IMG/VR virus record: IMGVR_UViG_3300023049_000005 | Location: 124,001-188,000 of that record | Reading direction: 5' to 3' (one strand) | Length of the DNA: 64,000 nt | Shown here: piece after piece, positions 1 to 64,000 of the stretch | Numbering within the stretch: position 1 is the first letter of the stretch | How the letters are laid out: each line of letters begins with the position of its first letter | The notes under the pieces: model-generated | What the model was told of the DNA's origin: nothing | Databases searched by the model: none | What the model saw: the letters and a program-made list of their open reading frames with translations, nothing else | Made by a program: the position numbers and the translations under genes

Positions 1-371
1 TTATTTATTATTTGATCTCTTTTTATAATCTTCTCTATATCTATTGTAGTATAGAATCCATATCGAGCATTCGATTTATATTTTTGGTAAAAGTCAATAC
101 TCCACAGTTCACCTAATTCTGAATAAGAATTAAATATACTATATCTATTTATACCACTTAAGGCTGTTTTATCTGACCCTGTGGTTATCTTATAAACACC
201 ACCTTTAGTTTCTCTTTCTCCAAAATCACCATAATAATACACACCATTATCAACTTCAATAGTAAATTCTAATTTATAATCTCGTGCTAAAGCACTTTTC
301 GTTATATACTTATCTATATTATTGAAAATGGTAATAATATCCTCTGTTAGTGGTTTTCGTTTAATCTTCAT
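1..371 (-). CDS. Hypothetical protein, 3'-truncated by window edge; carries the R[DE]xxIxxIL-type C-terminal motif
   Basis: Not in ORF track. ATG at 371-369 (MKIKRKPLTEDII...) is in frame with ...EKIIKRDQIIN at the window edge; start overlaps the end of the upstream gene. Confidence 0.75.
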   Translation of the reverse strand, partial: MKIKRKPLTEDIITIFNNIDKYITKSALARDYKLEFTIEVDNGVYYYGDFGERETKGGVYKITTGSDKTALSGINRYSIFNSYSELGELWSIDFYQKYKSNARYGFYTTIDIEKIIKRDQIIN

Positions 372-759
372 CTAAAATATTATTAATACTTAATTCTCTA
401 TTCCTTTGTTTGATCCAACTACCATCACGTGTTACAAAGTAGTGATTGTCTTTATCCTTACCTTTTTCGAAAAAACTTATTATATGTATATCTTCCCATT
501 CTAATTGATGGAAAATATTATAATGTTTTATATCAGATATATGAGATTGAGAAAATCCAATTCTATCTATATAATGTAAAGTGATATCGTCTACCTGATT
601 AGTTTGGAAATTCAGAGAAAAACAATCATTAAATCCTTTCATATATCTGAAATTAGAAACATTCCAAAGATTACCTTCTGTGTATATACACATATAATTA
701 ATCCTATCTGATATAGTGTTCAATATATCTTCGTTTATATTTTCTGTTCTAATGTTCAT
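361..759 (-). CDS. Hypothetical protein with C-terminal RELSINNILD motif
   Basis: 132-aa ORF in a tightly overlapping minus-strand run. Confidence 0.75.
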   Translation of the reverse strand: MNIRTENINEDILNTISDRINYMCIYTEGNLWNVSNFRYMKGFNDCFSLNFQTNQVDDITLHYIDRIGFSQSHISDIKHYNIFHQLEWEDIHIISFFEKGKDKDNHYFVTRDGSWIKQRNRELSINNILDED

Positions 760-1174
760 CTAAGATATTATTTATGATATTATCTCTATTTAAAATAGTA
801 AATATGTTAGTCTGCGTATAAAATTTTATTTTAGGTCTTGTTTTATATTTTTGATACAGCATTATAACTGTATAAGTCTCATCATTAAGTGCGTGACGTA
901 CTGACAACGTATATCTATTTAAACCCTTAATTGTTTTGGGGTTTATGTTAATGCTTTCGGGTATAGTAGTTACCATAAAAAGGTCACCTTTATTTTCTGA
1001 TAACTTACCATAATCACCATATACATAATCTTTGGTATCCTTTGTATAACCAATATTAATTTTATCTTTAAGTTTAAAGTCACATATACTATAATTGAGG
1101 TAATGATCTCTTACTTTATTATAAAGGTCAATATTTGTAATAATATCTAAGAAGTCTGTTGTTATCTTTTTCAT
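749..1174 (-). CDS. Hypothetical protein with C-terminal RDNIINNILD motif
   Basis: 141-aa ORF overlapping its neighbours. Confidence 0.75.
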   Translation of the reverse strand: MKKITTDFLDIITNIDLYNKVRDHYLNYSICDFKLKDKINIGYTKDTKDYVYGDYGKLSENKGDLFMVTTIPESININPKTIKGLNRYTLSVRHALNDETYTVIMLYQKYKTRPKIKFYTQTNIFTILNRDNIINNILDEH

Positions 1175-1491
1175 GATAGTAAAGAATTTAAAATGAGATC
1201 TCTTTTGATTATTTTTTCTATATCGATATTAAAATCCATATCCCCCATGAGTTTATCGTTAATATCATAAAATTCAATGTGTTTTTGGTCTAATATAATA
1301 CTAATAATGTTATGTATCTTTGTCTCATGGTAAGGGTGTTCATTCATTTTGATTGTTATTTGACAGAACATCCCTTTTTTTGACCAACTAAGCCTAGCAG
1401 AATTTTTTGTGTTTACATTATACCAAAAATATTGAAAATTAGAATCAATCATTTTTATTATAGGTATAGTCAGCTTAATCTTTTCTTTCAT
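1171..1491 (-). CDS. Hypothetical protein with C-terminal RDLILNSLL motif
   Basis: 106-aa ORF, ATGA overlap with next gene. Confidence 0.75.
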   Translation of the reverse strand: MKEKIKLTIPIIKMIDSNFQYFWYNVNTKNSARLSWSKKGMFCQITIKMNEHPYHETKIHNIISIILDQKHIEFYDINDKLMGDMDFNIDIEKIIKRDLILNSLLS

Positions 1492-1645
1492 CTAAATGTT
1501 GTTTCATCCATTTATTATATTCGTCAAAGTTAAAGATTTTTTTCTCATTATCAAACCCGCACTTATGACATAAATAAGGATGATCATCATCGGACTTTAT
1601 TTCCCATGACCAACTACATTTACTACATATTACTTTACTTTCCAT
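1475..1645 (-). CDS. Small zinc-ribbon protein (56 aa)
   Basis: Not in ORF track; hand translation MESKVICSKCSWSWEIKSDDDHPYLCHKCGFDN... has two CxxC pairs. Confidence 0.7.
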   Translation of the reverse strand: MESKVICSKCSWSWEIKSDDDHPYLCHKCGFDNEKKIFNFDEYNKWMKQHLDERKD

Positions 1646-1690
1646 GTAGTATATAGTAAAAAAACACTTTTATAAAATAATATATATTTT

Positions 1691-1972
1691 ATGAGAAAAT
1701 TAACCAATGAAAAATCTATATCTAAGGTGGATAGTGTACACAAAGGTTTATATAAATATGATAAAACTAATTATGATATGTGTATAGAATATGATGGTAT
1801 CCAACATTATAAACCTGTAGATTTTTTTGGAGGAATAAAAACACTTAAGGATATTAAAAAAAGAGACAATATAAAAACAAAATATTGTCAAGAAAACAAT
1901 ATAAAATTAATAAGAATCCCTTATAATAAAGAGGTTATAGAGTTAATGGAAAGTATTAATTTTAATATATAG
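1691..1972 (+). pseudogene. Internally deleted Vsr/DUF559-like (PD-(D/E)XK) homing endonuclease remnant
   Basis: N-terminal 'VHKGLYKYDKTNY' repeat unit joined directly to 'CIEYDGIQHY..FFGG...RDNIK..YC..NNIKLIRIPY'; the usual intervening region with the catalytic Asp is missing. Confidence 0.6.
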
Positions 1973-2002
1973 AGTATAGAAAATAAAAAAAAATTAAGAT
2001 AT

Positions 2003-2635
2003 ATGTCACCTTTACCACACTTCTCACAAGTAAACTCACACGGGTCAACACACCCAAATACCGAGCAGATATTCGAACCTGTTTATCCATCGTTATTTGA
2101 AGTAACATTTGTACTACCTACAATCGTGCAAGATCAGGGTAGAGACCCACTTCTTCTTTTAGAAAACGCAACAAGCGTTGAAGGAATCGAAGTACACAAA
2201 GCATTAGGAACACAGGAACAACGTTTCAAGTACAGTACTAGAATGTTCTTAACAATGCCTGAAAATACATCAATCGATGGACTTAATATTAAGTTCAACG
2301 TAAATGTCGGAAACGCAGGTGATGTATTTAACTATAACGCATTAAGAGCATGGTATGATTTAGCTTGGAACTCACAAAACGGTACACTCGCTTATAAGAG
2401 AGACATCGTTGGTACAATTGTAATCAACCATCACGACAGAAAAGGTTTCGTAATTAGAAGAATTACTTTACATAACTGTCAAATCAAAAACATCGGAGGA
2501 TATTTAGATTCTGTTGATTGGAGTGATACTACTTCAATACTTACTGACGTAAATGCAGAATTTGTAGTAGACTATTGGACAGATGAAAGAGTAGATCTTG
2601 ATACATCTGATATTGGTAATGTATATGGCACATAA
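2003..2635 (+). CDS. Tail tube protein (T4 gp19-like)
   Basis: 210 aa; EPVYPSLFEVTF and 'LRAWYDL...YKRDIVGTIVINHHDRKG...RRITLHNC' pattern typical of gp19-like tube proteins; late-type promoter upstream, terminator downstream. Confidence 0.75.
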   Translation: MSPLPHFSQVNSHGSTHPNTEQIFEPVYPSLFEVTFVLPTIVQDQGRDPLLLLENATSVEGIEVHKALGTQEQRFKYSTRMFLTMPENTSIDGLNIKFNVNVGNAGDVFNYNALRAWYDLAWNSQNGTLAYKRDIVGTIVINHHDRKGFVIRRITLHNCQIKNIGGYLDSVDWSDTTSILTDVNAEFVVDYWTDERVDLDTSDIGNVYGT

Positions 2636-2670
2636 ATAGCTTATTCATATTCCTATTTTTTTTTTTTTTG

Positions 2671-2701
2671 AAAAGGAGCGAAATATTTTCGCTCCTTTTT
2701 T
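2671..2701 (+). terminator. Intrinsic terminator
   Basis: aaaaggagcgaaa-tat-tttcgctcctttt stem followed by T-run. Confidence 0.8.
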
Positions 2702-2785
2702 ATTTTTATAAAACATTTCACCCCCTTTTAATATAATAGGAAGTATAGCTAAAAAACTATATAGATTAAAATATAAAATACAAGT

Positions 2786-3697
2786 ATGGCAACACAGAGT
2801 TCATCAGAAGATTATTTAAAGGAATTTCTTGATCAGAAAGATCATGCAGATAATAAACCTAAAGTAGAAGAAAGTAATAAAGAAGAAATAAAAGACCTAG
2901 GATCAGTAAAAGATTTAGATTTTATTGGGATAGATATTAGTGAGTTACCATGTAGAGATTTTTATCCTGCAGGGACTACGGTTAAGGTAAGACCCGCTAA
3001 AGTATCTGAGATACAAGCTTATAGTATGGTTGATGATACTAATATGTATGATGTATACGAAAAAGTAAATCACTTAGTATCATCTTGTGTATTTTTAATA
3101 TCACCAACAGGAGATAAAATGCCATATACTCATTTGAAGGACGGAGATAGATGGTATTTACTATTTGTTATAAGAGAACTTACTTTCCAAAAGGGGAAAG
3201 ATCTATATATTGAGGTAGATAATGTTCAGATTCCTATTCAGAGAAAAAACTTTGAATTTTATAAAATGGACGACAAGTTAAAAAAATATTACAGAAAAGA
3301 AGAAGGTAAATTTATATTTACTACACAAATGGGTGAGGTCGAAATGTCTCCCCCAACCTTAGGTGTCCAAAAATCATTTACTGATTATATGGTAGACCAA
3401 ACTAAAAAAAGAAAAGTATTAAACCAAAGTTTCTTAAAAATAATACCTTTCACATTACCGAATAGATTAAGTATTACTCAAGAAGGTATCGAAAAGAAAT
3501 TGAAGGAATTTGGTGAAATGGATATAGAAATGTTCCAATTCTTAAACGGTGCTGCAGAAAAGATGACGTTTGGTATCAAAGGGGTAAAAATGATAGATAA
3601 TCAGAGTGGTCAGGAGGTCCGCTCTGATGAGATATTTCCCAAAGGGTTTAGTGGGCTATTCGTTCAACATGATGCCTTTGATACTTTCCTTACATAA
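2786..3697 (+). CDS. Baseplate hub / tail assembly protein (T4 gp26-like)
   Basis: 'ELPCRDFYP...VKVRP', 'LKDGDRWYLLFVIRELT' motifs; located between tube and tape-measure genes. Confidence 0.65.
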   Translation: MATQSSSEDYLKEFLDQKDHADNKPKVEESNKEEIKDLGSVKDLDFIGIDISELPCRDFYPAGTTVKVRPAKVSEIQAYSMVDDTNMYDVYEKVNHLVSSCVFLISPTGDKMPYTHLKDGDRWYLLFVIRELTFQKGKDLYIEVDNVQIPIQRKNFEFYKMDDKLKKYYRKEEGKFIFTTQMGEVEMSPPTLGVQKSFTDYMVDQTKKRKVLNQSFLKIIPFTLPNRLSITQEGIEKKLKEFGEMDIEMFQFLNGAAEKMTFGIKGVKMIDNQSGQEVRSDEIFPKGFSGLFVQHDAFDTFLT

Positions 3698-4031
3698 AAA
3701 AGAAGTCGCTGAGGGTACTAAATTAAAAGCAGAATGCAATTTCTTAAAAGAATACTTCTCCTTATTTATGATAGATGATGAAGCACTTAATCGAAATATG
3801 TGGTTATTGTCTATTAGATCTAAAGGTGGCTTGTCTATTGGTGAAATAGAAAGAATGGCTTTTTGGAGATATGAAAGGTATGTCGATATTGCTAACAAAC
3901 TAGCTGAGGAAGAGAAAGACGAAAGGAAAAAACAAGAAGAAAAACAGAAAAACCAAAGTCAAAATAAGTCTGCTAACCCTAGTAGTTATCTTAATAAGAT
4001 AAGTGGTATGGCTAACAAATTCAAATCCTAA
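3606..4031 (+). CDS. Baseplate hub assembly catalyst (gp51-like) / tail chaperone C-part; true start uncertain (ATG 3768 or frameshift fusion)
   Basis: 'LSIGEIERMAFWRYERYV...EEE' resembles gp51/GT-type chaperones; overlaps upstream gene in the +1 frame. Confidence 0.55.
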   Translation: MVRRSALMRYFPKGLVGYSFNMMPLILSLHKKEVAEGTKLKAECNFLKEYFSLFMIDDEALNRNMWLLSIRSKGGLSIGEIERMAFWRYERYVDIANKLAEEEKDERKKQEEKQKNQSQNKSANPSSYLNKISGMANKFKS

Positions 4032-4049
4032 TTTAATATATAGTGTACG

Positions 4050-4493
4050 ATGGAAATAACTACACTAATAAACGATTTTTATGACTTTATAGTATATGGT
4101 ATAAGTGAATACTTATTCGTGTTCAATTTACACTATATTTTAGCATATATAACCATTTTAGTGGGTATTAAGTACACAAATAACTTTAAATGGTATGAAA
4201 AACTACTTAATAAAGTAAAGTTATCTGCTGCACCATTTACGGGATTTTTACTTATATTAGCATATACTTTCATAGGTACGGGTGGGATAAGTGTTGAAAC
4301 AGTTGTTTCACTGTTACAATCTTTTATTATAACACTATCTTTACAAGATGTATTCATCGTTCTATTTGGAGTCCTACTTAATAAACTAACATTTGGTATG
4401 ATTAAACTTGATCATAATAAAAGGTCTATTATCTATGTTAAGACTAATAAAAATAATGATGATGTTGAATTAGATAAGAAACAAGAAGATTAA
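4050..4493 (+). CDS. Membrane protein (possible holin)
   Basis: 3-4 hydrophobic segments, charged C-terminus. Confidence 0.5.
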   Translation: MEITTLINDFYDFIVYGISEYLFVFNLHYILAYITILVGIKYTNNFKWYEKLLNKVKLSAAPFTGFLLILAYTFIGTGGISVETVVSLLQSFIITLSLQDVFIVLFGVLLNKLTFGMIKLDHNKRSIIYVKTNKNNDDVELDKKQED

Positions 4494-5221
4494 TACTTTA
4501 AATAATTTCTAATAAACTTTATAACACTAGAATTAATCCCTCTGAATGTCATTGGTTTTTCAGACTTTTGTTTAGCTTTAATATCATATTGTCTAAGTAG
4601 ATCAGCTACTTCATCTTCGTGTAAATATATATCTTCAACAGGATCATATATAGCATGAGGCATATCAATACCAAGACCCTTTTGTTTAAATGGTAAATTA
4701 GGATCAGTTTTATCTCCCTTTTCACCGAAATGTCCTCTTACTCCTTTAGATGGGTTTCCATAATTTACTCCCCAATTACCAACGTGCGCACCTTGTCCAT
4801 AACCAGGGGCATTTACGTCACCACTATCAGGTGTTTGGTGATTAGATTCTTTAATTGATTCATAAAAATCTAAATCTACTTTAGTAGCTAATTCATAATC
4901 ATAATAAAACATATCACTTAGGCTTTTAGATAAACCTTCTTTTAAAATATTCTTATCTCCTTGTAGTAAGAACACCTCAACTTCTACATTATCTTCATCA
5001 ATTTCATTGACTTTTATTTTAAATAAATGCTTATTTAGATCTTCGTCTATGAAAGAAAAATCACCTCTGAATCCTACATACTCTTTTTCGAATAATGATT
5101 CAACAGCAGTTTCTCTGTTCATTGTTGTTAATTCACCTTCACTGTCACTCACTTTGAATATCAGTTTGAAGTCAGCTTTGTTACCACTGTTAAAGTTTTC
5201 GTATAGTTTTAAATATTTCAT
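4490..5221 (-). CDS. Hypothetical, probably virion internal protein
   Basis: N-terminal MKYLKLYENF motif; late-type promoter upstream. Confidence 0.6.
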   Translation of the reverse strand: MKYLKLYENFNSGNKADFKLIFKVSDSEGELTTMNRETAVESLFEKEYVGFRGDFSFIDEDLNKHLFKIKVNEIDEDNVEVEVFLLQGDKNILKEGLSKSLSDMFYYDYELATKVDLDFYESIKESNHQTPDSGDVNAPGYGQGAHVGNWGVNYGNPSKGVRGHFGEKGDKTDPNLPFKQKGLGIDMPHAIYDPVEDIYLHEDEVADLLRQYDIKAKQKSEKPMTFRGINSSVIKFIRNYLKY

Positions 5222-5268
5222 ATAGTATATATTAAAGTTCGTATCTGATTATTTTTAATATATAGTTT

Positions 5269-7371
5269 ATGGAAAAAAAGACGATCAAAGCCTTATCTAA
5301 CTTCGGTGATGCCATTGATACACTTGTAGAGGAACTAAAGAAACAGAACCAACAGAAAGCTACTACAGGTAGTTTTATGTCTAATCTTTTTGGTAAAGAT
5401 TCTCTTTCTAAAAGAGTTAAAAGTATACAAGACGGTATTAATAAGATCAAAGAAGATACACAGAAAATCATCAAGAACCAAGAGGATTTTATGAATATCC
5501 GAAAACAAGAAAATAAAGGAAAAGAGGGTGGTGTATTTGAAAAGTCAGGAGAGAGTAGTAATATTGATAAAATAAAACAAGGGGTGGGTTCTATTATACT
5601 CATCGCAGGGGCTGTATTAGCACTTGGGGCAGCTTTTAATATAATTGACCCTAGTAAGTTCGATATACCGTTGATCGTCGCTATAAGTTTCTCTATGACC
5701 TTAATGGGGATGGCGTTAGCTAAGATAATGGAAGCAGGTGTTCCAAATCCCGCAGAAGCTTTAAGTATTGGGTTAGCATTGATTGCTATGAGTGGTGCAG
5801 TTGTAGTAACAGGAGCATTAATGGCACTTATTCCTAAAATAGAACCATATCAATTTATGACATTCTTAGGTATAGCAGCTACGTTTACTTTGATGTTCGC
5901 ATTAGGATTTAGTAAGGCTATTGAGGCTTCGGGTAAGATGAAAGCGAAATCTATCATTATGTTACCATTAGCATTAATAGGTATATCAGCAGCGATTATG
6001 GCATCAAGTCATATTTTACAATATGCCCAAGAAATTGATGGATCTAAATTATGGAATTTAGTACAACAGGGATTAGCTTTAGCTGCCATAGCATTATTTA
6101 TATCCATACCACTATTCATATTAGGTAAGGTAGGATTAGGAAATGTATTAATGGGATCATTAGCTCTTGTTTTAGTAGCAGGGGCGTTAACATTATCATC
6201 GATGATGTTAGCACATGGTAATTGGGAAAATCCAATTCCACTTAATTGGGCATTATCATTTAGTGTTACTATGTTATTATTAGCAATACCTGTTGCTATA
6301 TTGGGGGCGATTGGTTTACAGTTTGTAGTCCCAGGGGCTATAGGACTAGTAATTGTAGCAGCAGCACTTGTAGCAGCATCTTGGTTATTATCCTTTATTA
6401 AACCTGATTTCTTTTATACTATATCAGATGCTATAGCTTATTTTGTGAATGTAGTAGGTGGAGCAGTAATTAAATTCGCTAAAAATTTCTTACCTATATT
6501 AGTTAGTATAGCAGGAGCATTTATGACTAAAATATTACCACCATTGGCTAAGTTCATAAATGCCATTATACCAACGTTAGGTAACTTCTTAGAAACAATC
6601 ATAAATTCATTCTTCCCTTACTTTGAACAAATAATGGATTATATGAAGTTTGCTGTGGGACAAATTGATAATATAATATTAGCTATTGGTACAGTATTAG
6701 AGAAAATTGGTGGTGTTTTAGGTAAAGTAGGTGATGTGTTTAGAGCAGTAGGCGATTCAATAGCAACTGTATTAGATTCAGTTGGTGGTATAATTGATAA
6801 GATAGCTAAGGGTATAATGGGAGTATTTAAAACTGTTACAGAATCAATTTTAAGTCTTAGTCAAGTAGATGGTGGTAATTTATTACAAGTAGGCGCAGGT
6901 TTACTAGCAATTGGTGGGGGTCTTGCAGCTATGACAGCAGGATCAATAATAAAAGGAATAGGTGATTTCTTTACGGGTGATGGATTAACGGATCAATTGA
7001 AAAACTTATCAGAATTCCATAAAGAAATTTTTATGACAGGTAAAGGTATCGAAATGTTAGCAACAGGATTAGAATCTATTAATGATGTTGATATAGATAG
7101 TGATAGAATAGAAGGTATTGTACAAGTATTAGATAAAGTAACAGGTATGAGAGCATCAGCAGACGCAGAAATAGTTACTAGACAGATCATAGAAACAGGA
7201 AACTTAATACAAGAACTAAAAGGATTAACTGAACCTGATGATAATAGTGAGATGTTAAACGAATTAAAGAAAATGAACCAAAGACTAGAAGCATTGATTA
7301 GTACTAACTCAGGTATAGGTGCTATGTTAGGTAATATGGGTACTGATGAAGAACCTAAATTAGAATATTAA
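5269..7371 (+). CDS. Tape-measure-like protein
   Basis: 700 aa, Ala/Gly/Ile-rich hydrophobic and amphipathic helical repeats; downstream of tube/hub genes. Confidence 0.65.
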   Translation: MEKKTIKALSNFGDAIDTLVEELKKQNQQKATTGSFMSNLFGKDSLSKRVKSIQDGINKIKEDTQKIIKNQEDFMNIRKQENKGKEGGVFEKSGESSNIDKIKQGVGSIILIAGAVLALGAAFNIIDPSKFDIPLIVAISFSMTLMGMALAKIMEAGVPNPAEALSIGLALIAMSGAVVVTGALMALIPKIEPYQFMTFLGIAATFTLMFALGFSKAIEASGKMKAKSIIMLPLALIGISAAIMASSHILQYAQEIDGSKLWNLVQQGLALAAIALFISIPLFILGKVGLGNVLMGSLALVLVAGALTLSSMMLAHGNWENPIPLNWALSFSVTMLLLAIPVAILGAIGLQFVVPGAIGLVIVAAALVAASWLLSFIKPDFFYTISDAIAYFVNVVGGAVIKFAKNFLPILVSIAGAFMTKILPPLAKFINAIIPTLGNFLETIINSFFPYFEQIMDYMKFAVGQIDNIILAIGTVLEKIGGVLGKVGDVFRAVGDSIATVLDSVGGIIDKIAKGIMGVFKTVTESILSLSQVDGGNLLQVGAGLLAIGGGLAAMTAGSIIKGIGDFFTGDGLTDQLKNLSEFHKEIFMTGKGIEMLATGLESINDVDIDSDRIEGIVQVLDKVTGMRASADAEIVTRQIIETGNLIQELKGLTEPDDNSEMLNELKKMNQRLEALISTNSGIGAMLGNMGTDEEPKLEY

Positions 7372-7407
7372 CGAGGGAAGAAGTTTTCAATTATATATAT
7401 TCTTGTT

Positions 7408-7818
7408 ATGAAAGACTTATCATTTTTTAAAAAACTAAAATTATTATTTGACTATTTAAGGATAGTGAAACAAAAGAAGATTGCGATTCTTGATAAAAAG
7501 AATACTGTTCAATTAAGATTAGACAAAGCAAAAAGATTCTATACTGTATGTAATTGCGACAAAGATGTGGAGAAATACGGTAAAAATTTAGCAGAGAAAT
7601 ATATTAAAGAGCATATAAACATGTGCGAAAAGATATTTATCAACAGTAACTTAATTGAATTCGTGGGTGTGTGGGATATTACTCAGATAGATGAAACTAA
7701 TTATTTAATAGTATTTGGGTTTAAGGGTTTTAGAACAGAAAGGCTTTTCAGGAATACAATCATCTTTTCTTCGTTATTATTAGGATCGGGTATTTACTTT
7801 TTTTTAAATTTTTTGTAA
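7408..7818 (+). CDS. Hypothetical protein with C-terminal transmembrane helix
   Basis: 136-aa ORF. Confidence 0.7.
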   Translation: MKDLSFFKKLKLLFDYLRIVKQKKIAILDKKNTVQLRLDKAKRFYTVCNCDKDVEKYGKNLAEKYIKEHINMCEKIFINSNLIEFVGVWDITQIDETNYLIVFGFKGFRTERLFRNTIIFSSLLLGSGIYFFLNFL

Positions 7819-7862
7819 ACTTTTTTCATTATTTGTAATAAGACTTAAAAAAACAAATTATT

Positions 7863-8282
7863 ATGAATAGCGAAAGATATACAGAATTGTCAGAAGACAT
7901 CATTGAAAATTTTCAAGAAATCTATAACACAAAAAGTTTCCCAATCAAAATTGGATTCACTTACTTAAATGATGATAAGTTAAAAAAGGTAGTAGATATT
8001 AAAAAACTATCTGAGATGTATCAGGTTCTTTTAAATAAAGAAATGGTAGTAATTTTCAACGAAACATTATTTGATAAATTAGATAAAGAATCTATTACAA
8101 TATTAATTGAACAAGAGCTTGATAAAGTAGAAATCAATATGAATAACGGTAAAATCAAAATGAATAAGCCTAATATTCAAACATTTTCTTCTTTATTAAA
8201 CAAGTATGGTAGAGAGAAAATCGTAAGAGCTAACGATTTAGATAACTTATCTGCTGCACAAGAAGCAGATATGGTAGCTTAA
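7863..8282 (+). CDS. Hypothetical protein (possibly degenerate phage metallopeptidase-like fold)
   Basis: 'FDKLD..SITILIEQELD' resembles the putative phage metallopeptidase family but lacks HExxH. Confidence 0.45.
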   Translation: MNSERYTELSEDIIENFQEIYNTKSFPIKIGFTYLNDDKLKKVVDIKKLSEMYQVLLNKEMVVIFNETLFDKLDKESITILIEQELDKVEINMNNGKIKMNKPNIQTFSSLLNKYGREKIVRANDLDNLSAAQEADMVA

Positions 8283-8333
8283 TAGTAAACAAATATTATA
8301 TTTTTAATATAAATAAAAAAGTAAAATTACATT

Positions 8334-9068
8334 ATGGAAAATACCCAACAAGAACAATTAAAAAACATAGTTATAGCGGAAAAGCCCGATATGAACTTCA
8401 AAGCATACAATGAAACTTTGATTCGTGTTTTATCACAAGAAGACGAAACTTATTTAGATTCTAAGTATGATGAAATCATGGACTTTATGAGAAATAAACA
8501 TTCTAAAACTTACAGCGATGGTGAAAAAGAAGCTGTATATAAACAACTTCAAATTCTATGGAATGAGGTTAGTGGCAAAAATGGCGGTAGATTAAATTCA
8601 ATTAGTTTTGATCTTATCCTACACCAAGAAGAATATAAGTTTGTCAATGAGATGCTTAATAGCAAATTGGAATATGATGTTGACACAATCTTTTATGCTA
8701 TTGAATTAAAAGACATGTTAGATAACATGAAAGAAAATGGTAATTATGATAGTGCTGATCAAGCTATTGGATTCAAGATGAATGCAGTTGATCTTCAGTA
8801 TTTATACCACCTTCTTTCTAAGCAAACTTTCAAAGGTTTAACTAAAAGAACATATACTTTCGCAGAAGTAATCAAAAGAATTGCATTATCAAGTAATATC
8901 TTTGGTTATTATAAAAATAAGTACGAAGACTTAGCTAAAGCTATTCAGTTTTGGGTAAACACCTTAGAAAAGGATGTTAATATCAACAAAAATGATAAGA
9001 TGTATCATCTTATTTGGGGGGAAGCAGATGTTGAACCTAGTGTTGCAGAAACAACCGAGTCTAAGTAA
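8334..9068 (+). CDS. Hypothetical protein
   Basis: 244-aa ORF with typical codon usage. Confidence 0.75.
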   Translation: MENTQQEQLKNIVIAEKPDMNFKAYNETLIRVLSQEDETYLDSKYDEIMDFMRNKHSKTYSDGEKEAVYKQLQILWNEVSGKNGGRLNSISFDLILHQEEYKFVNEMLNSKLEYDVDTIFYAIELKDMLDNMKENGNYDSADQAIGFKMNAVDLQYLYHLLSKQTFKGLTKRTYTFAEVIKRIALSSNIFGYYKNKYEDLAKAIQFWVNTLEKDVNINKNDKMYHLIWGEADVEPSVAETTESK

Positions 9069-9084
9069 TTTTATTTATTTGGTT

Positions 9085-9125
9085 AAGAAGGGGAATGAGA
9101 TTTATATCTTGTTCCCCTTTTTTTT
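9085..9125. terminator. Terminator between convergent genes
   Basis: aaggggaatgaga...tcttgttcccctttttttt hairpin. Confidence 0.75.
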
Positions 9126-9126
9126 G

Positions 9127-12100
9127 TTATACAGTAGGCACTGTTTCTAATATAGCACTATCGTCTGCATCAAATCTTATCTCATAAGACCTTTTCACAG
9201 TTCTGTTCTGACCATATCCATTTTCGGCTCTTATCTCTACTACTACATAAGGATCTATACTACTATCTAAAGTAAAGTTATATGGTAAGAACATATTTTC
9301 ACCACTTCTATATTCTTTAAAACTCTGTACCATTTCTAGATCTATTTCTGCCCATTTTGTAACATCATCCCACAATATAAAATCAGTGTTTTCTAATAAT
9401 ATATTTTCCTGAGGCGAAATTTCTCTCTCTTTAACTTTATAAAGATCTTTAGTCTTATTATAATCTTTTCTTAGGTTTAATATCATTGTCCTAGCTTCGA
9501 TACTATTTGCGGGTTTAGTTCCTTCATATTGTGTTTCGGGTAAATTGAGTAGGTCAATAGATATATCAGTCAATAATGATTCATCTCTATCTAATAAATC
9601 ACACCATCTATTTGGGTAATTGGATCTAATTATATCTAATACGTCAAAATTATTTGCTATCATATCTTCTTCTATTCGTAAGTAGTTAGGAGTGTCGGGT
9701 TCGTTACCTAATAAATCAAGTAGATCGTTATATAAATTATCATCTACACCATTTCTACTATCAGGTGTTCCGACTAAACATGATCCACTAGCACCCACCC
9801 AAGGTAAGTAATTAACCGTTGTAGTTCTTAATGAATATTTATAAAACCTTCTTTTATATTTTACTACATTACTGTCTTCGTATAAAGTATTAACATCCCA
9901 TGTATCCACTTCTTGGAATTCTAAAGGAGTATTATTGAAGTTTAATACTACATTACCTTCATCTTCTAATACGTTCTCATATATTTTACCAAAATAATCC
10001 ACCTTATCTCCTGTGTTGTATGAATTAAATGCTTCCCATTTATCATATGTCTTATAGGTTTTCACACCTAATGTAAAATAATCAGGAGAATCATTTGAAG
10101 CTGTTAGAAAATCAATTATTGTAGTATATACTGTACTACCATTTTGTATAGGCATCACATAAGATTCTTCTATATTAAAGTCTATCTCTGACATAGTATC
10201 ATTGGTTTCGAAAACTTTAATAGATGATGATGTATCAAAATTTTGATCTATAGATAAGAAACTCAATTCCCCTGTTATATCTTTAATTTCATGTGTTAGT
10301 GGAATAATATTCTTCTCTAACCAATATTTAAGACCTTCTAATTTGATGATAGCTTCTTCTATACTATATGTGATCAACTTATTTCCTTCGAAATCAGTGA
10401 TTCTATATGTAAGGTTAAATAGTTTAGTTTCTTCATAGTTCGGGTTAGGGAATTGATAAAATTTATAATTATCTGTCCAACCGTCTATGTCATTATTGAA
10501 TATATCCTCAACCTCAACTTTAAATAGTTTCAAGAACTCTGCGCTATCTACATTTATGTTTTGGAAATATTCATATAATATAAGGTCATTATAACCAAAG
10601 TAATTTATAGCATTTATGATACTTCTATATGCACCTAAGTAGTTATAGATATCATTTTTTACTGTAAGTAATTCCTTACGTTTCTCATTCATAAATGTCC
10701 AATCAATACCACCCTCATTTATATCATAGTCTTTGAAAATATAAATATCCTCAGGGTTTATAATCTTACCTATATTAGTTAATTCATTTTTAAATCTTTC
10801 ATCTTCTATTTCTGTTTGTGCGTAAATATCAAACTCAGCTACTTTCTTTTTGATTACTTCTAAAGTTAAATCTAAATATGTAGTAGTTCCTTCTGATGGG
10901 TATTCTACTGCAGTTGTTTCATTAGTAAATGTATTATCATCTAAATATTCAACAATAAGTTCTCTTTCAAATAATTGGATTATTTTCACATTAATATTAT
11001 CATTTGATGACACATACCCAACATCGTTTGTAGTATCAAGAACTCTTATGTTTAAGAATTGGTTTTCATTAAAATTAGTACTTGTTCCTGTTAAATTATC
11101 TAAGTCAACTATTTGATTAAAAGTATCTGTTGAGTTGGATGATAATGTTATTATACCTCTATTATTTTCGCTATCATGTGTAAATGTAAATTCTTGATCA
11201 GGTAGTGTTACTGAGAATTCTGAGTTAGTAAATGAATCATACGAAGGAAAAGTAAATTTAATATCTTCATCTTCATATATGTTTAGAATATTATTAATAA
11301 CCCCCTCTGTTTTGGAATTGAACCCGATAAAAGTTTGTATAGACACAGGAGTAAATGATATATTTTCCTCACTATCATTATAATCTAATGTATATGTAAG
11401 ATTATTAAATATTGTTTGTTGTGCATATCCCTCATCTACTAAATTTAAATCTCTATTTGGTTTCCTTTTTATAATAGGATTAGGTAATGGTTTAGTTCCT
11501 GTGTATGAATAACTACCTGTTGATTCAAGGAAATCACCTGTTACGTCATACATAAATAATTCTTTAAGTATTTCATCTTCTGTGTTCTCCCATCTATATT
11601 CCCAAGTAGCCTGTGGTGCGCCATCAGTCATGTAATTCTTCCTTGGTCTTCTAATAAACTCTCTTGTCTTTAACTTAATGTAATCATCTAAGGAAGTATC
11701 ATTGTCTTCTGATAATGATCCATATGTTTCTGATCCGTTAGTATCAAACGGTGTTGAAGCAGAAGCTTGTGATGATAAGTTAAATATATTAGAAAATGCC
11801 TTTAGTTCATAAATAAAATCAACATCAATTGATAATATTTGATTATTATTTAAGTTAATACCATATATATCATTAGTACTCTTATTTATATTTATTTTAT
11901 CAACATTGAAATCAACATTTAAAGTAAAGAATACTTGATTAACATAGGTTGAAAATACTTTTATTTCTTGATTCTGTGTTGCAATATAAATATGAGAATC
12001 ATTAGGACTAGTAAATATAAATCCATGATCTGTGATATCAAGATTATCAGCAATGATATCTATTTCACTTATAGAAACTAATTTCCCTTCTTCGTTATTA

Positions 12101-15100
12101 ATCCAAAAATACTTATTGAAATTATCTAATGTTATAGAATAATAATTATTAGTCGATATACCAAAGCTAGTGAATGTAGAATCACTGTTTATCTTATTTA
12201 ATTCCCCATCGTTGGCTACGTACATTGATCCATTATATGGGTTGTAGTGTAACTCACCCGATTCTCTTTCTAGTCCCAAATAACTAGGCGTAGATCCTGT
12301 AGAACCAACTCCTATGTTACTAGCAGTTATTCCATCTATTAAGAAATCACCAAATACTACTTTAGTATCAGTATTAACTTTATAAAGGATTTTATCGCTT
12401 GTTATACCAATATCTAAGTTTTGTCTACCGAAGATATACATTGCTTCTTCATCTCTGTTATAAGTCATCTTATTCCAATTATAATTTGCTTGGAAATCAA
12501 ATGATATGAAACTAAAATCAACAGGGTCAATGATCATTATTCTATCACTATCTGTAAATGATATATATGTTTCACCTGTTATATAATCAACTTCCATATC
12601 CCAACCAATTCCTAAGTTAGAAACAGTTGATTTTATCTGATTTAAATAAGGATCTATAACATATACAAAGTTATCACTGAGTACATATAAAAGGTTATTA
12701 AATGGGTTCATAGACTGCATAATAGGGGCTTCTATACTACTAATAGTATCCTCTACCCTAAAAGTAGAACTAATTAAATTAACTTGATCGGTCAATGCTA
12801 TATTCTTAAACGTAGAGTTTAAGTAGTCGATATCAACTAAATTAGAATTTAAAGTAAGGTACTTAATATCATCAGGATTAAAAGAAGCTGTTAAACTAAT
12901 TGCGCTTTCATCATAATAAAAAGCATTCTCTCTTTCTATAGTAATGACTTGGTTTCCATCAGCAGCTTGGTAGAAATTCTTAGCAACCTTTGTTACAGAC
13001 GCAGTAGAGAAACTACCACTATCAATGTATAGAATAGTATCACCTATTTCAAAGTCTTCTCCAAACGCTAAATTAAAAAATGCGTTTTGTGTACTATTAT
13101 TACTAGTTCCCCAAAAAGCTCCTTGGTAAGAAAATACCATTCTATCAGGATCTAATTGAATTATATTATATTCTTGATTAACTAATGTCCAATCTGTATT
13201 GTTTATACTCACGATCTGTCCTGTTGAGAAACATTCGTCCTCGAAAGAAATATTATTATTATTCTGTACAACCTTATTAGAACTTATAATAAGACCTTCA
13301 TATCCCTTAGAATAATTTATTATTTCAAATACTTGTTCTCCTTCATAGAAGAATCTACCTACGTTAATATTAATATCGATAACAAAGTTTGTTTTCTTAT
13401 TGATTATTAAATTATTGAATTCCCTGTCTACGTATATTCCATTATCATTTAATACTTCTGTATGTTGTATAATCCAATTTCCTAAAGTAGTTTCTACATC
13501 AGTATCAAACCCTGTGATATAATTTATATTATTGATATTAATACTTAGTTGTGTATTATCTCCACCAAGTTGATAGAAGATAATATATTTATCTAATATA
13601 GAATAGTCAGTATTAGCACCTACATCGATCCTATTAATATTCATTAATACATTAGGATATGCTGTTCTAAAATAAAGAGAATTATGTAATACATTAACAT
13701 TATTATTACCGAAGTATTCAGAGTCTACATATATTCCTCTTTTATCTAATTCTAATTTCCATTTTTCTACAAATGCTTTTAATGTAATATCAATTGATTC
13801 TTCCGTATCTTCCGATCCATTACCTCTTGTTATAATAGTGCTTTCTATCACATATACTTGATTATTGATTCTTATCGATATTCCGAAATCATCTATATCA
13901 TTGAATACTATTCTTTCTTCGTTTCTCTCAGCGTAGTCATCTCTATCTTCGTTGTTTAATGTTTCTTCAATTTCTATTATTCTTTCAATTGTTCTCTCTT
14001 TACTAGAAACCTCAGTAGTATAATTAACATTAACTATATCCGTAGCGGTTAATCCAAAGTTAGCGTTTATCTCTTGCCAATATAATCCCGAATCATTTGT
14101 TAATTCATTAAATTTAGTAGCAGTCGATGCCGCATCATCTGAGAAGAAAACATAACCTGTTGGTGAAGTTAATGTTTCTGTAGTAATTACATTAGTTCCA
14201 TTTACAGTAACTGATACATTTGTTTCAGGGTGTGGATCATATGAAAATGTATATCCTGTTGGTGAGAAATTAGTCCCATCTGTTATACTTCCACTAAAGC
14301 TATCTACTTTATCTACGAAGAATTTAACATCTACATAGTTAGTTGGGTATAGACTCCTTAATCTAACAAACTCTCCAAGTGGATCTATATCAGAGTATAA
14401 TCCTAATTGGTTTATACTATCACTATGTATAGTAAATGCGTTATTAATATTCGATATTGCGTTAATATTATTATCATATGTATAAGACAAATCAACTGAA
14501 TTAGTTTCTAAATATAGTGTACCATTAATAGTTTCATCGTTTATACTTTCAACTATTGGTAAATATTTAGTTTCTTCCCAAAAATCATTATCCTCAGGTG
14601 TTATGCTACTAGTAGCTGATTGTGTATAAGAAGTAACACAAGAATATATTTGGTTATTGAAAAGTACTTTACTTGCGTCAGATGGTGTTAAACCACCATT
14701 GAAGTAATACTGATTTATTCTATTGAATGTCGATATCTGTGTGCTATCTACTGTTATAGTACCTACATTATTATTTGAATTAGGTATAGTTAATTTAGAA
14801 TTAGGTTTAATTAAAGTGTTGACACTCGAAGATAACCCGATATAACTACCCGTTGCCACAATGTTTATATTACCATTATATAGAAGTATATTATTTGTTT
14901 TATTAGTGACTCTGATTTTAAGGTTATTATCAAAATCATCCATCATTAATTTAAAGTCTGTATAATAATTATCGCCTAATGTTTTAGAATTGATAGTAAC
15001 GATAGTATCGTCATTATTTTCTAAGTTAACTAAGTTTAATTTCTGACCACTGTATATTAAGTTGTAAAAATTTGGTTCACTCCAATTCGGGAAATTATTA

Positions 15101-15726
15101 GAATAATCACTATCTATATAATCATATATTTTAATAGCATTAACGCCATTAGCTGTAACATTCGTATACTGATTCGGATCATTAATAACACCACCACTTT
15201 GATTTATGAACTCTCTGTTATTAGTCCCTGTTATAATCATCACAGCGTTGGTTTTAGTACTAATTACTGTATATGTTTCTTTACTATTGATACCAAATAT
15301 ATCTCTACTGAATTTAATTTCCTCGCCTTTTCTAAAAATGGTATTAATTGCTTGACCGTATATCCACTTTGAAAAGAAGTCTTTCCTATCATTAACTGCC
15401 TCTACTTTAGTAACACCTATACTACTAGTGTTGCCTATTATTGACATACCATTAGTATTGAAAAGTTGGAACTTTTCTGTGGATAATTCATCAGTCTTAG
15501 TATCAGAATTATATTGCTGATAGTCAAATCCTCTTATTCTTTCGAATGTACTTATTTCTAGATTCTTGAATGTGTCTGAACTATTTTCTTCAAAGTATAA
15601 TTTACCTTTGTAATAACCTAGTTCTTCGTCGAATAATATGTTAATAGGATTGCCTTTTTTGTTGTAAAAGACATAATCTCTATTGAACCAATTTTGATCA
15701 CATGTATTAATTTTAATAGTAGACAA
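9127..15726 (-). CDS. Large virion structural protein, probably baseplate wedge (contains a beta-propeller-like region)
   Basis: 2199 aa, N/D/T/S-rich; 'YLGAYRSIINAINYFGY' wedge-like segment; YVTN-like repeats; CBM5/12-like 'W...Y..GDKVDY' motifs. Confidence 0.55.
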   Translation of the reverse strand: MSTIKINTCDQNWFNRDYVFYNKKGNPINILFDEELGYYKGKLYFEENSSDTFKNLEISTFERIRGFDYQQYNSDTKTDELSTEKFQLFNTNGMSIIGNTSSIGVTKVEAVNDRKDFFSKWIYGQAINTIFRKGEEIKFSRDIFGINSKETYTVISTKTNAVMIITGTNNREFINQSGGVINDPNQYTNVTANGVNAIKIYDYIDSDYSNNFPNWSEPNFYNLIYSGQKLNLVNLENNDDTIVTINSKTLGDNYYTDFKLMMDDFDNNLKIRVTNKTNNILLYNGNINIVATGSYIGLSSSVNTLIKPNSKLTIPNSNNNVGTITVDSTQISTFNRINQYYFNGGLTPSDASKVLFNNQIYSCVTSYTQSATSSITPEDNDFWEETKYLPIVESINDETINGTLYLETNSVDLSYTYDNNINAISNINNAFTIHSDSINQLGLYSDIDPLGEFVRLRSLYPTNYVDVKFFVDKVDSFSGSITDGTNFSPTGYTFSYDPHPETNVSVTVNGTNVITTETLTSPTGYVFFSDDAASTATKFNELTNDSGLYWQEINANFGLTATDIVNVNYTTEVSSKERTIERIIEIEETLNNEDRDDYAERNEERIVFNDIDDFGISIRINNQVYVIESTIITRGNGSEDTEESIDITLKAFVEKWKLELDKRGIYVDSEYFGNNNVNVLHNSLYFRTAYPNVLMNINRIDVGANTDYSILDKYIIFYQLGGDNTQLSININNINYITGFDTDVETTLGNWIIQHTEVLNDNGIYVDREFNNLIINKKTNFVIDININVGRFFYEGEQVFEIINYSKGYEGLIISSNKVVQNNNNISFEDECFSTGQIVSINNTDWTLVNQEYNIIQLDPDRMVFSYQGAFWGTSNNSTQNAFFNLAFGEDFEIGDTILYIDSGSFSTASVTKVAKNFYQAADGNQVITIERENAFYYDESAISLTASFNPDDIKYLTLNSNLVDIDYLNSTFKNIALTDQVNLISSTFRVEDTISSIEAPIMQSMNPFNNLLYVLSDNFVYVIDPYLNQIKSTVSNLGIGWDMEVDYITGETYISFTDSDRIMIIDPVDFSFISFDFQANYNWNKMTYNRDEEAMYIFGRQNLDIGITSDKILYKVNTDTKVVFGDFLIDGITASNIGVGSTGSTPSYLGLERESGELHYNPYNGSMYVANDGELNKINSDSTFTSFGISTNNYYSITLDNFNKYFWINNEEGKLVSISEIDIIADNLDITDHGFIFTSPNDSHIYIATQNQEIKVFSTYVNQVFFTLNVDFNVDKININKSTNDIYGINLNNNQILSIDVDFIYELKAFSNIFNLSSQASASTPFDTNGSETYGSLSEDNDTSLDDYIKLKTREFIRRPRKNYMTDGAPQATWEYRWENTEDEILKELFMYDVTGDFLESTGSYSYTGTKPLPNPIIKRKPNRDLNLVDEGYAQQTIFNNLTYTLDYNDSEENISFTPVSIQTFIGFNSKTEGVINNILNIYEDEDIKFTFPSYDSFTNSEFSVTLPDQEFTFTHDSENNRGIITLSSNSTDTFNQIVDLDNLTGTSTNFNENQFLNIRVLDTTNDVGYVSSNDNINVKIIQLFERELIVEYLDDNTFTNETTAVEYPSEGTTTYLDLTLEVIKKKVAEFDIYAQTEIEDERFKNELTNIGKIINPEDIYIFKDYDINEGGIDWTFMNEKRKELLTVKNDIYNYLGAYRSIINAINYFGYNDLILYEYFQNINVDSAEFLKLFKVEVEDIFNNDIDGWTDNYKFYQFPNPNYEETKLFNLTYRITDFEGNKLITYSIEEAIIKLEGLKYWLEKNIIPLTHEIKDITGELSFLSIDQNFDTSSSIKVFETNDTMSEIDFNIEESYVMPIQNGSTVYTTIIDFLTASNDSPDYFTLGVKTYKTYDKWEAFNSYNTGDKVDYFGKIYENVLEDEGNVVLNFNNTPLEFQEVDTWDVNTLYEDSNVVKYKRRFYKYSLRTTTVNYLPWVGASGSCLVGTPDSRNGVDDNLYNDLLDLLGNEPDTPNYLRIEEDMIANNFDVLDIIRSNYPNRWCDLLDRDESLLTDISIDLLNLPETQYEGTKPANSIEARTMILNLRKDYNKTKDLYKVKEREISPQENILLENTDFILWDDVTKWAEIDLEMVQSFKEYRSGENMFLPYNFTLDSSIDPYVVVEIRAENGYGQNRTVKRSYEIRFDADDSAILETVPTV

Positions 15727-15831
15727 CTTCTATAAGATAATTTTATCTATATATAAAATATGTCTATATCGTTAAGTAAACAAAATGACTATTTTAATAT
15801 ATAATATTCACAGAAATAATAACATTCAAAT

Positions 15832-16206
15832 ATGAGAAAAAAAGCAGAAAGTCTATTTAAAAATGAGATGACACAACATATAATTGATAAAATAGAAGAA
15901 AAAAAATACTTTTCAGGTAAAGAAAAGATAGCAGGTGAAAAGTTTTTTCTTGGTTGTTTACTACTTGAAGAGAAGGATAACATAGAGATAGTTATTGATA
16001 TATGTGAAAGAGATATAGAAGATAGGACATATGAACTTTATAGTATAAAAGTAAATGGATTAAGTAAAGTGGGATACTTTACTTTAAGTAATAAGAATTC
16101 ACATATTAACAAAAACATAAAGGATATACTAAAAAAGTTAAAAGCTGAAGAGCGATTAGAACAAATTAAAAATGAAATAGAAGAAGAAATAAAAAATGAT
16201 AAATAG
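15832..16206 (+). CDS. Hypothetical protein
   Basis: 124-aa ORF. Confidence 0.7.
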   Translation: MRKKAESLFKNEMTQHIIDKIEEKKYFSGKEKIAGEKFFLGCLLLEEKDNIEIVIDICERDIEDRTYELYSIKVNGLSKVGYFTLSNKNSHINKNIKDILKKLKAEERLEQIKNEIEEEIKNDK

Positions 16207-16211
16207 ATATT

Positions 16212-16586
16212 ATGACTATGCAAATACAAGGAGATAGTTATAGACCTGATATTACCAAAAGGTTAAATAGAGTTGATAATAGATATAAAGACGAAAAGAT
16301 ATATACTCAGCTTGGTATAAAATATGAAAATATTGGAACAGAAGATATAACAATCGATCCCAATAAAAAAAAGATTATTATTCATAACTTAATTACAATA
16401 TCTTCTTTTTTGAGATATTTACATGTGGTTTGGTATGCAGATGATAAATTATGTAGACATCGATTCCCCTTCAGGAACAATTTAACTAAAGTGGAGAAAA
16501 AGCACAATTGGTCAGTCAGTGGTTTAAAGAATATAATAACAGTCGAGAAAACTAACGAAATGTTAAAGGAAAATAAAAAAGGATAG
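16212..16586 (+). CDS. Hypothetical protein
   Basis: 124-aa ORF. Confidence 0.7.
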   Translation: MTMQIQGDSYRPDITKRLNRVDNRYKDEKIYTQLGIKYENIGTEDITIDPNKKKIIIHNLITISSFLRYLHVVWYADDKLCRHRFPFRNNLTKVEKKHNWSVSGLKNIITVEKTNEMLKENKKG

Positions 16587-16604
16587 GAAACTATCCTTTT
16601 TTTG
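16575..16604 (+). terminator. Intrinsic terminator
   Basis: aaaaaaggatag-gaaa-ctatccttttttt. Confidence 0.8.
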
Positions 16605-16663
16605 TTTTTGGTAAAAAAAGAGAATATAATATTTATATATACTGTATAAAATGATAACCATAT

Positions 16664-17242
16664 ATGATAAATTTATATAATAACCATAATAACAAGAAAC
16701 TTAAGTTTAAAGTTGATATCACAGGCGTTGATGCATCTGAGGTTAAACCTAGATTGATCATCGAAACTGAGGATAAGAATTACATGGTAAAAGGGAAGAT
16801 TGAAAACAAGGAATGTAATTTTGTTATACCCATGTTAGAAGGCTTAATCCAAGGTGAAAAAGGTAAAGTGTATTACGAGGTAATCGTATCTAATGAGCAA
16901 TACAGTAAACTTTGGGAAGAAGATTTTGAAACTATTTCTAAAACTGAAATCAAAGTAGTTGAAAGTAATTACGAAGAACAAGAAGAAGCAGTGGTAGCTC
17001 CAAAAATAAGCGTGGTTAGTCTATCATCTGTTGAGGAAGAAGAACTAGTTAATGAGTCGATTGAAGAAGAAAAAGTTGAAGAAAAAACACAAGAGAAAGA
17101 AGAAATAAAAATAGATAAAGAAGTAATTATTGAAGAAGATAAAGAAGAAGAAATATCTGAAAATACTGAACGTGTAGAAGATATGGAAGGTAACTTTTTA
17201 AACTTCAATGATTTCTTATCAAAAAATACAAAAGGAGAATAA
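16664..17242 (+). CDS. Hypothetical protein with acidic tail
   Basis: 192 aa, Glu-rich C-half ending FLNFNDFL. Confidence 0.75.
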   Translation: MINLYNNHNNKKLKFKVDITGVDASEVKPRLIIETEDKNYMVKGKIENKECNFVIPMLEGLIQGEKGKVYYEVIVSNEQYSKLWEEDFETISKTEIKVVESNYEEQEEAVVAPKISVVSLSSVEEEELVNESIEEEKVEEKTQEKEEIKIDKEVIIEEDKEEEISENTERVEDMEGNFLNFNDFLSKNTKGE

Positions 17243-17243
17243 T

Positions 17244-17420
17244 ATGGAAGAAGAAAACATTATTGTAGACTCTATAAATGAGGCAAAATCTGCAGTTAGA
17301 TTGATACAGGAAAAACTATATGAAGATCCTATTGATACTAAAGCTTTATTCCGAATTACGTTGAATCTAAATGAGTATTTAGATTCATTGGGAAATAAAA
17401 TCCACCAAGGAAAAAAATAA
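17244..17420 (+). CDS. Hypothetical protein
   Basis: Likely start MEEENI at 17244 within ORF 17208..17420. Confidence 0.6.
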   Translation: MEEENIIVDSINEAKSAVRLIQEKLYEDPIDTKALFRITLNLNEYLDSLGNKIHQGKK

Positions 17421-17440
17421 AAAAAAAGATAAATTAAGTT

Positions 17441-19153
17441 ATGACTAAAATTGTAGACCCAGATGATTTATTACAATCAACACAAGGCTCAGATGGAACA
17501 CCCGATGGAAATGTGTTCTTTGATGTAGCAACAAAACAAATAGAATTAATCAATATTGATGTATTATCTACTGTAGATTACGGTACAGGAGCGACTGCTA
17601 ATAGATTAAGTTCTGATGGTATAGCACTTCAAGCACTATATTCATTCGCTAAGGAAGAATGGAAAAATGACAACGAATTAATTAAATATGCTTTCCCTTT
17701 CGTTGCGATTACCTCGGAGCAGTTTGAGATGATAAATGATTGGGATTTTATATCTAATACAGGTATAACACAATCAAGAGATGAAACAAAAAACCTTATC
17801 CGTGATGCGGGTTGGACATTAAGAGATAATAATGGTTCTTCACAAGAAGAATATATGAATATTACTTCTCTTGGTACGTTTAACAACAGTGCGGTTGATC
17901 AAGCCTACTATCTACAAGAAGACGGTGCGACACCATCTAACGTAGTATTACCAGGTGAGGTTAACCAAGCAATTAAAATATTTGGTGCATCAGGATTCGG
18001 AGATATTAACTTTAGAACTTTCTTTAAGATTTATCTTAGAGAACAAGGAAAGATATATGGTTTCTATGATCTTATATTAGAACAGAACCTTGCAACACTT
18101 ACTTCACGTAAGTTTACATTGCCTCTTACTAACGCAACAGATATTAAGATTGAAGCTGCAGATGGAGAGATTTCAATTGGTGGTACAGTAGCAGATCAAG
18201 CACCATATTCAGGTATGTCAATTGAATACTTCGCAGTTCCACAAGATAGAGGTGGTTTAGTTGGTGGTACATATTCATTTAATGTCATTATTGATGGAAA
18301 TAATGCATCAGCAGAACAAATTTATGAGTTCGTACAATGGTCATTACGTCAATCGTTTGATATAGATGCAGGAACAGGCTCAGTTAGGGGAGATACAGCA
18401 GAGGAATTACTAGAATTTATTGGTGATACATTAAGAACTAAATCTACAACGGATGGTGGTGTTTTCATTGATAACTTTAACAGTGCGGATACTAACAGAA
18501 TTAACTTTACTGATAATACAGGATTAGTTAGGACATTCCCATTCGTTGCAGCAGGTAACATTCAGTTTAACGATAACCTTGTAAGTGATGGTGATTCTAG
18601 ATATTGGGTATTCTTTACTAATACAGGTACATTAGTAGCATCTGATATCGATATTGCGCAAACAACAGCTAATGAGGGTATTATAACTACACAAGGTGCG
18701 GTTGATTTTGCTACATTTAGTGTGTTGGATTATATTAACATAAGTGGTTTTACTACTGAGAATAACAATGGTATTTTCCAAGTAACTGCAGCTTCTTCAA
18801 CAACAGCATCTGTTACGAAAACAGATGAAGAACCTATTGTAACAGAAGCAGCAGGAGATATTATCACAATTGGTCTGAACCCGTTTGGTTCACCCGATGC
18901 GATTATAATACAAGATGCTACAGGCGATCCTATTAACGGAACTGTATCAGGATCATCACTTGTATCTTTCGATTTTGATTACGATGGTAACATTCAGGGT
19001 GGTAGAATACCTGCTACAAACGCAGCCTTTACAGGGGTTGCTATTGGTCTGAATACAGGACAATATGTGGTTACATCAGGTACGATCACAAGAGCGACTA
19101 CGAACGTAATTAACTTCGTGGCTGCACTTGAAAGAAACTACCTTAATCCATAA
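17441..19153 (+). CDS. Virion structural protein
   Basis: 570 aa, T/G/D/N-rich beta-type composition; shares an LYSxxKEEW-type motif with 19689..22085. Confidence 0.6.
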   Translation: MTKIVDPDDLLQSTQGSDGTPDGNVFFDVATKQIELINIDVLSTVDYGTGATANRLSSDGIALQALYSFAKEEWKNDNELIKYAFPFVAITSEQFEMINDWDFISNTGITQSRDETKNLIRDAGWTLRDNNGSSQEEYMNITSLGTFNNSAVDQAYYLQEDGATPSNVVLPGEVNQAIKIFGASGFGDINFRTFFKIYLREQGKIYGFYDLILEQNLATLTSRKFTLPLTNATDIKIEAADGEISIGGTVADQAPYSGMSIEYFAVPQDRGGLVGGTYSFNVIIDGNNASAEQIYEFVQWSLRQSFDIDAGTGSVRGDTAEELLEFIGDTLRTKSTTDGGVFIDNFNSADTNRINFTDNTGLVRTFPFVAAGNIQFNDNLVSDGDSRYWVFFTNTGTLVASDIDIAQTTANEGIITTQGAVDFATFSVLDYINISGFTTENNNGIFQVTAASSTTASVTKTDEEPIVTEAAGDIITIGLNPFGSPDAIIIQDATGDPINGTVSGSSLVSFDFDYDGNIQGGRIPATNAAFTGVAIGLNTGQYVVTSGTITRATTNVINFVAALERNYLNP

Positions 19154-19169
19154 TAAATATTTAAATTAT

Positions 19170-19207
19170 AAAAAAAAGGAAAGATTTATTAGTCTTTCCT
19201 TTTTTTG
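19170..19207. terminator. Bidirectional terminator
   Basis: aaaaaaaggaaaga...tctttccttttttt between convergent genes. Confidence 0.75.
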
Positions 19208-19689
19208 TTTAAGTCTTTTATGTTTATTTTAAACCCCTCATCTTTTATGTGTGATGCGGTAATATTGGCTCTCTTATAATATTCTTCTTCGTTTTCAAGT
19301 AATTCTATTTCAATTTTAGGTATATTACCTTCTTCTATTATGTTATATGATATTAATTCAGCAGTTATCTTAGGAACGATATGTTCTACTGATATCTTAT
19401 ATTTCTTTATGAGATCCTTTTTCCGAATCTTTACTTTAATGACTTCTATTTCTTCGTCATTCTCTTCAAGATCTTTTCTAAACTTTTTCCAATAGTCTTT
19501 ATCATAATAACCACCAACTTTACCTCTTTTGACTCTTATCTGACCATCGGGCTGTCTAATTATTATATCAAATTCTACTGCATCACTAAGTATGCCTTTA
19601 GTTATAAGACCAATTGATCCACCAAGAACCCCCTTGGTCATTATAGAGTTTATTAAGTGATTACTTTGTGTTCCGCTTTGTGTTGCCAT
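19189..19689 (-). CDS. Hypothetical protein
   Basis: 166-aa ORF coupled to upstream gene. Confidence 0.7.
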   Translation of the reverse strand: MATQSGTQSNHLINSIMTKGVLGGSIGLITKGILSDAVEFDIIIRQPDGQIRVKRGKVGGYYDKDYWKKFRKDLEENDEEIEVIKVKIRKKDLIKKYKISVEHIVPKITAELISYNIIEEGNIPKIEIELLENEEEYYKRANITASHIKDEGFKINIKDLNKKRKD

Positions 19690-22085
19690 TATACGTCAAT
19701 TACTAAATAGTCTATTAATTTTCCTTCACTATCGTAGTTCGCTTCAACATTATATTCATATAACGGACTTACGTTGTTAGTAGCATCTGTACTATTTGCG
19801 AATGTTCTAATAGTAGCTGTTTCTAATAAACCATTTATATCATACACTTGATTAGTAATTCTGAAATTCTTTTGTACTAGACCTGCAATTTCTTCCAATA
19901 AGATATTTTGACCATCTATCTTATTATCTATAATAGATATAGTATTGCCTATATTAGTTACGTCATTTAATATTTCATTTGTATTTCCTTCTATAAGTGA
20001 TAAAGTAGTTCCGAAACTATTTATACTTTGTGATAAACCACTAGTGCTATCTTCGATCTCAGATATACTTTGTGATAATCCGTCTACTTTATTATCTATA
20101 ATAGACACAGTAGTTCCAATATTAAATACACTCTGTGATATACCCACAGTAGTAGTATTAATAATAGATACAGTATTTCCTATATTAAATACACTCTGTG
20201 ATATATTATCGGTTGTTACACCTATTCTATTAAGCTCTGTTTCAATCCTAACGAAGTCATTATTATCGATAAGTCCATCTGTTACTACAATGGTATTAGA
20301 ATTTGGTAATCTTTCATCTACGAATGTACCAACCCCTCTTATGTATATAATTCCTTCTAGACATGTTTCATCTACTACTATTCTACCTGATATAAATTCT
20401 AAGGTAGCCACATCACCTGCGTTATTGAAATCTTTAATACGAATATCCCCACTATATGCTCTTAATCCTAAACTAACAACAGAAGCACTTGTCCCTTGGA
20501 ACTTTAATATAGGAGCTTCTATACCAGGCTTGGCTGCTCTACAGTCAGTTAAGATGGGTGTAGCATCTGTACCTATTGATATATCACCTTCGAAAAAACA
20601 ACCGTTCATTAATCCGTAGAAATTATCAATATTCCCTGTAATTGATTTAACTACATAAATAGGTTCTAAGTCACTAGAATTAGAAAAAGTACCTGATAAG
20701 TTAACGTCTTGGAATGTCGTGTTTACACAACTAACATTATCTATTGTTACATCAATAGGATAGTTTTTAGCAAAGACCTTAATAGCAGAAAGATTTTGGT
20801 CGATAACTATTGGCGTTCTTATTTCTAATTGTGTTAAACTATAAGTATCTAATATTTTGAGCGCATCGTCCAAGTTGTTAACAGGTTGTGCAGGAGTTCC
20901 AATAGGATACCTAGACCCACTAACTCCTACTACTGAATCGTATATAACAGCTTCATTATATGCTAATTTTTGTGAAGTGTCTTCTATATCGTAATAGAAC
21001 CCCGATGTATCAACTATTATATTATCTCTAATTTCTTCCGTTACGTGGTTATCGAATGTACCTATACCACGTATAACTATTTCACCTCCTGTGATACCAC
21101 TAAGTAGATTAACCTTGCCTGGGTTCATATCAAATTCTGCTCTACTTCCTGTTCCGAAGCTTCCCGATAATCCAATTTCTCCTGCATAGTGTCTAACATT
21201 GATATTAGATGTATAAAAAGCAGATCCTGTTCCTGTGCTATATGTACCCCCTGGTATCTCTATTATATGATCAGGACTATTGAGGTTAGTTGCTACTGTT
21301 TCAGAAATTAGTAAAATTTTTGGTTGATGATTAGGACTTAATGTTAATGTCCCACCTAACATAGTAGATTGGTATATAACACCATTAAATCCATATAGAT
21401 CAGAAACACCACATCTTTCAAGATATACGTTAGTTGATTGGGGTATAGACATAGTTCCTAATATATTAAAATCGAAGAATCTACATTCTGAAACAGTAAG
21501 ACCTGTGAATACTAAACCAGGAGCAAACTCACTACCATAAAAGTTAAAGTTTTCAACAGGTTGATCAATTACTATATCACCTCTTACACTAAAATTAGAT
21601 ATTCCATAAAAATCTGCAATAGTAATAGCATCTTGTAAGTTATTAACAGGTTGGGCAATAGTACCCGCAGGATATAACGTACTCGATACACCTATTCTAG
21701 TATTTATATTTACCGTTCCTGAATAATCTAATGATTCATCAAGACTAGTATCAATAGTTGCAGCATCAGAGTTACGAATAGACACCGCAGAATTAGTAAT
21801 CTCAACAATAGGCTCGTTTTCTGTATATAGGTTTGTTCCTATCTCTACAGACACATCTTCTGCTATTAATTTCCACCCATTAATTAAGAAATAATAACTA
21901 GGTGCAAATTGTCCTTGGATAGTAGGGTCACCCCCAAACGTCCTAAAAGCCGCAGGATACTTAGCATTATCCGATAATCTCACCCACTCTTTCCAATCAC
22001 TATACAAATCTACCTGTACGTTAAGTTGTTCAATCCCAGGAAGGACTACTATCTCTTTATTTACTCCATTGAAAGCTACTTTCAT
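19689..22085 (-). CDS. Virion structural/fibre protein with internal domain duplication
   Basis: 798 aa; duplicated YPxGTxAQPVNNLxDA module; heptad-like 'SQSVFNIGxTVSII' repeats. Confidence 0.6.
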   Translation of the reverse strand: MKVAFNGVNKEIVVLPGIEQLNVQVDLYSDWKEWVRLSDNAKYPAAFRTFGGDPTIQGQFAPSYYFLINGWKLIAEDVSVEIGTNLYTENEPIVEITNSAVSIRNSDAATIDTSLDESLDYSGTVNINTRIGVSSTLYPAGTIAQPVNNLQDAITIADFYGISNFSVRGDIVIDQPVENFNFYGSEFAPGLVFTGLTVSECRFFDFNILGTMSIPQSTNVYLERCGVSDLYGFNGVIYQSTMLGGTLTLSPNHQPKILLISETVATNLNSPDHIIEIPGGTYSTGTGSAFYTSNINVRHYAGEIGLSGSFGTGSRAEFDMNPGKVNLLSGITGGEIVIRGIGTFDNHVTEEIRDNIIVDTSGFYYDIEDTSQKLAYNEAVIYDSVVGVSGSRYPIGTPAQPVNNLDDALKILDTYSLTQLEIRTPIVIDQNLSAIKVFAKNYPIDVTIDNVSCVNTTFQDVNLSGTFSNSSDLEPIYVVKSITGNIDNFYGLMNGCFFEGDISIGTDATPILTDCRAAKPGIEAPILKFQGTSASVVSLGLRAYSGDIRIKDFNNAGDVATLEFISGRIVVDETCLEGIIYIRGVGTFVDERLPNSNTIVVTDGLIDNNDFVRIETELNRIGVTTDNISQSVFNIGNTVSIINTTTVGISQSVFNIGTTVSIIDNKVDGLSQSISEIEDSTSGLSQSINSFGTTLSLIEGNTNEILNDVTNIGNTISIIDNKIDGQNILLEEIAGLVQKNFRITNQVYDINGLLETATIRTFANSTDATNNVSPLYEYNVEANYDSEGKLIDYLVIDV

Positions 22086-22172
22086 TTAATTTAGTGGTAA
22101 TATTTCTTTATATATATAATAAATATGATATCTCGAAACTAAACTTTTGTTTATTAATTAGATAGAAGAAAA

Positions 22173-22388
22173 ATGGACTTAGAAGAATTACAACAAATCA
22201 TTAAACAAGAACAGAGAGAAGAGAATATAAATGCTCTTTTCGAAAACAGAGATGCGGAAGAAATTGCATATATGACAGACCTCTCTAATGGGAATAAATT
22301 AAGAATAGATAAAGATGGGATGTCAATAGAAGTAAGACCTATTGTAGAAAGCATAAATGTAACTATAAGTATCACATCTTCTTTTTGA
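22173..22388 (+). CDS. Hypothetical protein (N-terminal REENINALF motif)
   Basis: 71-aa ORF. Confidence 0.6.
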   Translation: MDLEELQQIIKQEQREENINALFENRDAEEIAYMTDLSNGNKLRIDKDGMSIEVRPIVESINVTISITSSF

Positions 22389-22486
22389 TATTTTTTAAAT
22401 ATTTTTAAAACATTTGAATTAAAATATACTATATAAGTAATTGATAACCAATTAATATTAATAGAGAGAAAAAAATAATAATAACA

Positions 22487-23725
22487 ATGGCAAAAAAGAA
22501 AAAAGAATTTACTTTTTCAGAAATCGGTGGAATGATCGATGACCTAGCTAAAAAGACACCAATTTTAGTTGCGGATGATGAAAAAGAAGTAGATAAAGTA
22601 AGTACGGGTATTTATATACTGAATGCGTGTTTATCAGGTAGTTTATTTGGTGGGATAAAGGGAGATGCTATCACAGTGTTTGCAGGACCTGAGGCTTCGG
22701 GAAAATCCTTCTTAGCACTTAATGCTTGTAGAGAAGCACAGAAAAAAGGATATGGTATTATCTATATCGATACTGAGAACTCTATCGACAGAAGTGATTT
22801 ACCACAATACGGAATAGACAACAGCATAGGTGCTTTTAAATTGATTAAAACTAATAAAGTGGAAGATATTAATATGTTTGTTACTCAGCTTTTAGATAAT
22901 ATGAAAGAGAGAAAGTTAAAGGGTGATGAACCACCAAAGATGCTTTTTGTATTAGATAGTTTAGCTCAACTTGCTTCTAATAAAGAAAAAGAAGACTTAA
23001 TTAGTGGTAAATTAAAACAAGATATGACTAAAGCGAAAGCTATTGGTTCATTCTTTAGATCAATCACTATTGATTTAGGATACTTAGATATTCCAATGAT
23101 CGTAAATAACCAAACTTATCAAACAATGGATATGTTTCCACAAGAGATAATGAAGGGTGGTAGATCTTTATATTACTCTGCTTCTAATATTACTTTTTTA
23201 AGTAAAGCTAAACTGAAGACAGGTAAAGAAGATGAACATGAAATGCAGAGTGGTATTATTGTTACTGCTAAAGCTGTGAAAAACAGACAAGTTAAACCTA
23301 AGAAAGTTAAATTCGAGATCTCATTCTCACAAGGATGTAACCCATACGTTGGTTTAGATATGTTCTGTATACCAAGATTCTTTGATAGAATCGGTATAGC
23401 CAAAGGAAAATGGGAAGAGTATGATAAGCCTGTTGAAGTAGTTGATGAAAAAACAGGTGAAGTAACTCTAAAAGAAGGTGAGTTAAAAGAAGGTGGTAAT
23501 AAATGGTATGTAAGACACTTAGGTAAAAGTGTTTGGTCAAAAGATTTATTCACTGCTGATATATTCACACAAGAAGTATTAGAGGCTATGGAACCAGTTG
23601 CACAAGCTTATTTCAAGTATAAATCAATAGATGAGATCACAGAGGAGCATAAGCAATTCGAAGATATAGATGATTTCGAAGACGTTGATGAAGATAATTT
23701 ATCAGCAGAAGATCTTTTTGATTAA
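22487..23725 (+). CDS. uvsX: RecA-like recombinase (UvsX)
   Basis: Walker A GPEASGKS, IYIDTE, Walker B FVLDS, 'MKGG..LYYSAS'. Confidence 0.92.
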   Translation: MAKKKKEFTFSEIGGMIDDLAKKTPILVADDEKEVDKVSTGIYILNACLSGSLFGGIKGDAITVFAGPEASGKSFLALNACREAQKKGYGIIYIDTENSIDRSDLPQYGIDNSIGAFKLIKTNKVEDINMFVTQLLDNMKERKLKGDEPPKMLFVLDSLAQLASNKEKEDLISGKLKQDMTKAKAIGSFFRSITIDLGYLDIPMIVNNQTYQTMDMFPQEIMKGGRSLYYSASNITFLSKAKLKTGKEDEHEMQSGIIVTAKAVKNRQVKPKKVKFEISFSQGCNPYVGLDMFCIPRFFDRIGIAKGKWEEYDKPVEVVDEKTGEVTLKEGELKEGGNKWYVRHLGKSVWSKDLFTADIFTQEVLEAMEPVAQAYFKYKSIDEITEEHKQFEDIDDFEDVDEDNLSAEDLFD

Positions 23726-23734
23726 TTTTGTAAA

Positions 23735-24154
23735 ATGGAAACAAAAACATTTTTACAAGAGTTTATTGATAAGATAGATAATGATCCACATTTCTTTGAT
23801 GATTTTATAGAAAGTCAGAAAGAAGCAGAAAAGTATTCGATTCACCAAAGAGAAAGGTTAGGTAGATTTATATCTAATTTATCAAAAAGTGAACTCGAAT
23901 CCTTTTTGTTTAATACCTATATTCCTTGGGAACAGAAAACAATAAACCAATTATATAGAGAAGGTATAGAAGGAAATTCTACTATATTTAATGCCATCAA
24001 TGAGTACATAGCATATTATGGTGAAGAAATTGATTTAGATGAAGACTTCTTTTCTAGTGGTTATAGAATGGGTGATTATGTATTAATTACCTATTGTGGA
24101 CAAGGATGTTTTCATAGATTAAGTTATAAAGGCGAAAAGATTTTAACAACTTAA
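23735..24154 (+). CDS. Hypothetical protein
   Basis: 139-aa ORF. Confidence 0.7.
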   Translation: METKTFLQEFIDKIDNDPHFFDDFIESQKEAEKYSIHQRERLGRFISNLSKSELESFLFNTYIPWEQKTINQLYREGIEGNSTIFNAINEYIAYYGEEIDLDEDFFSSGYRMGDYVLITYCGQGCFHRLSYKGEKILTT

Positions 24155-24165
24155 TTATTTTTTAG

Positions 24166-24173
24166 TACATTTG
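24166..24173 (+). promoter_or_regulatory. Bacteroidota-type -7 promoter box (TAnnTTTG)
   Basis: TACATTTG in intergenic gap; same box at 37956, 39586, 39901, 53867 (+) and 60093, 60849, 61556 (-). Confidence 0.6.
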
Positions 24174-24232
24174 TTTATTATTAAATTAATATGAAATTAG
24201 AAACAGAAAGTGGTAATTTAATTTGAATAAAT

Positions 24233-24595
24233 ATGGATTCTGATATAGAACAAGTAGTAAATTCAATTGATAGTGATAGATCATTGTTATCGGGTAATGA
24301 TTATAAGTATATTAGTTATAAAGATAAAGAGTATTTATATAAAGTAACTGATGAATGCACATTATTATATGGTGAAACAATTATTTGTGATCCTAATACC
24401 CCAATATATACAACCAAAAAAAGATTATTTGGTTTGGGTAAGAGTAGTAAGACAATAGAGTATAAAACACTTTTTGTCATAGATAAGAATATAGAAAATC
24501 CCGAATACTCTAAATCAGATATCAAAAAACTCTTTAAAAGAGCTTATGATACATATCAAAGAGAATTAGAAATAAGAAAAGGAGAATTATTATGA
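24233..24595 (+). CDS. Hypothetical protein
   Basis: 120-aa ORF. Confidence 0.7.
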   Translation: MDSDIEQVVNSIDSDRSLLSGNDYKYISYKDKEYLYKVTDECTLLYGETIICDPNTPIYTTKKRLFGLGKSSKTIEYKTLFVIDKNIENPEYSKSDIKKLFKRAYDTYQRELEIRKGELL

Positions 24596-25017
24596 AAGAA
24601 GCAATAAAAAAAGAAATGATTTCTGCTATGAAATCTAAGAATAAAGAAAGATTAAGTGTGATAAGACTTATCAACGGTAAGATTACTGACGCATTGAAGG
24701 AAGACGAAAATACTAACCTAGTATCTGTATTGGATAGTATGGTTAAGGAAAGAAATAAGTCTATCGAATCATATTTAGAGGGTGGTGCAGAAGAACTTGC
24801 TAAACAAGAAGAATATGAGATTACAGTAATCAATGAGTTCTTACCTCAAAGAATGGATATTCTAGAAATAGAAAAGGAAGCCGAAGAAGTTATTAAACAA
24901 ACAGGTGCTAGTTCTATGAGAGATATGGGTAAAGTAATGGGTATCCTAAAAGGTAAATTAGGGGATACTGCTACACCAAGTGATATTGCTACTGCGGTTA
25001 AATCAAAATTGTCTTAA
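24592..25017 (+). CDS. yqeY: GatB/YqeY domain protein
   Basis: 'AMKSKNKERLSVIR...KERNKSIESY...ELAKQE..EI.VI..FLPQ...GASSMRDMGKVMG'. Confidence 0.9.
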   Translation: MKEAIKKEMISAMKSKNKERLSVIRLINGKITDALKEDENTNLVSVLDSMVKERNKSIESYLEGGAEELAKQEEYEITVINEFLPQRMDILEIEKEAEEVIKQTGASSMRDMGKVMGILKGKLGDTATPSDIATAVKSKLS

Positions 25018-25256
25018 TGGATAACTTTGATTATAATGATAAAGGGTTTATAGACTACATAAATGAAGATAAACTCGTATTTTTATCTCGTATTATTAAA
25101 TTGGATTTAACTAGTTTTGTAGATATTTGTGTAGCAGATACTCATGATAATAAACAATTCGCTATTAATATTAGGTATATAAACAATTTGAAAGAAAAAT
25201 ATAAAGCAACTAAAAGAGATGGTTTAATAAACCATGTTCTAGATGATACTATATGA
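25017..25256 (+). CDS. Hypothetical protein with C-terminal RDGLINHVLD motif
   Basis: 79-aa ORF. Confidence 0.7.
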   Translation: MDNFDYNDKGFIDYINEDKLVFLSRIIKLDLTSFVDICVADTHDNKQFAINIRYINNLKEKYKATKRDGLINHVLDDTI

Positions 25257-25479
25257 AGATTTAGAAAAATATTATAATAAACCTAATGATTGGATTCCTG
25301 CTAAACAAGCTTTTTTTGGTCGCCATAAAAGGATACCTAGAAAGTTAAAAAAGAAAGGTAGAAGGTGTCAAGAGAAACACCCGTATTTAGAAATAAATCA
25401 ATGTTTATAGTATCTCTTACAGAAACAAGATCCTAATTATGCTAGGTATTTAATAAAATTAGTAATTAAATCAGATTAA
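25243..25479 (+). pseudogene. Small phage protein (RIPRKLKK motif) interrupted by an in-frame TAG
   Basis: ATG 25243; TAG at 25408-25410 in 'INQCL*YLLQKQDPNYARYLIK'; frame continues to TAA 25479. Confidence 0.55.
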
Positions 25480-25541
25480 AATGATACGTAATAATAAATT
25501 AATAGCATTAGAAAATAACATATTAAAAGAAGTTAGATAAG

Positions 25542-25730
25542 ATGGCAAAAGTTATACGAATTGACGAAACTAAAGCAAATCAAAGAACACATTCAGATTG
25601 CGGTGCTGTAATAGAATATTTCCCAAATGAAGTGGAAAGTATAGTAGAGAATGAACCATATGGCGGTGGAACAGATACATATCATTATCTGACTTGTCCC
25701 AATTGTGGTAAAAAAATGAGGTGGTGTTAA
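25542..25730 (+). CDS. Small zinc-ribbon protein
   Basis: HxxC...CPNC. Confidence 0.7.
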   Translation: MAKVIRIDETKANQRTHSDCGAVIEYFPNEVESIVENEPYGGGTDTYHYLTCPNCGKKMRWC

Positions 25731-25768
25731 TATTGTATATAACCCCTTTATTTTAATAACAAAATAAA

Positions 25769-25990
25769 ATGGAAAAAAAGACCACAGAAGAATTCTTTTT
25801 AGATAAAGAAGAATTGAAGAAAATTATAGTGAAAGATATGATCAAGAAAGGTCATATCAGCGAAGATATTGATATTAAAGATATTATCATATCAGAGGTT
25901 ACTAAAACAGAATCAGAACCTGCTGCAGATCTACGTGAAGCTATGTATTATGATGCGTTTAAAGGTATTAGAATTAGAGTAGAATATTAA
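25769..25990 (+). CDS. Hypothetical protein
   Basis: 73-aa ORF. Confidence 0.65.
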   Translation: MEKKTTEEFFLDKEELKKIIVKDMIKKGHISEDIDIKDIIISEVTKTESEPAADLREAMYYDAFKGIRIRVEY

Positions 25991-25991
25991 T

Positions 25992-26306
25992 ATGAATAAG
26001 AAAGATTCAAAAATAATAGCTGAAACAATAACTAATGAGGAATTATTGGATATGTTTAATAACGCTAAAGAAAATATAACTGATTGGACTAAGGTTAGTA
26101 GTGTTAATAAAGGAATGACCAAAGGAGTAAGTTGGAATATCCTAGCTAAAGACTTTGATATGAATCATAAATATCACATTTTAGCTAAAACAAACATGGT
26201 ACGTGAGTTCGGAGAATTTCTTCCTGATCAACTAAAGCCACAGAAGATCAATAAACAATCTTCTAATAACCCACTTGTTCACCAAGAACCTAAATTCAAT
26301 GGATAG
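25992..26306 (+). CDS. Hypothetical protein
   Basis: 104-aa ORF. Confidence 0.7.
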   Translation: MNKKDSKIIAETITNEELLDMFNNAKENITDWTKVSSVNKGMTKGVSWNILAKDFDMNHKYHILAKTNMVREFGEFLPDQLKPQKINKQSSNNPLVHQEPKFNG

Positions 26307-26595
26307 TTATATAGTGGTAAAAGAATATTTAGGTATAAAAGAAGGTACTGTTATATCTCCCGATAATGATAAATATATTATCGAAGTAGAAGGTAATAAC
26401 TTAGAAATATGTAAAACAAACCTAGATAGTTTGGATAATTTTGAGAAACAAGATCCGTTATCTATCGAAGAAATCACAGAGGAATCTGATACTAAGAAAA
26501 GATATAGAGTACAAATAGATATCAATTGCACAGAAACTAAGAGGAAAGAAATAGAATCTTTTCTTAGAGAAAATCTAAATGATATTTTAAATTAA
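26299..26595 (+). CDS. Hypothetical protein
   Basis: Likely start MDSYIVV at 26299 within ORF 26275..26595. Confidence 0.65.
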   Translation: MDSYIVVKEYLGIKEGTVISPDNDKYIIEVEGNNLEICKTNLDSLDNFEKQDPLSIEEITEESDTKKRYRVQIDINCTETKRKEIESFLRENLNDILN

Positions 26596-26648
26596 TCAAC
26601 AAAAATAACTTTATTTATATAATATATAAATAAAAGATAGTTATATAA

Positions 26649-27242
26649 ATGGATAAAAAATTTGAGAAGTTATTTAATAAGTATTTCAGCCTAGATAATT
26701 TTGATGGTGATGAGGAACTTATGGAAAACTTTAAAGAGTTATTCCTTAGTATGATGAACGTAAGTGAAAGTAAAATAGAAGATGTCAAGGATATTGATAT
26801 GTTTAACATAGGAGAAGATATGAAAAATATAATGAAAGGTAACGAAGAGTTCAAAACATTAAACGGGGAACAAACACAAACTATCATCAATAAGTTTAAT
26901 ATGAAAATTAAATCGATAGAGACTAACAGAGAACCGAATATGCAAATATCGATGATTAAAGTAAGTGAAGAATGGACGACTGAAAACTCTAATTATATTA
27001 TACAACAATCATATTACTTAAATTTAAATTCTTTCAACGAAAGGAAATATGACGTGAAGCTTCTGACGATTGATGAATTAATAGAAGCTAATTTATTTAA
27101 TTCCAAAGAACATGAGCCTTTTATGGCTGAGTTACTTGACGTAGATAAAGAGATCTTTTATAATAAATTAATCGATATATCTTTAGAATATGAGAACTAT
27201 GAGGACGCAGCATTTTATAGAGATCTCATAGACAGTAAATAG
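26649..27242 (+). CDS. Hypothetical protein with C-terminal UVR (UvrB/C) motif
   Basis: 'SLEYENYEDAAFYRDLI'. Confidence 0.65.
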   Translation: MDKKFEKLFNKYFSLDNFDGDEELMENFKELFLSMMNVSESKIEDVKDIDMFNIGEDMKNIMKGNEEFKTLNGEQTQTIINKFNMKIKSIETNREPNMQISMIKVSEEWTTENSNYIIQQSYYLNLNSFNERKYDVKLLTIDELIEANLFNSKEHEPFMAELLDVDKEIFYNKLIDISLEYENYEDAAFYRDLIDSK

Positions 27243-27928
27243 AGATATATTAATAGAGAATCATTTACATCTTCATGTGGCTTAGGCACATTCTTACCTA
27301 TTTCTATACCTTTTAAATAATCTACATAACGTTTAATATTGGTGGGTACATTACCCCAATCATCTTTTTCAATAATAGCATTTAACATTTCTACTTTAGT
27401 GAATTTACCACCCGCTAAACCTTCACTATTTCTATGCTCTAATACTATTCTCTTTTTCTTTTTCCCTATTTCTTTCTCAATAGGAGGATAAACCATTTTA
27501 CAAGTTTCTAATTTCAATGTACTTGGACTAATGATCATTATATCAGTTGTTATTCTTAATAATTCATTTCTTAAAAGCGTACCAAATTGTACTAGGTCAA
27601 TTAAATTGCCCGCACTAGATCCATAGCTATATCCCTCAATTCCTACAATAGTATCACTATTTAAGTCGATTGTTTTTAATATAGAATCGATAACTTTAGT
27701 TACTACCTTTTTATATTCGATCAATTTAAATACTTGTTCTTCTTGGTAATTATCATAATTTACTTTTCTATGGAACTCAAAACTAACATAAGGTTCTATA
27801 TCTAAGAACCATTTACTTAAATTACCTTTCTTTGTGATTGCACTATCTTCGTAACTATAGTTAAATAGCTGTCCATTTACACAAAGACCCGTTGATGTTA
27901 TACTTGGGTCTATACCGATTATATTCAT
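27215..27928 (-). CDS. RuvC-like Holliday junction resolvase
   Basis: IIGIDPS..STG, IEGYSYGS, C-terminal DVNDS. Confidence 0.8.
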   Translation of the reverse strand: MNIIGIDPSITSTGLCVNGQLFNYSYEDSAITKKGNLSKWFLDIEPYVSFEFHRKVNYDNYQEEQVFKLIEYKKVVTKVIDSILKTIDLNSDTIVGIEGYSYGSSAGNLIDLVQFGTLLRNELLRITTDIMIISPSTLKLETCKMVYPPIEKEIGKKKKRIVLEHRNSEGLAGGKFTKVEMLNAIIEKDDWGNVPTNIKRYVDYLKGIEIGKNVPKPHEDVNDSLLIYLYLLSMRSL

Positions 27929-27996
27929 TAATCATATTATTTTTTGTAGATTATATATAAAAGTGGAAGGGAGCTATCCTTTTTAATACATAGGTC

Positions 27997-28344
27997 ATGA
28001 AAAAATCTATTTATTTAATATCTTATTTCCTTGATGATGAGGAAAAAGCATATAAGATAGGATATACTAAAAGAGAAGTGGGAACAAGAGTAAAGGAACT
28101 AAAAACAGCAAACCCTAATGATCTTATTATAGAAAAGGTATATGAAACAGATCAATATACATCTAATATCGAGAGAATGTTACATAAAGAGTTCAAACAC
28201 AAGAAGATAGATGGTGAATGGTTTTTATTAGATGATGAAGATGTGAGTAAATTTGAATCACTTTGTGATAAGTTTTACCAAACATTTGATATGTTACAAA
28301 ACCAAAATACATATATAATCGATAATAATATCACATATAAATAA
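27997..28344 (+). CDS. GIY-YIG T5orf172/MUG113-family protein
   Basis: 'IYLI...YKIGYT...RVKELKTANP...IERMLH..F...GEWF'. Confidence 0.85.
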   Translation: MKKSIYLISYFLDDEEKAYKIGYTKREVGTRVKELKTANPNDLIIEKVYETDQYTSNIERMLHKEFKHKKIDGEWFLLDDEDVSKFESLCDKFYQTFDMLQNQNTYIIDNNITYK

Positions 28345-28389
28345 ACTTTTTGGTTGTTATTGAATAACATATGTAAAAGAATTTTATAT

Positions 28390-28896
28390 ATGAAAATATC
28401 GATAAAACCCAGTGATATCATAAAAAGAGCTTTGTGGTACAAATATGAAAATTATATCTTAGATGGGAAGTCTAAAGAAGAAATACGTAAAATCATCAAC
28501 GAAGACGAAGAATTCGAAATCAGAGAAGAAGACGCTCTTATTATTAATTTTATTACCTGTATAGAAACAGACAACCTAAGACATAAATTAAACGATCATA
28601 TTAAACACTTATTTGATATCAGATCTACTGAAATAGCTACAGATAAGAAAAGTAACCAAATAGTTATTACAAAGAATCTTATTGAGAATGAATTGGAGAA
28701 ATTCTTAAAGAATTTTCCTGATGAATGGGAATCAGAGCTTAATTATAAGCAAGGGATAAAAGACCTTAAAAAATACATAGCTGTATTAAAAGAAAGGTTA
28801 CAGAAGCTACAAATACATAATAGTGACTTCCAAGGAAAGACTATTGAGTATGTACAAGTTAACCATGTTAAAAAAATGTTAGAATTTAACCATTAA
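28390..28896 (+). CDS. Hypothetical protein
   Basis: Likely start MKISIKP at 28390. Confidence 0.7.
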   Translation: MKISIKPSDIIKRALWYKYENYILDGKSKEEIRKIINEDEEFEIREEDALIINFITCIETDNLRHKLNDHIKHLFDIRSTEIATDKKSNQIVITKNLIENELEKFLKNFPDEWESELNYKQGIKDLKKYIAVLKERLQKLQIHNSDFQGKTIEYVQVNHVKKMLEFNH

Positions 28897-28897
28897 T

Positions 28898-29938
28898 ATG
28901 AAAGATTATTACAATATATTAGGTGTCAGTAAAGACGTATCTGATGCAGAATTAAAGAAAGTATATAGAAAGTTATCTAAGAAGTATCACCCTGATATTT
29001 CAAAAGAAGCTAATGCTGAAGATAAATTCAAAGAAGTATCTGAGGCATATGAAGTACTTTCTGATTCTCAGAAAAGACAAAAATATGATAGAGGTGGATC
29101 TAATGATCCATTCGGAGGCTTTGGTGGCTTCGGTGGAGATCCATTCGGAGATATGTTTGGTGACTTCTTCGGTAACAAGAGAGCATCTAGAACAAGGGAT
29201 AATACTAATTTAGATATTGTTTTGGATGTGGATCTTACTTTAGATGAAGTAGAACTAGGTGGCACTAAGAAGATTAGATACAAAAGAACTATGAATTGCC
29301 AAACTTGTAAGGGAGAAGGTGGTGATGGTTCTTCTACTTGTAGCTCTTGTAATGGAAGAGGAAGAAGGGTAGAAAGGGTTCAAACACCCATGGGGATATT
29401 ACAGACAGAAACCATATGTCCTAATTGTGGCGGTTCGGGTCAAACTATTGCTAATACCTGTAATAGCTGTCATGGAAAAAGCAGAGAAGAAAAATTCGAA
29501 GAAACGGTTGTTAACTTTGGTAAAGGTGTTTCAGAATCCATGAAGTATAAATATAACGGTAAAGGACATCAGAGAAAAGGAAGAAAGGGAGATTTGTATA
29601 TTCGTTTTGTTATCAGGAATCATCCTATATTTAAAAGAAACGACACAACTCTCATACAAGAAGTAACTGTTCCTTTTAATGTCCTAATGTTAGGTGGTGA
29701 AATTACTGTATCAGGGTTAAATGGGAAAAGTTATAAGTTGAATGTTCCTAAACTTTCTAGAACGGGAGCATCGTTAAGACTTAAAGATAAAGGATTACCT
29801 TATTCGGAAGGACAATTAAGAGGCGATATGATCGTAGTATTGAATATAGATTTACCTAAAGAGCTAACAGAAGAAGAAATTGGTATAATCGAGCAACTGA
29901 ACGAAAAGGATAATTTTATATATAATATTAAAAAGTAA
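28898..29938 (+). CDS. dnaJ: Chaperone DnaJ (full length)
   Basis: J-domain HPD, G/F region, four CxxCxGxG-type repeats, C-terminal domain. Confidence 0.95.
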   Translation: MKDYYNILGVSKDVSDAELKKVYRKLSKKYHPDISKEANAEDKFKEVSEAYEVLSDSQKRQKYDRGGSNDPFGGFGGFGGDPFGDMFGDFFGNKRASRTRDNTNLDIVLDVDLTLDEVELGGTKKIRYKRTMNCQTCKGEGGDGSSTCSSCNGRGRRVERVQTPMGILQTETICPNCGGSGQTIANTCNSCHGKSREEKFEETVVNFGKGVSESMKYKYNGKGHQRKGRKGDLYIRFVIRNHPIFKRNDTTLIQEVTVPFNVLMLGGEITVSGLNGKSYKLNVPKLSRTGASLRLKDKGLPYSEGQLRGDMIVVLNIDLPKELTEEEIGIIEQLNEKDNFIYNIKK

Positions 29939-29944
29939 ACAATT

Positions 29945-30148
29945 ATGTTAAATATAAAAGTAGATGATAAGGGCAGTAAGAACGCTATAGAGAAAGCCTT
30001 AAAGCAATATAAGAATAAGGTAAGAGATACTAAAATGATGGATAAACTTAGAGAAAAGAAAGAATACAAAAAGAAATCTGTTAAAAGAAGAGAAGAAATC
30101 AATAAAGCAGTATACGTAGAGAAAAAATTTAAATCTAATGATCAGTAA
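29945..30148 (+). CDS. rpsU: 30S ribosomal protein bS21
   Basis: 'IEKALKQYKNKV......LREKKEYKKKSVKRR' S21 signature. Confidence 0.85.
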   Translation: MLNIKVDDKGSKNAIEKALKQYKNKVRDTKMMDKLREKKEYKKKSVKRREEINKAVYVEKKFKSNDQ

Positions 30149-31403
30149 CGAAATTTTAATTAGTTTAATTTTTGCGTTTATAATATTCGTAATTTTTTTA
30201 ATAATGTCATTCACTAAAAGGGAAGACTATTATTTGGATGATTATACAGAAGATGATCATCCTGATAACGTGCGTTTTATTGAAAAAAATATTGAGGAAA
30301 AAGAAAAGCTTAGGTATGAAACAGAGATAGGAAGTCTTAAAGAAGACTTAGATAAGTTTCAAGCTAAGGAAATCGAGTTTGATCATAAACTTGACGTTTT
30401 ATATAATAAAAACAAAGAACTCAGTGATCAGATATCACAAATGAACAGCGAGAGAGATCAATTAGAAAAGAGAAAATCTGATTTAGAATCTGATATCAAC
30501 AAAGAAAAGGGATTGATCAATAAATTAAATGAAGATTTTGGTGAAATTTCTAAACAAAATAAAAATCTTAAAGAACTAAAGACCAAATTAGTTGAGAATG
30601 TTAAAGATCTCGAAGAGAAAAATAATGAATACATTTCTTCCCTTAATGAGAAAGAGGTAGAGTTATCTAATATAGGGAAAGAATTATCCGATGAAAAAAT
30701 CAAATTGAATGATAATGTATCAGAGTTATCTGAGGTTAATTCAAAACTAGGAGAATATAAAGAAGAACTAGATAAAGTAACCGAAGAAAAAGAAGAACTA
30801 TCTATTGAATTAGAAAACCATCTTTTAGTAGAAGAGGGATTGAATAAAGATATAACTAATGTAAAGAATAAATTAAAAGAGCTTGATAATATTAAAGAAG
30901 AAAATAAGAACTTATTAAAATCTAAAGAAAAATTATCTACATTAACTAAGGATTTTGATAAAGAAGTTAAATTAAGATATAAAACTGAGAAAGAATTAGA
31001 AACAGCAATAGATGATAGGAATCACTTTTCTAAACTAATTGATAAAAAAGAAAACGTCATAAGAAAGCTTAACGATAAGATTGCAGAGTTATCAGAAAAA
31101 GAAACATATGTGTTTGAGGGCATAGATGATTTGGGTGTATTCAAAGATGTATATTCTCTTGAACCTTCAGGTAATATGCCAAAAGAATTAATTAAGAAGA
31201 TACAAGATATAAATGAACAATTAGATTCTGATCAATTTGCTTATTATGTAATCAATACTATGAACAATGTAGTAAATGTTAATATCAAAAACATTACCGA
31301 GATTGAAAAATACGTAGAATTACTTAACCAAGAATCTACAAGAGGTAAATATAAAGTGTTTCTAATATTAAGAAATAAAGTTTACCAAAGTACTATACAC
31401 TAA
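30138..31403 (+). CDS. Membrane-anchored long coiled-coil protein
   Basis: N-terminal TM helix then about 270 aa of E/K/L heptads. Confidence 0.7.
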   Translation: MISNEILISLIFAFIIFVIFLIMSFTKREDYYLDDYTEDDHPDNVRFIEKNIEEKEKLRYETEIGSLKEDLDKFQAKEIEFDHKLDVLYNKNKELSDQISQMNSERDQLEKRKSDLESDINKEKGLINKLNEDFGEISKQNKNLKELKTKLVENVKDLEEKNNEYISSLNEKEVELSNIGKELSDEKIKLNDNVSELSEVNSKLGEYKEELDKVTEEKEELSIELENHLLVEEGLNKDITNVKNKLKELDNIKEENKNLLKSKEKLSTLTKDFDKEVKLRYKTEKELETAIDDRNHFSKLIDKKENVIRKLNDKIAELSEKETYVFEGIDDLGVFKDVYSLEPSGNMPKELIKKIQDINEQLDSDQFAYYVINTMNNVVNVNIKNITEIEKYVELLNQESTRGKYKVFLILRNKVYQSTIH

Positions 31404-31714
31404 TGATAAAGGTAATTTATAATATGGAATTTTATGATACGATAGAAGTCGTATATGAATTTGATACTTTTGAAGATTGCTCTAAGTTTTTCAAAGAAAA
31501 ATATAATACTGATATATTAGATATAGCCAAAAGTGTTGTAGTAGTACAATCACATATAGATGGTTTAAAGGATCATAATGAGTTAACAAATTGTATGTTA
31601 ACAATCATAAATTTAGAAAGGTACTTAGATCCAAATTTTGTAAAGTTTGGTAGCTATCCATCGGATGTTAATTACTTACTAAGAGAATATAAGATAAATT
31701 CTATCCTAGATTAA
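31403..31714 (+). CDS. Hypothetical protein with C-terminal REYKINSILD motif
   Basis: 103-aa ORF. Confidence 0.7.
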   Translation: MIKVIYNMEFYDTIEVVYEFDTFEDCSKFFKEKYNTDILDIAKSVVVVQSHIDGLKDHNELTNCMLTIINLERYLDPNFVKFGSYPSDVNYLLREYKINSILD

Positions 31715-32244
31715 GGTTTCAGAATATGGTCTGTTATTTCTAATAAGTCTGTTACAGGTACATATGATATTGAATCTTTGTTTCCTGATCTTTTATATAA
31801 TTCATATGGCTGACTTACATAACTCCTGTTTATTTTCCCTTTTGTTTTTTCTTCCATTAAAACTACTAGTTTTTTTCTATCCACAAATATCCATCCCTTA
31901 TGTGTTTCGAAAACAATATAATTGGCTTTGCCATATATCCATCCCTTTTTTCCTGTAATTCCTATAAATTCGATCCAATGGATATCGGGGTTTACATCAT
32001 TATCAGATTTCTTTAGCTTTTTGATCCCCTTAACATCTATTCTATAAGCATTTGCTCCACTAGAAAGTGGTTTTAGATCAAATTTGTTCTCTATGTCTAT
32101 AAACGCATAATCCCAATGTTCATATTTATCTTGATAGTCATCGGATTTTAGGGTCTTACAACCATTCTTTTTTAATAACATAGCAAGTTCTGTTTCTTTT
32201 CTCTTGCCTTCATCGAAGTCTTCTTTATATATTGCTGTAATCAT
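31711..32244 (-). CDS. PD-(D/E)XK nuclease-like protein
   Basis: 'G...E', 'HWD', 'IDVKG' spacing. Confidence 0.6.
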   Translation of the reverse strand: MITAIYKEDFDEGKRKETELAMLLKKNGCKTLKSDDYQDKYEHWDYAFIDIENKFDLKPLSSGANAYRIDVKGIKKLKKSDNDVNPDIHWIEFIGITGKKGWIYGKANYIVFETHKGWIFVDRKKLVVLMEEKTKGKINRSYVSQPYELYKRSGNKDSISYVPVTDLLEITDHILKP

Positions 32245-32280
32245 ACTAATTATATAATATTTTATGATTAAGTTTGTAAT

Positions 32281-32652
32281 ATGATATTTGTTTTTAAATC
32301 AGACACAAAAATGGTTAACCACCCAAGACAGGTAGAAGATAGAGAAGTCGAACTTCTAATCCATTTTGAAACAGGTGCGGAATATCTTTCATATATGAAA
32401 GAAAATTTTAATATAGCGGAAGACTTTACAGTACCCGATATAGGTATATGTGGTATGCAGATACAAGATGCTGAGAATGGGATATTAAAGGATAAAAATG
32501 GTGATTATCCCGAAGACGCTATAGTAGTAAACACTGAATTTGAGATAAGAAGGGAAGATCCTATATATGATAGTTTCTATAAACCATTCGTAGATTATAT
32601 TACTATATACAACAGAGATAAATCAATAGACAATTTATTAGACAATGACTAA
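32281..32652 (+). CDS. Hypothetical protein with C-terminal RDKSIDNLLD motif
   Basis: 123-aa ORF. Confidence 0.7.
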   Translation: MIFVFKSDTKMVNHPRQVEDREVELLIHFETGAEYLSYMKENFNIAEDFTVPDIGICGMQIQDAENGILKDKNGDYPEDAIVVNTEFEIRREDPIYDSFYKPFVDYITIYNRDKSIDNLLDND

Positions 32653-33346
32653 CAAAATAGAATTCCAAGTGTTTGGATCTAGTTCATCACAGGATCTAGA
32701 TTGTATGTGTTTCGTTGAACGCATCCCTTCTATTAAAGAGTCACATGAACTGTGTGAAAGATATGCTGAATATATCCAAGAAGTAACACAAACAGATAAA
32801 GAAATCAACACTAATATCTGTGTGGTGAAGGATAGAAGGGTAGTAGATACGTTTAAGGGAACTGCTGATGAAGTAAATAACTCCTTATATTTAACTAGAG
32901 ATCTTCATAGACAATATAATAGAAGTCCTATTGAGCGTTTAGTTGAAAGAGATGTAGAGCTTAAGATATTAAGAACAGCAAGAGTTCTTTTGTCTTTTTG
33001 GTCAAGATCAAAACATCGCCCTCTTGTTAAGAAAGCATTGAAGGGCGATATTTATGAAAAGATAGAAGCTATATCATCTATTGATATTACTGAGATAGAT
33101 TTCAATAAAAATATTAATCAGAAGGACTATCTTAAAACATTAGCTTTTCAACTAGGTCAAACAATCGGTCTAATAGAAGGAAAGGCATTCTATACTAAAG
33201 AAGGAATGTTGTCTCGCTTTTATGATCTTGAAAAATATTTAATGAGGGAAGAAGTAAATAGTTTATCTATTTTAGAGAATTATAAAAAAGAATTTATATC
33301 ATTGATAAAGGATAGAGATTTTAAAATCACAAGAGAACCAACATAA
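32645..33346 (+). CDS. Pol-beta superfamily nucleotidyltransferase-like protein
   Basis: N-terminal hGS..DxD motif 'VFGSSSSQDLD'. Confidence 0.5.
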   Translation: MTNKIEFQVFGSSSSQDLDCMCFVERIPSIKESHELCERYAEYIQEVTQTDKEINTNICVVKDRRVVDTFKGTADEVNNSLYLTRDLHRQYNRSPIERLVERDVELKILRTARVLLSFWSRSKHRPLVKKALKGDIYEKIEAISSIDITEIDFNKNINQKDYLKTLAFQLGQTIGLIEGKAFYTKEGMLSRFYDLEKYLMREEVNSLSILENYKKEFISLIKDRDFKITREPT

Positions 33347-33356
33347 TATATAAGCA

Positions 33357-33770
33357 ATGAAGCATATTAGATCAAGTAAGGTCAAGAAATTATTCAAGAC
33401 TGTAAAAAAGTATATTGAAGTATCTGATAATGCAGATAATCCAATATCTGAATATAGTAACGACAACGAGGATGTTCGAAACACTTTAATTAATCACATT
33501 ACTCAGGCAGAATTAGAAGACAGATATTTAGATAAATATAAAGAGGCAGAAGAAGACCTGTTAATTATCGATGAATTTTTGGATCTTGTTGATTTAGATA
33601 AATTAGAATCAGACAAGGAACAAGAAGTACTTCGAGTATATAATACATTAAGAGAAAAAAAGAATAGTATCCGAAATAAGAAACTACTAGCTAACATTGT
33701 TTTGGACATGAAATATACGTTCAGAGGTATATATCAATACAACAATGATCTAAAATCTTTGAAATTATAG
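33357..33770 (+). CDS. Hypothetical protein
   Basis: 137-aa ORF. Confidence 0.7.
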   Translation: MKHIRSSKVKKLFKTVKKYIEVSDNADNPISEYSNDNEDVRNTLINHITQAELEDRYLDKYKEAEEDLLIIDEFLDLVDLDKLESDKEQEVLRVYNTLREKKNSIRNKKLLANIVLDMKYTFRGIYQYNNDLKSLKL

Positions 33771-33823
33771 TAAACATTTTTCTTTTATAGACTATAAGGA
33801 ATAGAATTTTTTATATATAACCC

Positions 33824-33880
33824 ATGAAAACCTTAAACATAAGTACATTATTAAATAATTTATTATTACTTTTACGGTGA
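33824..33880 (+). CDS. Leu(UUA)-rich attenuator leader peptide MKTLNISTLLNNLLLLLR
   Basis: 18 codons, 8 Leu of which 7 are TTA; immediately followed by an antiterminator/terminator and tRNA-Leu(TAA). Confidence 0.8.
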   Translation: MKTLNISTLLNNLLLLLR

Positions 33881-33881
33881 T

Positions 33882-33946
33882 AAGAATTAGGATATGCACT
33901 TATGTGAAAACTAAACCTAATTCTTTAAAACGATTAGGTTTTTTTT
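33882..33946 (+). promoter_or_regulatory. Transcription attenuator (antiterminator/terminator) of tRNA-Leu(UAA)
   Basis: aagaattagg 33882-33891 is the perfect complement of cctaattctt 33916-33925, which overlaps the terminator 5' arm aaacctaatt 33913-33922 (3' arm gattaggttt 33932-33941, T8 run). Confidence 0.8.
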
Positions 33947-33958
33947 GTGTCTAAAAAT

Positions 33959-34043
33959 GGCTGAGTGGTGGAATTGGTAGACACGTTGGACTTAAAATCC
34001 AATGGGCATTGCGCCCGTGCGGGTTCGACTCCCGCCTCAGCTA
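33959..34043 (+). tRNA. tRNA-Leu (TAA)
   Basis: GGCTGAG/CTCAGCT acceptor, TTGGA-CT TAA AA-TCCAA, long variable arm, GGTTCGA T-loop; no encoded CCA. Confidence 0.95.
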
Positions 34044-34048
34044 CAAAT

Positions 34049-34080
34049 AAAAAAACTAAGACTACCCTTAGTTTTTTTTT
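34049..34080 (+). terminator. Putative terminator after tRNA-Leu
   Basis: aaaaaactaag-actacc-cttagtttttttt (AT-rich, weak stem). Confidence 0.6.
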
Positions 34081-34095
34081 AATAATATTAAAAAA

Positions 34096-34800
34096 ATGAA
34101 ACTAGTTAATAAAAATTACGAATTTGAAGATTTTTTAGCTATCGGTTATGATACAGTAGCTAACTGTAACCACGAGTGTGAGGAGTATGGTATATGTAGA
34201 TGTACTATTAAAAATAATGTTTGTTTTGATAAGTTTAATGATCTAGAATTAAAGGATCACATATTAGATTTATTATGTAAAGATCTTTCTAAAGAAGAGA
34301 AGAGAAATGTTTTTATTGATGATTTACTATGTAATGGAGTTAGTCAGATAAGAGAGTATTTTATCGATAGAGTATTGAAGATAAACAATTGTTATGATCC
34401 TGAAAATTGGGAGATAGAAGTTAGTGGGGGCTATTATGGAGAAGAAATTCATGGTGTTTATTTAAGTATATTAGATAGAGTAAATAGTGATTTAGGACAA
34501 TATACAGGAGATATTAATAAAGATATACCTTTCTTATTGGAGAGAGAGTATGGTGGGCTAAATCATAGGTTAGTAGGAAAAAAATGGAAGGAAGGTATTG
34601 TTAAAATGGATGATATAATTTTTCCACAAACCCAACATTATAATAAAGTAGATGGTAATCTTTATTATTATAAAGATGAATATTACCCATTCCCAAGAGG
34701 TGTGGTTTTGCAAGATGAAAAAAAATATAAAGTGATCGATGGGTATCACAGATTAAAAAATACAAACCAATCCAATGTAATTGTGTATATTTGTTATTAA
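34096..34800 (+). CDS. Protein with C-terminal ParB/Srx-like motif
   Basis: 'YKVIDGYHRL'; N-terminal Cys cluster. Confidence 0.55.
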   Translation: MKLVNKNYEFEDFLAIGYDTVANCNHECEEYGICRCTIKNNVCFDKFNDLELKDHILDLLCKDLSKEEKRNVFIDDLLCNGVSQIREYFIDRVLKINNCYDPENWEIEVSGGYYGEEIHGVYLSILDRVNSDLGQYTGDINKDIPFLLEREYGGLNHRLVGKKWKEGIVKMDDIIFPQTQHYNKVDGNLYYYKDEYYPFPRGVVLQDEKKYKVIDGYHRLKNTNQSNVIVYICY

Positions 34801-34801
34801 T

Positions 34802-34990
34802 ATGAAATTTGAATTAGATAAACATCAGTTAAAAGAAATTGATCAATGGAAACAAAAGATCAAAGAGAAACACGGTAAATATGGTCATTTCGATTATATT
34901 TTTACACCCTTTGGTGCAGGAACAGGTGTTAAAATTTATAGCCACTTAGAGAAAGAATATCTAGATGTAAGTGATACACAAGATTGGTAA
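34802..34990 (+). CDS. Hypothetical small protein
   Basis: MKFELD...YIFTPFGAG...LDVSDTQDW. Confidence 0.65.
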   Translation: MKFELDKHQLKEIDQWKQKIKEKHGKYGHFDYIFTPFGAGTGVKIYSHLEKEYLDVSDTQDW

Positions 34991-34991
34991 T

Positions 34992-36275
34992 ATGTATAAA
35001 GGCGAAGATAAATATATTTTGGTAATGTTGCCCTATCCTAGTGGTAGTGGATTACATGTTGGTCATTCCTATTGTTATGCTTTAATGGATAGTTACTGCA
35101 GATGGAAAAGGTATATGGGGGAATCTGTGTTCCAACCATTTGGTTATGATAGTTTTGGGTTGCCTGCTGAATTATATGCTGACAAAGTAGGTAGAGATCC
35201 AAAAGAAGTCACACAAGAAAACATAGAGAACTTTAGGAAACAGATGGATCATATGAATACCATGTTTGAGGAAAAATTGATCACATCCGATCCTTCTTAT
35301 CAAAAATGGAGTCAGTTCATATTCGATGTCATGAAAAAAAGTGGATTGGCTTATAAAAAATTTGGGGAAACTAGTTATTGTCCAAGTTGTAAAACTACAT
35401 TGGCGAATGCTCAAATAATAGATGATTATTGTGAACGTTGTTCCTCTAAAATAGAACAGACTGAATCAGAACAATGGTACTTTAAAATCACTGATTATAT
35501 CGATAGATTGGAAAAGAACTTAGATGAAATTGATTACCCATCTAAGACCATTAAGCAACAAAGACATTGGTTGCAGAATATGAGAGAGAATAATATCGAT
35601 TGGTGTGTTTCTAGACAAAGGAAATGGGGCTGTCCTATTCCGATTGAGGGGGAAGAAGATACCTTGGATACATTTGTTGATAGTAGTTTCTACTTCATTA
35701 GATATTGTGATCCTGATAATACAGAAGAAATTTGTAGTAAAGAAAACTTTAAACAAGTTGATTTATGTATAGGTGGTAACGAACATGCTTGCGCACATTT
35801 GGTATATGCTAGATTCATGATGATGGTATTATATGATAATGGTTATGTACCTGTTGAAGAACCCTTTAAGAAAGTTGTCCATAATGGGATGATTACTAAG
35901 GATGGTTATAAGATGTCTAAATCTAAAGGTAATGTTGTTGATCCAAATGATTATGACCCAAATGAATTGAGAATGTACTTGATGTTTATCGGTCCTTACA
36001 CACAGGGTGGTGATTGGGAAGATAGCAAGATCAAAGGCATCAGAAGGTTTATTGGTAGATGGGATAGATGGATGGAAACTGCCGAAGAAAACGGAGAAGG
36101 ATTAAATGATATTAATGAATTGGAAGAAACTATTGATGATTATATGAATAGTTGGAAATTCAATAAAGTTATTTCCTCATTGATGGAATACTATAATAAG
36201 AACAAGAACAATACTATTAGTACTGATAGTAAAGAGAAGTTGAATAAGATATATAATTGTTTTAAAACAAAGTAA
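34992..36275 (+). CDS. leuS: Minimal leucyl-tRNA synthetase (no CP1 editing domain)
   Basis: MLPYPSGSGLHVGH (HIGH), GYDSFGLPAE, Zn knuckle, QWYFKITDY, DWCVSRQRKWGCPIP, DTLDTFVDSS, GGNEHA..HL.YARF, KMSKS; about 427 aa from ATG 34992. Confidence 0.9.
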   Translation: MYKGEDKYILVMLPYPSGSGLHVGHSYCYALMDSYCRWKRYMGESVFQPFGYDSFGLPAELYADKVGRDPKEVTQENIENFRKQMDHMNTMFEEKLITSDPSYQKWSQFIFDVMKKSGLAYKKFGETSYCPSCKTTLANAQIIDDYCERCSSKIEQTESEQWYFKITDYIDRLEKNLDEIDYPSKTIKQQRHWLQNMRENNIDWCVSRQRKWGCPIPIEGEEDTLDTFVDSSFYFIRYCDPDNTEEICSKENFKQVDLCIGGNEHACAHLVYARFMMMVLYDNGYVPVEEPFKKVVHNGMITKDGYKMSKSKGNVVDPNDYDPNELRMYLMFIGPYTQGGDWEDSKIKGIRRFIGRWDRWMETAEENGEGLNDINELEETIDDYMNSWKFNKVISSLMEYYNKNKNNTISTDSKEKLNKIYNCFKTK

Positions 36276-36276
36276 T

Positions 36277-37206
36277 ATGAAAGAATATATTTTCGAAAAA
36301 GGGAAAAGGGTATATAAGTTAACCGATGAGGGTATCTTATATAATAAACTTAAAGTTAATCCGATAAAGAGAATAAATCGCTTCAAGAAAGTAAAGATAC
36401 CGAAGGTGAATCCTCATCAAATTGTTATCGGTGGTGGATCTTATAACAGGAAAGTGTTTTATTATGAATTATACCACGACACCAAATTAAAAGAAGGTGA
36501 AACAGTTAGATTCAAAAACAAAATAGGAGATTACTCTAAGTCTAACCTTTTACTTAAAATGATATCAGAAAATGATCCTCCTTATTTTAGAAATATAGAT
36601 AAAAAAATATACCACTATAACTACAAGAATATTTTAATAGGAATATATGACAGTCAATATAAAGCTAGTCTTGGAACAGGTATAAACCAATCTTGTATTT
36701 CACAACGTCTACGAGGTAAAATAAATACATCTAGGTTTGTGGATTATTCATATATGGTATATGATGGCGACGAATTATTAGACAGATATAGTGATTATAA
36801 CCAATCGGGCATAAACACTGTTGTCCAAATGGACTTAGATGGTAACGTGTTGAATAAATTTGGCAATGCAAAGGATGCCGCAGACATTTTCGAGTTAGGA
36901 ACGTGTGCAGAATCACATATTGTGAAATGTTGTAGGAAAAAGAGAGAAAAGGCTTATGGGTATAGGTGGTCATATTCTTGCGATTACAGAAAGAGAATGA
37001 AGAAAATGGTAGTTAAGTATAACAAAGATGGAGATCCTATTGCTATTTATAAGAATAGACAAGATGCTGTCAAGAATATGCCTATACTCAAATCATATTT
37101 ATCTTTAGTAATAAACGGTAAAATCAACCCTAAAAAATTTAGCATCAAAGAAGTTAGTTATGATGCGGGATTAAGTATAAGAAACAAATTGGTTGAGGAA
37201 GTTTAA
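36277..37206 (+). CDS. NUMOD1/IENR1-repeat protein, degenerate HNH homing-endonuclease-like
   Basis: Three 'V.QY..DG..I..F.S..DA' type repeats; HNH-like region lacks the His/Asn residues. Confidence 0.6.
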   Translation: MKEYIFEKGKRVYKLTDEGILYNKLKVNPIKRINRFKKVKIPKVNPHQIVIGGGSYNRKVFYYELYHDTKLKEGETVRFKNKIGDYSKSNLLLKMISENDPPYFRNIDKKIYHYNYKNILIGIYDSQYKASLGTGINQSCISQRLRGKINTSRFVDYSYMVYDGDELLDRYSDYNQSGINTVVQMDLDGNVLNKFGNAKDAADIFELGTCAESHIVKCCRKKREKAYGYRWSYSCDYRKRMKKMVVKYNKDGDPIAIYKNRQDAVKNMPILKSYLSLVINGKINPKKFSIKEVSYDAGLSIRNKLVEEV

Positions 37207-37216
37207 TATATACTCT

Positions 37217-37696
37217 ATGAAGTATATTAAAGAACAGAACGAATTTGTTTTAGAAAATAAGATAACCGACTTTTTTAAGAAGTTTAATATTAGTAAGATC
37301 AAAGAAGATTTGAAAGAAAAATTAGACATAGAAGAAAGCGATTCTAAGAAAGAGATCTTCATTAAATTAACAAAGAACTTACATGATAAGTCATTTGAAT
37401 TTATAGCAAATCATCTTTCTACGATAGTTGGTGGTGCTTTGGGAGCATTGTTAGGCGATTTGATTTCTTATATCTTAACTATATTTGCAGATATAAATAC
37501 TGTTGAACAATTGTTATTAATGTTAGCAGGTATGATATTTATGTTATATCGATCTAAAACAGGTATTGATAAATATGGATTAGGTCTTAGGTCTTTTACT
37601 AAGGATGAACCAATTAAGAGTCCTGACTACGATGAACTTTCGGACAAAGATGAAATAAGCGGAGTTCATTTCATTTCTAAATTTGGGAAAGAATAA
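37217..37696 (+). CDS. Hypothetical protein with hydrophobic segments, possible internal virion protein
   Basis: Start MKYIKEQNEFVLE just after a TAATATATA late-type box. Confidence 0.65.
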   Translation: MKYIKEQNEFVLENKITDFFKKFNISKIKEDLKEKLDIEESDSKKEIFIKLTKNLHDKSFEFIANHLSTIVGGALGALLGDLISYILTIFADINTVEQLLLMLAGMIFMLYRSKTGIDKYGLGLRSFTKDEPIKSPDYDELSDKDEISGVHFISKFGKE

Positions 37697-37729
37697 ATAA
37701 ACTTTAATTCCTTTCCACATATAATAATT

Positions 37730-37939
37730 ATGAAAATAAAAGGTTATACGTATAGTAAAGATGATGGGTCTTTCTATATCAGAGGACATGAAGATACAAT
37801 GGAGGTTCTGATCAGAAACGACAAGGGCGAAACAAGTAAGCTAGAAATACCCTCTAATGACTTTAATAACATTGTACGAGAAGTCAATTCTCAGATCATA
37901 GAAAAAGAAAGAGAAAATAAAATCAAAAAAAACTTGTAG
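37730..37939 (+). CDS. Hypothetical protein
   Basis: 69 aa, ends ERENKIKKNL. Confidence 0.65.
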   Translation: MKIKGYTYSKDDGSFYIRGHEDTMEVLIRNDKGETSKLEIPSNDFNNIVREVNSQIIEKERENKIKKNL

Positions 37940-37963
37940 ATTAAATAAACTTTATTATATTTG
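37934..37963 (+). promoter_or_regulatory. Bacteroidota sigma70-type promoter for the tRNA cluster leader
   Basis: TTG (37934-36), 19-nt spacer, TATATTTG (37956-63). Confidence 0.65.
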
Positions 37964-38010
37964 CAAACTATAAGACAAAAAGGAACATAAAAACTTTTAT
38001 ATATACTGAA

Positions 38011-38112
38011 ATGAAAAACTTAAATTTAAATATTAATCTGAATAATCTTAACACGTGTGTCATGAACATTACCGTGAATAGGAATGTTGGGTCAAAATTT
38101 AAAGTAAAGTAA
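38011..38112 (+). CDS. Multivalent attenuator leader peptide MKNLNLNINLNNLNTCVMNITVNRNVGSKFKVK
   Basis: 33 codons, 10 Asn; residues 3-23 are exclusively N/L/I/T/C/V/M. Confidence 0.8.
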   Translation: MKNLNLNINLNNLNTCVMNITVNRNVGSKFKVK

Positions 38113-38168
38113 AGTAATTTTACACTAAGAAATTTTTAAAACCCAACTTCAAAAGAGTTGGGTTTTTT
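38086..38168 (+). promoter_or_regulatory. Transcription attenuator of the tRNA cluster
   Basis: gttgggt 38086-92 (+aaaattt 38094-100) pairs with acccaac 38141-47 (+aaatttt 38130-36), competing with terminator aaaacccaactt 38138-49 / gagttgggtttt 38155-66 plus T-run. Confidence 0.8.
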
Positions 38169-38180
38169 GTTTTTATATAT

Positions 38181-38252
38181 GGACTGTTAGCTCAGAGACA
38201 GAGCAGATGGCTGTTAACCATCAGGTCGGGATCTCGGAATTCCCACAGTCCT
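38181..38252 (+). tRNA. tRNA-Asn (GTT), atypical T-arm
   Basis: GGACTGT/ACAGTCC acceptor; GATGG-CT GTT AA-CCATC; T-loop CTCGGAA; U discriminator. Confidence 0.75.
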
Positions 38253-38260
38253 CAAAATAT

Positions 38261-38334
38261 TCCTCAGTAGCTCAGTTGGTTAGAGCGTCTGACTGTTAAT
38301 CAGAATGTCGTTGGTTCGAATCCAACCTGAGGAG
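38261..38334 (+). tRNA. tRNA-Asn (GTT), canonical
   Basis: TCCTCAG/CTGAGGA, TCTGA-CT GTT AA-TCAGA, G73. Confidence 0.95.
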
Positions 38335-38344
38335 CTAGATATTT

Positions 38345-38426
38345 GCCTTCGTGGTGGAATTGATAGACACGCTAGATTTAGAATCTAGTTCCGTGAGGAG
38401 TGCAGGTTCAAGTCCTGTCGGGGGTA
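38345..38426 (+). tRNA. tRNA-Leu (TAG)
   Basis: CTAGA-TT TAG AA-TCTAG, variable arm. Confidence 0.92.
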
Positions 38427-38433
38427 CAAATAT

Positions 38434-38520
38434 TCTTGGGTTGCCGTAGTGGTCGAACGGTCCTGACTGTTAATCAGGTGAGTTAATACTCCATCGTAGG
38501 TTCAAATCCTACCCCAAGAG
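38434..38520 (+). tRNA. tRNA-Asn (GTT) with long variable arm
   Basis: TCTTGGG/CCCAAGA, CCTGA-CT GTT AA-TCAGG, 17-nt variable region. Confidence 0.85.
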
Positions 38521-38523
38521 CAT

Positions 38524-38607
38524 AGAGAAGTGGTGAAATGGGTAAACACAGGAGGATCAAAACCTCTCGCCTTTAGGGGCTTGCGAGTTCGAGTCTCGCC
38601 TTCTCTA
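38524..38607 (+). tRNA. tRNA-Leu (CAA)
   Basis: AGAGAAG/CTTCTCT, GGAGG-AT CAA AA-CCTCT. Confidence 0.88.
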
Positions 38608-38612
38608 CATAT

Positions 38613-38693
38613 TGGTAGGTACTCAGCCCATCCTGATAAGATGGAGAACTGTAATTGGTGTTGAAAATGTGGGTTCAAATCCCACTCTACCAA
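38613..38693 (+). tRNA. D-arm-less tRNA-Ile (GAT)-like RNA
   Basis: TGGTAGG/TCTACCA acceptor, 8-nt D-replacement loop, CCATC-CT GAT AA-GATGG, 24-nt variable region, GTGGG-TTCAAAT-CCCAC. Confidence 0.65.
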
Positions 38694-38698
38694 CATAT

Positions 38699-38773
38699 AG
38701 TCTAGTAGCTCAGTTGGTTTAGAGCGCAACGCTGATACCGTTGAGGTCGTAGGTTCAAGTCCTACCTAGACTA
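38699..38773 (+). tRNA. tRNA-Ile (GAT)
   Basis: AGTCTAG/CTAGACT, CAACG-CT GAT AC-CGTTG. Confidence 0.92.
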
Positions 38774-38783
38774 CAGATAAAAT

Positions 38784-38868
38784 GCTAATGTCGCATAGTT
38801 GGTCGATTGCACTCCCCTTGTAAGGGAGAACTGAAAAGACATCGGGGGTTCGAATCCCTCCATTAGCT
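38784..38868 (+). tRNA. tRNA-Thr (TGT) with extended variable region
   Basis: GCTAATG/CATTAGC, CTCCC-CT TGT AA-GGGAG. Confidence 0.85.
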
Positions 38869-38876
38869 CAAAATAT

Positions 38877-38950
38877 AGCCTATTAGCTCAGGGGTTCAGA
38901 GCGTCTGTTTTACACGCAGAAAGTCGGTGGTTCGAATCCACCATAGGCTA
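38877..38950 (+). tRNA. tRNA-Val (TAC)
   Basis: AGCCTAT/ATAGGCT, TCTGT-TT TAC AC-GCAGA. Confidence 0.92.
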
Positions 38951-39057
38951 CTAATGGGGTAGGCACTTAAACGAGTACCTAAAAATAAAGCACCTATGGT
39001 GTGTTCGTTTAAGTTTGATAGGAATGTGGTGTTTGTCGTTCCTTGATAAGAAACTAT

Positions 39058-39131
39058 GCCGATGTAGCTCAGTTGGTCAGAGCAGTTGATTTGTAATCAA
39101 CGGGTCGGGGGTTCGAATCCCTCCATCGGCT
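39058..39131 (+). tRNA. tRNA-Thr (TGT), canonical
   Basis: GCCGATG/CATCGGC, GTTGA-TT TGT AA-TCAAC. Confidence 0.95.
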
Positions 39132-39139
39132 CAAATTAT

Positions 39140-39223
39140 ATCCCTATGGTGTAATTGGTGACATCCTTGTTTTACATGCAAGAGACGTGAAGTATAATCT
39201 TGGTTCGAGTCCAAGTAGGGATA
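39140..39223 (+). tRNA. tRNA-Val (TAC) with extended variable region
   Basis: ATCCCTA/TAGGGAT, CTTGT-TT TAC AT-GCAAG, 16-nt variable region. Confidence 0.82.
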
Positions 39224-39230
39224 CAAATAA

Positions 39231-39370
39231 GTGTGTGGTCTATATACCTTAATATGATCTAGATAGTATTAAGAAGAATTGGTTAGACAAAAACTGTGAA
39301 AAGTTATGTATATAGTCTAGGATAGATATATGAATTTAACAGGGCGTGAGTTCGATTCTCACCACATGCT
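39231..39370 (+). ncRNA. tRNA-like RNA (acceptor stem + T-arm, large non-tRNA core)
   Basis: GTGTGTG/CACATGC acceptor with G3:U70, GTGAG-TTCGATT-CTCAC T-arm, internal stems ctatatac/gtatatag and cttaatat/gtattaag. Confidence 0.55.
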
Positions 39371-39377
39371 CAAATAT

Positions 39378-39451
39378 TGCGAGGTAGCTTAGTGGTCTAA
39401 AGCACTTGAGTCATAACCAAGAGATCGAGGGTTCGAATCCCTCTCTCGCAA
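39378..39451 (+). tRNA. tRNA-Met (CAT)
   Basis: TGCGAGG/TCTCGCA, CAT anticodon, A.C mismatch closing the anticodon stem. Confidence 0.82.
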
Positions 39452-39464
39452 CTATATAGTATAT

Positions 39465-39550
39465 GTCGGTGTGACCTGAGTGGCGAAGGGTGTGGACTGC
39501 AAATCCATAGAACGAAAGTTCCATCGTAGGTTCGAGTCCTACCACCGACT
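39465..39550 (+). tRNA. tRNA-Cys (GCA) with long variable arm
   Basis: GTCGGTG/CACCGAC, GTGGA-CT GCA AA-TCCAT, gaac-gaaa-gttc variable stem, U73. Confidence 0.88.
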
Positions 39551-39620
39551 CTAAGTAGTATTATAGTACATTAAGTTATTTTTACTATATTTGTAAAAAT
39601 AAACCAACAAAACTTTCATT

Positions 39621-39893
39621 ATGTTATTTAATCCAAGTCTATTATATCCAACTATATTGTTGAGCCTAGTTTTTTTATCAATAGTTAAAATATTAGATAA
39701 AAAAGCCAATAAAGAAACTTTAACGGTCATATTATCTATGGTTAGTGGTTCTGTGTTTATGATGATTCTTACTATAAGTGTAGCTAGGTTCATTTTATTA
39801 AATGATATGTGGATAGTCCTAGTATATGGTATCGGAACAGGTATCAGTAAATATTTATATATCTATTTATGTAAAAAGTATAATATTAAATAA
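39621..39893 (+). CDS. Small membrane protein
   Basis: 90 aa, three hydrophobic segments. Confidence 0.65.
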   Translation: MLFNPSLLYPTILLSLVFLSIVKILDKKANKETLTVILSMVSGSVFMMILTISVARFILLNDMWIVLVYGIGTGISKYLYIYLCKKYNIK

Positions 39894-39929
39894 GTTTTAG
39901 TATATTTGTATTGATAAACAAATTAAAAC

Positions 39930-40003
39930 GGGCCCTTAGCTCAGTTGGTTAGAGCAACTGACTCATAATCAGTAGGTCGATGGTTCGAGTCCATCAGGGC
40001 CCA
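39930..40003 (+). tRNA. tRNA (CAT), likely Ile2 (lysidine) type
   Basis: GGGCCCT/AGGGCCC, ACTGA-CT CAT AA-TCAGT; own TATATTTG box at 39901. Confidence 0.9.
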
Positions 40004-40024
40004 CTTAACTAAAAACAAACAACT

Positions 40025-40453
40025 ATGAAAACTATTACAAAGATTTTTTTTATTATTATCTTTTTATTCTCACTTACTTCTAGTGTTTACTCACAAAGAG
40101 TAAAGAATGGAACTAAAATGGAAGCCTTATTAGAAATGGTCAAGACTGACTTAGATGTTAATAGTGAACAATGGGTACAATGTGATTGGCAAGAATCCTA
40201 TGCTACTATTGTACACAAAAGAGATAGTAATATGTTTATTGTATATGATAATGGGTTTATCAATACATACGATATAACAAAGACATATGATAAGAGAAAA
40301 GATGAAGATGGTGATATAACTAGAGAGTGGGACTGTGTTTCGGAAAATGGCGAAAGGGCTACTATAAAGCTAGTTATTTTAAAGTCTTTTAATAGAGAGA
40401 AACAACTTTATATAGAGCTACCTAACAAAAAAATTGCTTATCATTTAAAATAA
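40025..40453 (+). CDS. Secreted/periplasmic hypothetical protein
   Basis: Signal peptide ending VYS-Q (Gln at +1 is common in Bacteroidota). Confidence 0.65.
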   Translation: MKTITKIFFIIIFLFSLTSSVYSQRVKNGTKMEALLEMVKTDLDVNSEQWVQCDWQESYATIVHKRDSNMFIVYDNGFINTYDITKTYDKRKDEDGDITREWDCVSENGERATIKLVILKSFNREKQLYIELPNKKIAYHLK

Positions 40454-40459
40454 TTTATA

Positions 40460-40726
40460 TTGAAAACATTTGTAGAAAAATTTATTACAGAAGAAAGTAG
40501 AACTGAACTTGATTTGGATTATCCAAATTATGAAGGTGATGTTCACAATGAGGTAATGATACCTCACAGCAAATTGGATTGGGCAGAAGCACCATCGATG
40601 GATATTGATGAAGCAATAAAAATTATTTCTAATATGAAAGAGAAAGGTGCTAACCGAGTTTATTTTTCTGCACATAGTGACCATCATGGATATTATTTCT
40701 ATGGTACACAATTAAAAGAGATTTAA
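40460..40726 (+). CDS. Hypothetical protein
   Basis: 88-aa ORF, TTG start. Confidence 0.6.
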   Translation: MKTFVEKFITEESRTELDLDYPNYEGDVHNEVMIPHSKLDWAEAPSMDIDEAIKIISNMKEKGANRVYFSAHSDHHGYYFYGTQLKEI

Positions 40727-41004
40727 GATATTCAACAAGATGATCTATCGCAAATATTTATATATTTGAGGAAGCTCAAGACATCATTGCTTAAGGTAGG
40801 AGAGAGTTTAATAATAAAGGAGAAGTCATAAAATAGGAAAGATACCAAAGACTTCGTTGGTAGATGCCTTTATCTCTCGTTTGTACTACCGAGGATGCAA
40901 CTCAAACAGATCTAGTGGGTGAGCAACACTAAAATGATCGGGTATGAGGCTTAGATAAATGATAGAATAGAACAGAATCTTGGCTACAATCAGTTGAATT
41001 TATC
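40727..41004 (+). ncRNA. rnpB: Compact RNase P RNA (bacterial A-type catalytic core, no P18/P19)
   Basis: P1 attcaac/gttgaat; P2 tctatcg/tgataga; P3; GAGGAAG; P4 agc(t)caaga 40773-81 / tcttggct 40978-85 with bulged U; P5 catc/gatg(caa); P6 pseudoknot ttgctta/tgagcaa; P7; P15-17 with GGU; tagataaatg and acagaa conserved regions. Confidence 0.85.
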
Positions 41005-41058
41005 ACTTAGATTAGCAATATTTTTATATATACAATATAAAAATATTGTGATATCTAA

Positions 41059-44000
41059 ATGACTCAAAGTGGGATGATAAAGGGGAAACAGATTAATATT
41101 GAAAGTATTAATTTAATACCAAACGAAAGCCCTTTAGCTTTAACTTCTTTTACCGTATCTACGGCATCTACGACATTTAGTGGAAAACAGATTATCAATT
41201 TAGAGTATTTAAACGATCAATTAGATTTAAAGATTGATATTACTCAAATAAACGATAATGCTACTTCTTCTACTTCTTCGTTATGGAGTGCTGATAAGAT
41301 ATATACTGAGATAACAGGATTAAGTCAATCAATCGATTCTGTTAGTATAAGTATATCAAATATACTGAATGATTTTATCACGGGATCTACTACAGGGTGG
41401 AGTTCTGAGAAAATTGATGAAGAATTAATTACATTAGAGAATAGTGTTAATATTAAAATTGATTCAGTAAGCATAAGTGTTGCTAATTTACTAAATGATT
41501 CAATCACAGGATCAACAACGGGTTGGTCTTCTGAGAAGATTAATAATGAGCTTGATTTAAAACTCGATGACAGCCAATTAAATGATGCAGCAGCCACGTC
41601 ATCTACTACATCATTGTGGAGTGTGAATAAGATATATACTGAATTACAAGCCATCGAAGCTAATGATTTACAAATAAATGACAATGCTACAAGTTCTACA
41701 ACTTCATTATGGAGTGCTAATAAGATATACACAGAGATACAAGGACTAAGTTCATCTGTTGATGCTAGAATTGATATAATAAATATCAGTGTATCTAATA
41801 TTGAAGGTGATATCATAGGTCTAAGTAATTCAATTGATAGTTTAAGTGTAAGTGTAGCCGATAACACAGCTAACATCGATTCTGTTAGTATAAGTGTTGC
41901 TAATATCTTAAACGATGGTATCACAGGATCTACAACAGGGTGGAGTTCTGAGAAAATAAACAACGAGTTAGATCTTAAATTAGATGATAGTCAGCTAAAT
42001 GATAGTATAATAGGTACTCTTTCTTTATGGAGTAGTGATAAGATAAGCAGTGAAATACAAGGGTTAAGTTCTTCTGTAAATACTAGAATAGACACCGTAA
42101 GCGCAAGTGTGATCGGTTTAAGTCAATCGGTTGATTCTCTAAGTCAAAGTGTAGCTACTAATACTACAAACATCGATTCAGTTAGTATCAGTGTAGCCAA
42201 CCTACTTAATGATAGTATCACAGGTTCAATAACAGGATGGAGTTCTGAGAAAATTGATGAAGAATTAATTACATTAGAGAATAATATTAATAGTCAATTA
42301 GATCTTAAATTAGATGACAGTCAGTTAAATGATACTATAGTGGGTACTGATTCTTTATGGAGTAGTGATAAGATAGATAGTGAGATACAAGGATTAAGTT
42401 CCTCTGTTAACACTAGAATAGATACCGTAAGTGCTAGTGTCATTGGATTAAGTCAATCAGTTGATTCGATAAGTATCAGTGTTACTAACAATACTAGTAC
42501 TATTACGGGATTAAGTCAATCTATTGATGTGATAAATGTTACTATTTCTAATATAGAAGGTGATATTACAGGATTAAGTCAGTCAATTGACTCAGTAAGT
42601 ATTAGTGTAGCTAACCTTCTTAATGACTCAATAACAGGTTCTACAACAGGTTGGAGTTCTGAGAAAATTGATGAAGAATTAATTACATTAGAGAATAATA
42701 TCAATAGTCAATTAGATCTTAAATTAGATGTTAGTCAATTAAATGATGCGGCTGCAACAAGCTCAACTACTTCATTGTGGAGTGTGAATAAGATTTATAC
42801 TGAATTACAAGCTATTGAAGCTAATGATCTACAAATAAATGATGCTGTTACTGCAACAGATAGTGTTTGGAGTTCTAATAAGATAGACAACGAACTAGAT
42901 CTTAAAGTAGACAAAACACAAATAGACGATGGTGGTACAGGTACTACATCGTTGTGGAGTGTGGATAGACTGTTGACTGAATTCGAATTAAAACTAGATG
43001 TTAGTCAATTAAATGATAGTATTATATCAGCAACGGGTCTATGGAGTAGTGATAAGATAAGCAGTGAAATACAAGGATTAAGTTCTTCTGTAAATACTAG
43101 AATAGACACCGTAAGTGCAAGTGTGATCGGTTTAAGTCAATCAGTAGATTCATTAAGTCAAAGTGTTGCTACTAATACTACAAACATCGATTCAGTTAGT
43201 ATCAGTGTAGCTAATATACTTAATGATAGTGTTACAGGTTCAACAACAGGATGGTCATCAAATAAGATAGATAGTGAGTTAGATTTTAAATTAGACGACA
43301 CACAATTAAACGATGTTGTTATAGGAACAAACTCATTATGGAGTTCTGATAAAATTAACAGTGAGGTACAAGGTTTGAGTTCTTCTGTGTATGCTGAAAT
43401 AGATTCTGTAAGTATAAGTGTCGCCAATCTATTAAACGATAGTATCACAGGATCAACAACAGGTTGGACATCACAAAAAATTGATAGCGAATTAGATCTT
43501 AAGCTAGATGTTAGTCAATTAAATGATGCGGCTGCAACAAGTTCTACTACCTCTCTTTGGAGTGTGAATAAAATTTACAACGAATTACAAGCTATTGATG
43601 CAGACCATCTACAAATAAATGACAATGCTACAAGCTCTACAACTTCTGTTTGGAGTGGTAATAAAGTTTATACTGAAATACAAGGATTAAGTTCTTCTGT
43701 ATATGCCGAAATAGATTCTGTTAGTATTAGTGTGTCTAATCTTCTTAATGATAACATTACGGGATCAACAACGGGTTGGTCTTCTGAGAAAATTGATGAA
43801 GAATTAATTACATTAGAGAATAATATTAATATTAAAATTGATTCAGTAAGCATAAGTGTTGCTAATTTACTAAATGACAGTATTACGGGATCAACAACAG
43901 GTTGGTCTTCTGAGAAGATTAATAGTGAACTTGATTTAAAACTAGATGATAGTCAATTAAATGATGTTGCTGCAACAAGCTCTACTACATCACTATGGAG

Positions 44001-47000
44001 CGTTAATAAAATTTATACTGAATTACAAGCTATTGATGCTGATCATCTACAAATAAACGATAATGTAACAAGCTCTACTACATCAGTATGGAGTGGTAAT
44101 AAAGTTTACACAGAGATACAAGGATTAAGTTCTTCTGTTAACACTAGAATTGATACAGTGAGCGCAAGTGTTATAGGATTAAGCCAATCAGTAGATTCAT
44201 TAAGTGTGAGTGTTTTTAATAACACCACTACTATAACAGGATTAAGTCAGTCAATTGATTCAGTAAGTATTAGTGTAGCTAATTTATTGAACGATTCAAT
44301 TACAGGATCTACTACAGGATGGTCTTCACAAAAGATAAACGATGAACTTGATCTTAAACTAGATGATAGTCAGTTAAATGATAGTGCTGCTACTAGTTCT
44401 ACTACTTCTTTGTGGAGCGTGAACAAGATCTATAATGAATTAGAATTAAAGCTTGATGATAGCCAAATCAATGACGCTGCTACTAGTTCTACTACCTCAT
44501 TATGGAGTAGTGATAAACTATATACTGAATTCGAAAACAAACTTGATACAAGTTTAACTAATAGTTACATTTTCTTAGGGTCACCACAAAATGTAGCAAC
44601 TCCTACCGAAACTGAAAAAATTTATATAAGCAGTGTTAGTGATGTACCATTAACAGAAGAATACTTATTCTTAAATGGGAACACAGTTACATTAGCTCAG
44701 AAAATAGAAAGTAATTTCCAAATTGCCGAAAGAACACAACAAGGTTGGATGGTTAGTAAAAGAAATGTCAATGAAGAAGTTATATTTGATATAGACGTAT
44801 CTTCTGCTTCTCTATTTAATACTGCATCAAACGAACTAGATATAAGTAATTACACAGGGGTTGATTCCTTAAATATCATAGATAGTACAACATCATCTCC
44901 TATATCAATAACTATATCTTCAATATCAGGTCTAGAAAGTGGTTATAATATAAACTTACGTTTAGAAGGACAGGGATCTATAACATTTGAAAACACATCT
45001 GCAACAGCAGCTAGTGTGGGGGATTTAATTTTATTTAATGATGAGAATAGAACGATAGTGGGTGGAACATATTCACAGGGTATAAATATTAAGAATAAAA
45101 ATGGTGTCAATTTAGAAATAGACCCACAATTTGATATTATAATAGACCAAGTAAATAGTAATATCAACGATAGTACAACATCGTCTACTACATCAGTATG
45201 GAGTGCTAACAAGATTTACACAGAATTACGAGCTATTGATGCTGATCATCTACAAATAAACGATAATGCAACAAGCTCTACTACATCAGTATGGAGTGGT
45301 AATAAAGTTTACACAGAGATACAAGGATTAAGTCAATCGATAGACAGTGTGAGTATTAGTGTAGCTAATATCTTAAATGATAGCATTACAGGATCTACTA
45401 CGGGATGGAGTTCACAAAAGATAAATAATGAACTCGACCTAAAACTAGACGACACTCAGTTAAATGATAGTATAATAGGTACTGATTCTTTATGGAGCAG
45501 TGATAAAATAAATAGTGAAGTGCAAGGTTTGAGTTCTTCTGTGAATTCTAGAATAGATACTGTAAGTGCTAGTGTAATAGATAACACAAACACTATAATA
45601 GGTCTAAGTAGCTCTGTTGATTCTTTAAGCCTGAGTGTATTTAATAACACAACCGATATTACAGGATTAAGCAATTCAATAGACATTATTAATGTTACTA
45701 TCTCAAATATAGAAGGTGATATTATAGGACTGAGCAATTCTATCGATAGTGTTAGTATTAGTGTGTCTAACTTATTAAATGATAGTATAACTGGTTCAAC
45801 AACAGGTTGGACTTCACAAAAGATTAACAATGAGTTAGATCTTAAATTGGATGATAGTCAATTAAACGATGCTGCTGCTACAAGTAGTACTACATCATTA
45901 TGGAGTGTGAATAAGATATATACTGAATTACAAGCCATTGATGCTAACGATCTTCAAATAAATGATAATATAACAGCTACGGATAGTGTTTGGAGTTCTA
46001 ATAAGATAGATAGCGAAATACAAGGATTAAGCTCATCTGTAAATACTAGAATAGACACAGTGAGCGCAAGTGTGATTGGTTTATCCCAATCAGTAGATTC
46101 ATTAAGTGTGAGTGTATTTAATAACACTACTGATATTACAGGATTAAGTCAATCTATTGATTCTGTTAGTATAAGTGTTGCTAATATCTTAAACGATGGT
46201 ATCACAGGATCTACAACAGGGTGGAGTTCTAATAAGATAGACAGTGAACTTGATCTTAAACTAGATGTTAGTCAATTAAATGATAGTATAATAGGTACTC
46301 TTTCTTTATGGAGTTCAGATAAGACTAACACAGAGATACAGGGGTTAAGTTCTTCTGTAAATACTAGAATAGACACCGTAAGCGCAAGTGTGATCGGTTT
46401 AAGCCAATCAGTAGATTCATTAAGTCAAAGTGTTGCTACTAATACTACAAACATCGATTCAGTAAGCATAAGTGTAGCTAATATCTTAAATGATAGCATC
46501 ACAGGTTCTACTACGGGATGGAGTTCTGAAAAGATAGATAACGAACTTGATCTTAAACTTGATGATAGTCAATTAAATGATGCTGCTGCGACGAGCAGTA
46601 CAACTTCGCTATGGAGTGTGAATAAGATTTATACCGAGCTACAAACTATTGATGCTGATCATTTACAAATAAATGATAACGCAACAAGCTCTACTACATC
46701 AGTATGGAGTGGCAACAAAGTTTATACAGAGATACAGGGATTAAGCTCATCGGTATACGCTGAGATTGATTCAGTAAGCATAAGTGTATCTAATCTTCTT
46801 AATGATAGTATTATAGGTTCAACAACAGGATGGACTTCACAGAAGATAAGTGATGAACTTGATCTTAAACTAGACGACACTCAAATCAATGACACGGCTA
46901 CTAGTTCAACTACTTCTTTATGGAGTAGTGATAAATTATATACAGAATTCCAAGGTAAATTGGGTACAGGATTAACCGAGAGTTATATATTCTTAGGTTC

Positions 47001-50000
47001 TGTGGGAAATATAGCTACTGAAACACCAACTGAAAAAATATATCCGATAAACGACAACGATGTTCTATTGACCGAAAGCTATTTGGCTCAATTTAGAAGT
47101 GATTTAAGTATCGGTCAAAAAGTAGAAACGGTTAATCAAATAGCCGAGAAGACTCCAAATGGTTGGTCAATTATAAAGAAAAACATTAACGAAGACTTAA
47201 TATATGATATTGATATATCTAATTCTAGTAATTATACTATTTCTTCAAATGAATTAAATATAAGTGATTACTTAGGTGTAGACACTTTAAATATTATAGA
47301 TGGTTCAACATCATCACCATTTTCTATAACAGTATCAACTATTGCAGGACTTTATGCTGATTTCAAAATTAGGTTTACTGTGGACACGGGTGGGGAAGTT
47401 ACTTTTGAACACACTGACTTGGCTACTGCGTCTTTTGATGATATAGTATTATCAAGTGGGGTAAATAAAACTATCACAGGAAGTACTTATAGTGATTATT
47501 TATCTATACAAAAAATAGATATAATAAATAAAGAAACGGATTTATCTTCTGATAGTATAACAAGTAATATAACAAATAATATTAGTAATAGTATCAATGA
47601 TGGTACTACTAGTTCTACTACATCACTTTGGAGTGCTAATAAGATATATACTGAATTACAAGCTATTGATGCTGATCATTTACAAATAATCGACAGTGTT
47701 ACTAGCTCTACTACTTCTGTTTGGAGTGGTAACAAAGTCTACACAGAGATACAAGGATTGAGTTCATCTATATTTGCTGAAATAGATTCAGTAAGTATTA
47801 GTGTGTCTAATCTTCTTAACGATAGTATTACGGGTTCTACAACAGGGTGGACATCACAAAAGATAAGCAATGAACTTGACCTTAAACTAGATGATACTCA
47901 AATCAATGACACAGCTACTAGTTCTACTACATCATTATGGAGTAGTAATAAATTATATACAGAATTTGAAAATAAATTAGATACAGGATTAACAGAAAGT
48001 TATATTTTCCTTGGTAATACAGCCAATGAATCAAGCAGAGTTCCAACATCTAAATTATACATAGATAACGTTAGTACAGATATACTAACAGAGACTTATG
48101 TGTCCAATAATTATTCCACTGCTTCAATAGGACAAAAGGTTGAGGCTAGTGACCAAATAGCAGAAAAGACACAAACCGATTGGATGATATCTAAGAAGAA
48201 TCACAACCAAGACATAGTTAAAGATCTAGATATATCTTCTGCTTCTTTATTTGCTACTTCTTCTAATCAAATGAACATTACACAATTCATTGGTGTGGAC
48301 ACTATAAACATAATTGATAGTAGCACTTCTTCTTTTTCTGCTACAATATCTACTATATTTGGATTGTTTGATAGATCTAGTGTTAAATTTAAAGTCACAA
48401 CAGGCGGTAGCGTAACATTTGAACATACAGACATAGCCTCTGCTTCTTTTTATGATATTAGCTTACTTAGTGGAGGAAATGTTACAATAATTGGAAGCAC
48501 ATATAGTGAGTTTTTAAGGTTACAAAAAATTAATAATATTAACATCGAAGAAGATAATGTGTCTTTAGGTGTCGGATCAGTAACTATAAATGATAGTTCT
48601 ACTAGTTCTACAACAGAAACATGGAGTGCCGATAAGATATACACAGAGATAACAGGTATATCTGCCTCTTTAAGCTCGGAGATAAACGATTCGATAACAG
48701 CAACAGATAGTACGTGGAGTAGTGATAAGATACAGACAGAAATAGATGATTCTAGTTTATATACATCAAACGGTACAATATCTTCTCCTAGGACAATATA
48801 TGGTAACGAAACACAATTAATATTAGATGGTGGTCAATTTGAGATTTGGGAAGGAATCGATACAACCGAGTATGGTGTTATTTTAAGAGAAAGTGGTGGT
48901 GGTATTAGAGGACAATTTGTATATGATGCGCTATCTAATACAACTAAACTCGAATTATTAAACGGAACAAGTAGTTTCTTCTTAGCTAATGGTGGAACTG
49001 TTAGTGTTAAAGGTGCATTCACTATTGATGATGACGATAATTCACATTATTTACAATTCTCAGCAGGATCGTTAACACAAAGTTTAACTTATGTTTTCCC
49101 TTCAGATTATGGAACGGATGGTCAAGCACTTATAACAGATGGTTCGGGAACATTAGATTGGATTACGGTTGCTACTAATTCACTTAGTATAAATGATAGT
49201 TCTACTAACTCTACTACTGAGGTATGGAGCGCAGATAAGACATATACAGAGATACAAGGTTTGAGTTCTTCTGTGTTTGGTGAAATTGATTCTGTTAGTA
49301 TTAGTGTATCTAATCTCCTTAATGATAGTATTACAGGTTCAACAACAGGTTGGACATCTCAAAAAATTAATAACGAACTAGATCTTAAACTAGATGATAC
49401 TCAGTTAAATGATGCGGCTGCTACTAGTTCTACTACATCTTTATGGAGTGTGAATAAGATTTATACAGAATTAGAATTAAAACTTGATGATAGTCAATTA
49501 AATGATGCTGTTACTGCAACAGATAGTGTTTGGAGTTCTAATAAGATAGACAACGAACTAGATCTTAAAGTAGACAAAACACAAATAGACGATGGTGGTA
49601 CAGGTACTACATCGTTGTGGAGTGTGGATAGACTGTTGACTGAATTCGAATTAAAACTAGATGTTAGTCAATTAAATGATAGTATTATATCAGCAACGGG
49701 TCTATGGAGTAGTGATAAGATAGATAACGAACTAGATCTTAAACTAGATGATACTCAGTTAAATGATGCGGCTGCTACTAGTTCTACTACTTCATTGTGG
49801 AGTGTGAATAAGATTTATACAGAACTAGATTTAAAACTAGACGATAGTCAGTTAAATGATACAATAACAACGACTAATTCATTATGGTCTTCAGACAAAA
49901 TAGATACCGAGTTAGACCTTAAGTTAGACGATACTCAGATTAATGATTCTGCTACAAATGTAAATATTTTATGGTCTTCTGATAAAATAGATACCGAGTT

Positions 50001-52905
50001 AGATTTAAAACTTGACGACACACAATTAGATGATGGAGTTACTGGTACAGATTCTTTCTGGTCATCAGTTAAGATTACTACTGAGTTAGATACTAAACTT
50101 GATGATAATCAGTTAAATGATAGTGCTACAAATTCAACAACTTCATTATGGAGTGCTGATAAAATTTATACAGAACTAGATTTAAAACTTGATGATAGTC
50201 AGTTAAATGATGGTGCAACCAGTTCTACAACATCAATGTGGAGTGCTAATAAGATACAGTTTGAACTAGACAGTTTGAGTTTTAGTAGTGTAGTTATAAA
50301 TGATTCAGTTACAGCAACAGATTCTGTATGGTCTTCTGATAAAATAGATACAGAACTAGATACTAAACTTGATGATACTCAGATTAATGATTCTGCTACA
50401 AATGTAAATATTTTATGGTCTTCTGATAAAATAGATACCGAGTTAGACCTTAAACTTGATGATACTCAATTAAATGACGGTGTTACAGGGACAGACTCTT
50501 TCTGGTCTTCTGTTAAGATTACTTCTGAATTAGACTCTAAACTAGATGATAGTCAATTAAATGATAGTGCTACAAATTCTTTAACATCAATGTGGAGTGC
50601 TGATAAAATTTATACTGAATTACAAGCTATTGAAGCTAATGATCTACAAATAATCGACAGTGTTACTAGCTCTACTACATCAGTATGGAGTGGTAATAAA
50701 GTTTATACAGAATTAGAATTAAAACTAGATGATAGTCAACTAAATGATAGTATAACTACATCTACTAACTTATGGAGTGCAGATAAAATACAAACAGAGA
50801 TAAACGATTCTAGTTTTTATTTAAATAATGGTACATTATCTACTAATAGAACAATTGATGCTAATGAATCGACATTAACATTGGAGAGAGGTCAATTTGA
50901 AATAACATCAGGAGCTGATACTGTAGATTATGGTTTAATAGTTAGACGAGATGTAGGATTGACAGCGTATGCTAAATTAGTCTTTGATGAGTTAAATGAC
51001 ACTGCTATATTAGATGTAGCAAGTCCAACTGGTAGTTTTTTCTCAGCGAGTAATGGTATAGTAAGCGTAAATGGAGAGTTTAGGATTTTAGACGATGATC
51101 AATCTAATTATTTAAGGTTCTCAGCAGGATCACTAACACAGAGTTTAATATATGCTTTCCCACCTAATTATGGTACAAATGGAGAAGTATTAATAACAAA
51201 TGGTTTAGGTGATCTATCATGGACTGCTTCTAGTGGGGGTGGTATATCATCATTAACTGAAAATACTATATTAATAGGTAATACTGTTAATGAACCACAA
51301 GAAAGAGTTGTAGAAAAAATTTATGTCGATAACTTATCTACTGAATTCTTATCTACCGAATACTTATATACGAATCACTATACTACTTCTATTTCACAAA
51401 AAATAGAATCTAAATATCAGGTTGCAGAAAGAACACAACAAGATTGGATGATTTCTAAAAAGAACCATAATCAAGATATAATATTTGATATAGATATATC
51501 CAATACTAATATTTACTCAACTAGTAGCCAAGCATTAGATATAGAAAATTATTTGGGTGCTGACGTATTAAATATAATTGATAGTTCTACGACTTCTTCT
51601 ATCGGTGTTACAATATCATCTATTATAGGTGTGTTAAATGATTATAGATTTGCTTTAAGATTAGACGGAGAAGGCACAATAAACTTTGATGATGTAGCAG
51701 CAGCGTCTGCTTCGGTTAACAGTATAGTACTAATAGGAACACAGAGCCAAATATTGACAGGTGGAACATACTCAGCAGATATAAAATTCAGAAGAGTTAA
51801 TGGAGTTAACGTACAAATTGATCCACAAGTGAGTGTTGTATCAGTAGGTACTAGTGGTGGTGGAGGTTCTAATATTAATGATGCTGTTACTGCAACAGAA
51901 TCTACATGGTCTTCTACTAAAATATCCTCTGAGATTACTAGTGGTAATACAAATATATACACTGCTGACGGGACATTAACATCAGATAGAACGATATCAG
52001 GGGGAGCTAATGCTATAATTTTAGCTAATGGTGATTTTAATATACAACCATCGGGTGTAACTAATATTGGGTTTGGAATAAAAAACGTATCTGCTAATAC
52101 TTTAGCTGAGTTCATATTTGATTCGTCAAATGGTGGAGCAAAATTAGATTTGAAAAATTCATCACTAGATAGTTACTTCTCAGCAGATAATGGTGTAGTT
52201 AGTGTTGCGGCAGCAGCAGAATTTAGAATATTTGATGATAATAATTCACATTATTTAAGACTATCGGCAGGATCATTAACAGCAAATAGAACTTACGTTT
52301 TTCCATCAGATTATGGGACAGCAGGGGGAATAATGACATCAGATGGTGCAGGTAATTTATCTTGGTCAGTTGTTGGTGCAGGAATCGATTCATCAGGAGG
52401 TACTGTGTCACTTGAATCAGATCAAAGAGGAAACATATTCCAAATAGGAAGGGATACTAATGACTATATCTTGGTTAATACCACTGTTATCGATTTCAGA
52501 TTAGATGGTAACTTAGATATGAGGTTAGAAAATGATGGTGATCTTCATGTTGATGGTGATGTATTTGCTTTCTCTACTACAACATCTGATGAAAGCCTTA
52601 AAGATAATATCGAAACAATCGAAAGTGCATCAGAAAAAATATCAAAACTTCGTGGTGTAGAATTTATTTGGAATGGTACATCAAGAAAAGGACAGAAGGA
52701 TATTGGTCTTATAGCACAGGAAGTTGAAAAAGTTATACCTGAAGTAGTTTATGATAAAACTTTAACTACAGGAGAATACGCAGATAATCCTAAAGATGTT
52801 AAGACAGTAGATTATGCAAAACTTGTTGCTCTGCTTATTGAATCTAATAAAGAACTACAAAACAGAGTTTCTGATTTAGAAGAAGAAATAAAAAAGAAAA
52901 AATAA
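41059..52905 (+). CDS. Giant repeat-rich tail fibre with C-terminal peptidase S74 (intramolecular chaperone) domain
   Basis: 3948 aa; dozens of (I/L)ND....T..(L/G)WS..KI..E repeats; C-term SDESLKDNI...KLRGVEF.W...GLIAQEVEKVIPEVV...VDYAKLVALLIE. Confidence 0.8.
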   Translation: MTQSGMIKGKQINIESINLIPNESPLALTSFTVSTASTTFSGKQIINLEYLNDQLDLKIDITQINDNATSSTSSLWSADKIYTEITGLSQSIDSVSISISNILNDFITGSTTGWSSEKIDEELITLENSVNIKIDSVSISVANLLNDSITGSTTGWSSEKINNELDLKLDDSQLNDAAATSSTTSLWSVNKIYTELQAIEANDLQINDNATSSTTSLWSANKIYTEIQGLSSSVDARIDIINISVSNIEGDIIGLSNSIDSLSVSVADNTANIDSVSISVANILNDGITGSTTGWSSEKINNELDLKLDDSQLNDSIIGTLSLWSSDKISSEIQGLSSSVNTRIDTVSASVIGLSQSVDSLSQSVATNTTNIDSVSISVANLLNDSITGSITGWSSEKIDEELITLENNINSQLDLKLDDSQLNDTIVGTDSLWSSDKIDSEIQGLSSSVNTRIDTVSASVIGLSQSVDSISISVTNNTSTITGLSQSIDVINVTISNIEGDITGLSQSIDSVSISVANLLNDSITGSTTGWSSEKIDEELITLENNINSQLDLKLDVSQLNDAAATSSTTSLWSVNKIYTELQAIEANDLQINDAVTATDSVWSSNKIDNELDLKVDKTQIDDGGTGTTSLWSVDRLLTEFELKLDVSQLNDSIISATGLWSSDKISSEIQGLSSSVNTRIDTVSASVIGLSQSVDSLSQSVATNTTNIDSVSISVANILNDSVTGSTTGWSSNKIDSELDFKLDDTQLNDVVIGTNSLWSSDKINSEVQGLSSSVYAEIDSVSISVANLLNDSITGSTTGWTSQKIDSELDLKLDVSQLNDAAATSSTTSLWSVNKIYNELQAIDADHLQINDNATSSTTSVWSGNKVYTEIQGLSSSVYAEIDSVSISVSNLLNDNITGSTTGWSSEKIDEELITLENNINIKIDSVSISVANLLNDSITGSTTGWSSEKINSELDLKLDDSQLNDVAATSSTTSLWSVNKIYTELQAIDADHLQINDNVTSSTTSVWSGNKVYTEIQGLSSSVNTRIDTVSASVIGLSQSVDSLSVSVFNNTTTITGLSQSIDSVSISVANLLNDSITGSTTGWSSQKINDELDLKLDDSQLNDSAATSSTTSLWSVNKIYNELELKLDDSQINDAATSSTTSLWSSDKLYTEFENKLDTSLTNSYIFLGSPQNVATPTETEKIYISSVSDVPLTEEYLFLNGNTVTLAQKIESNFQIAERTQQGWMVSKRNVNEEVIFDIDVSSASLFNTASNELDISNYTGVDSLNIIDSTTSSPISITISSISGLESGYNINLRLEGQGSITFENTSATAASVGDLILFNDENRTIVGGTYSQGINIKNKNGVNLEIDPQFDIIIDQVNSNINDSTTSSTTSVWSANKIYTELRAIDADHLQINDNATSSTTSVWSGNKVYTEIQGLSQSIDSVSISVANILNDSITGSTTGWSSQKINNELDLKLDDTQLNDSIIGTDSLWSSDKINSEVQGLSSSVNSRIDTVSASVIDNTNTIIGLSSSVDSLSLSVFNNTTDITGLSNSIDIINVTISNIEGDIIGLSNSIDSVSISVSNLLNDSITGSTTGWTSQKINNELDLKLDDSQLNDAAATSSTTSLWSVNKIYTELQAIDANDLQINDNITATDSVWSSNKIDSEIQGLSSSVNTRIDTVSASVIGLSQSVDSLSVSVFNNTTDITGLSQSIDSVSISVANILNDGITGSTTGWSSNKIDSELDLKLDVSQLNDSIIGTLSLWSSDKTNTEIQGLSSSVNTRIDTVSASVIGLSQSVDSLSQSVATNTTNIDSVSISVANILNDSITGSTTGWSSEKIDNELDLKLDDSQLNDAAATSSTTSLWSVNKIYTELQTIDADHLQINDNATSSTTSVWSGNKVYTEIQGLSSSVYAEIDSVSISVSNLLNDSIIGSTTGWTSQKISDELDLKLDDTQINDTATSSTTSLWSSDKLYTEFQGKLGTGLTESYIFLGSVGNIATETPTEKIYPINDNDVLLTESYLAQFRSDLSIGQKVETVNQIAEKTPNGWSIIKKNINEDLIYDIDISNSSNYTISSNELNISDYLGVDTLNIIDGSTSSPFSITVSTIAGLYADFKIRFTVDTGGEVTFEHTDLATASFDDIVLSSGVNKTITGSTYSDYLSIQKIDIINKETDLSSDSITSNITNNISNSINDGTTSSTTSLWSANKIYTELQAIDADHLQIIDSVTSSTTSVWSGNKVYTEIQGLSSSIFAEIDSVSISVSNLLNDSITGSTTGWTSQKISNELDLKLDDTQINDTATSSTTSLWSSNKLYTEFENKLDTGLTESYIFLGNTANESSRVPTSKLYIDNVSTDILTETYVSNNYSTASIGQKVEASDQIAEKTQTDWMISKKNHNQDIVKDLDISSASLFATSSNQMNITQFIGVDTINIIDSSTSSFSATISTIFGLFDRSSVKFKVTTGGSVTFEHTDIASASFYDISLLSGGNVTIIGSTYSEFLRLQKINNINIEEDNVSLGVGSVTINDSSTSSTTETWSADKIYTEITGISASLSSEINDSITATDSTWSSDKIQTEIDDSSLYTSNGTISSPRTIYGNETQLILDGGQFEIWEGIDTTEYGVILRESGGGIRGQFVYDALSNTTKLELLNGTSSFFLANGGTVSVKGAFTIDDDDNSHYLQFSAGSLTQSLTYVFPSDYGTDGQALITDGSGTLDWITVATNSLSINDSSTNSTTEVWSADKTYTEIQGLSSSVFGEIDSVSISVSNLLNDSITGSTTGWTSQKINNELDLKLDDTQLNDAAATSSTTSLWSVNKIYTELELKLDDSQLNDAVTATDSVWSSNKIDNELDLKVDKTQIDDGGTGTTSLWSVDRLLTEFELKLDVSQLNDSIISATGLWSSDKIDNELDLKLDDTQLNDAAATSSTTSLWSVNKIYTELDLKLDDSQLNDTITTTNSLWSSDKIDTELDLKLDDTQINDSATNVNILWSSDKIDTELDLKLDDTQLDDGVTGTDSFWSSVKITTELDTKLDDNQLNDSATNSTTSLWSADKIYTELDLKLDDSQLNDGATSSTTSMWSANKIQFELDSLSFSSVVINDSVTATDSVWSSDKIDTELDTKLDDTQINDSATNVNILWSSDKIDTELDLKLDDTQLNDGVTGTDSFWSSVKITSELDSKLDDSQLNDSATNSLTSMWSADKIYTELQAIEANDLQIIDSVTSSTTSVWSGNKVYTELELKLDDSQLNDSITTSTNLWSADKIQTEINDSSFYLNNGTLSTNRTIDANESTLTLERGQFEITSGADTVDYGLIVRRDVGLTAYAKLVFDELNDTAILDVASPTGSFFSASNGIVSVNGEFRILDDDQSNYLRFSAGSLTQSLIYAFPPNYGTNGEVLITNGLGDLSWTASSGGGISSLTENTILIGNTVNEPQERVVEKIYVDNLSTEFLSTEYLYTNHYTTSISQKIESKYQVAERTQQDWMISKKNHNQDIIFDIDISNTNIYSTSSQALDIENYLGADVLNIIDSSTTSSIGVTISSIIGVLNDYRFALRLDGEGTINFDDVAAASASVNSIVLIGTQSQILTGGTYSADIKFRRVNGVNVQIDPQVSVVSVGTSGGGGSNINDAVTATESTWSSTKISSEITSGNTNIYTADGTLTSDRTISGGANAIILANGDFNIQPSGVTNIGFGIKNVSANTLAEFIFDSSNGGAKLDLKNSSLDSYFSADNGVVSVAAAAEFRIFDDNNSHYLRLSAGSLTANRTYVFPSDYGTAGGIMTSDGAGNLSWSVVGAGIDSSGGTVSLESDQRGNIFQIGRDTNDYILVNTTVIDFRLDGNLDMRLENDGDLHVDGDVFAFSTTTSDESLKDNIETIESASEKISKLRGVEFIWNGTSRKGQKDIGLIAQEVEKVIPEVVYDKTLTTGEYADNPKDVKTVDYAKLVALLIESNKELQNRVSDLEEEIKKKK

Positions 52906-53831
52906 TGCCACTACAAGCATCGGGACAAATAAGTTTAGGTAACATAGCAGACGAACTTGGTAGCGCAAAATCAAATCTGAGTTTAGGTGATTCTATAACT
53001 ACTGCCGAACTTAATGGAACTAACCCTGATCAAATGTCAGACTTTTATAGTTATGCAAACTCAAAACAATACAACGCACAGACAGCCGCAGCTCATGGTA
53101 TTTTCTATGAATGTGGTACAACAGATAATTATGCTCTACCTACGCCCGCATCGGACTTCTCATGTTCTGTTTGGTGTAAACCAAGACTATCAACAAAGGC
53201 AAATTTTTATCAATGCGATTTTAGACCCAATAGCGGATCTGATGCAACTAGTAGATTTATACTTGTATATGTGGCTAGTACTAATGCATTGTATGCAAGA
53301 TACCAATCAACTGGTGGTAACTTTGAAGCTAGGTGTGCGTTACATGACGCTACGACTAATGCAGAGCTAACAGGTGTTGAAGTTTCTGCTACAGGATGGT
53401 GTACTAGTCAAGTTGGTAACGTTAATAGTGATGGGTTTGCGCACTTAGCTTGTACGTATGATGGTAGCCAAACCCTCGCTGCTGCTGCTTTTAAAATATA
53501 TTGGAATGGGGCTGAATTAGACATAACAGCCTCTACAAATGCATCTAGGAGTCCTTTCGCCCCAGGATTGGGATATGGTGCTTCTGGTAATTCAGCAGAT
53601 GATAACTTAGGAACATCAGGAGACCATGATATGTTTAGCGCATTTACTTCTGTACTCACGGGAGAAAACATCACAAAATTGTATAATAATGGTATACCTG
53701 TGAGTGATGCACAACATGGTATAGGGAATATTCTTTTGGAATCTAGAATAGAGACTACGGTTACTGTGGATACTTCGCTAAACGGAGATTGGTCGATAGC
53801 ATCTAATGGTGGTACAATTACAGCATATTAA
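52905..53831 (+). CDS. LamG/ConA-like fibre-associated protein
   Basis: N-term MPLQASGQISL; 'FSCSVWCK', 'HLACTYDG', 'KIYWNG', 'LT.ENI.KLYN'. Confidence 0.7.
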   Translation: MPLQASGQISLGNIADELGSAKSNLSLGDSITTAELNGTNPDQMSDFYSYANSKQYNAQTAAAHGIFYECGTTDNYALPTPASDFSCSVWCKPRLSTKANFYQCDFRPNSGSDATSRFILVYVASTNALYARYQSTGGNFEARCALHDATTNAELTGVEVSATGWCTSQVGNVNSDGFAHLACTYDGSQTLAAAAFKIYWNGAELDITASTNASRSPFAPGLGYGASGNSADDNLGTSGDHDMFSAFTSVLTGENITKLYNNGIPVSDAQHGIGNILLESRIETTVTVDTSLNGDWSIASNGGTITAY

Positions 53832-53896
53832 AAAATAAAAAACTTGCGTAATTAGATATTTATTCCTATATTTGCTTCAAATGTAGACAAACAGAC

Positions 53897-54457
53897 ATGG
53901 AAACTAAAGAATTAATATTTGAAAATCTTATCAACGTTGCCTCTGAGTTTAACTTAGATGATATTCTTAGTGATGATTCCTTTTTAGGTGATAATATTGC
54001 TATTGGGTTTTATTTTGGTGTTTCTTTATCGAGTAATTTAGGCACGGATGATCTTTCTAATGAATTACTAGAGAAATTTTATTTCATAAATAAGAACAAG
54101 GATTTTAAATCTAAAGAAATACTGAAGAAAGAGGTAAAGAATAGAATCTATAGCAACATCGATCCTATTCAAATTAAAAATTATATTCTTAATAAAATTA
54201 GTGAGAGAATTGAACGCTTTAGTAAGGATGAATATAAAGATTTTAAGCAAATTAATATCGTTTTGGGGCTTCTAAAAGAAGCAAAAATTCTTTTTGAAGA
54301 CGGACGGCATATAGAAGTCGAAAGATGTTTAGCTACCCTTTTATCATATATTGAATTATTAGAAGGTGGTGTGCCTATACACGCTACATATATGGAATCC
54401 GTTATCGGTCTTAATAGGTTGTTTTTTCCCCTAAGTTATTATAGAAATATTTGTTAA
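53897..54457 (+). CDS. Hypothetical protein (host-type promoter upstream)
   Basis: 186 aa; TTG-N20-TATATTTG at 53844-53874. Confidence 0.65.
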   Translation: METKELIFENLINVASEFNLDDILSDDSFLGDNIAIGFYFGVSLSSNLGTDDLSNELLEKFYFINKNKDFKSKEILKKEVKNRIYSNIDPIQIKNYILNKISERIERFSKDEYKDFKQINIVLGLLKEAKILFEDGRHIEVERCLATLLSYIELLEGGVPIHATYMESVIGLNRLFFPLSYYRNIC

Positions 54458-54467
54458 AAACATCGGA

Positions 54468-54492
54468 GGTGCTATTGATTTAGCACCTTTTT
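54468..54492 (+). terminator. Intrinsic terminator
   Basis: aggtgcta-ttgatt-tagcacctttttt. Confidence 0.75.
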
Positions 54493-54532
54493 TATTTAAT
54501 ATATATGTTATAAATATGTATATTAAATAATT

Positions 54533-56764
54533 ATGAGATATATCTACAACAGAGATCAATTCAAAATAAATGAACAATTATTCGACTCAGACAATATGAA
54601 TGTCGAATTCGGTGATACCCTTTTAGGTGGTACTTTACATAGACTACTTGGAATAGGAAGATCTGCATTATCAAATGTTCAAATACAAAACTATGTTAAC
54701 AAACTAGACAGGGTGTTAGCATCTATGGTTGTTCAACCTACTTTAGATGAGGTAAACGATACTAGAGAAGAAGGTGAAGAAATAACAATCGAAGAATTAT
54801 CAGAAGAAGGTAAAAAAGCAGAAACCTCTAAGCTTTTATTAAAGGCTGCTGAGTTATCATTAGAAGATGATGAAGAAAGCAAAAGGAAGGCTGTTAAGTT
54901 ATTAGAAGCTGTTCCTGAGGAAGTAGTTAAAGAATTACCTGCTGCAGCATCAGAAGCTTTAGTTCAACTTAAAACAGATCTACAAGTAGCTAAAAAAGAA
55001 CAAGAAGAAGAACAAGAAGAAGATCAAGAGGAAACACAAGAAGAAGGATTAGTTAAATACCAAACATCTGATATTGTTTTATATAATGGTAGCCTTGTTG
55101 AAATAGTTGATATCGACAACGAAAACAATAAAATAAAAATAAAAGACAGAGAAGGTAATATATCCGAAGAAGATTTAACAAATGATTCTATAAATAATAA
55201 TAAAGAAGATATAGCTAAATATCTAGTTAATGTTATAAACGAAACTAAAGGGGAATTAGAAGCCTCTAATTTATACAAAGAAGCAGAGAAAAAGAATAAG
55301 GAAGAACTAGATAATTATATCACGAATATGGAACAGAGTGTAAAAAGCCTAAGAGATGGTAAAAACATAAATGAATCCATCACAAGAGTATTAGCGATAT
55401 CAAAAAAAATAAAGAGTAAGATAAGCAATTACACAGGAAAGGCTAATGAGTCTTATTTTATAGACATCGATTTAATTTTAGAAAAACAAGGAAAAGAAGA
55501 AAAGGTATTTACTGAAAAGGATTTCAAAAAACTCAAAAAAGAAATCGAAAAGGAATCTAAGACTTGGAAATTTACTATGTCTGACCTCGAAGAACTTAAT
55601 AAAAAGGTAGCTGAGACTAAAGGTATCGGTGAGATTACAGGTGAACAAGCTAAGGCTATAATGGATGTATTAACAAGTGCTAAAGATTCTTTATTACACA
55701 CTAAACCTCACGAGGAAATTAGAAAGAAACAACAAAGATATTTTGATAAACTACCTAGTGGTAGAGCGATCAACAGAAAGGGTTATTTAAAATGGGTTAA
55801 AGAAGTAAATAAGATATTATCTTATTATAAAGATTTCTTACCTAAAAAAGTAATAAAAATGATATCTGATAGTTTAGATAAAGATGCGATTTCTAATGAT
55901 TATGTTAAGATTAATAAAGACTTCTTAGACATAGATAAAAAGGGTAGTAGTTCTGATTCTAATAGTTCTAAAAAAGAAGAAAAGGTAAAGAAAAGTAGTG
56001 ATAAAGCATCGGGTTTTGTTGGAGTTAATAGAATAGTAGAACTAAAAAGTAGATTTACTTTAATGATGAATATTGATTCAGGTGGATCTAAAGAAACAAT
56101 AACTTTTGTGAATGTTGCTAAAAAGGGATCTGATTTATTCTTCAAATTTACTATTGGTGCTAACTTAAAATGGTTAGAAAACTATTATAAAGGAAAGAAC
56201 CTTAAAAACACAGTAGAACCTGCTAATGATATGCCATTCGATACAAACGGTGATATGCAAGATTTCAAATTTAGTACAAACGCTAAATATGGAGATGTGT
56301 TCTTTGCTAAAGCTAAGAACGTAGACACTATAAAGAAAGGGGGTAAATTAAATATTATATATTTCAATTTATCAGAACTCGTTAAAAACAACATGAGTGA
56401 AGTGGGCGATACAGTAGAATTTAATCTATCTGATATCGAAACTAAAGAAAGTTCTTGGTCAGTTAACACATTAGGTATATTAGTTGGTGATACGGACTTT
56501 GGTTATTCAGAGCCTACATCGGGATCTAACATTAAAGATATAGATGCTCAGATCACAAACAAAATAGCATCAGAGTTTGCTAAGGTTTTAAAGAAAGATA
56601 TTGCTGATTTAAAAGTAGGTGATAAAATTGTCTACCGACAAAAAACAGGCGATAAAGGAACAAACGAAGCAGAAATAGCTGAATTCATAACAGATACCCT
56701 TATTAGAGTTAAGACATCTAATAGTGATGATGTGAAGATAGACGCAGATCAAATAATTTTATAA
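54533..56764 (+). CDS. Large hypothetical protein, possibly internal virion protein
   Basis: 743 aa; several INE/ANES/ILE sites; late-type promoter. Confidence 0.6.
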   Translation: MRYIYNRDQFKINEQLFDSDNMNVEFGDTLLGGTLHRLLGIGRSALSNVQIQNYVNKLDRVLASMVVQPTLDEVNDTREEGEEITIEELSEEGKKAETSKLLLKAAELSLEDDEESKRKAVKLLEAVPEEVVKELPAAASEALVQLKTDLQVAKKEQEEEQEEDQEETQEEGLVKYQTSDIVLYNGSLVEIVDIDNENNKIKIKDREGNISEEDLTNDSINNNKEDIAKYLVNVINETKGELEASNLYKEAEKKNKEELDNYITNMEQSVKSLRDGKNINESITRVLAISKKIKSKISNYTGKANESYFIDIDLILEKQGKEEKVFTEKDFKKLKKEIEKESKTWKFTMSDLEELNKKVAETKGIGEITGEQAKAIMDVLTSAKDSLLHTKPHEEIRKKQQRYFDKLPSGRAINRKGYLKWVKEVNKILSYYKDFLPKKVIKMISDSLDKDAISNDYVKINKDFLDIDKKGSSSDSNSSKKEEKVKKSSDKASGFVGVNRIVELKSRFTLMMNIDSGGSKETITFVNVAKKGSDLFFKFTIGANLKWLENYYKGKNLKNTVEPANDMPFDTNGDMQDFKFSTNAKYGDVFFAKAKNVDTIKKGGKLNIIYFNLSELVKNNMSEVGDTVEFNLSDIETKESSWSVNTLGILVGDTDFGYSEPTSGSNIKDIDAQITNKIASEFAKVLKKDIADLKVGDKIVYRQKTGDKGTNEAEIAEFITDTLIRVKTSNSDDVKIDADQIIL

Positions 56765-56765
56765 A

Positions 56766-57605
56766 ATGAATTCTTGTCATATATTTAACATAGATAACAC
56801 GTTGATCGATTTCGATAGACAAGTTTGGGTTATAGAAAAAAGTAATCCTAATAAGTGTATTATGAAAATTGATAAGTCAGAGTTTGACCTTATTAAGAAT
56901 GGGGTATACAAAAACTTTGGTATTTCAATAAATTTTGGTAGTAAGAAGTACTTTGTAGATGATACGTTCATACAAAAACTAAATGATAGTGTTAAAAAAG
57001 AAGTTGAAATAAATGAATTAACATTCAGTTTCAGAGAATATATTGAACCCGAATCTATTGATGGTTTGGATATAAGATATGATTTAGCACCTATTAAACA
57101 CCTTAAATCGAGCAATGATGATATCTATTTCATCACTTCTAAAACAACCGAAGAAAACTATAAGAATATCCATAATAAACTTATCGAAAAACTAAAAGAT
57201 AATGGTATTATCATAAAACAAACATACTATCTTAATAGCTCATATTTTGCCCAAAGTAGCGACGAAAACCTTAAAAAGATATCACATGTAATTATATCTA
57301 ATTTACTTGGTAGAAACATAAGAAATAATGAATTAATGGATACTAATGATAGAGAATATAGCTCTGTTAACTATTATGATTCAAACTATGTTACGATTAA
57401 TAAATTGAAAGCACAGATTAAAGAATTCTTAGATGGGTTAACAACTAAGGATGTTAAGAAAAAACTTTTTTTGAATAAAGTTACTTCCAATGAATTAAAT
57501 ATTATCGAAAAAGAAGAAGTTGAATTAAATGATAAATATATTAGAACATTTGAATCATTTAGTCGTCATCACGATTCTTTAAAAAGTCGTCGATTTTCGA
57601 ATTAA
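56766..57605 (+). CDS. Hypothetical protein (degenerate HAD-like N-terminus)
   Basis: 'HIFNIDNTLID' resembles the HAD DxD motif with N replacing D. Confidence 0.5.
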   Translation: MNSCHIFNIDNTLIDFDRQVWVIEKSNPNKCIMKIDKSEFDLIKNGVYKNFGISINFGSKKYFVDDTFIQKLNDSVKKEVEINELTFSFREYIEPESIDGLDIRYDLAPIKHLKSSNDDIYFITSKTTEENYKNIHNKLIEKLKDNGIIIKQTYYLNSSYFAQSSDENLKKISHVIISNLLGRNIRNNELMDTNDREYSSVNYYDSNYVTINKLKAQIKEFLDGLTTKDVKKKLFLNKVTSNELNIIEKEEVELNDKYIRTFESFSRHHDSLKSRRFSN

Positions 57606-58173
57606 TATCACTTCCATTTAATATTATACCATCACTACCATTATTAGGGCTAACATTATAATCGCCACTGTTTACAGTTTCGTTTAATCCAAGATCTTTT
57701 CTCATATCTTTATACATCTTTTCTATCTCAGTTCTTGCTTTACGACCATCTTTGATATTTTCTCTAACCTCACCAATATGCTTAGATGTGATCTCGTACA
57801 TTCTTGGACTTATATCACCTGAATCAATTTGCTTCATTTGTTGTAATAGAAGCTTCTCACTGAGTTTTTGTATTACTTTCATCTGTGAATAGTATTCAGC
57901 GTCTTCACTCATCCTAGCTTGGATATACTCGTGTTCAGCTACATCAGAATCACCTAAATATAGGTCTACTAAACCCTTTAATAGCTCTTTACCTGTTTCT
58001 TTAGCCTTATTAATATCTTTATCGTAGTCGTATAGTTCTACTTCACCGAAACCTGGCATGTCTTCGTCAGAGTCTACCATATATTTACTCATATCAGCTT
58101 GGTTTGAGTATTGGTTCTTTATTTGTTCTATTTCGTCGTCTAGATCCTTCTTTTTATCTTGATTCTTGCTCAT
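57559..58173 (-). CDS. Putative terminase small subunit (T4 gp16-like)
   Basis: 'SPRMYEI' helix motif followed by coiled coil, like the gp16 xPRxxEV motif. Confidence 0.5.
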   Translation of the reverse strand: MSKNQDKKKDLDDEIEQIKNQYSNQADMSKYMVDSDEDMPGFGEVELYDYDKDINKAKETGKELLKGLVDLYLGDSDVAEHEYIQARMSEDAEYYSQMKVIQKLSEKLLLQQMKQIDSGDISPRMYEITSKHIGEVRENIKDGRKARTEIEKMYKDMRKDLGLNETVNSGDYNVSPNNGSDGIILNGSDINSKIDDFLKNRDDD

Positions 58174-58251
58174 AAGGATGTTTATATTTTAACTTATATA
58201 TAAATAAATAGTTCTTTCATTTTAATATATAAATAAAATACAAATAGTACT

Positions 58252-58509
58252 ATGGATGTTCAGAAATTTAATGATTTTAAAAAAGAAGGTGGTAAGAGCA
58301 ATTATATGTTCTTCAACCATTTGAGAGTGATGAAAAACAATATTGAAGAACTAATGGGAATGGATCAAGATAAAATTGATGCTATATTAGATGAACACGA
58401 TTGGGCTTCTGACCACATATCTGTCGCATCAGAGAACTTAGACCAAGTATATCACTTCCTATTATCAGGGAAGATTAAAGATCAAGAAGAAGGCTCAGAA
58501 GAAGTGTAA
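58252..58509 (+). CDS. Hypothetical protein
   Basis: 85 aa, 'HDWASDHIS'. Confidence 0.7.
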   Translation: MDVQKFNDFKKEGGKSNYMFFNHLRVMKNNIEELMGMDQDKIDAILDEHDWASDHISVASENLDQVYHFLLSGKIKDQEEGSEEV

Positions 58510-58898
58510 TCTACATCAGCTTCTTTTAACCACATATCTAAATTATTAGCTAAATTATCAATAGTTGTTTCTACATATAGATTATAAAATTCTGTGCTTA
58601 GATCTTCATCAAAACAAGAAGGACATTTGTAGTCATAATCCGCAGCATAGGATTGACTCACCATTAGATTAAAGTCCTTATCATAAACATATACCACAGT
58701 AGTATCGAAAGAAATACCGTAGGAAACATCATTCCTACGGTATAATCGATCAGTGTCATTATAATCAGGTCTATGTACGTCTGCGTTTTCAACGTACCCA
58801 CAACCTAACTTATCGAATTTAGAGAAGATATTGGCTTCTATCCAATTGATCTTTTCCATATAATTAAACACATCTTCTCTTTTATTAACTATATTCAT
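58482..58898 (-). CDS. Hypothetical protein
   Basis: 138-aa ORF. Confidence 0.6.
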   Translation of the reverse strand: MNIVNKREDVFNYMEKINWIEANIFSKFDKLGCGYVENADVHRPDYNDTDRLYRRNDVSYGISFDTTVVYVYDKDFNLMVSQSYAADYDYKCPSCFDEDLSTEFYNLYVETTIDNLANNLDMWLKEADVDYTSSEPSS

Positions 58899-60087
58899 AC
58901 TTCTCGTAATTATATCCTCTCTTATCTAACCACTTTCTAGCGATTTCTAAATAATTTGTTTGTTTAGAAATCACATCTATAGCAGAATCAAAAGGATCTC
59001 TGTTATAGTTATACTTCGCCATAACAGCAGGGAAATACATGTTCTTATGATACTTTAATGCAAAAGACTTAACATCCCCCATTTCTAGAATATTATATAA
59101 ACTGTTGGTGTTATTAACGATTTCATTTAACTCAGTTCTTACTATATTTAAGATAGTGTTTATTCTATCAATAGTAATAGTTTCGTCCTTAGGTATCTCT
59201 CCTAACAAATCATCGATAGTACCATCAAGAATATACTTAATGATCATATTCTCACGTCTGATTTCATCTGTTAATAAACCATGACGAGATCTATACCATT
59301 CGTTCTTTATTTTGTAGAAGAAGTCATGTCCATTATCATCAATAGCATGGATAACATATCCCTCTTTGTTTTCGTCTGTTTCATTGATTTCTAACAAACG
59401 ATCCAAAGATTCGATATCTTCGAAATTGGCATACTCGATATTATTTTCATTTAGGATATCTAAATAATCATGTATATCTAAATACTTACCTGTCTTATTA
59501 TCCCTTAATTTCAATAAGATAAGTTTCTCTTCTTTATAGTTCAAAACTATCCTATTCCTTGGGGAAACATATTCAAATACTGCTACAATATTATTGTCTA
59601 AACAATAGTCAACAAAGTTTCTTACGCCTTCGTTTTTTTCATATAGTTTAGTAGTACCAATAGCCTGTGGGGAATCAAATCCCATCTTGGATTTCCCAAT
59701 TACTTTACCATTAGGTAGTCTAATAAAAGATGCTACAGAACCATCCTCTTTATTGTTGATGTATTTTATTTTGAGATGCTTTACATTTTCATATAAAGAT
59801 TCAGTAGTTTGGTTCAAGTTAAAGAATTTCTCTAACAATAAAAATCTATTATATAAAGTACCATCTTTATTGAAAACAAAACACAACCCTCTTAACTCTC
59901 TAGCATCATGACCTTCTATTCCCAAAGGGTTAAGAAAGTCCATATACTGAGCTAAACGATAATTGAATAAAGAAACGTTATAACCTTCGATCACATATTT
60001 ATTTTCATAAAATGTATTCTTTTCAAAGCTATTACATATCTTCACACATTCATCGTAAGATGGTAAATATGTTCTGTGAGTTTTCAT
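58885..60087 (-). CDS. RNA ligase 1 (T4 Rnl1/RnlA family)
   Basis: 'RELRGLCF', 'EKFFNLN', motif I KEDGS, FEYVSP.NRIV, EGYV, YKIKNEWY. Confidence 0.9.
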   Translation of the reverse strand: MKTHRTYLPSYDECVKICNSFEKNTFYENKYVIEGYNVSLFNYRLAQYMDFLNPLGIEGHDARELRGLCFVFNKDGTLYNRFLLLEKFFNLNQTTESLYENVKHLKIKYINNKEDGSVASFIRLPNGKVIGKSKMGFDSPQAIGTTKLYEKNEGVRNFVDYCLDNNIVAVFEYVSPRNRIVLNYKEEKLILLKLRDNKTGKYLDIHDYLDILNENNIEYANFEDIESLDRLLEINETDENKEGYVIHAIDDNGHDFFYKIKNEWYRSRHGLLTDEIRRENMIIKYILDGTIDDLLGEIPKDETITIDRINTILNIVRTELNEIVNNTNSLYNILEMGDVKSFALKYHKNMYFPAVMAKYNYNRDPFDSAIDVISKQTNYLEIARKWLDKRGYNYEKYEYS

Positions 60088-60108
60088 AGATACAAAGGTA
60101 AGAATTAT

Positions 60109-60840
60109 TTACCATTTTCCTAATTCTTTTTCAACGTTATTATCATATAATATCTCACCTGTTTTTACCCAATGATTCCAATTATCTCGTAAACCATCAT
60201 GTTTATAGTGTAGAACAGAACCATTATTTCTTTCGATATAAGACATTATAGATTCTGCATAAATACTAAAATGATTATATGTGTTATCTCCACAACCACA
60301 TGCAGTAGAAGAACCATTATTAAATTCCCATGTAAGTGGTATCAGATCACATTTTGGACAAGGTAGCCAAATATGGGGGGTTTTAACAGCTTTATACGAA
60401 TCGATACAATTATAATTCTTTCTTAGTGATTTGATTTTTTCTTGTTTCTTTGCTTCTTTATTCTTCTTTTTGATATTCCTAAAGTATTCTATTAATCTTG
60501 GATCAGTAATACCACCTTTCCCGTTATTAAAATCCACTTCACCTTCCATCATTTTGATGAAAGCCTTAGGGGATAAGTGATGTAACTTATATGTACTTAT
60601 TGAAGACATATTTTCTATTTCATTCTTTATTTGATAAGAAACATTTTGTCTGAAATAAGCATACTTTAAATCAGTAGTAGTTAAAAGGGTTTTTCTATCC
60701 ATTAAGAATCTATTCTCTTCCTTTTCTTCGCCTAATATGTCATCAATAACATTGTTTCTTTCCTTGACTTTATCAGTTATTTCGACGTAATAATAGTCTC
60801 TATCACCTAATAATTTATATTCAGATAAATTTATTTTCAT
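60109..60840 (-). CDS. Hypothetical protein with C-terminal Cys-rich domain
   Basis: WLPCPKC...ACGC; N-part has RNNVIDDIL motif. Confidence 0.65.
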   Translation of the reverse strand: MKINLSEYKLLGDRDYYYVEITDKVKERNNVIDDILGEEKEENRFLMDRKTLLTTTDLKYAYFRQNVSYQIKNEIENMSSISTYKLHHLSPKAFIKMMEGEVDFNNGKGGITDPRLIEYFRNIKKKNKEAKKQEKIKSLRKNYNCIDSYKAVKTPHIWLPCPKCDLIPLTWEFNNGSSTACGCGDNTYNHFSIYAESIMSYIERNNGSVLHYKHDGLRDNWNHWVKTGEILYDNNVEKELGKW

Positions 60841-60876
60841 AGTAACAACAAAAGTAAGAAAAATTATATATACTAT

Positions 60877-61374
60877 ATGGCAAATGAGAAAAAATTAGTA
60901 TGGTCTACTGAGAATGTTAAGGAAGCTGAACAAAAATTAGACGAAGGTATAATACTTAAAGGTTATGAAATACCGTTTTTTGATAAAATCCCAGGTCTGA
61001 AGAAGTCGAATCTAGCATTTAAAGTAACAGAAGAAGAACTTAATGAATACATGAAATGTAAAGTAGATATCAGATACTTTATAGCTAATTACTGTTATAT
61101 TAAGTCAGAGGATGGTGATTATCATTTAATGAAGCTAAGAGATTATCAACATGATGTAATTGACTTATATGATAAGAATCCATTGAGTATACTTATGGCA
61201 TCGAGACAAATTGGTAAGTGTGTTGATCCATTAACAGAAGTTAAAATCATCGATAAGACTGATAACAATTATATTATGCCTTTTTTTAGATTATTATATA
61301 AATCTAAAGTATCTAAAACAATATATGATCACATAAAATATGTGTTATATTCATTATTATATAAACTATCTTAG
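60877..61374 (+). CDS. Terminase large subunit N-fragment fused to a split-intein N-part
   Basis: gp17-like 'EYMKC...YFI.NYCYI...LRDYQ...SRQIGK' then intein block A 'CVDPLTEVKI' from 61219; stop after 51 aa. Confidence 0.8.
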   Translation: MANEKKLVWSTENVKEAEQKLDEGIILKGYEIPFFDKIPGLKKSNLAFKVTEEELNEYMKCKVDIRYFIANYCYIKSEDGDYHLMKLRDYQHDVIDLYDKNPLSILMASRQIGKCVDPLTEVKIIDKTDNNYIMPFFRLLYKSKVSKTIYDHIKYVLYSLLYKLS

Positions 61375-61551
61375 TTTTTCGTTCTCAAAACCACCCTTAG
61401 TATATCCACTTACACCAATAACCCTATATTTATTGGGATATAGTTCGTCCAAACGTTCAATAGCCTTAGTTATATTTTCCGCTTCTACAAAGAACTGAGA
61501 GTTTTGGTCTTTCTTATTGTTCGGCATAAGAGCTAATATCAATTTTTCCAT
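61366..61551 (-). CDS. Hypothetical small protein
   Basis: 61 aa; TATATTTG box immediately upstream. Confidence 0.6.
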   Translation of the reverse strand: MEKLILALMPNNKKDQNSQFFVEAENITKAIERLDELYPNKYRVIGVSGYTKGGFENEKLR

Positions 61552-61588
61552 GATACAAATATAATTATTTAACGTGAGAAATACTTAC

Positions 61589-61669
61589 TTATATTAATAT
61601 TTTAGGAAAAATAGGTATTATCGTGGAAAAATAGGTAATTATATTAACATTTGGTGAAAAGTAGGTAAT
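61589..61669. repeat. Short direct repeats in divergent intergenic region
   Basis: GGAAAAATAGGTA at 61605 and 61625, GAAAAGTAGGTA at 61656; TTATATTAA(T/C)ATTT twice. Confidence 0.6.
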
Positions 61670-61708
61670 ATGTATTAAACAATTTCATTACTTTCTAATA
61701 TATTGTAC

Positions 61709-63397
61709 ATGATAATAAAAGAACTTTCAATCAGAAACTTTAAATCGTTTGGTAATAACCAACAATCTATATCCTTAAAAGACGAAGGAAACCTAATCCT
61801 TTTATCGGGAGTTAATGGCTCAGGTAAATCTAGTTTAATGGATAGCTTCGATTATGTATTTTATAATACAGTTAAGGGTAAGAAAGCAAAGAAAGTAAAA
61901 CTATCTTCTTTACCTAATAGAATAAATGGCAATCTGGAAAACACAGTTGAATTCCTATCTGATGATGGGACAGAGGTTAAAATAGTTAGAGGATATAAGC
62001 CTAATAAACTAGAGCTATACGAAAATGGAGTATTGAACCAAAGAGCAGGTAAGAGTAAATTAGAGGCTTTAATAGAGAACTATATCGGTATCGACTATGA
62101 AACATTTAAATCATTCATATCGATGTCTATAAATGATTTCAAGAACTTCATTGCACTTTCTAGTGAGGATAAAAGATTATTATTAGATAAGTTATTTAAC
62201 TTAGAGGTGATTAACGTACTTAATAAAATATTAAATAAACTAATATCAGATAATAAGAAAGATCTAGAAGTTACTGATAGAGAAATTAATATCATTGAAG
62301 AAAATATAGATAATATTAAAGGTAGTATTGATAAAGTTAAAAGCTCTAAAGAAGAAGATCTGTCTAATAAAATAGGATTACTTACTGAGAAAATGGAGTC
62401 ACTTAAAGATCCATTCGTGGAAGTAAAAGAAAAACTAAAGAAGATCGAAGAAAAGAAAAGAACTATTAAAGAACAAGTAGATGGCGAAAGAACTACTTTA
62501 ATAGAAACTAAAAGTGAGATCAAACAAATAGATAGACAGTTAGAACTTTTTGATAACGATCAATGTCCTACTTGTCAAACCGATTTATCAGGAGATTTCC
62601 ACCAAGGACTAAAGAAAACTTATTTAGAGAAGAAAGAAAAATTTGAGGAAATAACCAAAGAAGTTACATCTAAGGGAAAGAAGTTGAATGAGCAGGTTAA
62701 GAAGTTAGATGAATTAGCACAGAAAGGTAATACGAAATACAATGAAATGAATTCTGATCTTAAAAGCCTTAGTAGAGATAAACAAGAACTTTTAAGGAAG
62801 CAAGGAGAAGAAAAAGATAATGATTTAGAAGAATTCTATGAATCAGTTAAAAAATTAGAAGCTAAAAGAGAAGACAGAAAAGATAAGAAAAGTGAATATG
62901 AAGATAAGACTACTTATCATAAGTATCTAAAATCAGTATTTTCTGATAACGGTGTGAAGAAATCTATTATCAATAATATAGTAGAGCCTATTAATCATTA
63001 TATTCAAGATAATATCCAAAAGATGCACTTACCTTTTGAAGTAAACCTAGACGATAGCTTTACTGCAGAGATAACTTCCTTTGGTGAAGAAATCGATACT
63101 GAAACTCTTTCTACGGGTGAAACTAGAAAGATTAATATCGCTATTATGGTAGCTTATCTAAGGTTGATCAGAACGAAAAGACAGATTAATATCTTATTCT
63201 TAGATGAAGTGTTTTCTTCAATTGATGTAGAAAGTATCGATAGTGTGATTGCATTGTTAAGAGATCTAGCTAATGAAAGTAAGATTAATATATTCTTAGT
63301 ACACCACTCTACATTAGATTCTAATAAATTTGACAAAGTGATTAAGGTAGAAAAGAATGTCTTTACTACTTTAGAAGAAGTTGATATATCTTCTTAG
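61709..63397 (+). CDS. Recombination endonuclease subunit (T4 gp46 / SbcC-Rad50 ATPase)
   Basis: Walker A GVNGSGKS, zinc hook CPTC, signature LSTGE, Walker B LFLDE. Confidence 0.92.
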   Translation: MIIKELSIRNFKSFGNNQQSISLKDEGNLILLSGVNGSGKSSLMDSFDYVFYNTVKGKKAKKVKLSSLPNRINGNLENTVEFLSDDGTEVKIVRGYKPNKLELYENGVLNQRAGKSKLEALIENYIGIDYETFKSFISMSINDFKNFIALSSEDKRLLLDKLFNLEVINVLNKILNKLISDNKKDLEVTDREINIIEENIDNIKGSIDKVKSSKEEDLSNKIGLLTEKMESLKDPFVEVKEKLKKIEEKKRTIKEQVDGERTTLIETKSEIKQIDRQLELFDNDQCPTCQTDLSGDFHQGLKKTYLEKKEKFEEITKEVTSKGKKLNEQVKKLDELAQKGNTKYNEMNSDLKSLSRDKQELLRKQGEEKDNDLEEFYESVKKLEAKREDRKDKKSEYEDKTTYHKYLKSVFSDNGVKKSIINNIVEPINHYIQDNIQKMHLPFEVNLDDSFTAEITSFGEEIDTETLSTGETRKINIAIMVAYLRLIRTKRQINILFLDEVFSSIDVESIDSVIALLRDLANESKINIFLVHHSTLDSNKFDKVIKVEKNVFTTLEEVDISS

Positions 63398-63431
63398 TTT
63401 GAGGGAAACAGATTATTATAATAAATAATCT

Positions 63432-63710
63432 ATGAATCTCTACCGAATCAAAAGAAAAAGCGATAATAAGTATTATAGGAACAGATCTAGGTTTACTAAA
63501 TACGGAACTTACTTTAGATTAGAACAATTACAGAAAAATCTACATTGGGTTCTAAAGAATTATGATAAAGCAGATTTAGAAATAAAAATTTATCATATAA
63601 AAGATGGTGGTGGATTAGAGTTATCTGATCAGACTGATAAAGATGATGTATTAAAGATGATTAATAGAGATAACTTTATAGAAGAAATATTAAGAAATGA
63701 TGAAACTTGA
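63432..63710 (+). CDS. Hypothetical protein with C-terminal RDNFIEEIL motif
   Basis: 92-aa ORF. Confidence 0.7.
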   Translation: MNLYRIKRKSDNKYYRNRSRFTKYGTYFRLEQLQKNLHWVLKNYDKADLEIKIYHIKDGGGLELSDQTDKDDVLKMINRDNFIEEILRNDET

Positions 63711-64000
63711 AGTAGATTATTATAAAACACTAGGTTTAAGTTTTGACTTCACACCTAAAGACCTCAAAAAGAGTTATAGAGATTTATCTAAGTTATACCA
63801 TCCTGATAAGAATTCGGGAGAAGAGGCTTCAGGTAAGTTCAAAATAATAAACGAAGGATATAAGATGTTCTCTAATGAAGAATTAAGAGAACAATATGAT
63901 AATGAAAGTAAGTTCGGAAGAAGTTATGATCCTACATTAGAACTATTGAATTTCGAATTTTCTAATTCAAATGTAGCATCCACTAACGTAGTAGATAAGA
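63697..64000 (+). CDS. J-domain (DnaJ-family) protein, truncated by window edge
   Basis: MMKLEVDYYKTLGL...KKSYRDLSKLYHPDKN. Confidence 0.85.
   Translation, partial: MMKLEVDYYKTLGLSFDFTPKDLKKSYRDLSKLYHPDKNSGEEASGKFKIINEGYKMFSNEELREQYDNESKFGRSYDPTLELLNFEFSNSNVASTNVVDK

Follow-up and report, generated by a model that had tools for sequence, protein, structure and literature searches.

The 64,000-nucleotide stretch of DNA analysed here (the window) corresponds to positions 124,001 to 188,000 of IMG/VR record IMGVR_UViG_3300023049_000005 and belongs to a ~271-kb phage from lake water (genome G000, 89% complete). All seven elements listed in the original prediction were found at or near the expected positions, and its observation therefore holds. 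The region recurs almost letter for letter in contigs from three further lake-water samples, so it is not an assembly artefact. YqeY (24592-25017, + strand, 141 aa), a GatB/YqeY-type domain protein, matches PF09424 at 111 bits over the full profile. Ribosomal protein bS21 (29945-30148, +, 67 aa) matches PF01165 at 31-32 bits, which is above the cut-off, and lies directly after DnaJ (28898-29938). The DnaJ-bS21 pair is conserved in L155 and L156 (L numbers denote related loci) and in another contig.

The tRNA-Leu(UAA) gene (33959-34044, +; ARAGORN and Rfam, 61 bits) is preceded by a leader ORF of 18 codons (33824-33880, +) in which eight codons specify Leu and seven of those are TTA, the codon read by the tRNA downstream (enrichment p 3e-5). 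This leader is conserved, with synonymous changes, in L156. It is followed by an antiterminator (33882-33948, + for the whole switch) in which residues 33882-33891 pair with 33916-25, and this pairing is mutually exclusive with an intrinsic terminator formed by 33913-33941 plus a U run. Folding of the strand showed that the antiterminator is the minimum-energy fold (-13.2 kcal/mol) when the upstream arm is free, whereas the terminator alone is -8.4 kcal/mol. The Leu unit thus folds as a two-state switch. The upstream arm starts one base after the stop codon of the leader.

A second and larger unit begins with a leader ORF of 33 codons (38011-38112, +) that is rich in Asn, Leu, Ile, Thr, Cys, Val and Met (24 of 32 residues; p 2e-5), the amino acids of the tRNAs in the array behind it. 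The switch (38086-38174, +) consists of an antiterminator arm (38086-38092) inside the 3' end of the leader and an intrinsic terminator (38138-38166 plus a U run; -14.6 kcal/mol, z -4.0). For this array and for the unit in L033, the terminator is much more stable than the antiterminator, and read-through there would have to be kinetic. A homologous leader was observed in L155 at 2385-2495, where the upstream arm and both terminator arms change together. The array itself (38181-39551, +; ARAGORN and Rfam) holds at least 13 tRNAs, in the order Asn-like, Asn, Leu(UAG), long-arm Asn, Leu(CAA), probable long-arm Ile, Ile, long-arm Thr, Val, Thr, long-arm Val, Met and long-arm Cys, together with two unassigned structured gaps. 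A further tRNA with a CAU anticodon (39930-40004, +; Rfam, 77 bits) resembles bacterial tRNA-Ile2, which would need the TilS of the host; the Ile2 assignment is our inference. None of the 20 tRNA genes of the genome encodes CCA, as each has N73, then C, then A or T.

Three such leader-controlled units were found in G000 and many more in other huge-phage contigs. As an example, a unit in LR745206.1 sits before Pro/Asp/Gln tRNAs. Across 123 arrays with a candidate ORF, 13 matched their tRNAs at p<1e-3 against 1.4 in permutations, with a maximum of 6 in 200. The organization resembles the leader-peptide transcription attenuation of amino-acid operons (trp, his, leu, thr, pheA) and of pheST in enterobacteria, where a short ORF rich in regulatory codons is followed by mutually exclusive antiterminator and terminator hairpins and a U run. 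Here, however, the regulated genes are the tRNAs themselves, so that the sensor and the product are the same molecule, one leader mixes codons for up to seven amino acids, no clear 1:2 pause hairpin was seen and the system is phage-encoded. Leader-peptide control of phage tRNA arrays was not found in any of the papers that could be searched, and these attenuator-gated arrays look new.

The 270-nt RNase P RNA (40730-41000, +) scores only 38.6 bits with the Rfam RNaseP_arch model against a gathering score of 84 (Rfam E about 1e-7 to 1e-10). A covariance model (R1) built from 20 other phage contigs, and without this sequence, scores it at 174.6 bits (E 2e-38). It keeps the catalytic core, with P1-P4 including the bulged U in P4, CR-I and CR-IV/V, while the specificity domain is reduced to one stem. 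In the family, covariation was observed in P3, P4, a P5/7-like stem and a P18-like hairpin, and it appears in helices that were not used for selection; genome G010 also shows compensatory changes. A full P4 was found in 42 of 118 motif matches against 0.65 in shuffles. The RNA lacks the domain that recognizes the tRNA elbow and no RnpA was found in the genome. It may be inactive alone or act as something else. Like bacterial type A RNase P RNA and its naturally reduced forms (Pyrobaculum type T, Mycoplasma), it has P1-P4, the bulged U in P4, GAGGAA (CR-I), the AGAUAAAUGA and ACAGAA motifs (CR-IV/V) and an invariant GGU at the place of the L15 loop. The family differs in being 150-310 nt long, in replacing the specificity domain with one stem of variable length, in being phage-encoded, usually inside tRNA arrays, and in having no cognate RnpA gene. 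Of 38 family members, 21 lie within 1 kb of tRNA genes on the same strand. A mini RNase P RNA was not found described for phages in the papers that could be searched, and the family looks new.

The mini-LeuRS (34971-36275, +, 434 aa; Pfam tRNA-synt_1/1g) is a catalytic core with HVGH and KMSKS that lacks the CP1 editing domain. Its best solved relative is the naturally CP1-less Mycoplasma mobile LeuRS (PDB 3ZIU, 265 bits), in which the HIGH and KMSKS motifs are likewise kept. The phage protein is about 200 residues shorter, the alignment ends near residue 518 of 637, and the C-terminal tRNA-binding region is missing. It is a member of a large, conserved phage or metagenomic family of 410-440 aa, with hundreds of members at 60-65% identity.

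The T4-type RNA ligase 1 (58885-60087, - strand, 400 aa) matches PF09511 at 86 bits and T4 Rnl1 structures at 109 bits, and the motif I lysine (KEDGS) is kept, although the C-terminal domain reaches only 21 bits against a cut-off of 27. In phage T4, Rnl1 acts together with Pnkp to repair tRNA against the PrrC anticodon nuclease. G000 likewise encodes a P-loop AAA_33 kinase, but this kinase is stand-alone and about 17 kb from the ligase, no Pnkp phosphatase domain was found, an extra Pol-beta nucleotidyltransferase family is present, and the host and its defences are unknown.

ORF 32645-33346 (+) gave no Pfam, PHROG or PDB sequence hit. About 60 homologues were found, all from metagenomes or huge phages, and G11, S12, D17 and D19 are near-invariant in the family. 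A structure search with the AlphaFold model (pLDDT 95), a check named in the original prediction, placed it closest to Pol-beta-type nucleotidyltransferases, namely HalB (Z 7.8), ANT(3'')(9) (Z 7.7), AAD(9) (Z 7.3) and, for residues 1-102, MNT, and the model has a helical C-terminal domain. In related loci the family is operonic with Rnl1 and an AAA_33-HD end-healing enzyme (L020, L013), with RlaP (L023, L029) or with a Thg1-like enzyme (L018). RNA-end repair is therefore supported, whereas CCA addition by this protein is not, and the protein belongs to a new RNA-ligase-associated family. RlaP, also a Pol-beta-fold nucleotidyltransferase, adds one or two nucleotides to damaged RNA 3' ends (PMC7824862, PMC12776372), but the protein studied here has no PF10127 match, and its family occurs side by side with true RlaP in L023 and L029, so it is distinct and probably not redundant.

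The original prediction had proposed that Pnkp, a CCA-adding enzyme, TilS and RnpA be sought in the rest of the genome. Of these, only the CCA-adding enzyme was found, a canonical class II enzyme (PF01743) at 251 kb of G000, 67 kb outside the window, whereas Pnkp phosphatase, TilS and RnpA were not found and only the stand-alone AAA_33 kinase was detected. No 2',3'-cyclic phosphodiesterase or 3'-phosphatase, RlaP, HD, Thg1 or cREC was found in G000 either, and the repair pathway is therefore incomplete as annotated; the genome is 89% complete. Absence of co-occurrence across related phages had been set beforehand as grounds for rejecting the integrated reading. In nine near-complete related genomes, Rnl1 was present in 8, the CCA-adding enzyme in 7 (where it co-occurs with the nucleotidyltransferase family), YqeY in 6 and the RNase P RNA in 1. 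The RNase P RNA occurs in 5 of 29 related records. No control set of huge phages lacking the nucleotidyltransferase was included, and the co-occurrence may only reflect genome size. The genes are scattered among unrelated genes, including a 12-kb tail-fibre gene, and no conserved synteny was observed across 30 related loci.

We consider it somewhat more likely than not that the phage carries several separable modules that all act on tRNA. In this view, each tRNA transcription unit starts with a short leader ORF whose codons are the ones read by the tRNAs behind it, followed by an antiterminator/terminator switch. When those tRNAs are scarce or uncharged, the ribosome stalls in the leader, the antiterminator arm stays free and transcription runs on into the tRNA genes, whereas when supply is good the ribosome reaches the stop codon and covers that arm so that the terminator forms. 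The RNase P RNA would then process the transcripts, presumably with the RnpA of the host or an unidentified phage protein, the CCA-adding enzyme would complete the CCA-less 3' ends, and the mini-LeuRS, and perhaps YqeY, would act in charging. Rnl1, the AAA_33 5'-kinase and the nucleotidyltransferase would form an RNA break-repair set, while bS21 would bias ribosomes, as already proposed for other phages. The modules would converge on keeping the heavily used A/U-rich-codon tRNAs of the phage available, but they are inherited and arranged independently and not as one system. The presence of the elements, their family membership, the structure covariation, the codon matching and the gene neighbourhoods in relatives are shown, while every activity and the stalling mechanism are inferred; nothing has been shown experimentally, there are no transcript or activity data, and no RNA run holds this sequence. 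The host is probably a Bacteroidota bacterium, an inference based on TAnnTTTG-type promoter boxes, bS21 and a Flavobacteriales-labelled homologue.

A less likely but possible alternative is that this is an ordinary huge-phage collection of translation helpers, kept because an AT-rich phage needs more of certain tRNAs or shuts down the host, where nearness in the window only reflects the usual grouping of accessory genes and parts such as the RNase P RNA and the mini-LeuRS may be relics or have other roles, such as titrating host RnpA. Huge-phage translation and RNA-repair gene sets are already published, and tRNAs, aaRS, a CCA-adding enzyme and bS21 are found in phages of more than 200 kb (Al-Shayeb et al. 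2020, PMC7162821), although that paper does not mention RNase P. The independent distributions also favour this reading, and the tRNAs read A/U-rich codons that dominate the usage of the phage (AAA, AAT, TTA, ATT, TTT, ACA and GTA). Against our own explanation, the tRNA set omits Asp, Glu and Tyr readers although GAT, GAA and TAT are among the top codons, and it includes rare Cys. Against the present alternative, the mini-LeuRS and the mini RNase P RNA are under clear purifying selection, as judged from the family sizes and identities of the former and the compensatory changes of the latter, so they are not relics. The codon matching between leaders and tRNAs shows purpose-built regulation, and Rnl1 together with a repair-type nucleotidyltransferase implies that RNA breakage matters.

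It is also unlikely, though not excluded, that the 32645-33346 protein does not act on RNA and is instead a small-molecule or signalling nucleotidyltransferase, for example one carrying out HalB-like oligonucleotide synthesis to silence a Hailong-type defence, or adenylylation of a small molecule or protein as ANT or MNT enzymes do. None of its best fold matches is a tRNA enzyme, all score Z < 8, and in the window the gene is not next to any repair gene. Against this stand the recurrent, overlapping-ORF operons with Rnl1, kinase-HD, RlaP and Thg1-like genes in five independent loci and the many invariant Arg and Lys residues in the helical domain.

The interpretation given in the original prediction, one integrated counter-measure against host tRNA-depletion defences with the nucleotidyltransferase as a speculative candidate for 3'-end addition or repair, is only partly supported: the parts do cover successive steps of tRNA supply, and its guess that this protein works on RNA ends gains real support from relatives. 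The integrated reading, with the nucleotidyltransferase rebuilding CCA ends, is the least likely of those considered. In its favour, phage tRNAs and Rnl1/Pnkp are known to defeat anticodon nucleases (PMC10264068, PMC11555353, PMC11464382), the nucleotidyltransferase family is operonic with repair enzymes in relatives, all phage tRNAs lack CCA and 7 of about 10 tRNA-related loci of the genome fall within 13% of its length. Against it, a canonical CCA-adding enzyme is present and co-occurs with the nucleotidyltransferase family, the nucleotidyltransferase has no PolyA_pol head domain, synteny and a Pnkp phosphatase are lacking, the RNase P RNA is sparsely distributed and nothing links bS21, YqeY or LeuRS to defence. 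Whether the purpose is counter-defence rather than meeting codon demand or surviving host shut-off was not tested here. The neighbourhoods of the mini RNase P RNA provide two further observations. In another huge phage (genome G003), a YqeY gene starts 40 nt after this RNA. In addition, a 234-aa protein is encoded between tRNA-Leu(UAA) and the mini-LeuRS (34096-34800, +; pLDDT 87.5), with an unknown N-terminal domain and a predicted C-terminal ParB/sulfiredoxin-fold domain that carries an invariant DGYHR motif and matches sulfiredoxin 6KY4 (Z 8.2, rmsd 1.9). Its homologues lie directly downstream of the mini RNase P RNA in L140, L070 and L038 and elsewhere in a cREC ... AAA_33 kinase cluster, which makes it a lead for a tRNA/RNase-P-linked factor.

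The window (G000:C1:124001-188000) belongs to a 270,756-bp IMG/VR virus record, here called G000, which is 29.8% G+C and is rated 89% complete by CheckV. Positions without a prefix refer to the window, while G and L handles denote virus records and individual loci respectively. Near-identical contigs were found in four lake-water metagenomes, but only as DNA, and none of the RNA runs was found to hold the sequence. We infer, without having tested it, that the host belongs to the Bacteroidota. The inference rests on the presence of bS21, on a Flavobacteriales-labelled homologue of the mini-LeuRS and on TAnnTTTG-type boxes, which correspond to the -7 element of the Bacteroidota sigma-A promoter. 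These boxes are seen upstream of several small genes and stand at fixed distances upstream of the leader ORFs described below and of single tRNAs (37950-37975, 39575-39590 and 39905-39920; about 1483-1492 in locus L035; 2322-2332 in the related contig L155; 13797-13806 in L033 of phage LR745206.1). In the phage contig G010, such a box lies about 7 nt before the first base of the RNase P RNA. Their placement suggests use of the host RNA polymerase.

The observation on which the original prediction was built held, as each of the elements it listed was found to be present. YqeY (24592-25017) matches PF09424 at 111 bits over profile positions 1-143, and bS21 (29945-30148) matches PF01165 at 31.4-32.1 bits against a cut-off of 27. 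The bS21 gene forms a conserved pair with DnaJ (28898-30148 for the pair), which recurs in L155 (17128-19019) and in one further related contig. GrpE lies next to the pair in two relatives, and in L155 a full EF-G gene lies between the tRNA array and the mini-LeuRS. The tRNA genes (33959-34044, 38181-39551 and 39930-40004) were identified with ARAGORN and Rfam, and a second array (Lys/Phe) is located at G000 73275-73762. None of the 20 tRNA genes of G000 encodes CCA, and in all of them the discriminator base is followed by C and then by A or T. The invariant C74 may matter for 3' processing or for the CCA-adding enzyme.

The mini-LeuRS (34971-36275, 434 aa) has a class I catalytic core with the HVGH and KMSKS motifs, and its top 17 PDB hits are all LeuRS. 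Its best solved relative is the naturally CP1-less LeuRS of Mycoplasma mobile (3ZIU). The two aligned pieces skip the CP1 editing domain and the protein stops near residue 518 of the 637-aa chain; the CP1 domain, a complete anticodon-binding domain and the C-terminal domain are lacking. A search for related loci in IMG/VR returned nothing, but a protein search and the contigs encoding its hits showed that the mini-LeuRS belongs to a very large family of 410-440-aa proteins at 60-65% identity, many of which come from contigs of 200-490 kb. A 309-aa ORF with HNH/NUMOD1 endonuclease signatures (36277-37206) starts 2 nt after the mini-LeuRS stop codon and is conserved in L156, a 95%-related contig. 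It is probably a homing endonuclease, and further HNH genes occur elsewhere in the genome (L036 2515-2988).

Rnl1 (58885-60087) matches PF09511 at 86 bits and T4 Rnl1 at 109 bits, and it retains the motif I lysine within the KEDGS motif. Its C-terminal tRNA-specificity domain scores 21 bits against PF20819, below the cut-off of 27, which leaves the presence of this domain undecided. The ORFs neighbouring Rnl1 (58482-58898, 60109-60840 and 57559-58173) gave no lead in Pfam, PHROGs or the Atlas, and no Pnkp-like partner could be named among them.

The tRNA genes are preceded by short leader ORFs that resemble those of transcription attenuators. In the Leu unit, an 18-codon ORF (33824-33880) sits before tRNA-Leu(UAA) and contains 8 Leu codons, where 7 of the 17 codons after the start are TTA. 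A 10-nt segment (33882-33891) that begins one base after its stop codon pairs with the 5' arm of an intrinsic terminator. With that segment free, the antiterminator is the minimum-energy fold (-13.2 kcal/mol), whereas without it the terminator forms (-8.4 kcal/mol). The large array is preceded by a 33-codon ORF (38011-38112) where 24 of the 32 residues after Met are Asn, Leu, Ile, Thr, Cys, Val or Met, which is exactly the set of tRNAs behind it. The 3' end of this ORF contains a 7-nt segment complementary to the 5' arm of the terminator. In both units a terminator lies between the leader and the tRNA genes, with an overlapping antiterminator placed where a ribosome at the stop codon would mask it. 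The Lys/Phe array has a Lys/Phe-rich leader built in the same way.

Related phages support this arrangement. L156 keeps the Leu leader through synonymous changes, and the 76%-related L155 has a homologous array leader (2385-2495) whose antiterminator segment and both terminator arms have changed together. The same logic was observed in the 634-kb phage LR745206.1, where a leader with a Pro/Gln/Asp run (L033 13864-13959) precedes Pro, Asp and Gln tRNAs. Over all the loci examined, 123 tRNA arrays have a candidate upstream ORF and 13 of these match their tRNAs at p<1e-3, against a mean of 1.4 and a maximum of 6 in 200 permutations of tRNA sets among arrays. The mechanism, in which stalling of the ribosome keeps the antiterminator free, is inferred by analogy with the trp, his and pheST attenuators, and read-through under shortage of the cognate charged tRNA was not measured. 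No paper describing leader-peptide control of phage tRNA genes was found in the literature searched, which was not complete. In L156 (8270-9050) the leader and attenuator are conserved but the tRNA-Leu(UAA) gene is interrupted in the anticodon loop by an insert of about 720 nt that carries a 155-aa HNH endonuclease ORF. The insert looks like a group I intron with a homing endonuclease, and the copy in the window is uninterrupted.

The RNase P RNA (40730-41000) scores only 38.6 bits with Rfam (40734-40995), against a gathering score of 84, although the E-value is 1e-7 to 1e-10 and the alignment covers the whole model (positions 1-288). The sequence itself shows the hallmark of this RNA, GAGGAA (CR-I) followed by an 8-bp P4 helix with a single bulged U, which forms between 40772-80 and 40977-84 with the bases just after ACAGAA (CR-V). 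The CR-I, CR-IV and CR-V motifs occur in order, enclosed by P1-P3, and are seen as invariant columns in the family alignments. The specificity domain (P7-P14) that reads the tRNA T/D-loop elbow is reduced to one stem, as only one stem with a variable tip lies between the P4 5' strand and the P15-like region. Cleavage of pre-tRNA 5' leaders was not assayed, and no RnpA gene (PF00825) was found in the genome. A 187-nt relative in G010 has the same P4 helix with compensatory changes.

A scan of IMG/VR for the CR-IV/CR-V motif gave more than 117 stretches, while a more specific DNA pattern found only G010. Of the 118 matches examined, 42 have the full P4 with the bulged U, retained through many compensatory variants, against 0.65 in shuffles. 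These RNAs are 150-310 nt long. A MAFFT alignment of the first two RNAs misplaced the 5' half, but RNAalifold on 33 family members recovered P3, P4, a P5/7-like stem and a P18-like hairpin with compensatory changes that played no part in the selection. A covariance model built from 20 members without the window's copy scores the window at 174.6 bits (E 2e-38), though E-values from this model are rough by design. Across 29 related records it found 5 RNase P RNAs, whereas the Rfam model found only 2. Of 38 family members, 15 lie within 100 nt of a tRNA gene and 21 within 1 kb, nearly always on the same strand. No paper on a phage-encoded RNase P RNA was found in the incomplete literature searched. 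In the 508-kb phage G003 (G003:C1:385499-386091), the RNA ends 40 nt before a YqeY gene. We considered YqeY as a fixed partner of the RNA but did not adopt this view, as it rests on a single adjacency and YqeY is common in records without the RNA. An ARAGORN tmRNA prediction at G000 105540-105913 was also considered and dropped, as its tag is implausible and it was not supported elsewhere.

The ORF at 32645-33346 gave no match in Pfam, PHROGs or a PDB sequence search, but it has about 60 homologues, all from metagenomes or huge phages, and only the fold and the gene context were informative. A structure search had been proposed for this ORF beforehand, and the predicted model (pLDDT 95.3) is a minimal Pol-beta nucleotidyltransferase domain plus a helical, HEPN-like domain. 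The closest matches are HalB, ANT(3'')(9) and AAD(9) at Z 7.3-7.8, with Foldseek probability up to 0.97. These scores are moderate, but all top rows agree. Residues G11, S12, D17 and D19 (the GS...DxD motif) are near-invariant. The original prediction had offered this protein as a speculative candidate for 3'-end addition or repair. It is unlikely to be the CCA adder because it lacks a PolyA_pol head domain match (PF01743) and the genome has a canonical class II enzyme with PolyA_pol head and RNA-binding domains at G000 250940-252106. That enzyme accompanies the family in 7 of 9 near-complete relatives.

The family was observed in RNA-repair operons elsewhere, although the gene is not in such a neighbourhood in the window itself. 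In L020, the order is Rnl1, the nucleotidyltransferase and an AAA_33 kinase fused to an HD phosphoesterase, in overlapping ORFs. In L013, Rnl1 is followed by another Pol-beta protein, the nucleotidyltransferase and a kinase-HD protein, whereas in L018 the nucleotidyltransferase is followed by a Thg1-like and an RlaP-like gene. In L023, RlaP precedes the nucleotidyltransferase, with Rnl1 about 1.6 kb downstream, and in L029 one ORF separates RlaP from the nucleotidyltransferase. These operons surfaced only after a scan for PF10127. BLAST clustering of the neighbourhoods of 30 nucleotidyltransferase loci showed no conserved synteny. The arrangement matches the published idea of RlaP, an RNA-ligase-associating Pol-beta enzyme that adds one or two nucleotides to damaged RNA ends (PMC7824862 section 3.4.9; PMC12776372). 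The present family gets no PF10127 match and stands beside true RlaP genes, and therefore we treat it as a distinct family.

The original prediction read these genes as one integrated counter-measure to host tRNA-depletion defences, an interpretation that is only partly supported. Of the partners whose presence elsewhere in the genome it had set as a test, the CCA-adding enzyme was found but RnpA, TilS and a PNK3P phosphatase were not. The bifunctional 5'-kinase/3'-phosphatase partner of a T4-type Rnl1 and Pnkp pathway was not found, and only a stand-alone AAA_33/KTI12-type kinase of 166 aa was found at G000 200 kb. Searches of G000 also returned no HD, RlaP, Thg1 or cREC, where Thg1 was sought by tblastn with the Thg1-like protein of L018. 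Failure of the genes to co-occur across related phages had been named as grounds for rejection. Among nine near-complete genomes that carry the nucleotidyltransferase, Rnl1 was observed in 8, the CCA enzyme in 7, YqeY in 6 and the RNase P RNA in 1 (5 of 29 records overall). There was no control set of huge phages lacking the nucleotidyltransferase, and these rates may only reflect genome size. Close relatives keep the linkage of LeuRS with bS21-DnaJ, with rearrangements, but synteny around the nucleotidyltransferase is not conserved. In the window the parts are separated by unrelated genes, including a 3948-aa ORF (41059-52905) that ends in a Peptidase_S74 intramolecular chaperone domain, i.e. 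a giant tail fibre or spike, and is followed by a lectin-like (Laminin_G_3) 308-aa protein. We conclude that the parts are separable modules acting on one substrate class and not a single co-inherited system.

Both defence and demand might explain the presence of these modules. The phage tRNAs read A/U-rich codons that the phage uses heavily (AAA, AAT, TTA, ATT, TTT, ACA and GTA), but the set lacks Asp, Glu and Tyr readers although GAT, GAA and TAT are top codons, and it includes rare Cys. The repair genes imply that RNA breakage matters, and phage tRNAs are known to defeat tRNA-cleaving defences (PMC10264068, PMC11555353, PMC11464382). The sequence does not separate the two causes, and the attenuators would respond to shortage from either. 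All functions discussed here are inferred, and there are no expression data.

Sets of translation and RNA-repair genes in huge phages are already described, and as a list the present genes are a variant of such sets. Three aspects would matter if confirmed. First, tRNA genes governed by ribosome-mediated attenuation tuned to their own codons would form a simple feedback loop, a new regulatory circuit that appears common in these phages and is open to direct testing. Second, a phage-borne RNase P RNA family of only 150-310 nt would be among the smallest natural RNase P RNAs and offers a natural experiment on what the specificity domain and the protein subunit are needed for. Third, a second RNA-ligase-associated nucleotidyltransferase family beside RlaP would widen the known set of RNA-repair enzymes. 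Together these make the long-standing question of why phages carry tRNAs, for supply or for evasion of defence, testable, as the leader sequences state which tRNAs the phage itself monitors.

A more far-reaching reading, which we offer only tentatively, is that huge phages of Bacteroidota-type hosts run a self-contained tRNA homeostat. In this view, tRNA arrays are transcribed only when a leader peptide, written in the very codons those tRNAs read, stalls the ribosome, and the transcripts are then cut by a phage-encoded, domain-stripped RNase P ribozyme that sits inside the arrays. The ribozyme may use a new protein partner in place of RnpA or its lost specificity domain, where the candidates are YqeY and the 234-aa protein at 34096-34800. 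Complexes were not modelled and we do not claim that any protein pair binds. The long-arm tRNAs described below would be substrates tuned to this machinery, or made invisible to host nucleases.

The 234-aa protein lies between tRNA-Leu and LeuRS and belongs to an uncharacterised family with an unknown N-terminal domain, which has a conserved Cys cluster, and a C-terminal domain of predicted ParB/sulfiredoxin fold (Z 8.2) with an invariant DGYHR motif. Homologues were found at L140 1976-2605, L070 930-1511, L038 2960-3532 and L162-L164. The family is encoded directly downstream of the mini RNase P RNA in three other phage loci. In three others, it lies in a cluster that runs from cREC through one gene, this gene and a 620-aa protein to an AAA_33 kinase.

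Furthermore, several tRNAs were observed to have long variable arms but anticodons of normally short-arm families (Asn, Thr, Val, Cys, Lys, Ile and Gly; the Ile case of the window is only probable). They are located at 38434-38521, 38784-38869, 39140-39224, 39465-39551 and probably 38609-38698, at G000 73357-73445, and in L003 (16472-16652), L155 (2890-3154) and L010 (8231-8320). Most sit next to an ordinary tRNA with the same anticodon. They share a 3-bp D stem and a D loop that resemble those of tRNA-Ser, their stems covary and their discriminator bases mostly fit the cognate amino acid. They might be charged cognately or with Ser or Leu, or might serve as nuclease-proof or decoy tRNAs.

In addition, two stretches inside the tRNA array (38952-39057 and 39225-39377) were not assigned by any tool, including the intron and tmRNA modes of ARAGORN. 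The second ends in a tRNA-like T arm and forms an 8-bp acceptor-like pairing with its own 5' end, with about 70 extra nt in between. A third Asn(GUU)-like tRNA (38181-38252) was found by Rfam (46.8 bits) but not by ARAGORN. It has an unusual T loop, and lake samples X2-X4 carry A>G at position 38198 inside it.

What the first reader, a model, noticed from the sequence alone, without database searches (positions are those of the whole stretch)
33772..34043. UUA-sensing leader-peptide attenuator controlling tRNA-Leu(UAA)
Seen: leader ORF 33824-33880 (MKTLNISTLLNNLLLLLR) has 7 TTA codons, including TTA TTA TTA CTT TTA just before the stop. Immediately after the stop, aagaattagg (33882-91) is perfectly complementary to cctaattctt (33916-25), overlapping the 5' arm of the terminator (33913-33946). 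The next gene is tRNA-Leu with anticodon UAA, the decoder of UUA. Inference: a ribosome reaching the stop masks the antiterminator and transcription terminates; stalling on UUA permits read-through, so the tRNA is made only when its own codon is hungry. This second, independent copy of the design greatly strengthens the case for the array attenuator. The mini-LeuRS lies about 950 nt downstream, but a weak terminator (34049-34080) may uncouple it.
Basis: partly seen in the sequence, partly recalled or inferred. Interest (0 to 1): 0.9.

Follow-up and report, generated by a model that had tools for sequence, protein, structure and literature searches.

The report
Codon-hunger attenuator controlling a phage tRNA
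A giant lake-water phage puts its leucine tRNA behind a tiny test gene full of that tRNA's own codon, so the tRNA is probably made only when ribosomes stall on that codon. This classic bacterial switch has not, as far as I could find, been described in front of tRNA genes.

Summary

- **The leader.** An 18-codon ORF (33824-33880) carries 7 TTA codons. It is the densest TTA cluster among 2,780 small ORFs of this 271-kb phage genome.
- **The switch.** A 10-bp antiterminator (33882-91:33916-25) competes with a terminator hairpin (33913-22:33932-41, then a T-run). The terminator ends 12 nt before the genome's only tRNA-Leu(UAA).
- **A third pairing.** 33856-70:33876-89 completes a trp-like four-segment layout. 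Folds with ribosome-masked segments switch as the model requires.
- **More copies.** The same genome holds three more copies (His; Lys/Phe; Asn/Leu/Ile/Thr/Val/Cys/Met). Four related huge phages hold about 20 more.
- **Codon match.** Each leader is enriched in the codons read by the tRNAs behind it: 0.27 against 0.107 after permutation (0 of 20,000), in the ORF frame only.
- **Co-variation.** Leader-terminator complementarity co-varies (0 of 20,000).
- **Codon-level specificity.** Leaders before Leu(UAG/GAG/CAA) tRNAs use CTA, CTT and TTG and no TTA.

No Rfam family and no paper I could find describes this in front of tRNA genes. Nothing is shown experimentally, and no RNA data were available.

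The parts
33791..33819 (+). Upstream signals: ACTATAAG (33791-98) and TATATATA (33812-19, 12 nt before the ATG). There is no Shine-Dalgarno sequence.
   Evidence: Read. The same two motifs precede the array leader. TATATA lies at -16..-5 in 60 of 275 long ORFs of the genome, so it is a general gene-start signal. The Bacteroidota-type -7 box TAnnTTTG seen before most sibling leaders is degenerate here.
33824..33880 (+). Leader ORF of 18 codons, with TTA at codons 4, 9, 10, 13, 14, 15 and 17, then CGG and TGA.
   Evidence: It is the top-ranked TTA density of 2,780 small ORFs.
33856..33889 (+). Segment 1:2 hairpin (33856-70 pairs with 33876-89). It ties up the antiterminator strand when the leader is not being translated, and may also be a pause hairpin.
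   Evidence: MFE folds. The strain variant 33876 G>A turns a G.U pair into A-U.
33882..33925 (+). Antiterminator: 33882-91 pairs with 33916-25 (10 perfect pairs, -8.7 kcal/mol).
   Evidence: It is the MFE structure when the RNA is free only from 33876 or 33881.
33913..33946 (+). Intrinsic terminator: stem 33913-22:33932-41, 9-nt loop, T-run 33939-46.
   Evidence: It forms when the RNA is free only from 33894 (ribosome at the stop codon) or when segment 1:2 is formed.
33959..34044 (+). tRNA-Leu, anticodon UAA. It is the only one in the genome.
   Evidence: ARAGORN. Rfam 61.3 bits.
34049..34078 (+). A/U-rich hairpin with a T-run that closes the tRNA unit.
   Evidence: -10.1 kcal/mol.
37956..38180 (+). 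Sibling attenuator of the tRNA array. It comprises the TATATTTG box (37956-63), a 33-codon leader (38011-38112), the antiterminator GTTGGGT (38086-92) against ACCCAAC (38141-47), and the terminator (38138-66) with its T-run. The first tRNA follows at 38181.
   Evidence: 24 of 32 leader residues are amino acids of the array's tRNAs.

Best explanation
This is a ribosome-mediated (leader-peptide) transcription attenuator whose regulated product is a tRNA.

1. Transcription starts upstream of 33824 and the 18-codon leader is translated.
2. If UUA is decoded quickly, the ribosome runs to the UGA at 33878. There its footprint covers 33882-91, so the terminator 33913-41 plus the U-run forms and transcription stops about 12 nt before the tRNA.
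3. If Leu-tRNA(UAA) is scarce, the ribosome stalls on the UUA run (codons 9-15). That opens the 1:2 hairpin and leaves 33882-91 free to pair with 33916-25. The terminator cannot form, and RNA polymerase reads into tRNA-Leu(UAA).
4. Without any translation, 1:2 plus the terminator form and transcription stops.

The result is a negative feedback that matches supply of the tRNA for the phage's commonest leucine codon to demand.

Shown from sequence: all the elements, their geometry, the predicted switching, and the family-wide co-variation. Inferred: translation of the leader, coupling to transcription, termination efficiency, and the physiological signal. That signal could be codon-usage mismatch with the host, loss of host tRNA, or leucine starvation.
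For: - Elements and coordinates.
- TTA accounts for 58% of Leu codons and 4.8% of all codons in the phage.
- The leader is the unique top TTA cluster of 2,780 small ORFs and sits before the only tRNA-Leu(UAA).
- The expected chance of such placement within 150 nt on the right strand is about 3e-4 (my arithmetic).
- Structure switching with masked segments.
- Distances from TTA codons 13-15 to the antiterminator are 22, 19 and 16 nt, and the stop codon is 2 nt before it.
- The 10-bp complement has P=0.0085 and ranks 1 of 189.
- Only 12 nt separate the T-run from the tRNA, so there is no room for a promoter.
- Three further copies lie in the same genome, and about 20 lie in relatives L001, L004/L022/L023, L006/L024, L014, L015 and L026.
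- With an unbiased leader rule, 24 of 26 tRNA-proximal terminators have a leader ORF, against 205 of 422 other terminators.
- Codon-to-anticodon match is 0.27 against 0.107+-0.02 after permutation (0 of 20,000). Control ORFs score 0.112.
- The match is specific to the ORF frame: 0.27 against 0.106 and 0.093, p about 1e-5.
- Leu(tag/gag/caa) leaders use CTA, CTT and TTG twice each and no TTA. Arg(acg) leaders use CGC and CGA.
- Own leader-terminator pairing is -10.6 kcal/mol against -6.05 for crossed pairs (0 of 20,000). The z-score is -2.4 against -0.46 for control terminators.
- Three-way compensatory change between L023 and L024.
- The leader shares the TATATA gene-start signal.
Against: - The terminator is weak: 2 G-C pairs, about -7 kcal/mol. 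The consensus scan does not call it.
- No convincing promoter. The -7 box found before sibling leaders is degenerate here, so the unit may be fed by read-through from the gene ending at 33770.
- TTA is the default Leu codon here, so codon choice in this leader alone is uninformative. The argument rests on density, position and the siblings.
- A stall at TTA codon 17 would itself cover the antiterminator.
- No orthologue of this very leader was found. The only natural variation is one substitution.
- No RNA run was listed.
- The host, and whether it couples translation to transcription, are unknown.
- Not every tRNA in these phages has the design: tRNA-Met at 39930 has its own promoter, and many arrays of the 353-kb relative lack leaders.
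Confidence: 0.78

Rival explanations
1. The hairpin is an ordinary, leaky terminator ending the upstream unit. The small ORF and the complementarity are chance products of AT-rich DNA, and the tRNA is made by constitutive read-through.
For: The genome is 30% G+C and TTA is the commonest Leu codon. The terminator is weak and unscored by the scan. There is no clear promoter of its own.
Against: The ORF has the unique top TTA density of 2,780. The 10-bp complement ranks 1 of 189. The same three-part design recurs before other tRNA sets with matching codons and co-varying helices. Twenty other phage contigs with the same tRNA-Leu core lack it.
Confidence: 0.06
2. The leader is translated and senses decoding, but the read-out is not the intrinsic terminator switch. 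Alternatives include factor-dependent termination, ribosome-dependent processing or stability of the pre-tRNA, or mainly leucine starvation rather than tRNA supply.
For: Lys leaders in relatives are followed by a hairpin without a U-run, so some family members cannot use a canonical intrinsic terminator. The terminator here is weak.
Against: Most members, including this one, have a hairpin plus U-run abutting the tRNA, and an antiterminator that overlaps its 5' arm. Predicted switching fits the classical model.
Confidence: 0.1
3. The leader RNA binds tRNA directly (T-box-like or a tRNA sponge) without being translated.
For: Runs of codons complementary to the anticodon of the gene downstream.
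Against: No T-box or other riboswitch match, even at E up to 10. The cognate triplets are enriched only in the frame set by an ATG and a stop. The leaders carry the phage's gene-start signal.
Confidence: 0.02
4. The ORF encodes a functional small hydrophobic peptide unrelated to tRNA control.
For: The Leu-rich C-terminus could be membrane-active.
Against: Sibling leaders share position and layout but not composition: poly-Gln, His/Phe/Lys, Ser/Arg, Pro/Asp. What is conserved is the match to the tRNAs, not a peptide.
Confidence: 0.02

Closest known systems
Leucine operon leader of enterobacteria (leuL; Rfam RF00512) and the trp, his, phe and thr leaders
   Same: A short translated ORF with a run of cognate codons; mutually exclusive anti-antiterminator, antiterminator and terminator hairpins; read-through when the ribosome stalls. 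These features are from established knowledge of these systems. The Lys/Phe sibling even gives a sub-threshold full-length match to His_leader RF00514 (34 bits, E=0.0024).
   Different: The regulated gene is a tRNA, not biosynthetic enzymes. The antiterminator strand lies just after the stop codon. The signal would include the tRNA's own abundance, which closes a direct feedback loop. The element is in a phage. There is no sequence membership: no Rfam leader family matches this element.
pheST leader (pheM) attenuator of E. coli
   Same: Leader-peptide attenuation applied to a component of the translation apparatus rather than to biosynthesis (from my own knowledge).
   Different: It controls a synthetase mRNA. 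Here the product is the tRNA itself, and the family covers nearly all amino acids.
ilv and thr multi-amino-acid leaders
   Same: One leader mixes codons for several amino acids. The array leader at 38011-38112 does the same with Asn, Leu, Ile, Thr, Val, Cys and Met.
   Different: Here the mix mirrors the anticodons of a tRNA array.
T-box riboswitches
   Same: Transcription attenuation that reports the state of a specific tRNA and controls translation-related genes.
   Different: T-boxes bind uncharged tRNA directly and need no ribosome. There is no T-box match here, and the signal is frame-specific.
bldA tRNA-Leu(UAA) and TTA-codon control in Streptomyces
   Same: The UUA codon and its single tRNA act as a regulatory pair (PMC10732093 title and abstract; otherwise my own knowledge).
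   Different: The logic is reversed. There the tRNA level controls TTA-containing genes; here TTA codons would control the tRNA level.
Poly-Cys leaderless short-ORF attenuators in mycobacteria (bioRxiv 10.1101/834739, abstract seen)
   Same: A short ORF with a codon run, little or no 5' UTR and no Shine-Dalgarno sequence, acting as an amino-acid-responsive attenuator.
   Different: It controls protein-coding operons in a different phylum. The mechanism there is not an intrinsic terminator abutting a tRNA.

Membership tests
Ribosome-mediated (leader-peptide) transcription attenuators | Short ORF with a start codon and a credible initiation signal upstream of the regulated gene | tested here: met
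   ATG at 33824, 18 codons. TATATA lies 12 nt upstream, as in 60 of 275 genes of the phage, which uses no Shine-Dalgarno sequence.
Ribosome-mediated (leader-peptide) transcription attenuators | Cluster of regulatory codons cognate to what is regulated | tested here: met
   7 of 17 codons are TTA, rank 1 of 2,780. The downstream gene is tRNA-Leu(UAA).
Ribosome-mediated (leader-peptide) transcription attenuators | Intrinsic terminator between the leader and the regulated gene | tested here: met
   10-bp hairpin plus T8 ending 12 nt before the tRNA. It is weak, with 2 G-C pairs, and is missed by the consensus scan.
Ribosome-mediated (leader-peptide) transcription attenuators | Antiterminator mutually exclusive with the terminator, placed so that a ribosome at the stop codon masks it and a ribosome at the regulatory codons does not | tested here: met
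   33882-91:33916-25 overlaps the 5' arm. Predicted switching is and distances. The ribosome footprint size comes from established knowledge, not from measurement here.
Ribosome-mediated (leader-peptide) transcription attenuators | Read-through rises when the cognate charged tRNA is limiting | not testable with these tools
   No RNA run was listed. The phage is uncultured.
Ribosome-mediated (leader-peptide) transcription attenuators | Regulated genes encode amino-acid biosynthesis enzymes or synthetases (typical of known members, not part of the mechanism) | tested here: not met
   The regulated gene is a tRNA, closed by its own hairpin at 34049-78.
Rfam Leu_leader RF00512 and other Rfam leader families | Score at or above the family's gathering threshold | tested here: not met
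   No leader family matches 33700-34100, even at E up to 10. A sibling reaches 34 bits against His_leader, whose threshold is 49.
T-box riboswitch | Specifier loop and T-box sequence recognised by the Rfam model | tested here: not met
   No match.

The most novel reading that the evidence does not exclude
A clade of huge phages that probably infect Bacteroidota has turned the leader-peptide attenuator into a modular, re-programmable codon-hunger sensor. It places most of the phages' tRNA genes, covering nearly all amino acids, under feedback from the very codons each tRNA or tRNA array decodes. These would be the first attenuators known to control tRNA genes. They would let the phage top up exactly those tRNAs that the infected cell lacks, for instance after host tRNA decay or cleavage by anticodon nucleases.
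Probability: 0.7. Interest if true: 0.92.

Novelty: new variant of a known kind. Interest (0 to 1): 0.88.

Why it matters
How phages regulate their tRNA genes is essentially unknown. Current work treats phage tRNAs as a fixed supplement for codon bias or as spares against host tRNA-cleaving defences.

A sensor that measures decoding of a given codon and answers by making the matching tRNA would be a new control loop in translation. It would also be a new target class for a textbook mechanism.

Because the leaders are short, modular and exist for almost every amino acid and several individual codons, they offer two practical uses:
- Ready-made natural reporters of codon-specific ribosome stalling.
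- A way to read which codons odd phage tRNAs are meant to serve.

The design also gives a simple rule for annotation: leader, then terminator, then tRNA, with leader codons matching the downstream anticodons.

Tried and rejected
- **Orthologues of this exact leader.** Single-protein scans with the neighbouring ORF and the mini-LeuRS found none in viral contigs. The metagenome scan returned only the source contig. Compensatory change in this very helix therefore could not be tested. Strain variants in three lake runs gave one substitution.
- **RNA evidence.** No RNA run was listed.
- **tRNA-core scan.** An exact 36-nt tRNA-Leu core gave 20 viral contigs, none with the design. They are useful only as a negative control.
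- **Motif scan.** AATATATAAGAA..ATGA gave 109+ unspecific hits and no new leaders.
- **Nearest-ORF rule.** The rule 'ORF with the nearest stop' picked spurious 6-10-codon ORFs in the spacers. I replaced it with 'longest ORF of at least 10 codons ending within 110 nt'.
- My first hand-set terminator register was off by one and gave a positive energy. The MFE register is the one reported.
- **Known RNA families.** Rfam matches to PyrR, snoRNA and miRNA models at E of 0.4-2.5 are chance level.
- **Literature.** Eight full-text searches and three papers read found no description of leader-peptide attenuators before tRNA genes. The huge-phage paper PMC7162821 contains neither 'attenuat' nor 'leader'. 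My recollection that the E. coli tRNA-Phe genes might have such leaders could not be confirmed.

Full report
**Context.** The window is bases 124001-188000 of a single 270,756-bp contig. The contig is 29.8% G+C and reads well in the standard code. It comes from a lake-water metagenome: the source contig is Ga0136601_1000001, and only lake-water DNA runs hold it. Its closest public relative by DNA is LR745206.1, an uncultured 634,780-bp phage, with 70% identity over the synthetase gene only. The paper describing such genomes says that the five genomes of more than 634 kb fall in the 'Mahaphage' clade and are predicted to replicate in Bacteroidetes (PMC7162821). Two features of this genome fit such a host. 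Its genes have no purine-rich ribosome-binding site, and a TAnnTTTG box (the Bacteroidota -7 promoter consensus, from my own knowledge) recurs upstream of genes and leaders.

**The observation.** Reading the sequence confirms each element. The ORF 33824-33880 has 18 codons, and TTA sits at codons 4, 9, 10, 13, 14, 15 and 17. A CGG codon separates the last TTA from the TGA. Positions 33882-91 are the perfect reverse complement of 33916-25. The terminator stem is 33913-22:33932-41, followed by the T-run 33939-46. tRNA-Leu(UAA) runs from 33959 to 34044, and an A/U-rich hairpin at 34049-78 closes the unit.

**Is it more than chance?** TTA makes up 58% of leucine codons and 4.8% of all codons in this phage, so TTA as such is not remarkable. 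The density is. Of 2,780 ATG ORFs of 8-45 codons in all six frames of the whole genome, this is the only one with six TTA in ten codons. It also lies immediately upstream of the only tRNA-Leu(UAA) among the genome's tRNAs. A perfect complement of 10 bp or more between the leader region and the terminator's 5' arm and loop arises in 0.85% of shuffles. It is the longest found upstream of any of the 189 terminator-like hairpins in the genome.

**Anatomy and predicted behaviour.** The minimum-energy fold of the whole leader adds a third pairing: 33856-70 (the TTA run) with 33876-89. This gives the four-segment layout of the trp-type attenuators.
- With the RNA free only from 33876 or 33881, as behind a ribosome stalled on TTA codons 13-15, the antiterminator is the minimum-energy structure and the terminator is absent.
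- With the RNA free only from 33894, as behind a ribosome at the stop codon, the terminator forms.
- With no ribosome, 1:2 plus the terminator form.

TTA codons 13-15 begin 22, 19 and 16 nt before the antiterminator strand, and the stop codon ends 2 nt before it. A ribosome protects roughly 12-15 nt downstream of the A-site codon (established knowledge). The geometry therefore fits: a stall leaves the strand free, and termination of translation covers it. Only 12 nt separate the T-run from the tRNA, so the tRNA must be made by read-through.

**The same design elsewhere in this genome.** Three further copies exist.
- Before the big array: a 33-codon leader at 38011-38112, the antiterminator GTTGGGT against ACCCAAC, the strong terminator 38138-66, then a tRNA at 38181 (Rfam) and the array Asn, Leu, Asn, Leu, Ile, Thr, Val, Thr, Val, Met, Cys. 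24 of 32 leader residues are those amino acids.
- Outside the window, at genome 73136-73213: a leader rich in Lys and Phe, with an antiterminator inside the ORF and a terminator ending 3 nt before the array Lys, Lys, Phe, Lys, Phe, Lys.
- At genome 72600-72656: a leader rich in His, Phe and Lys, with its antiterminator and terminator, followed by two tRNA-His-like genes that ARAGORN misses but Rfam scores at 44.9 and 51.6 bits. The fold z-score is -7.5.

One solitary tRNA-Met (39930) instead has a TATATTTG box 22 nt upstream and no leader. The design is therefore used for most, not all, tRNAs.

**Relatives.** An alignment of the mini-LeuRS with its LR745206.1 homologue retrieved 15 viral loci. 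I then fetched the tRNA regions of four of those phages and of LR745206.1. Leaders followed by terminators abutting tRNAs recur throughout, and their content follows the tRNAs:
- a Pro/Gln/Asp stretch before Pro and Asp tRNAs;
- a poly-Gln leader before three tRNA-Gln;
- a His/Lys/Phe/Trp leader before His, Trp, Phe and Lys tRNAs, in four phages;
- Ser/Arg leaders before Ser and Arg tRNAs;
- a Phe/Glu/Ala/Asp leader before Phe, Glu, Asp and Ala tRNAs;
- an Ile/Gly leader before Ile(UAU) and Gly tRNAs.

The match holds at codon level. Two homologous leaders before tRNA-Leu(UAG), (GAG) and (CAA) contain CTA, CTT and TTG twice each and no TTA. A leader before Arg(ACG) uses CGC and CGA rather than the usual AGA. 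Leaders before Leu(UAA) use TTA.

**Statistics with an unbiased rule.** The leader was defined as the longest ATG ORF of at least 10 codons ending within 110 nt before a terminator that lies within 40 nt of a tRNA.
- 24 of 26 such terminators have a leader, against 205 of 422 other terminators.
- The mean fraction of leader codons decodable by the downstream tRNAs is 0.27. It is 0.107+-0.02 when tRNA sets are permuted (0 of 20,000 reach 0.27) and 0.112+-0.016 for ORFs before other terminators.
- The enrichment exists only in the ORF frame: 0.27 against 0.106 and 0.093, with the ORF frame best in 20 of 24 and p about 1e-5. This argues for reading by ribosomes rather than by base pairing with tRNA.
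- Each leader region pairs better with its own terminator's 5' arm than with others': -10.6 against -6.05 kcal/mol (0 of 20,000 permutations). The z-score against shuffles is -2.4, compared with -0.46 for control terminators.
- Between two homologous Leu leaders, an A-to-G change in the antiterminator is matched by changes in both terminator arms.

In most members the antiterminator strand lies inside the ORF, 15-40 nt before the stop. The element under review is a short variant with the strand just after the stop. Twenty unrelated viral contigs that carry the same tRNA-Leu core have nothing of the kind upstream.

**Translation signals.** Most leaders, including this one, have TATATA about 12 nt before the ATG. 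The same holds for 60 of 275 long ORFs of the genome. The leaders therefore start like real genes. Most siblings also have a TAnnTTTG box 40-95 nt upstream. In this element that box is degenerate, so its promoter is uncertain and transcription may come from the upstream gene.

**Comparison with what is known.** The element works like the leu, his, trp and phe leaders, but it belongs to no described family. No Rfam leader family or T-box matches it, even at E up to 10. One sibling gives a sub-threshold, full-length match to the His leader model. Eight literature searches and three papers read gave no report of leader-peptide attenuation of tRNA genes, in phages or in cells. That library lacks most subscription journals, so an older report cannot be excluded.

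**The neighbouring synthetase.** ORF 34992-36275 is a class I synthetase core closest to bacterial LeuRS. It scores 363 bits against a cut-off of 548 and is about half the usual length. It follows two small ORFs and lies beyond the hairpin at 34049-78. Co-regulation with the tRNA is possible but unsupported.

**Limits.** All of this is sequence inference.
- The terminator is weak.
- The host is unknown.
- No transcript data exist.
- Strain variants differ from the window in the leader by one base only: 33876 G>A, which keeps the 1:2 helix.
- Some Lys leaders in relatives are followed by hairpins without a U-run, and many arrays in the 353-kb relative have no leader. The mechanism may therefore vary within the family.

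**Verdict.** It extends to a family of codon-matched attenuators in front of phage tRNA genes. The mechanism is a new variant of a known kind, and I rate it of high interest.

Noticed in passing
window 38434-38521, 38784-38869, 39140-39224, 39465-39551; genome 73357-73445: The tRNA arrays pair a normal ~75-nt tRNA with an 85-89-nt tRNA that has the same anticodon (Asn, Thr, Val, Cys, Lys) but a long, class-II-like variable arm. Which synthetase charges these tRNAs, and why they are kept, is unexplained.
   Followed up: partly
window 38181-38252; 38612-38693; about 39226-39375; genome 72732-72803 and 72815-72906: tRNAs or tRNA-like stretches that ARAGORN misses. 38181-38252 and the two genome-72.7k tRNA-His-like genes are scored by Rfam and have an unusual T-arm or an insert. 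The gaps in the array hold T-arm-like pieces that may be degenerate or insert-bearing tRNAs.
   Followed up: partly
window 39900-40004: tRNA-Met(CAU) has a TATATTTG box 22 nt upstream and no leader or terminator. The 90-aa ORF at 39621 has the same box at 39589-96. So the box probably is the promoter, and not all tRNAs are attenuated.
   Followed up: partly
whole genome; e.g. window 33812-19, 37998-38005: TATATA sits 5-16 nt before the ATG of 22% of long ORFs, and G is depleted upstream of starts. This is either a promoter giving near-leaderless mRNAs or a Shine-Dalgarno-independent initiation signal.
   Followed up: partly
window 34992-36275: A half-size LeuRS-like class I synthetase (427 aa). 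It matches only parts of the 843-position bacterial LeuRS profile, so I infer that the editing and C-terminal parts are missing. It is conserved at 56-62% identity next to tRNA arrays in 15 viral contigs.
   Followed up: partly
window 33875-33877: The last sense codon of the leader is CGG, the rarest Arg codon class in the genome at 1%. Strain variants in two lake runs have CAG there (33876 G>A). The change keeps the 1:2 helix.
   Followed up: partly
L004 11757-11792, L014 10405-10440, L025 (- strand) before tRNA-Lys, L020 before 5885: Short Lys/Gln-rich leaders before tRNA-Lys genes are followed by a hairpin without a U-run. This subgroup may use another read-out.
   Followed up: no
L015 8342-8414: The 353-kb relative carries a tRNA with anticodon UUA (reads the TAA stop codon) inside its Phe/Glu/Asp array. 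This hints at stop-codon suppression or recoding in that phage.
   Followed up: no
genome 105540-105913, minus strand (outside the window): ARAGORN calls a tmRNA with an atypical tag ending in LAV. I did not check it with Rfam. It could be relevant to ribosomes stalled on leaders.
   Followed up: no
genome 72917-73140 (outside the window): A Cys-rich, zinc-ribbon-like 73-aa ORF sits between the tRNA-His pair and the Lys/Phe leader. Its stop overlaps the leader's ATG (ATGA), so that leader may be translationally coupled.
   Followed up: no
window 36277-37206: The ORF next to the synthetase has a weak NUMOD1 (homing-endonuclease DNA-binding) match.
   Followed up: no

What the first reader, a model, noticed from the sequence alone, without database searches (positions are those of the whole stretch)
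34992..36275. Minimal (~427 aa) leucyl-tRNA synthetase lacking CP1 editing, Leu-specific and C-terminal domains
Seen: all class-I catalytic motifs are intact (HVGH, KMSKS). The CP1 insertion is replaced by a few residues ('QQRHWLQNMRENNIDWCVSRQR'), 'GCPIP' joins almost directly to 'EDTLDTF', and the protein ends shortly after the start of the helical anticodon-binding domain. Known: bacterial LeuRS is about 800-950 aa, and natural CP1 loss (Mycoplasma mobile) gives error-prone charging. Inference: a natural urzyme-like synthetase, possibly specific for the three phage tRNA-Leu species, or repurposed.
Basis: partly seen in the sequence, partly recalled or inferred. Interest (0 to 1): 0.75.

Follow-up and report, generated by a model that had tools for sequence, protein, structure and literature searches.

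The report
Miniature phage leucyl-tRNA synthetase family
A 270-kb lake-water phage encodes an intact, strongly conserved leucyl-tRNA synthetase about half the normal size, lacking both the proofreading domain and the tRNA-gripping tail thought essential in bacteria, and it belongs to a large family found almost only in huge phages, usually beside tRNA-Leu genes.

Summary
ORF 34992-36275 (+, 427 aa, TAA stop) is a bacterial-type LeuRS core. HVGH, KMSKS, the leucine pocket, the zinc finger and the DWxxSRQRxWG motif are intact. Absent are the N-terminal ~30 residues, CP1 (8-residue linker), E. coli segment 435-483, the Leu-specific domain (TKDG instead) and everything after E. coli residue 767.

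It is neither a pseudogene nor an artefact:
- dN/dS is 0.055 against its closest relative.
- Independent samples carry the same gene end.
- At least 120 protein clusters of 405-442 aa and 58 viral loci (contigs up to 608 kb) share the architecture.
- The AlphaFold model (pLDDT 93.5) superposes 420-425 of 427 residues on E. coli LeuRS 29-767.

No missing module is encoded elsewhere in the genome, and no neighbouring gene is conserved. tRNA-Leu genes are enriched next to the gene.

Most likely it is a stand-alone, editing-free LeuRS that charges tRNA-Leu during infection. The tension is that deleting the C-terminal domain abolishes charging in E. coli and Thermus LeuRS, so a repurposed Leu-AMP enzyme remains a serious rival. 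"Urzyme-like" is an overstatement. I found no description of this family in the searchable literature: a new variant of a known kind.

The parts
34992..36275 (+). Mini-LeuRS gene, 427 aa plus a TAA stop
   Evidence: ORF list and sequence. TIGR00396 leuS_bact scores 363 bits in four stretches. Best PDB sequence match is 3ziu. AF2 model has pLDDT 93.5. VIA-align Z is 34-37 on Ec LeuRS 29-767. dN/dS is 0.055.
35055..35066 (+). HVGH signature (residues 22-25), the ATP-binding motif of class I synthetases
   Evidence: Aligned to Ec H49-H52. H22, G24 and H25 are invariant in 118 family members.
35349..35483 (+). ZN domain (residues ~120-164 = Ec 149-193), with a four-Cys knuckle C130, C133, C147, C150
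   Evidence: Alignment. The Cys are at least 90% conserved and R149 is invariant. In E. coli this domain holds tRNA bases 74-75 in the synthetic site (PMC13454842).
35574..35597 (+). Eight-residue linker QNMRENNI (residues 195-202), in place of the ~186-residue CP1 editing domain (Ec 233-418)
   Evidence: Most family members have only four residues here (consensus). M. mobile LeuRS has a nonapeptide at this position (PMC3643597).
35598..35630 (+). DWCVSRQRKWG motif (residues 203-213 = Ec 419-429)
   Evidence: D203, W204, S207, R208, Q209, R210, W212 and G213 are invariant in the family and in all 12 sequences.
35643..35648 (+). Junction I218/E219, where Ec 435-483 is missing. M. mobile LeuRS and the 508-580-aa phage forms keep this insertion.
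35895..35906 (+). TKDG (residues 302-305), in place of the Leu-specific domain (Ec 574-617)
   Evidence: The GKDG tetrapeptide of M. mobile LeuRS at this position is a minimal functional substitute for the Leu-specific domain (PMC3643597).
35910..35924 (+). KMSKS signature (residues 307-311)
   Evidence: Aligned to Ec K619-S623. K307, M308 and K310 are invariant, and S309 is at least 90% conserved.
36021..36272 (+). Truncated helical module (residues 344-427 = Ec ~660-767): four helices of the anticodon-binding domain. The protein ends where full-length enzymes have the L-x-P-F-x-P-H motif.
   Evidence: Secondary structure of the model, with pLDDT 96-98 in this part. Alignment. Pfam Anticodon_1 matches only profile positions 5-52 of 148.
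33959..34044 (+). tRNA-Leu(UAA), 86 nt, long variable arm, discriminator A, no encoded CCA. It lies 947 nt upstream of the gene.
   Evidence: ARAGORN, Rfam 61.3 bits, sequence.
38345..38427 (+). tRNA-Leu(UAG), 83 nt, discriminator A, no encoded CCA
38524..38608 (+). tRNA-Leu(CAA), 85 nt, discriminator A, no encoded CCA

Best explanation
The gene encodes a stand-alone, editing-free miniature leucyl-tRNA synthetase. It belongs to a clade found almost only in large phages.

Proposed mechanism:
1. The intact Rossmann-fold active site (HVGH, KMSKS and the same leucine-pocket residues as E. coli LeuRS) binds leucine and ATP and forms leucyl-adenylate.
2. [quoted passage not shown] Leucine is then transferred to A76.
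3. There is no CP1 domain, so mischarged products are not hydrolysed.

Likely substrates are the phage's own tRNA-Leu(UAA/UAG/CAA). These carry the A73 leucine identity base. They are encoded without CCA and can be matured by the phage's own CCA-adding enzyme. Host tRNA-Leu may also be charged.

The benefit would be extra Leu-tRNA supply for an AT-rich (30% GC) phage during infection.

What is shown: the architecture, the conservation, purifying selection, the predicted fold, the absence of partner modules in the genome, phage restriction, and the tRNA-Leu linkage.

What is inferred: adenylate formation (strong inference), transfer to tRNA without the C-terminal domain (moderate inference), and the physiological role (weak inference).
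For: Identity as LeuRS:
- Best family is leuS_bact at 363 bits, against 151 bits or less for Val/Met/Ile models.
- Best PDB matches are all LeuRS.
- M12, L13, P14, Y15, D53, S231, Y234, E264, H265 and H269 are identical to Ec M40, L41, P42, Y43, D80, S496, Y499, E532, H533 and H537.

Fold:
- pLDDT is 93.5 and pTM 0.92.
- 420-425 of 427 residues superpose on Ec 29-767 at 1.8-2.8 A.

Selection:
- dN/dS is 0.055 (dS 0.47), and 0.09-0.14 against the next relative.
- 173 columns are at least 90% conserved. The window copy deviates at 9, like its whole subclade.

Family:
- At least 120 clusters of 407-440 aa.
- 58 IMG/VR loci with ORFs mostly 405-442 aa.
- The mini forms are monophyletic.
- ESM Atlas clusters are 95-97% viral.
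- Only one small contig among ~185,000 species genomes shows the mini form.

tRNA-handling elements are retained and conserved (ZN domain, SRQR motif, TKDG), while editing is lost (PMC13454842; PMC3643597).

tRNA-Leu linkage:
- 47 of 97 tRNAs within 2 kb are Leu, against 17 of 106 at 2-8 kb (Fisher p = 9e-7).
- The nearest tRNA is Leu in 11 of 24 loci (p = 6e-4).
- Five tRNA-Leu genes lie upstream of the independent 508-aa form.

Genome context:
- It is the only synthetase found among the families searched.
- 19 tRNAs read AT-rich codons.
- The phage encodes a CCA-adding enzyme, bS21 and DnaJ and an Rnl1-type RNA ligase.

Precedents:
- M. mobile LeuRS is active without CP1 and the Leu-specific domain (PMC3643597).
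- C-terminal deletion does not impair human cytosolic LeuRS (PMC3561953).
Against: [quoted passage not shown] This protein additionally lacks the last part of the helical domain.
- It scores below the curated leuS_bact cut-off (363 against 548 bits).
- About 34 of 58 related loci have no tRNA within 8 kb, so the linkage is not universal.
- In the window copy, the residue equivalent to Ec E169, which contacts C75, is Ala. The family consensus keeps Glu.
- There is no biochemical data and no expression evidence for this locus.
- The protein-tRNA complex prediction was not run by the tool.
Confidence: 0.55

Rival explanations
1. Repurposed adenylate-forming enzyme. The protein still makes Leu-AMP but no longer serves general tRNA-Leu charging. 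It would transfer leucine to another acceptor (a special tRNA, a small molecule or a protein), or act as a leucine/ATP-dependent regulator. This would resemble other truncated synthetase paralogues: GluQRS/YadB, MshC, and Sulfolobus LeuRS-I, which binds tRNA-Leu and makes Leu-AMP but does not aminoacylate.
For: - The C-terminal tRNA-elbow-binding domain is lost, and its deletion abolishes charging in E. coli and Thermus LeuRS (PMC3561953).
- LeuRS-I is a precedent (PMC9437257).
- The mini clade plus its sister sit on a long stem branch (0.71 changes per site), which suggests a functional shift.
- More than half of related loci have no tRNA nearby.
- One subfamily is fused to a dephospho-CoA-kinase domain.
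- These phages carry unusual tRNAs.
Against: - All modules that handle the tRNA 3' end are kept and conserved (ZN domain, SRQR motif, KMSKS loop with TKDG hinge, stem-contact fold).
- tRNA-Leu genes specifically are enriched beside the gene.
- No conserved partner or acceptor gene lies nearby.
- The leucine pocket is unchanged.
Confidence: 0.25
2. Catalytic subunit that needs a partner in trans. tRNA binding would be supplied by another protein, either a host factor (even host LeuRS or its C-terminal domain) or an unrecognised phage protein. This would be analogous to the two-subunit LeuRS of Aquifex aeolicus, or to Arc1p/Trbp111-type cofactors.
For: - The Aquifex enzyme is naturally split, and its beta subunit binds tRNA (cited in PMC3561953 and PMC3643597).
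- The mini protein lacks the elbow-binding domain.
- Most genes of this phage have no known function.
Against: - No LeuRS C-terminal, CP1, insertion or N-terminal module is detectable anywhere in the 270-kb record. The whole-family model found only this gene, and domain-specific HMMs on six-frame translations gave all E > 0.2.
- There is no Trbp111-type tRNA_bind domain.
- No neighbouring gene is conserved across 58 loci; the largest other cluster covers 9 loci.
Confidence: 0.12
3. Decaying pseudogene, an assembly artefact, or a gene interrupted by the downstream homing-endonuclease-like ORF with its 3' part lost.
For: - The ORF directly downstream (36277-37206) has NUMOD1/HNH-endonuclease-like features.
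- The protein is about half the usual LeuRS length.
Against: - dN/dS is 0.055.
- The orthologue in a 635-kb phage has the same end point with no endonuclease neighbour, as do more than 100 further family members.
- Contigs from independent lake samples span the gene and the stop/next-gene junction without indels.
- Nothing LeuRS-like lies downstream or elsewhere in the genome.
Confidence: 0.02

Closest known systems
Mycoplasma mobile LeuRS (PDB 3ziu), the smallest characterised natural LeuRS (~637 aa)
   Same: It is a bacterial-type LeuRS core. CP1 is replaced by a short peptide (a nonapeptide there, eight residues here). The Leu-specific domain is replaced by a (G/T)KDG tetrapeptide. It is the best sequence and Foldseek match. 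It charges tRNA-Leu without post-transfer editing (PMC3643597).
   Different: M. mobile LeuRS keeps the N-terminal segment, the Ec 435-483 insertion, the complete anticodon-binding domain and the C-terminal tRNA-binding domain (chain range 32-546 of 621). The phage protein lacks all four and is ~210 residues shorter. It also belongs to a separate, phage-specific clade.
Canonical bacterial LeuRS (E. coli, T. thermophilus, N. gonorrhoeae; TIGR00396 leuS_bact)
   Same: The same catalytic residues, ZN domain, SRQR motif, KMSKS loop and stem-contact fold. 420-425 of 427 residues superpose on Ec 29-767.
   Different: Five modules are missing: the N-terminus, CP1, Ec 435-483, the Leu-specific domain, and Ec 768-860. 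It scores below the curated family cut-off. In these enzymes the C-terminal domain is required for charging (PMC3561953).
LeuAC urzyme (engineered 129-residue LeuRS core from P. horikoshii)
   Same: Both lack the editing domain and the C-terminal tRNA-binding parts. Both raise the question of the minimal catalytic unit.
   Different: The urzyme removes the entire connecting peptide and the anticodon-binding domain, and it is an artificial archaeal-type construct (PMC10450160). The phage protein is natural, bacterial-type and 3.3 times larger, and it keeps the ZN domain, the stem-contact fold and four helices of the anticodon-binding domain.
Truncated or non-charging synthetase paralogues (GluQRS/YadB, MshC, Sulfolobus LeuRS-I)
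   Same: A class I catalytic domain retained with loss or alteration of tRNA-binding or editing parts. Leu-AMP formation without charging is documented for LeuRS-I (PMC9437257).
   Different: Those paralogues coexist with a canonical synthetase in a cell. Here the gene is viral, linked to tRNA-Leu genes, and keeps the residues that hold the CCA end.
Aminoacyl-tRNA synthetases of huge phages (Al-Shayeb et al. 2020, PMC7162821)
   Same: Huge phages are reported to carry up to 15 synthetases and many tRNAs. Two genomes of that study (LR745206, LR756501) encode mini or CP1-less LeuRS forms.
   Different: The main text of that paper treats them as synthetases related to those of the hosts and does not describe the reduced architecture. 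Its supplementary files were not checked.

Membership tests
Bacterial-type leucyl-tRNA synthetase (TIGR00396 leuS_bact) | Class I signatures HIGH and KMSKS in a Rossmann fold | tested here: met
   HVGH is at residues 22-25 and KMSKS at 307-311. Both are invariant or nearly invariant in the family. The fold is confirmed.
Bacterial-type leucyl-tRNA synthetase (TIGR00396 leuS_bact) | Closer to LeuRS than to the other class Ia enzymes; leucine-pocket residues present | tested here: met
   leuS_bact scores 363 bits, against ValRS 151, MetRS 145 and IleRS 121. Ten pocket/catalytic residues are identical to E. coli.
Bacterial-type leucyl-tRNA synthetase (TIGR00396 leuS_bact) | Whole-protein score above the curated equivalog cut-off (548.4 bits) | tested here: not met
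   363.3 bits in four stretches.
Bacterial-type leucyl-tRNA synthetase (TIGR00396 leuS_bact) | CP1 editing domain inserted after the ZN domain | tested here: not met
   Ec 233-418 is replaced by eight residues. No CP1 is encoded elsewhere in the genome.
Bacterial-type leucyl-tRNA synthetase (TIGR00396 leuS_bact) | Complete anticodon-binding domain plus the C-terminal domain that binds the tRNA elbow | tested here: not met
   The protein ends at Ec 767 of 860. No C-terminal module is found elsewhere.
Bacterial-type leucyl-tRNA synthetase (TIGR00396 leuS_bact) | Leucylation of tRNA-Leu | not testable with these tools
   The complex prediction was not folded. A biochemical assay is needed.
CP1-less LeuRS of the Mycoplasma mobile type | CP1 replaced by a short linker, and the Leu-specific domain replaced by a xKDG tetrapeptide | tested here: met
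   QNMRENNI and TKDG (PMC3643597).
CP1-less LeuRS of the Mycoplasma mobile type | Retains the full anticodon-binding domain and C-terminal domain (~600-640 aa) | tested here: not met
   427 aa. The 3ziu alignment ends at chain residue 546 of 621. See also the alignment with 626-638-aa relatives.
Class I synthetase urzyme (LeuAC) | ~130 residues: protozyme plus the second urzyme half only, with no connecting peptide and no anticodon-binding domain | tested here: not met
   427 residues with the ZN domain, the stem-contact fold and four helices of the anticodon-binding domain (PMC10450160).
Split two-subunit LeuRS (Aquifex aeolicus type) | A second gene encoding the remaining C-terminal part | tested here: not met
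   No such ORF is found in the 270-kb record. No neighbouring gene is conserved across 58 loci. The record is estimated to be 89% complete, so absence is not absolute.
Non-charging synthetase paralogues (GluQRS, LeuRS-I type) | Makes the aminoacyl-adenylate but does not charge the cognate tRNA's 3' end | not testable with these tools
   Sequence data cannot separate this from true charging. Retention of the CCA-holding elements argues weakly against it.

The most novel reading that the evidence does not exclude
The mini-LeuRS is not a slimmed housekeeping enzyme but the protein half of a phage-private charging system. Having lost the elbow-binding C-terminal domain, it would recognise tRNAs by the acceptor end alone. 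It would then leucylate a non-standard set of phage tRNAs. Candidates are the short-arm (type I) tRNA-Leu genes common beside it in related huge phages, or even A73-bearing long-arm tRNAs with non-Leu anticodons, such as the 85-nt tRNA(UAC) in this window. That would give the phage a naturally orthogonal synthetase/tRNA pair, or a means of altering decoding.
Probability: 0.12. Interest if true: 0.85.

Novelty: new variant of a known kind. Interest (0 to 1): 0.6.

Why it matters
LeuRS is one of the best-studied synthetases. Its editing domain and its C-terminal tRNA-binding domain are regarded as functionally important, and the latter as essential in the bacterial enzymes tested.

Here is a natural family that is widespread, under strong purifying selection, lacks both domains and still sits beside tRNA-Leu genes.
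- If it charges tRNA, it defines the smallest natural LeuRS and shows a recognition mode independent of the C-terminal domain. That bears on the minimal requirements for tRNA-Leu identity, on the evolution of class I synthetases by module gain and loss, and on compact or orthogonal synthetase/tRNA pairs for synthetic biology.
- If it does not charge tRNA, it is a new phage-specific synthetase-derived enzyme whose function is unknown.

Either outcome can be tested directly with standard assays. It also means that 'tRNA synthetase' counts in huge-phage genomes cannot be taken at face value.

Tried and rejected
- Stop-codon recoding or read-through. The stop is TAA and the downstream frame is noise. 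An 'open frame 654 aa' entry was not reproduced by direct translation and is unexplained.
- Split gene or endonuclease interruption. Rejected: orthologues end at the same place without the endonuclease, and no C-terminal piece exists.
- Conserved partner gene. All-against-all comparison of ORFs within 8 kb across 58 loci found none.
- Trans-acting tRNA-binding protein of the Trbp111 type. None found.
- Protein-tRNA complex prediction (window protein with an unaltered CCA-bearing tRNA-Leu from L026). The tool did not fold it, so it gives no evidence either way.
- Expression evidence. No RNA run holds the locus. The two RNA runs offered carry only short, 80-90%-alike pieces of relatives, including a 1.4-kb contig that looks like a mini-type relative. 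RNA libraries can contain DNA, so this is not counted.
- Host or donor assignment from the nearest cellular LeuRSs. It is inconclusive: Clostridia, Kiritimatiellales, Peribacteria and Gemmatimonadota all sit at 44-49% identity over the N-terminal half.
- An initial guess of a crAss-like phage. Dropped in favour of a T4-like toolkit (UvsX-like, SbcC-like, Rnl1).
- Four literature searches for a prior description of the mini architecture found none. The library does not cover all journals.
Full report
**1. The observation**

The window has an ORF at 34992-36275 on the + strand (427 aa from the ATG). An alternative GTG start at 34971 overlaps the upstream ORF, which ends at 34990. The stop is TAA, and translation beyond it in the same frame is a string of stops. 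Alternative genetic codes or read-through therefore do not rescue a longer protein.

Family and structure scans all point to LeuRS:
- Pfam finds tRNA-synt_1g and tRNA-synt_1, and only a marginal Anticodon_1 match covering profile positions 5-52 of 148.
- NCBIfam gives leuS_bact at 363 bits in four stretches, below its 548-bit cut-off. ValRS, MetRS and IleRS models score 151 bits or less.
- The best solved relative by sequence is the CP1-less LeuRS of Mycoplasma mobile, 3ziu.

**2. Exact anatomy**

I aligned the protein with E. coli LeuRS, taken from the K-12 record, and with relatives.

| Mini-LeuRS | E. coli LeuRS | Content |
|---|---|---|
| absent | 1-30 | N-terminal segment |
| 3-202 | 31-232 | HVGH at 22-25; ZN domain with Cys130/133/147/150 |
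| linker QNMRENNI | 233-418 | CP1 editing domain, absent |
| 203-218 | 419-434 | DWCVSRQRKWG |
| absent | 435-483 | insertion, absent |
| 219-305 | 484-573 | second half of the catalytic core |
| TKDG | 574-617 | Leu-specific domain, absent |
| 306-427 | 618-767 | KMSKS at 307-311, stem-contact fold, four helices |
| absent | 768-860 | end of the anticodon-binding domain plus the C-terminal domain |

Ten residues that form the leucine/adenylate site in E. coli are identical here: M40, L41, P42, Y43, D80, S496, Y499, E532, H533 and H537.

- More of the helical domain survives than 'shortly after the start'.
- The N-terminus is also missing.
- Lack of the Leu-specific domain is common among bacterial LeuRSs. 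At that position, the GKDG tetrapeptide of M. mobile has been shown to be a minimal functional substitute (PMC3643597).

**3. Fold**

An AlphaFold2 model built on a 121-sequence alignment is very confident (mean pLDDT 93.5, pTM 0.92).
- Foldseek ranks 3ziu first (TM 0.88-0.89 normalised by the query), followed by all other bacterial LeuRS structures.
- VIA-align superposes 420-425 of the 427 residues on E. coli LeuRS residues 29-767 at 1.8-2.8 A, with Z of 34-37.

The protein is thus the LeuRS core with its inserted and appended modules removed. It is not a fragment that would be expected to misfold.

**4. Not a pseudogene, not an artefact, not a split gene**

- Against its closest relative (95% identical protein, a Logan contig), dS is 0.47 and dN/dS is 0.055. 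Against a 76% relative, dN/dS is 0.09-0.14.
- At 173 columns that are at least 90% conserved in the family, the window copy deviates at 9. Its whole subclade shows 9-12, so this is lineage divergence, not decay of one copy.
- Contigs from two other lake-water samples cover the gene and the stop/next-gene junction with 0-3 differences and no indels.
- The downstream ORF 36277-37206 is NUMOD1/HNH-endonuclease-like. However, the 422-aa orthologue in the 635-kb phage LR745206 ends at the same place with an unrelated neighbour.
- The full leuS_bact model finds nothing else in the 270,756-bp record.
- HMMs built separately for the missing N-terminus, CP1, Ec 435-483 and Ec 760-860 find nothing in its six-frame translation, with all E > 0.2.
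- There is no tRNA_bind (Trbp111-type) domain.
- The record is estimated to be 89% complete, so absence is strong but not absolute.

**5. A large, phage-specific family**

- The word-index search returned at least 120 clusters of 407-440 aa at 59-76% identity, some on contigs of 200-487 kb.
- IMG/VR holds 58 loci on contigs up to 608 kb. Their ORFs are mostly 405-442 aa.
- ESM Atlas clusters of 387-444 aa are 95-97% viral.
- A scan of ~185,000 species-representative genomes found one mini-type match, on a 2.9-kb contig binned with a Bacteroidota MAG. All other hits were ordinary LeuRSs matching in pieces.
- In the exhaustive representative search, the next relatives are 530-, 569- and 580-aa proteins, followed by full-length enzymes.

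The tree gives the following picture:
- The mini forms are a clade (SH-aLRT 96).
- Their sister is a 526-537-aa group that has the same truncated C-terminus but keeps a remnant of the editing domain (PF13603, 74 bits).
- Together the two groups have support of 100 and sit on a long stem (0.71 changes per site).
- This suggests that the C-terminal domain was lost first and CP1 afterwards.
- The 508-aa CP1-less, C-terminally truncated protein of the 735-kb phage LR756501 falls elsewhere on a long branch. That may indicate an independent reduction, but the placement is weak.

**6. Context**

- No neighbouring gene is conserved across the 58 loci.
- tRNA-Leu genes are enriched near the gene. 47 of 97 tRNAs within 2 kb are Leu, against 17 of 106 at 2-8 kb (Fisher p = 9e-7). 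The nearest tRNA is Leu in 11 of 24 loci that have any tRNA (binomial p = 6e-4 against a 16% baseline).
- About 34 loci have no tRNA within 8 kb, so the linkage is frequent but not universal.
- In LR756501, five tRNA-Leu genes lie directly upstream of the gene.
- In the window's own genome, this is the only synthetase found among the class I (I/L/M/V, E/Q) and class II (G/H/P/S/T; D/K/N) families searched.
- The genome has 19 tRNAs, all for A/T-rich codons, in a 30% GC genome.
- The three tRNA-Leu genes have discriminator A and no encoded CCA. The phage encodes a CCA-adding enzyme.
- Ribosomal protein bS21, a complete DnaJ and an Rnl1-type RNA ligase are also in the window.
- The sequence comes from lake-water metagenomes.

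**7. How it most likely works**

The active site is that of a LeuRS, so leucine activation to Leu-AMP is a strong inference.

The elements that hold the CCA end in the synthetic site of E. coli LeuRS are all retained and conserved in the family:
- the ZN domain, which contacts bases 74-75 (PMC13454842)
- the SRQR segment
- the KMSKS loop with a flexible xKDG hinge (PMC3643597)

Taken with the tRNA-Leu linkage, this favours a true tRNA-Leu ligase without editing, as in M. mobile.

The difficulty is the missing C-terminal domain. [quoted passage not shown] Deleting it does not impair the human cytosolic enzyme (PMC3561953).

I therefore put the charging model at about 0.55. A repurposed Leu-AMP enzyme gets about 0.25; Sulfolobus LeuRS-I, which activates leucine and binds tRNA but does not charge, is a precedent (PMC9437257). 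A partner-dependent catalytic subunit gets about 0.12. Pseudogene or artefact gets about 0.02.

**8. Comparison with known systems**

- **What it works like.** It most likely works like M. mobile LeuRS.
- **Canonical LeuRS membership.** It fails three defining features of the canonical family: CP1, the C-terminal domain and the curated score.
- **M. mobile type.** It fails one defining feature of that type, the retained anticodon-binding and C-terminal domains.
- **Urzyme.** It is not an urzyme. LeuAC has 129 residues and lacks the whole connecting peptide and the anticodon-binding domain (PMC10450160).
- **Huge-phage synthetases.** These are known (PMC7162821). I found no description of this reduced LeuRS architecture in four full-text searches or in that paper's main text. 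NCBIfam and PHROGs have no dedicated model. Sources name it 'leucyl-tRNA synthetase' or 'class I tRNA ligase family protein'.

**9. Verdict**

This is a real, conserved, phage-specific miniature LeuRS. I rate it a new variant of a known kind, with interest 0.6.

The side observation on tRNAs deserves its own follow-up. It covers long-variable-arm versions of Asn, Thr, Val, Cys and Lys tRNAs, and short-arm tRNA-Leu genes in related phages.

Noticed in passing
window 38434-38521, 38784-38869, 39140-39224, 39465-39551 (also G000:C1:73357-73445, outside the window): Long-variable-arm (85-89 nt) versions of tRNAs that are normally short: Asn(GUU), Thr(UGU), Val(UAC), Cys(GCA) and Lys(UUU). Most sit next to a normal 75-nt twin with the same anticodon and the same discriminator base. 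ARAGORN draws a 4-5 bp extra arm, and Rfam confirms them as tRNAs (47-57 bits). Related huge-phage loci have 23 such long tRNAs that are not Leu, Ser or Tyr (for example Asn, Cys, Met, Arg, Ile, His). One literature search found no description.
   Followed up: partly
L006 3012-3164; L008 7779-7853; L010 5937-6642; L012 6800-7174; L026, L027, L028: 24 of the 64 tRNA-Leu genes near mini-LeuRS genes in related phages are short (74-78 nt, no long variable arm). They often sit beside long ones with the same anticodon, and 21 of the 24 keep discriminator A. Type I tRNA-Leu charged by LeuRS has a precedent in Streptomyces coelicolor (PMC6614811). The window's own three tRNA-Leu genes are all long-armed.
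   Followed up: partly
window 38181-38252 (+): A 14th tRNA, found by Rfam (46.8 bits) but missed by ARAGORN: a third tRNA-Asn(GUU) with a degenerate 9-nt T-loop.
   Followed up: partly
window 28898-29938 (+) and 29945-30148 (+): Phage-encoded full-length DnaJ (J domain, CxxCxGxG zinc domain, C-terminal domain), directly followed by ribosomal protein bS21 (Pfam 32 bits). The same pair is seen near the mini-LeuRS in a relative (L067).
   Followed up: partly
window 58885-60087 (-): T4 Rnl1-type RNA ligase (RNA_lig_T4_1 plus T4_Rnl1_C), the enzyme class that repairs tRNAs cut by host anticodon nucleases. The genome also carries four tRNA-Lys genes.
   Followed up: no
window 36277-37206 (+); L006 3219-3989: An ORF with NUMOD1 and HNH-endonuclease-like features starts one base after the mini-LeuRS stop. 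In the 735-kb phage, an ORF whose sequence looks GIY-YIG-like (not scanned against any family library) sits between the tRNA-Leu array and its LeuRS. Mobile endonuclease genes seem to frequent this locus.
   Followed up: partly
window 41059-52905 (+) and 9127-15726 (-): Two giant ORFs (3948 and 2199 aa). The 2199-aa one has no PHROG match at E <= 1e-5. The 3948-aa one was not searched.
   Followed up: no
G000:C1:251048-251434 (outside the window): A 390-aa ORF with a PolyA_pol/CCA-adding nucleotidyltransferase domain (106 bits). This fits the fact that all three tRNA-Leu genes lack an encoded CCA.
   Followed up: partly
P0206 (616 aa; its cluster also includes contigs up to 75 kb): A family member with an N-terminal dephospho-CoA-kinase (CoaE) domain, residues 4-176, fused in frame to a mini-LeuRS. 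Whether this is a true fusion or a gene-calling artefact was not checked.
   Followed up: no
P0002, L060 7980-9560, L063 5307-6920: The sister group of the mini clade (526-537 aa). It has the same truncated C-terminus but keeps a ~100-residue remnant of the editing domain, with the TTxPxT and GTGxVMxVP motifs. It looks like an intermediate in the reduction.
   Followed up: partly
L005 7315-8913: The 635-kb phage LR745206 encodes a 532-aa ORF that begins with an HIGH-type class I synthetase signature and looks GlnRS/GluRS-like by eye (no family scan was run). It sits downstream of a Pro/Asp/Gln tRNA array and about 2 kb downstream of its mini-LeuRS. Synthetase genes there are embedded in tRNA arrays.
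   Followed up: no
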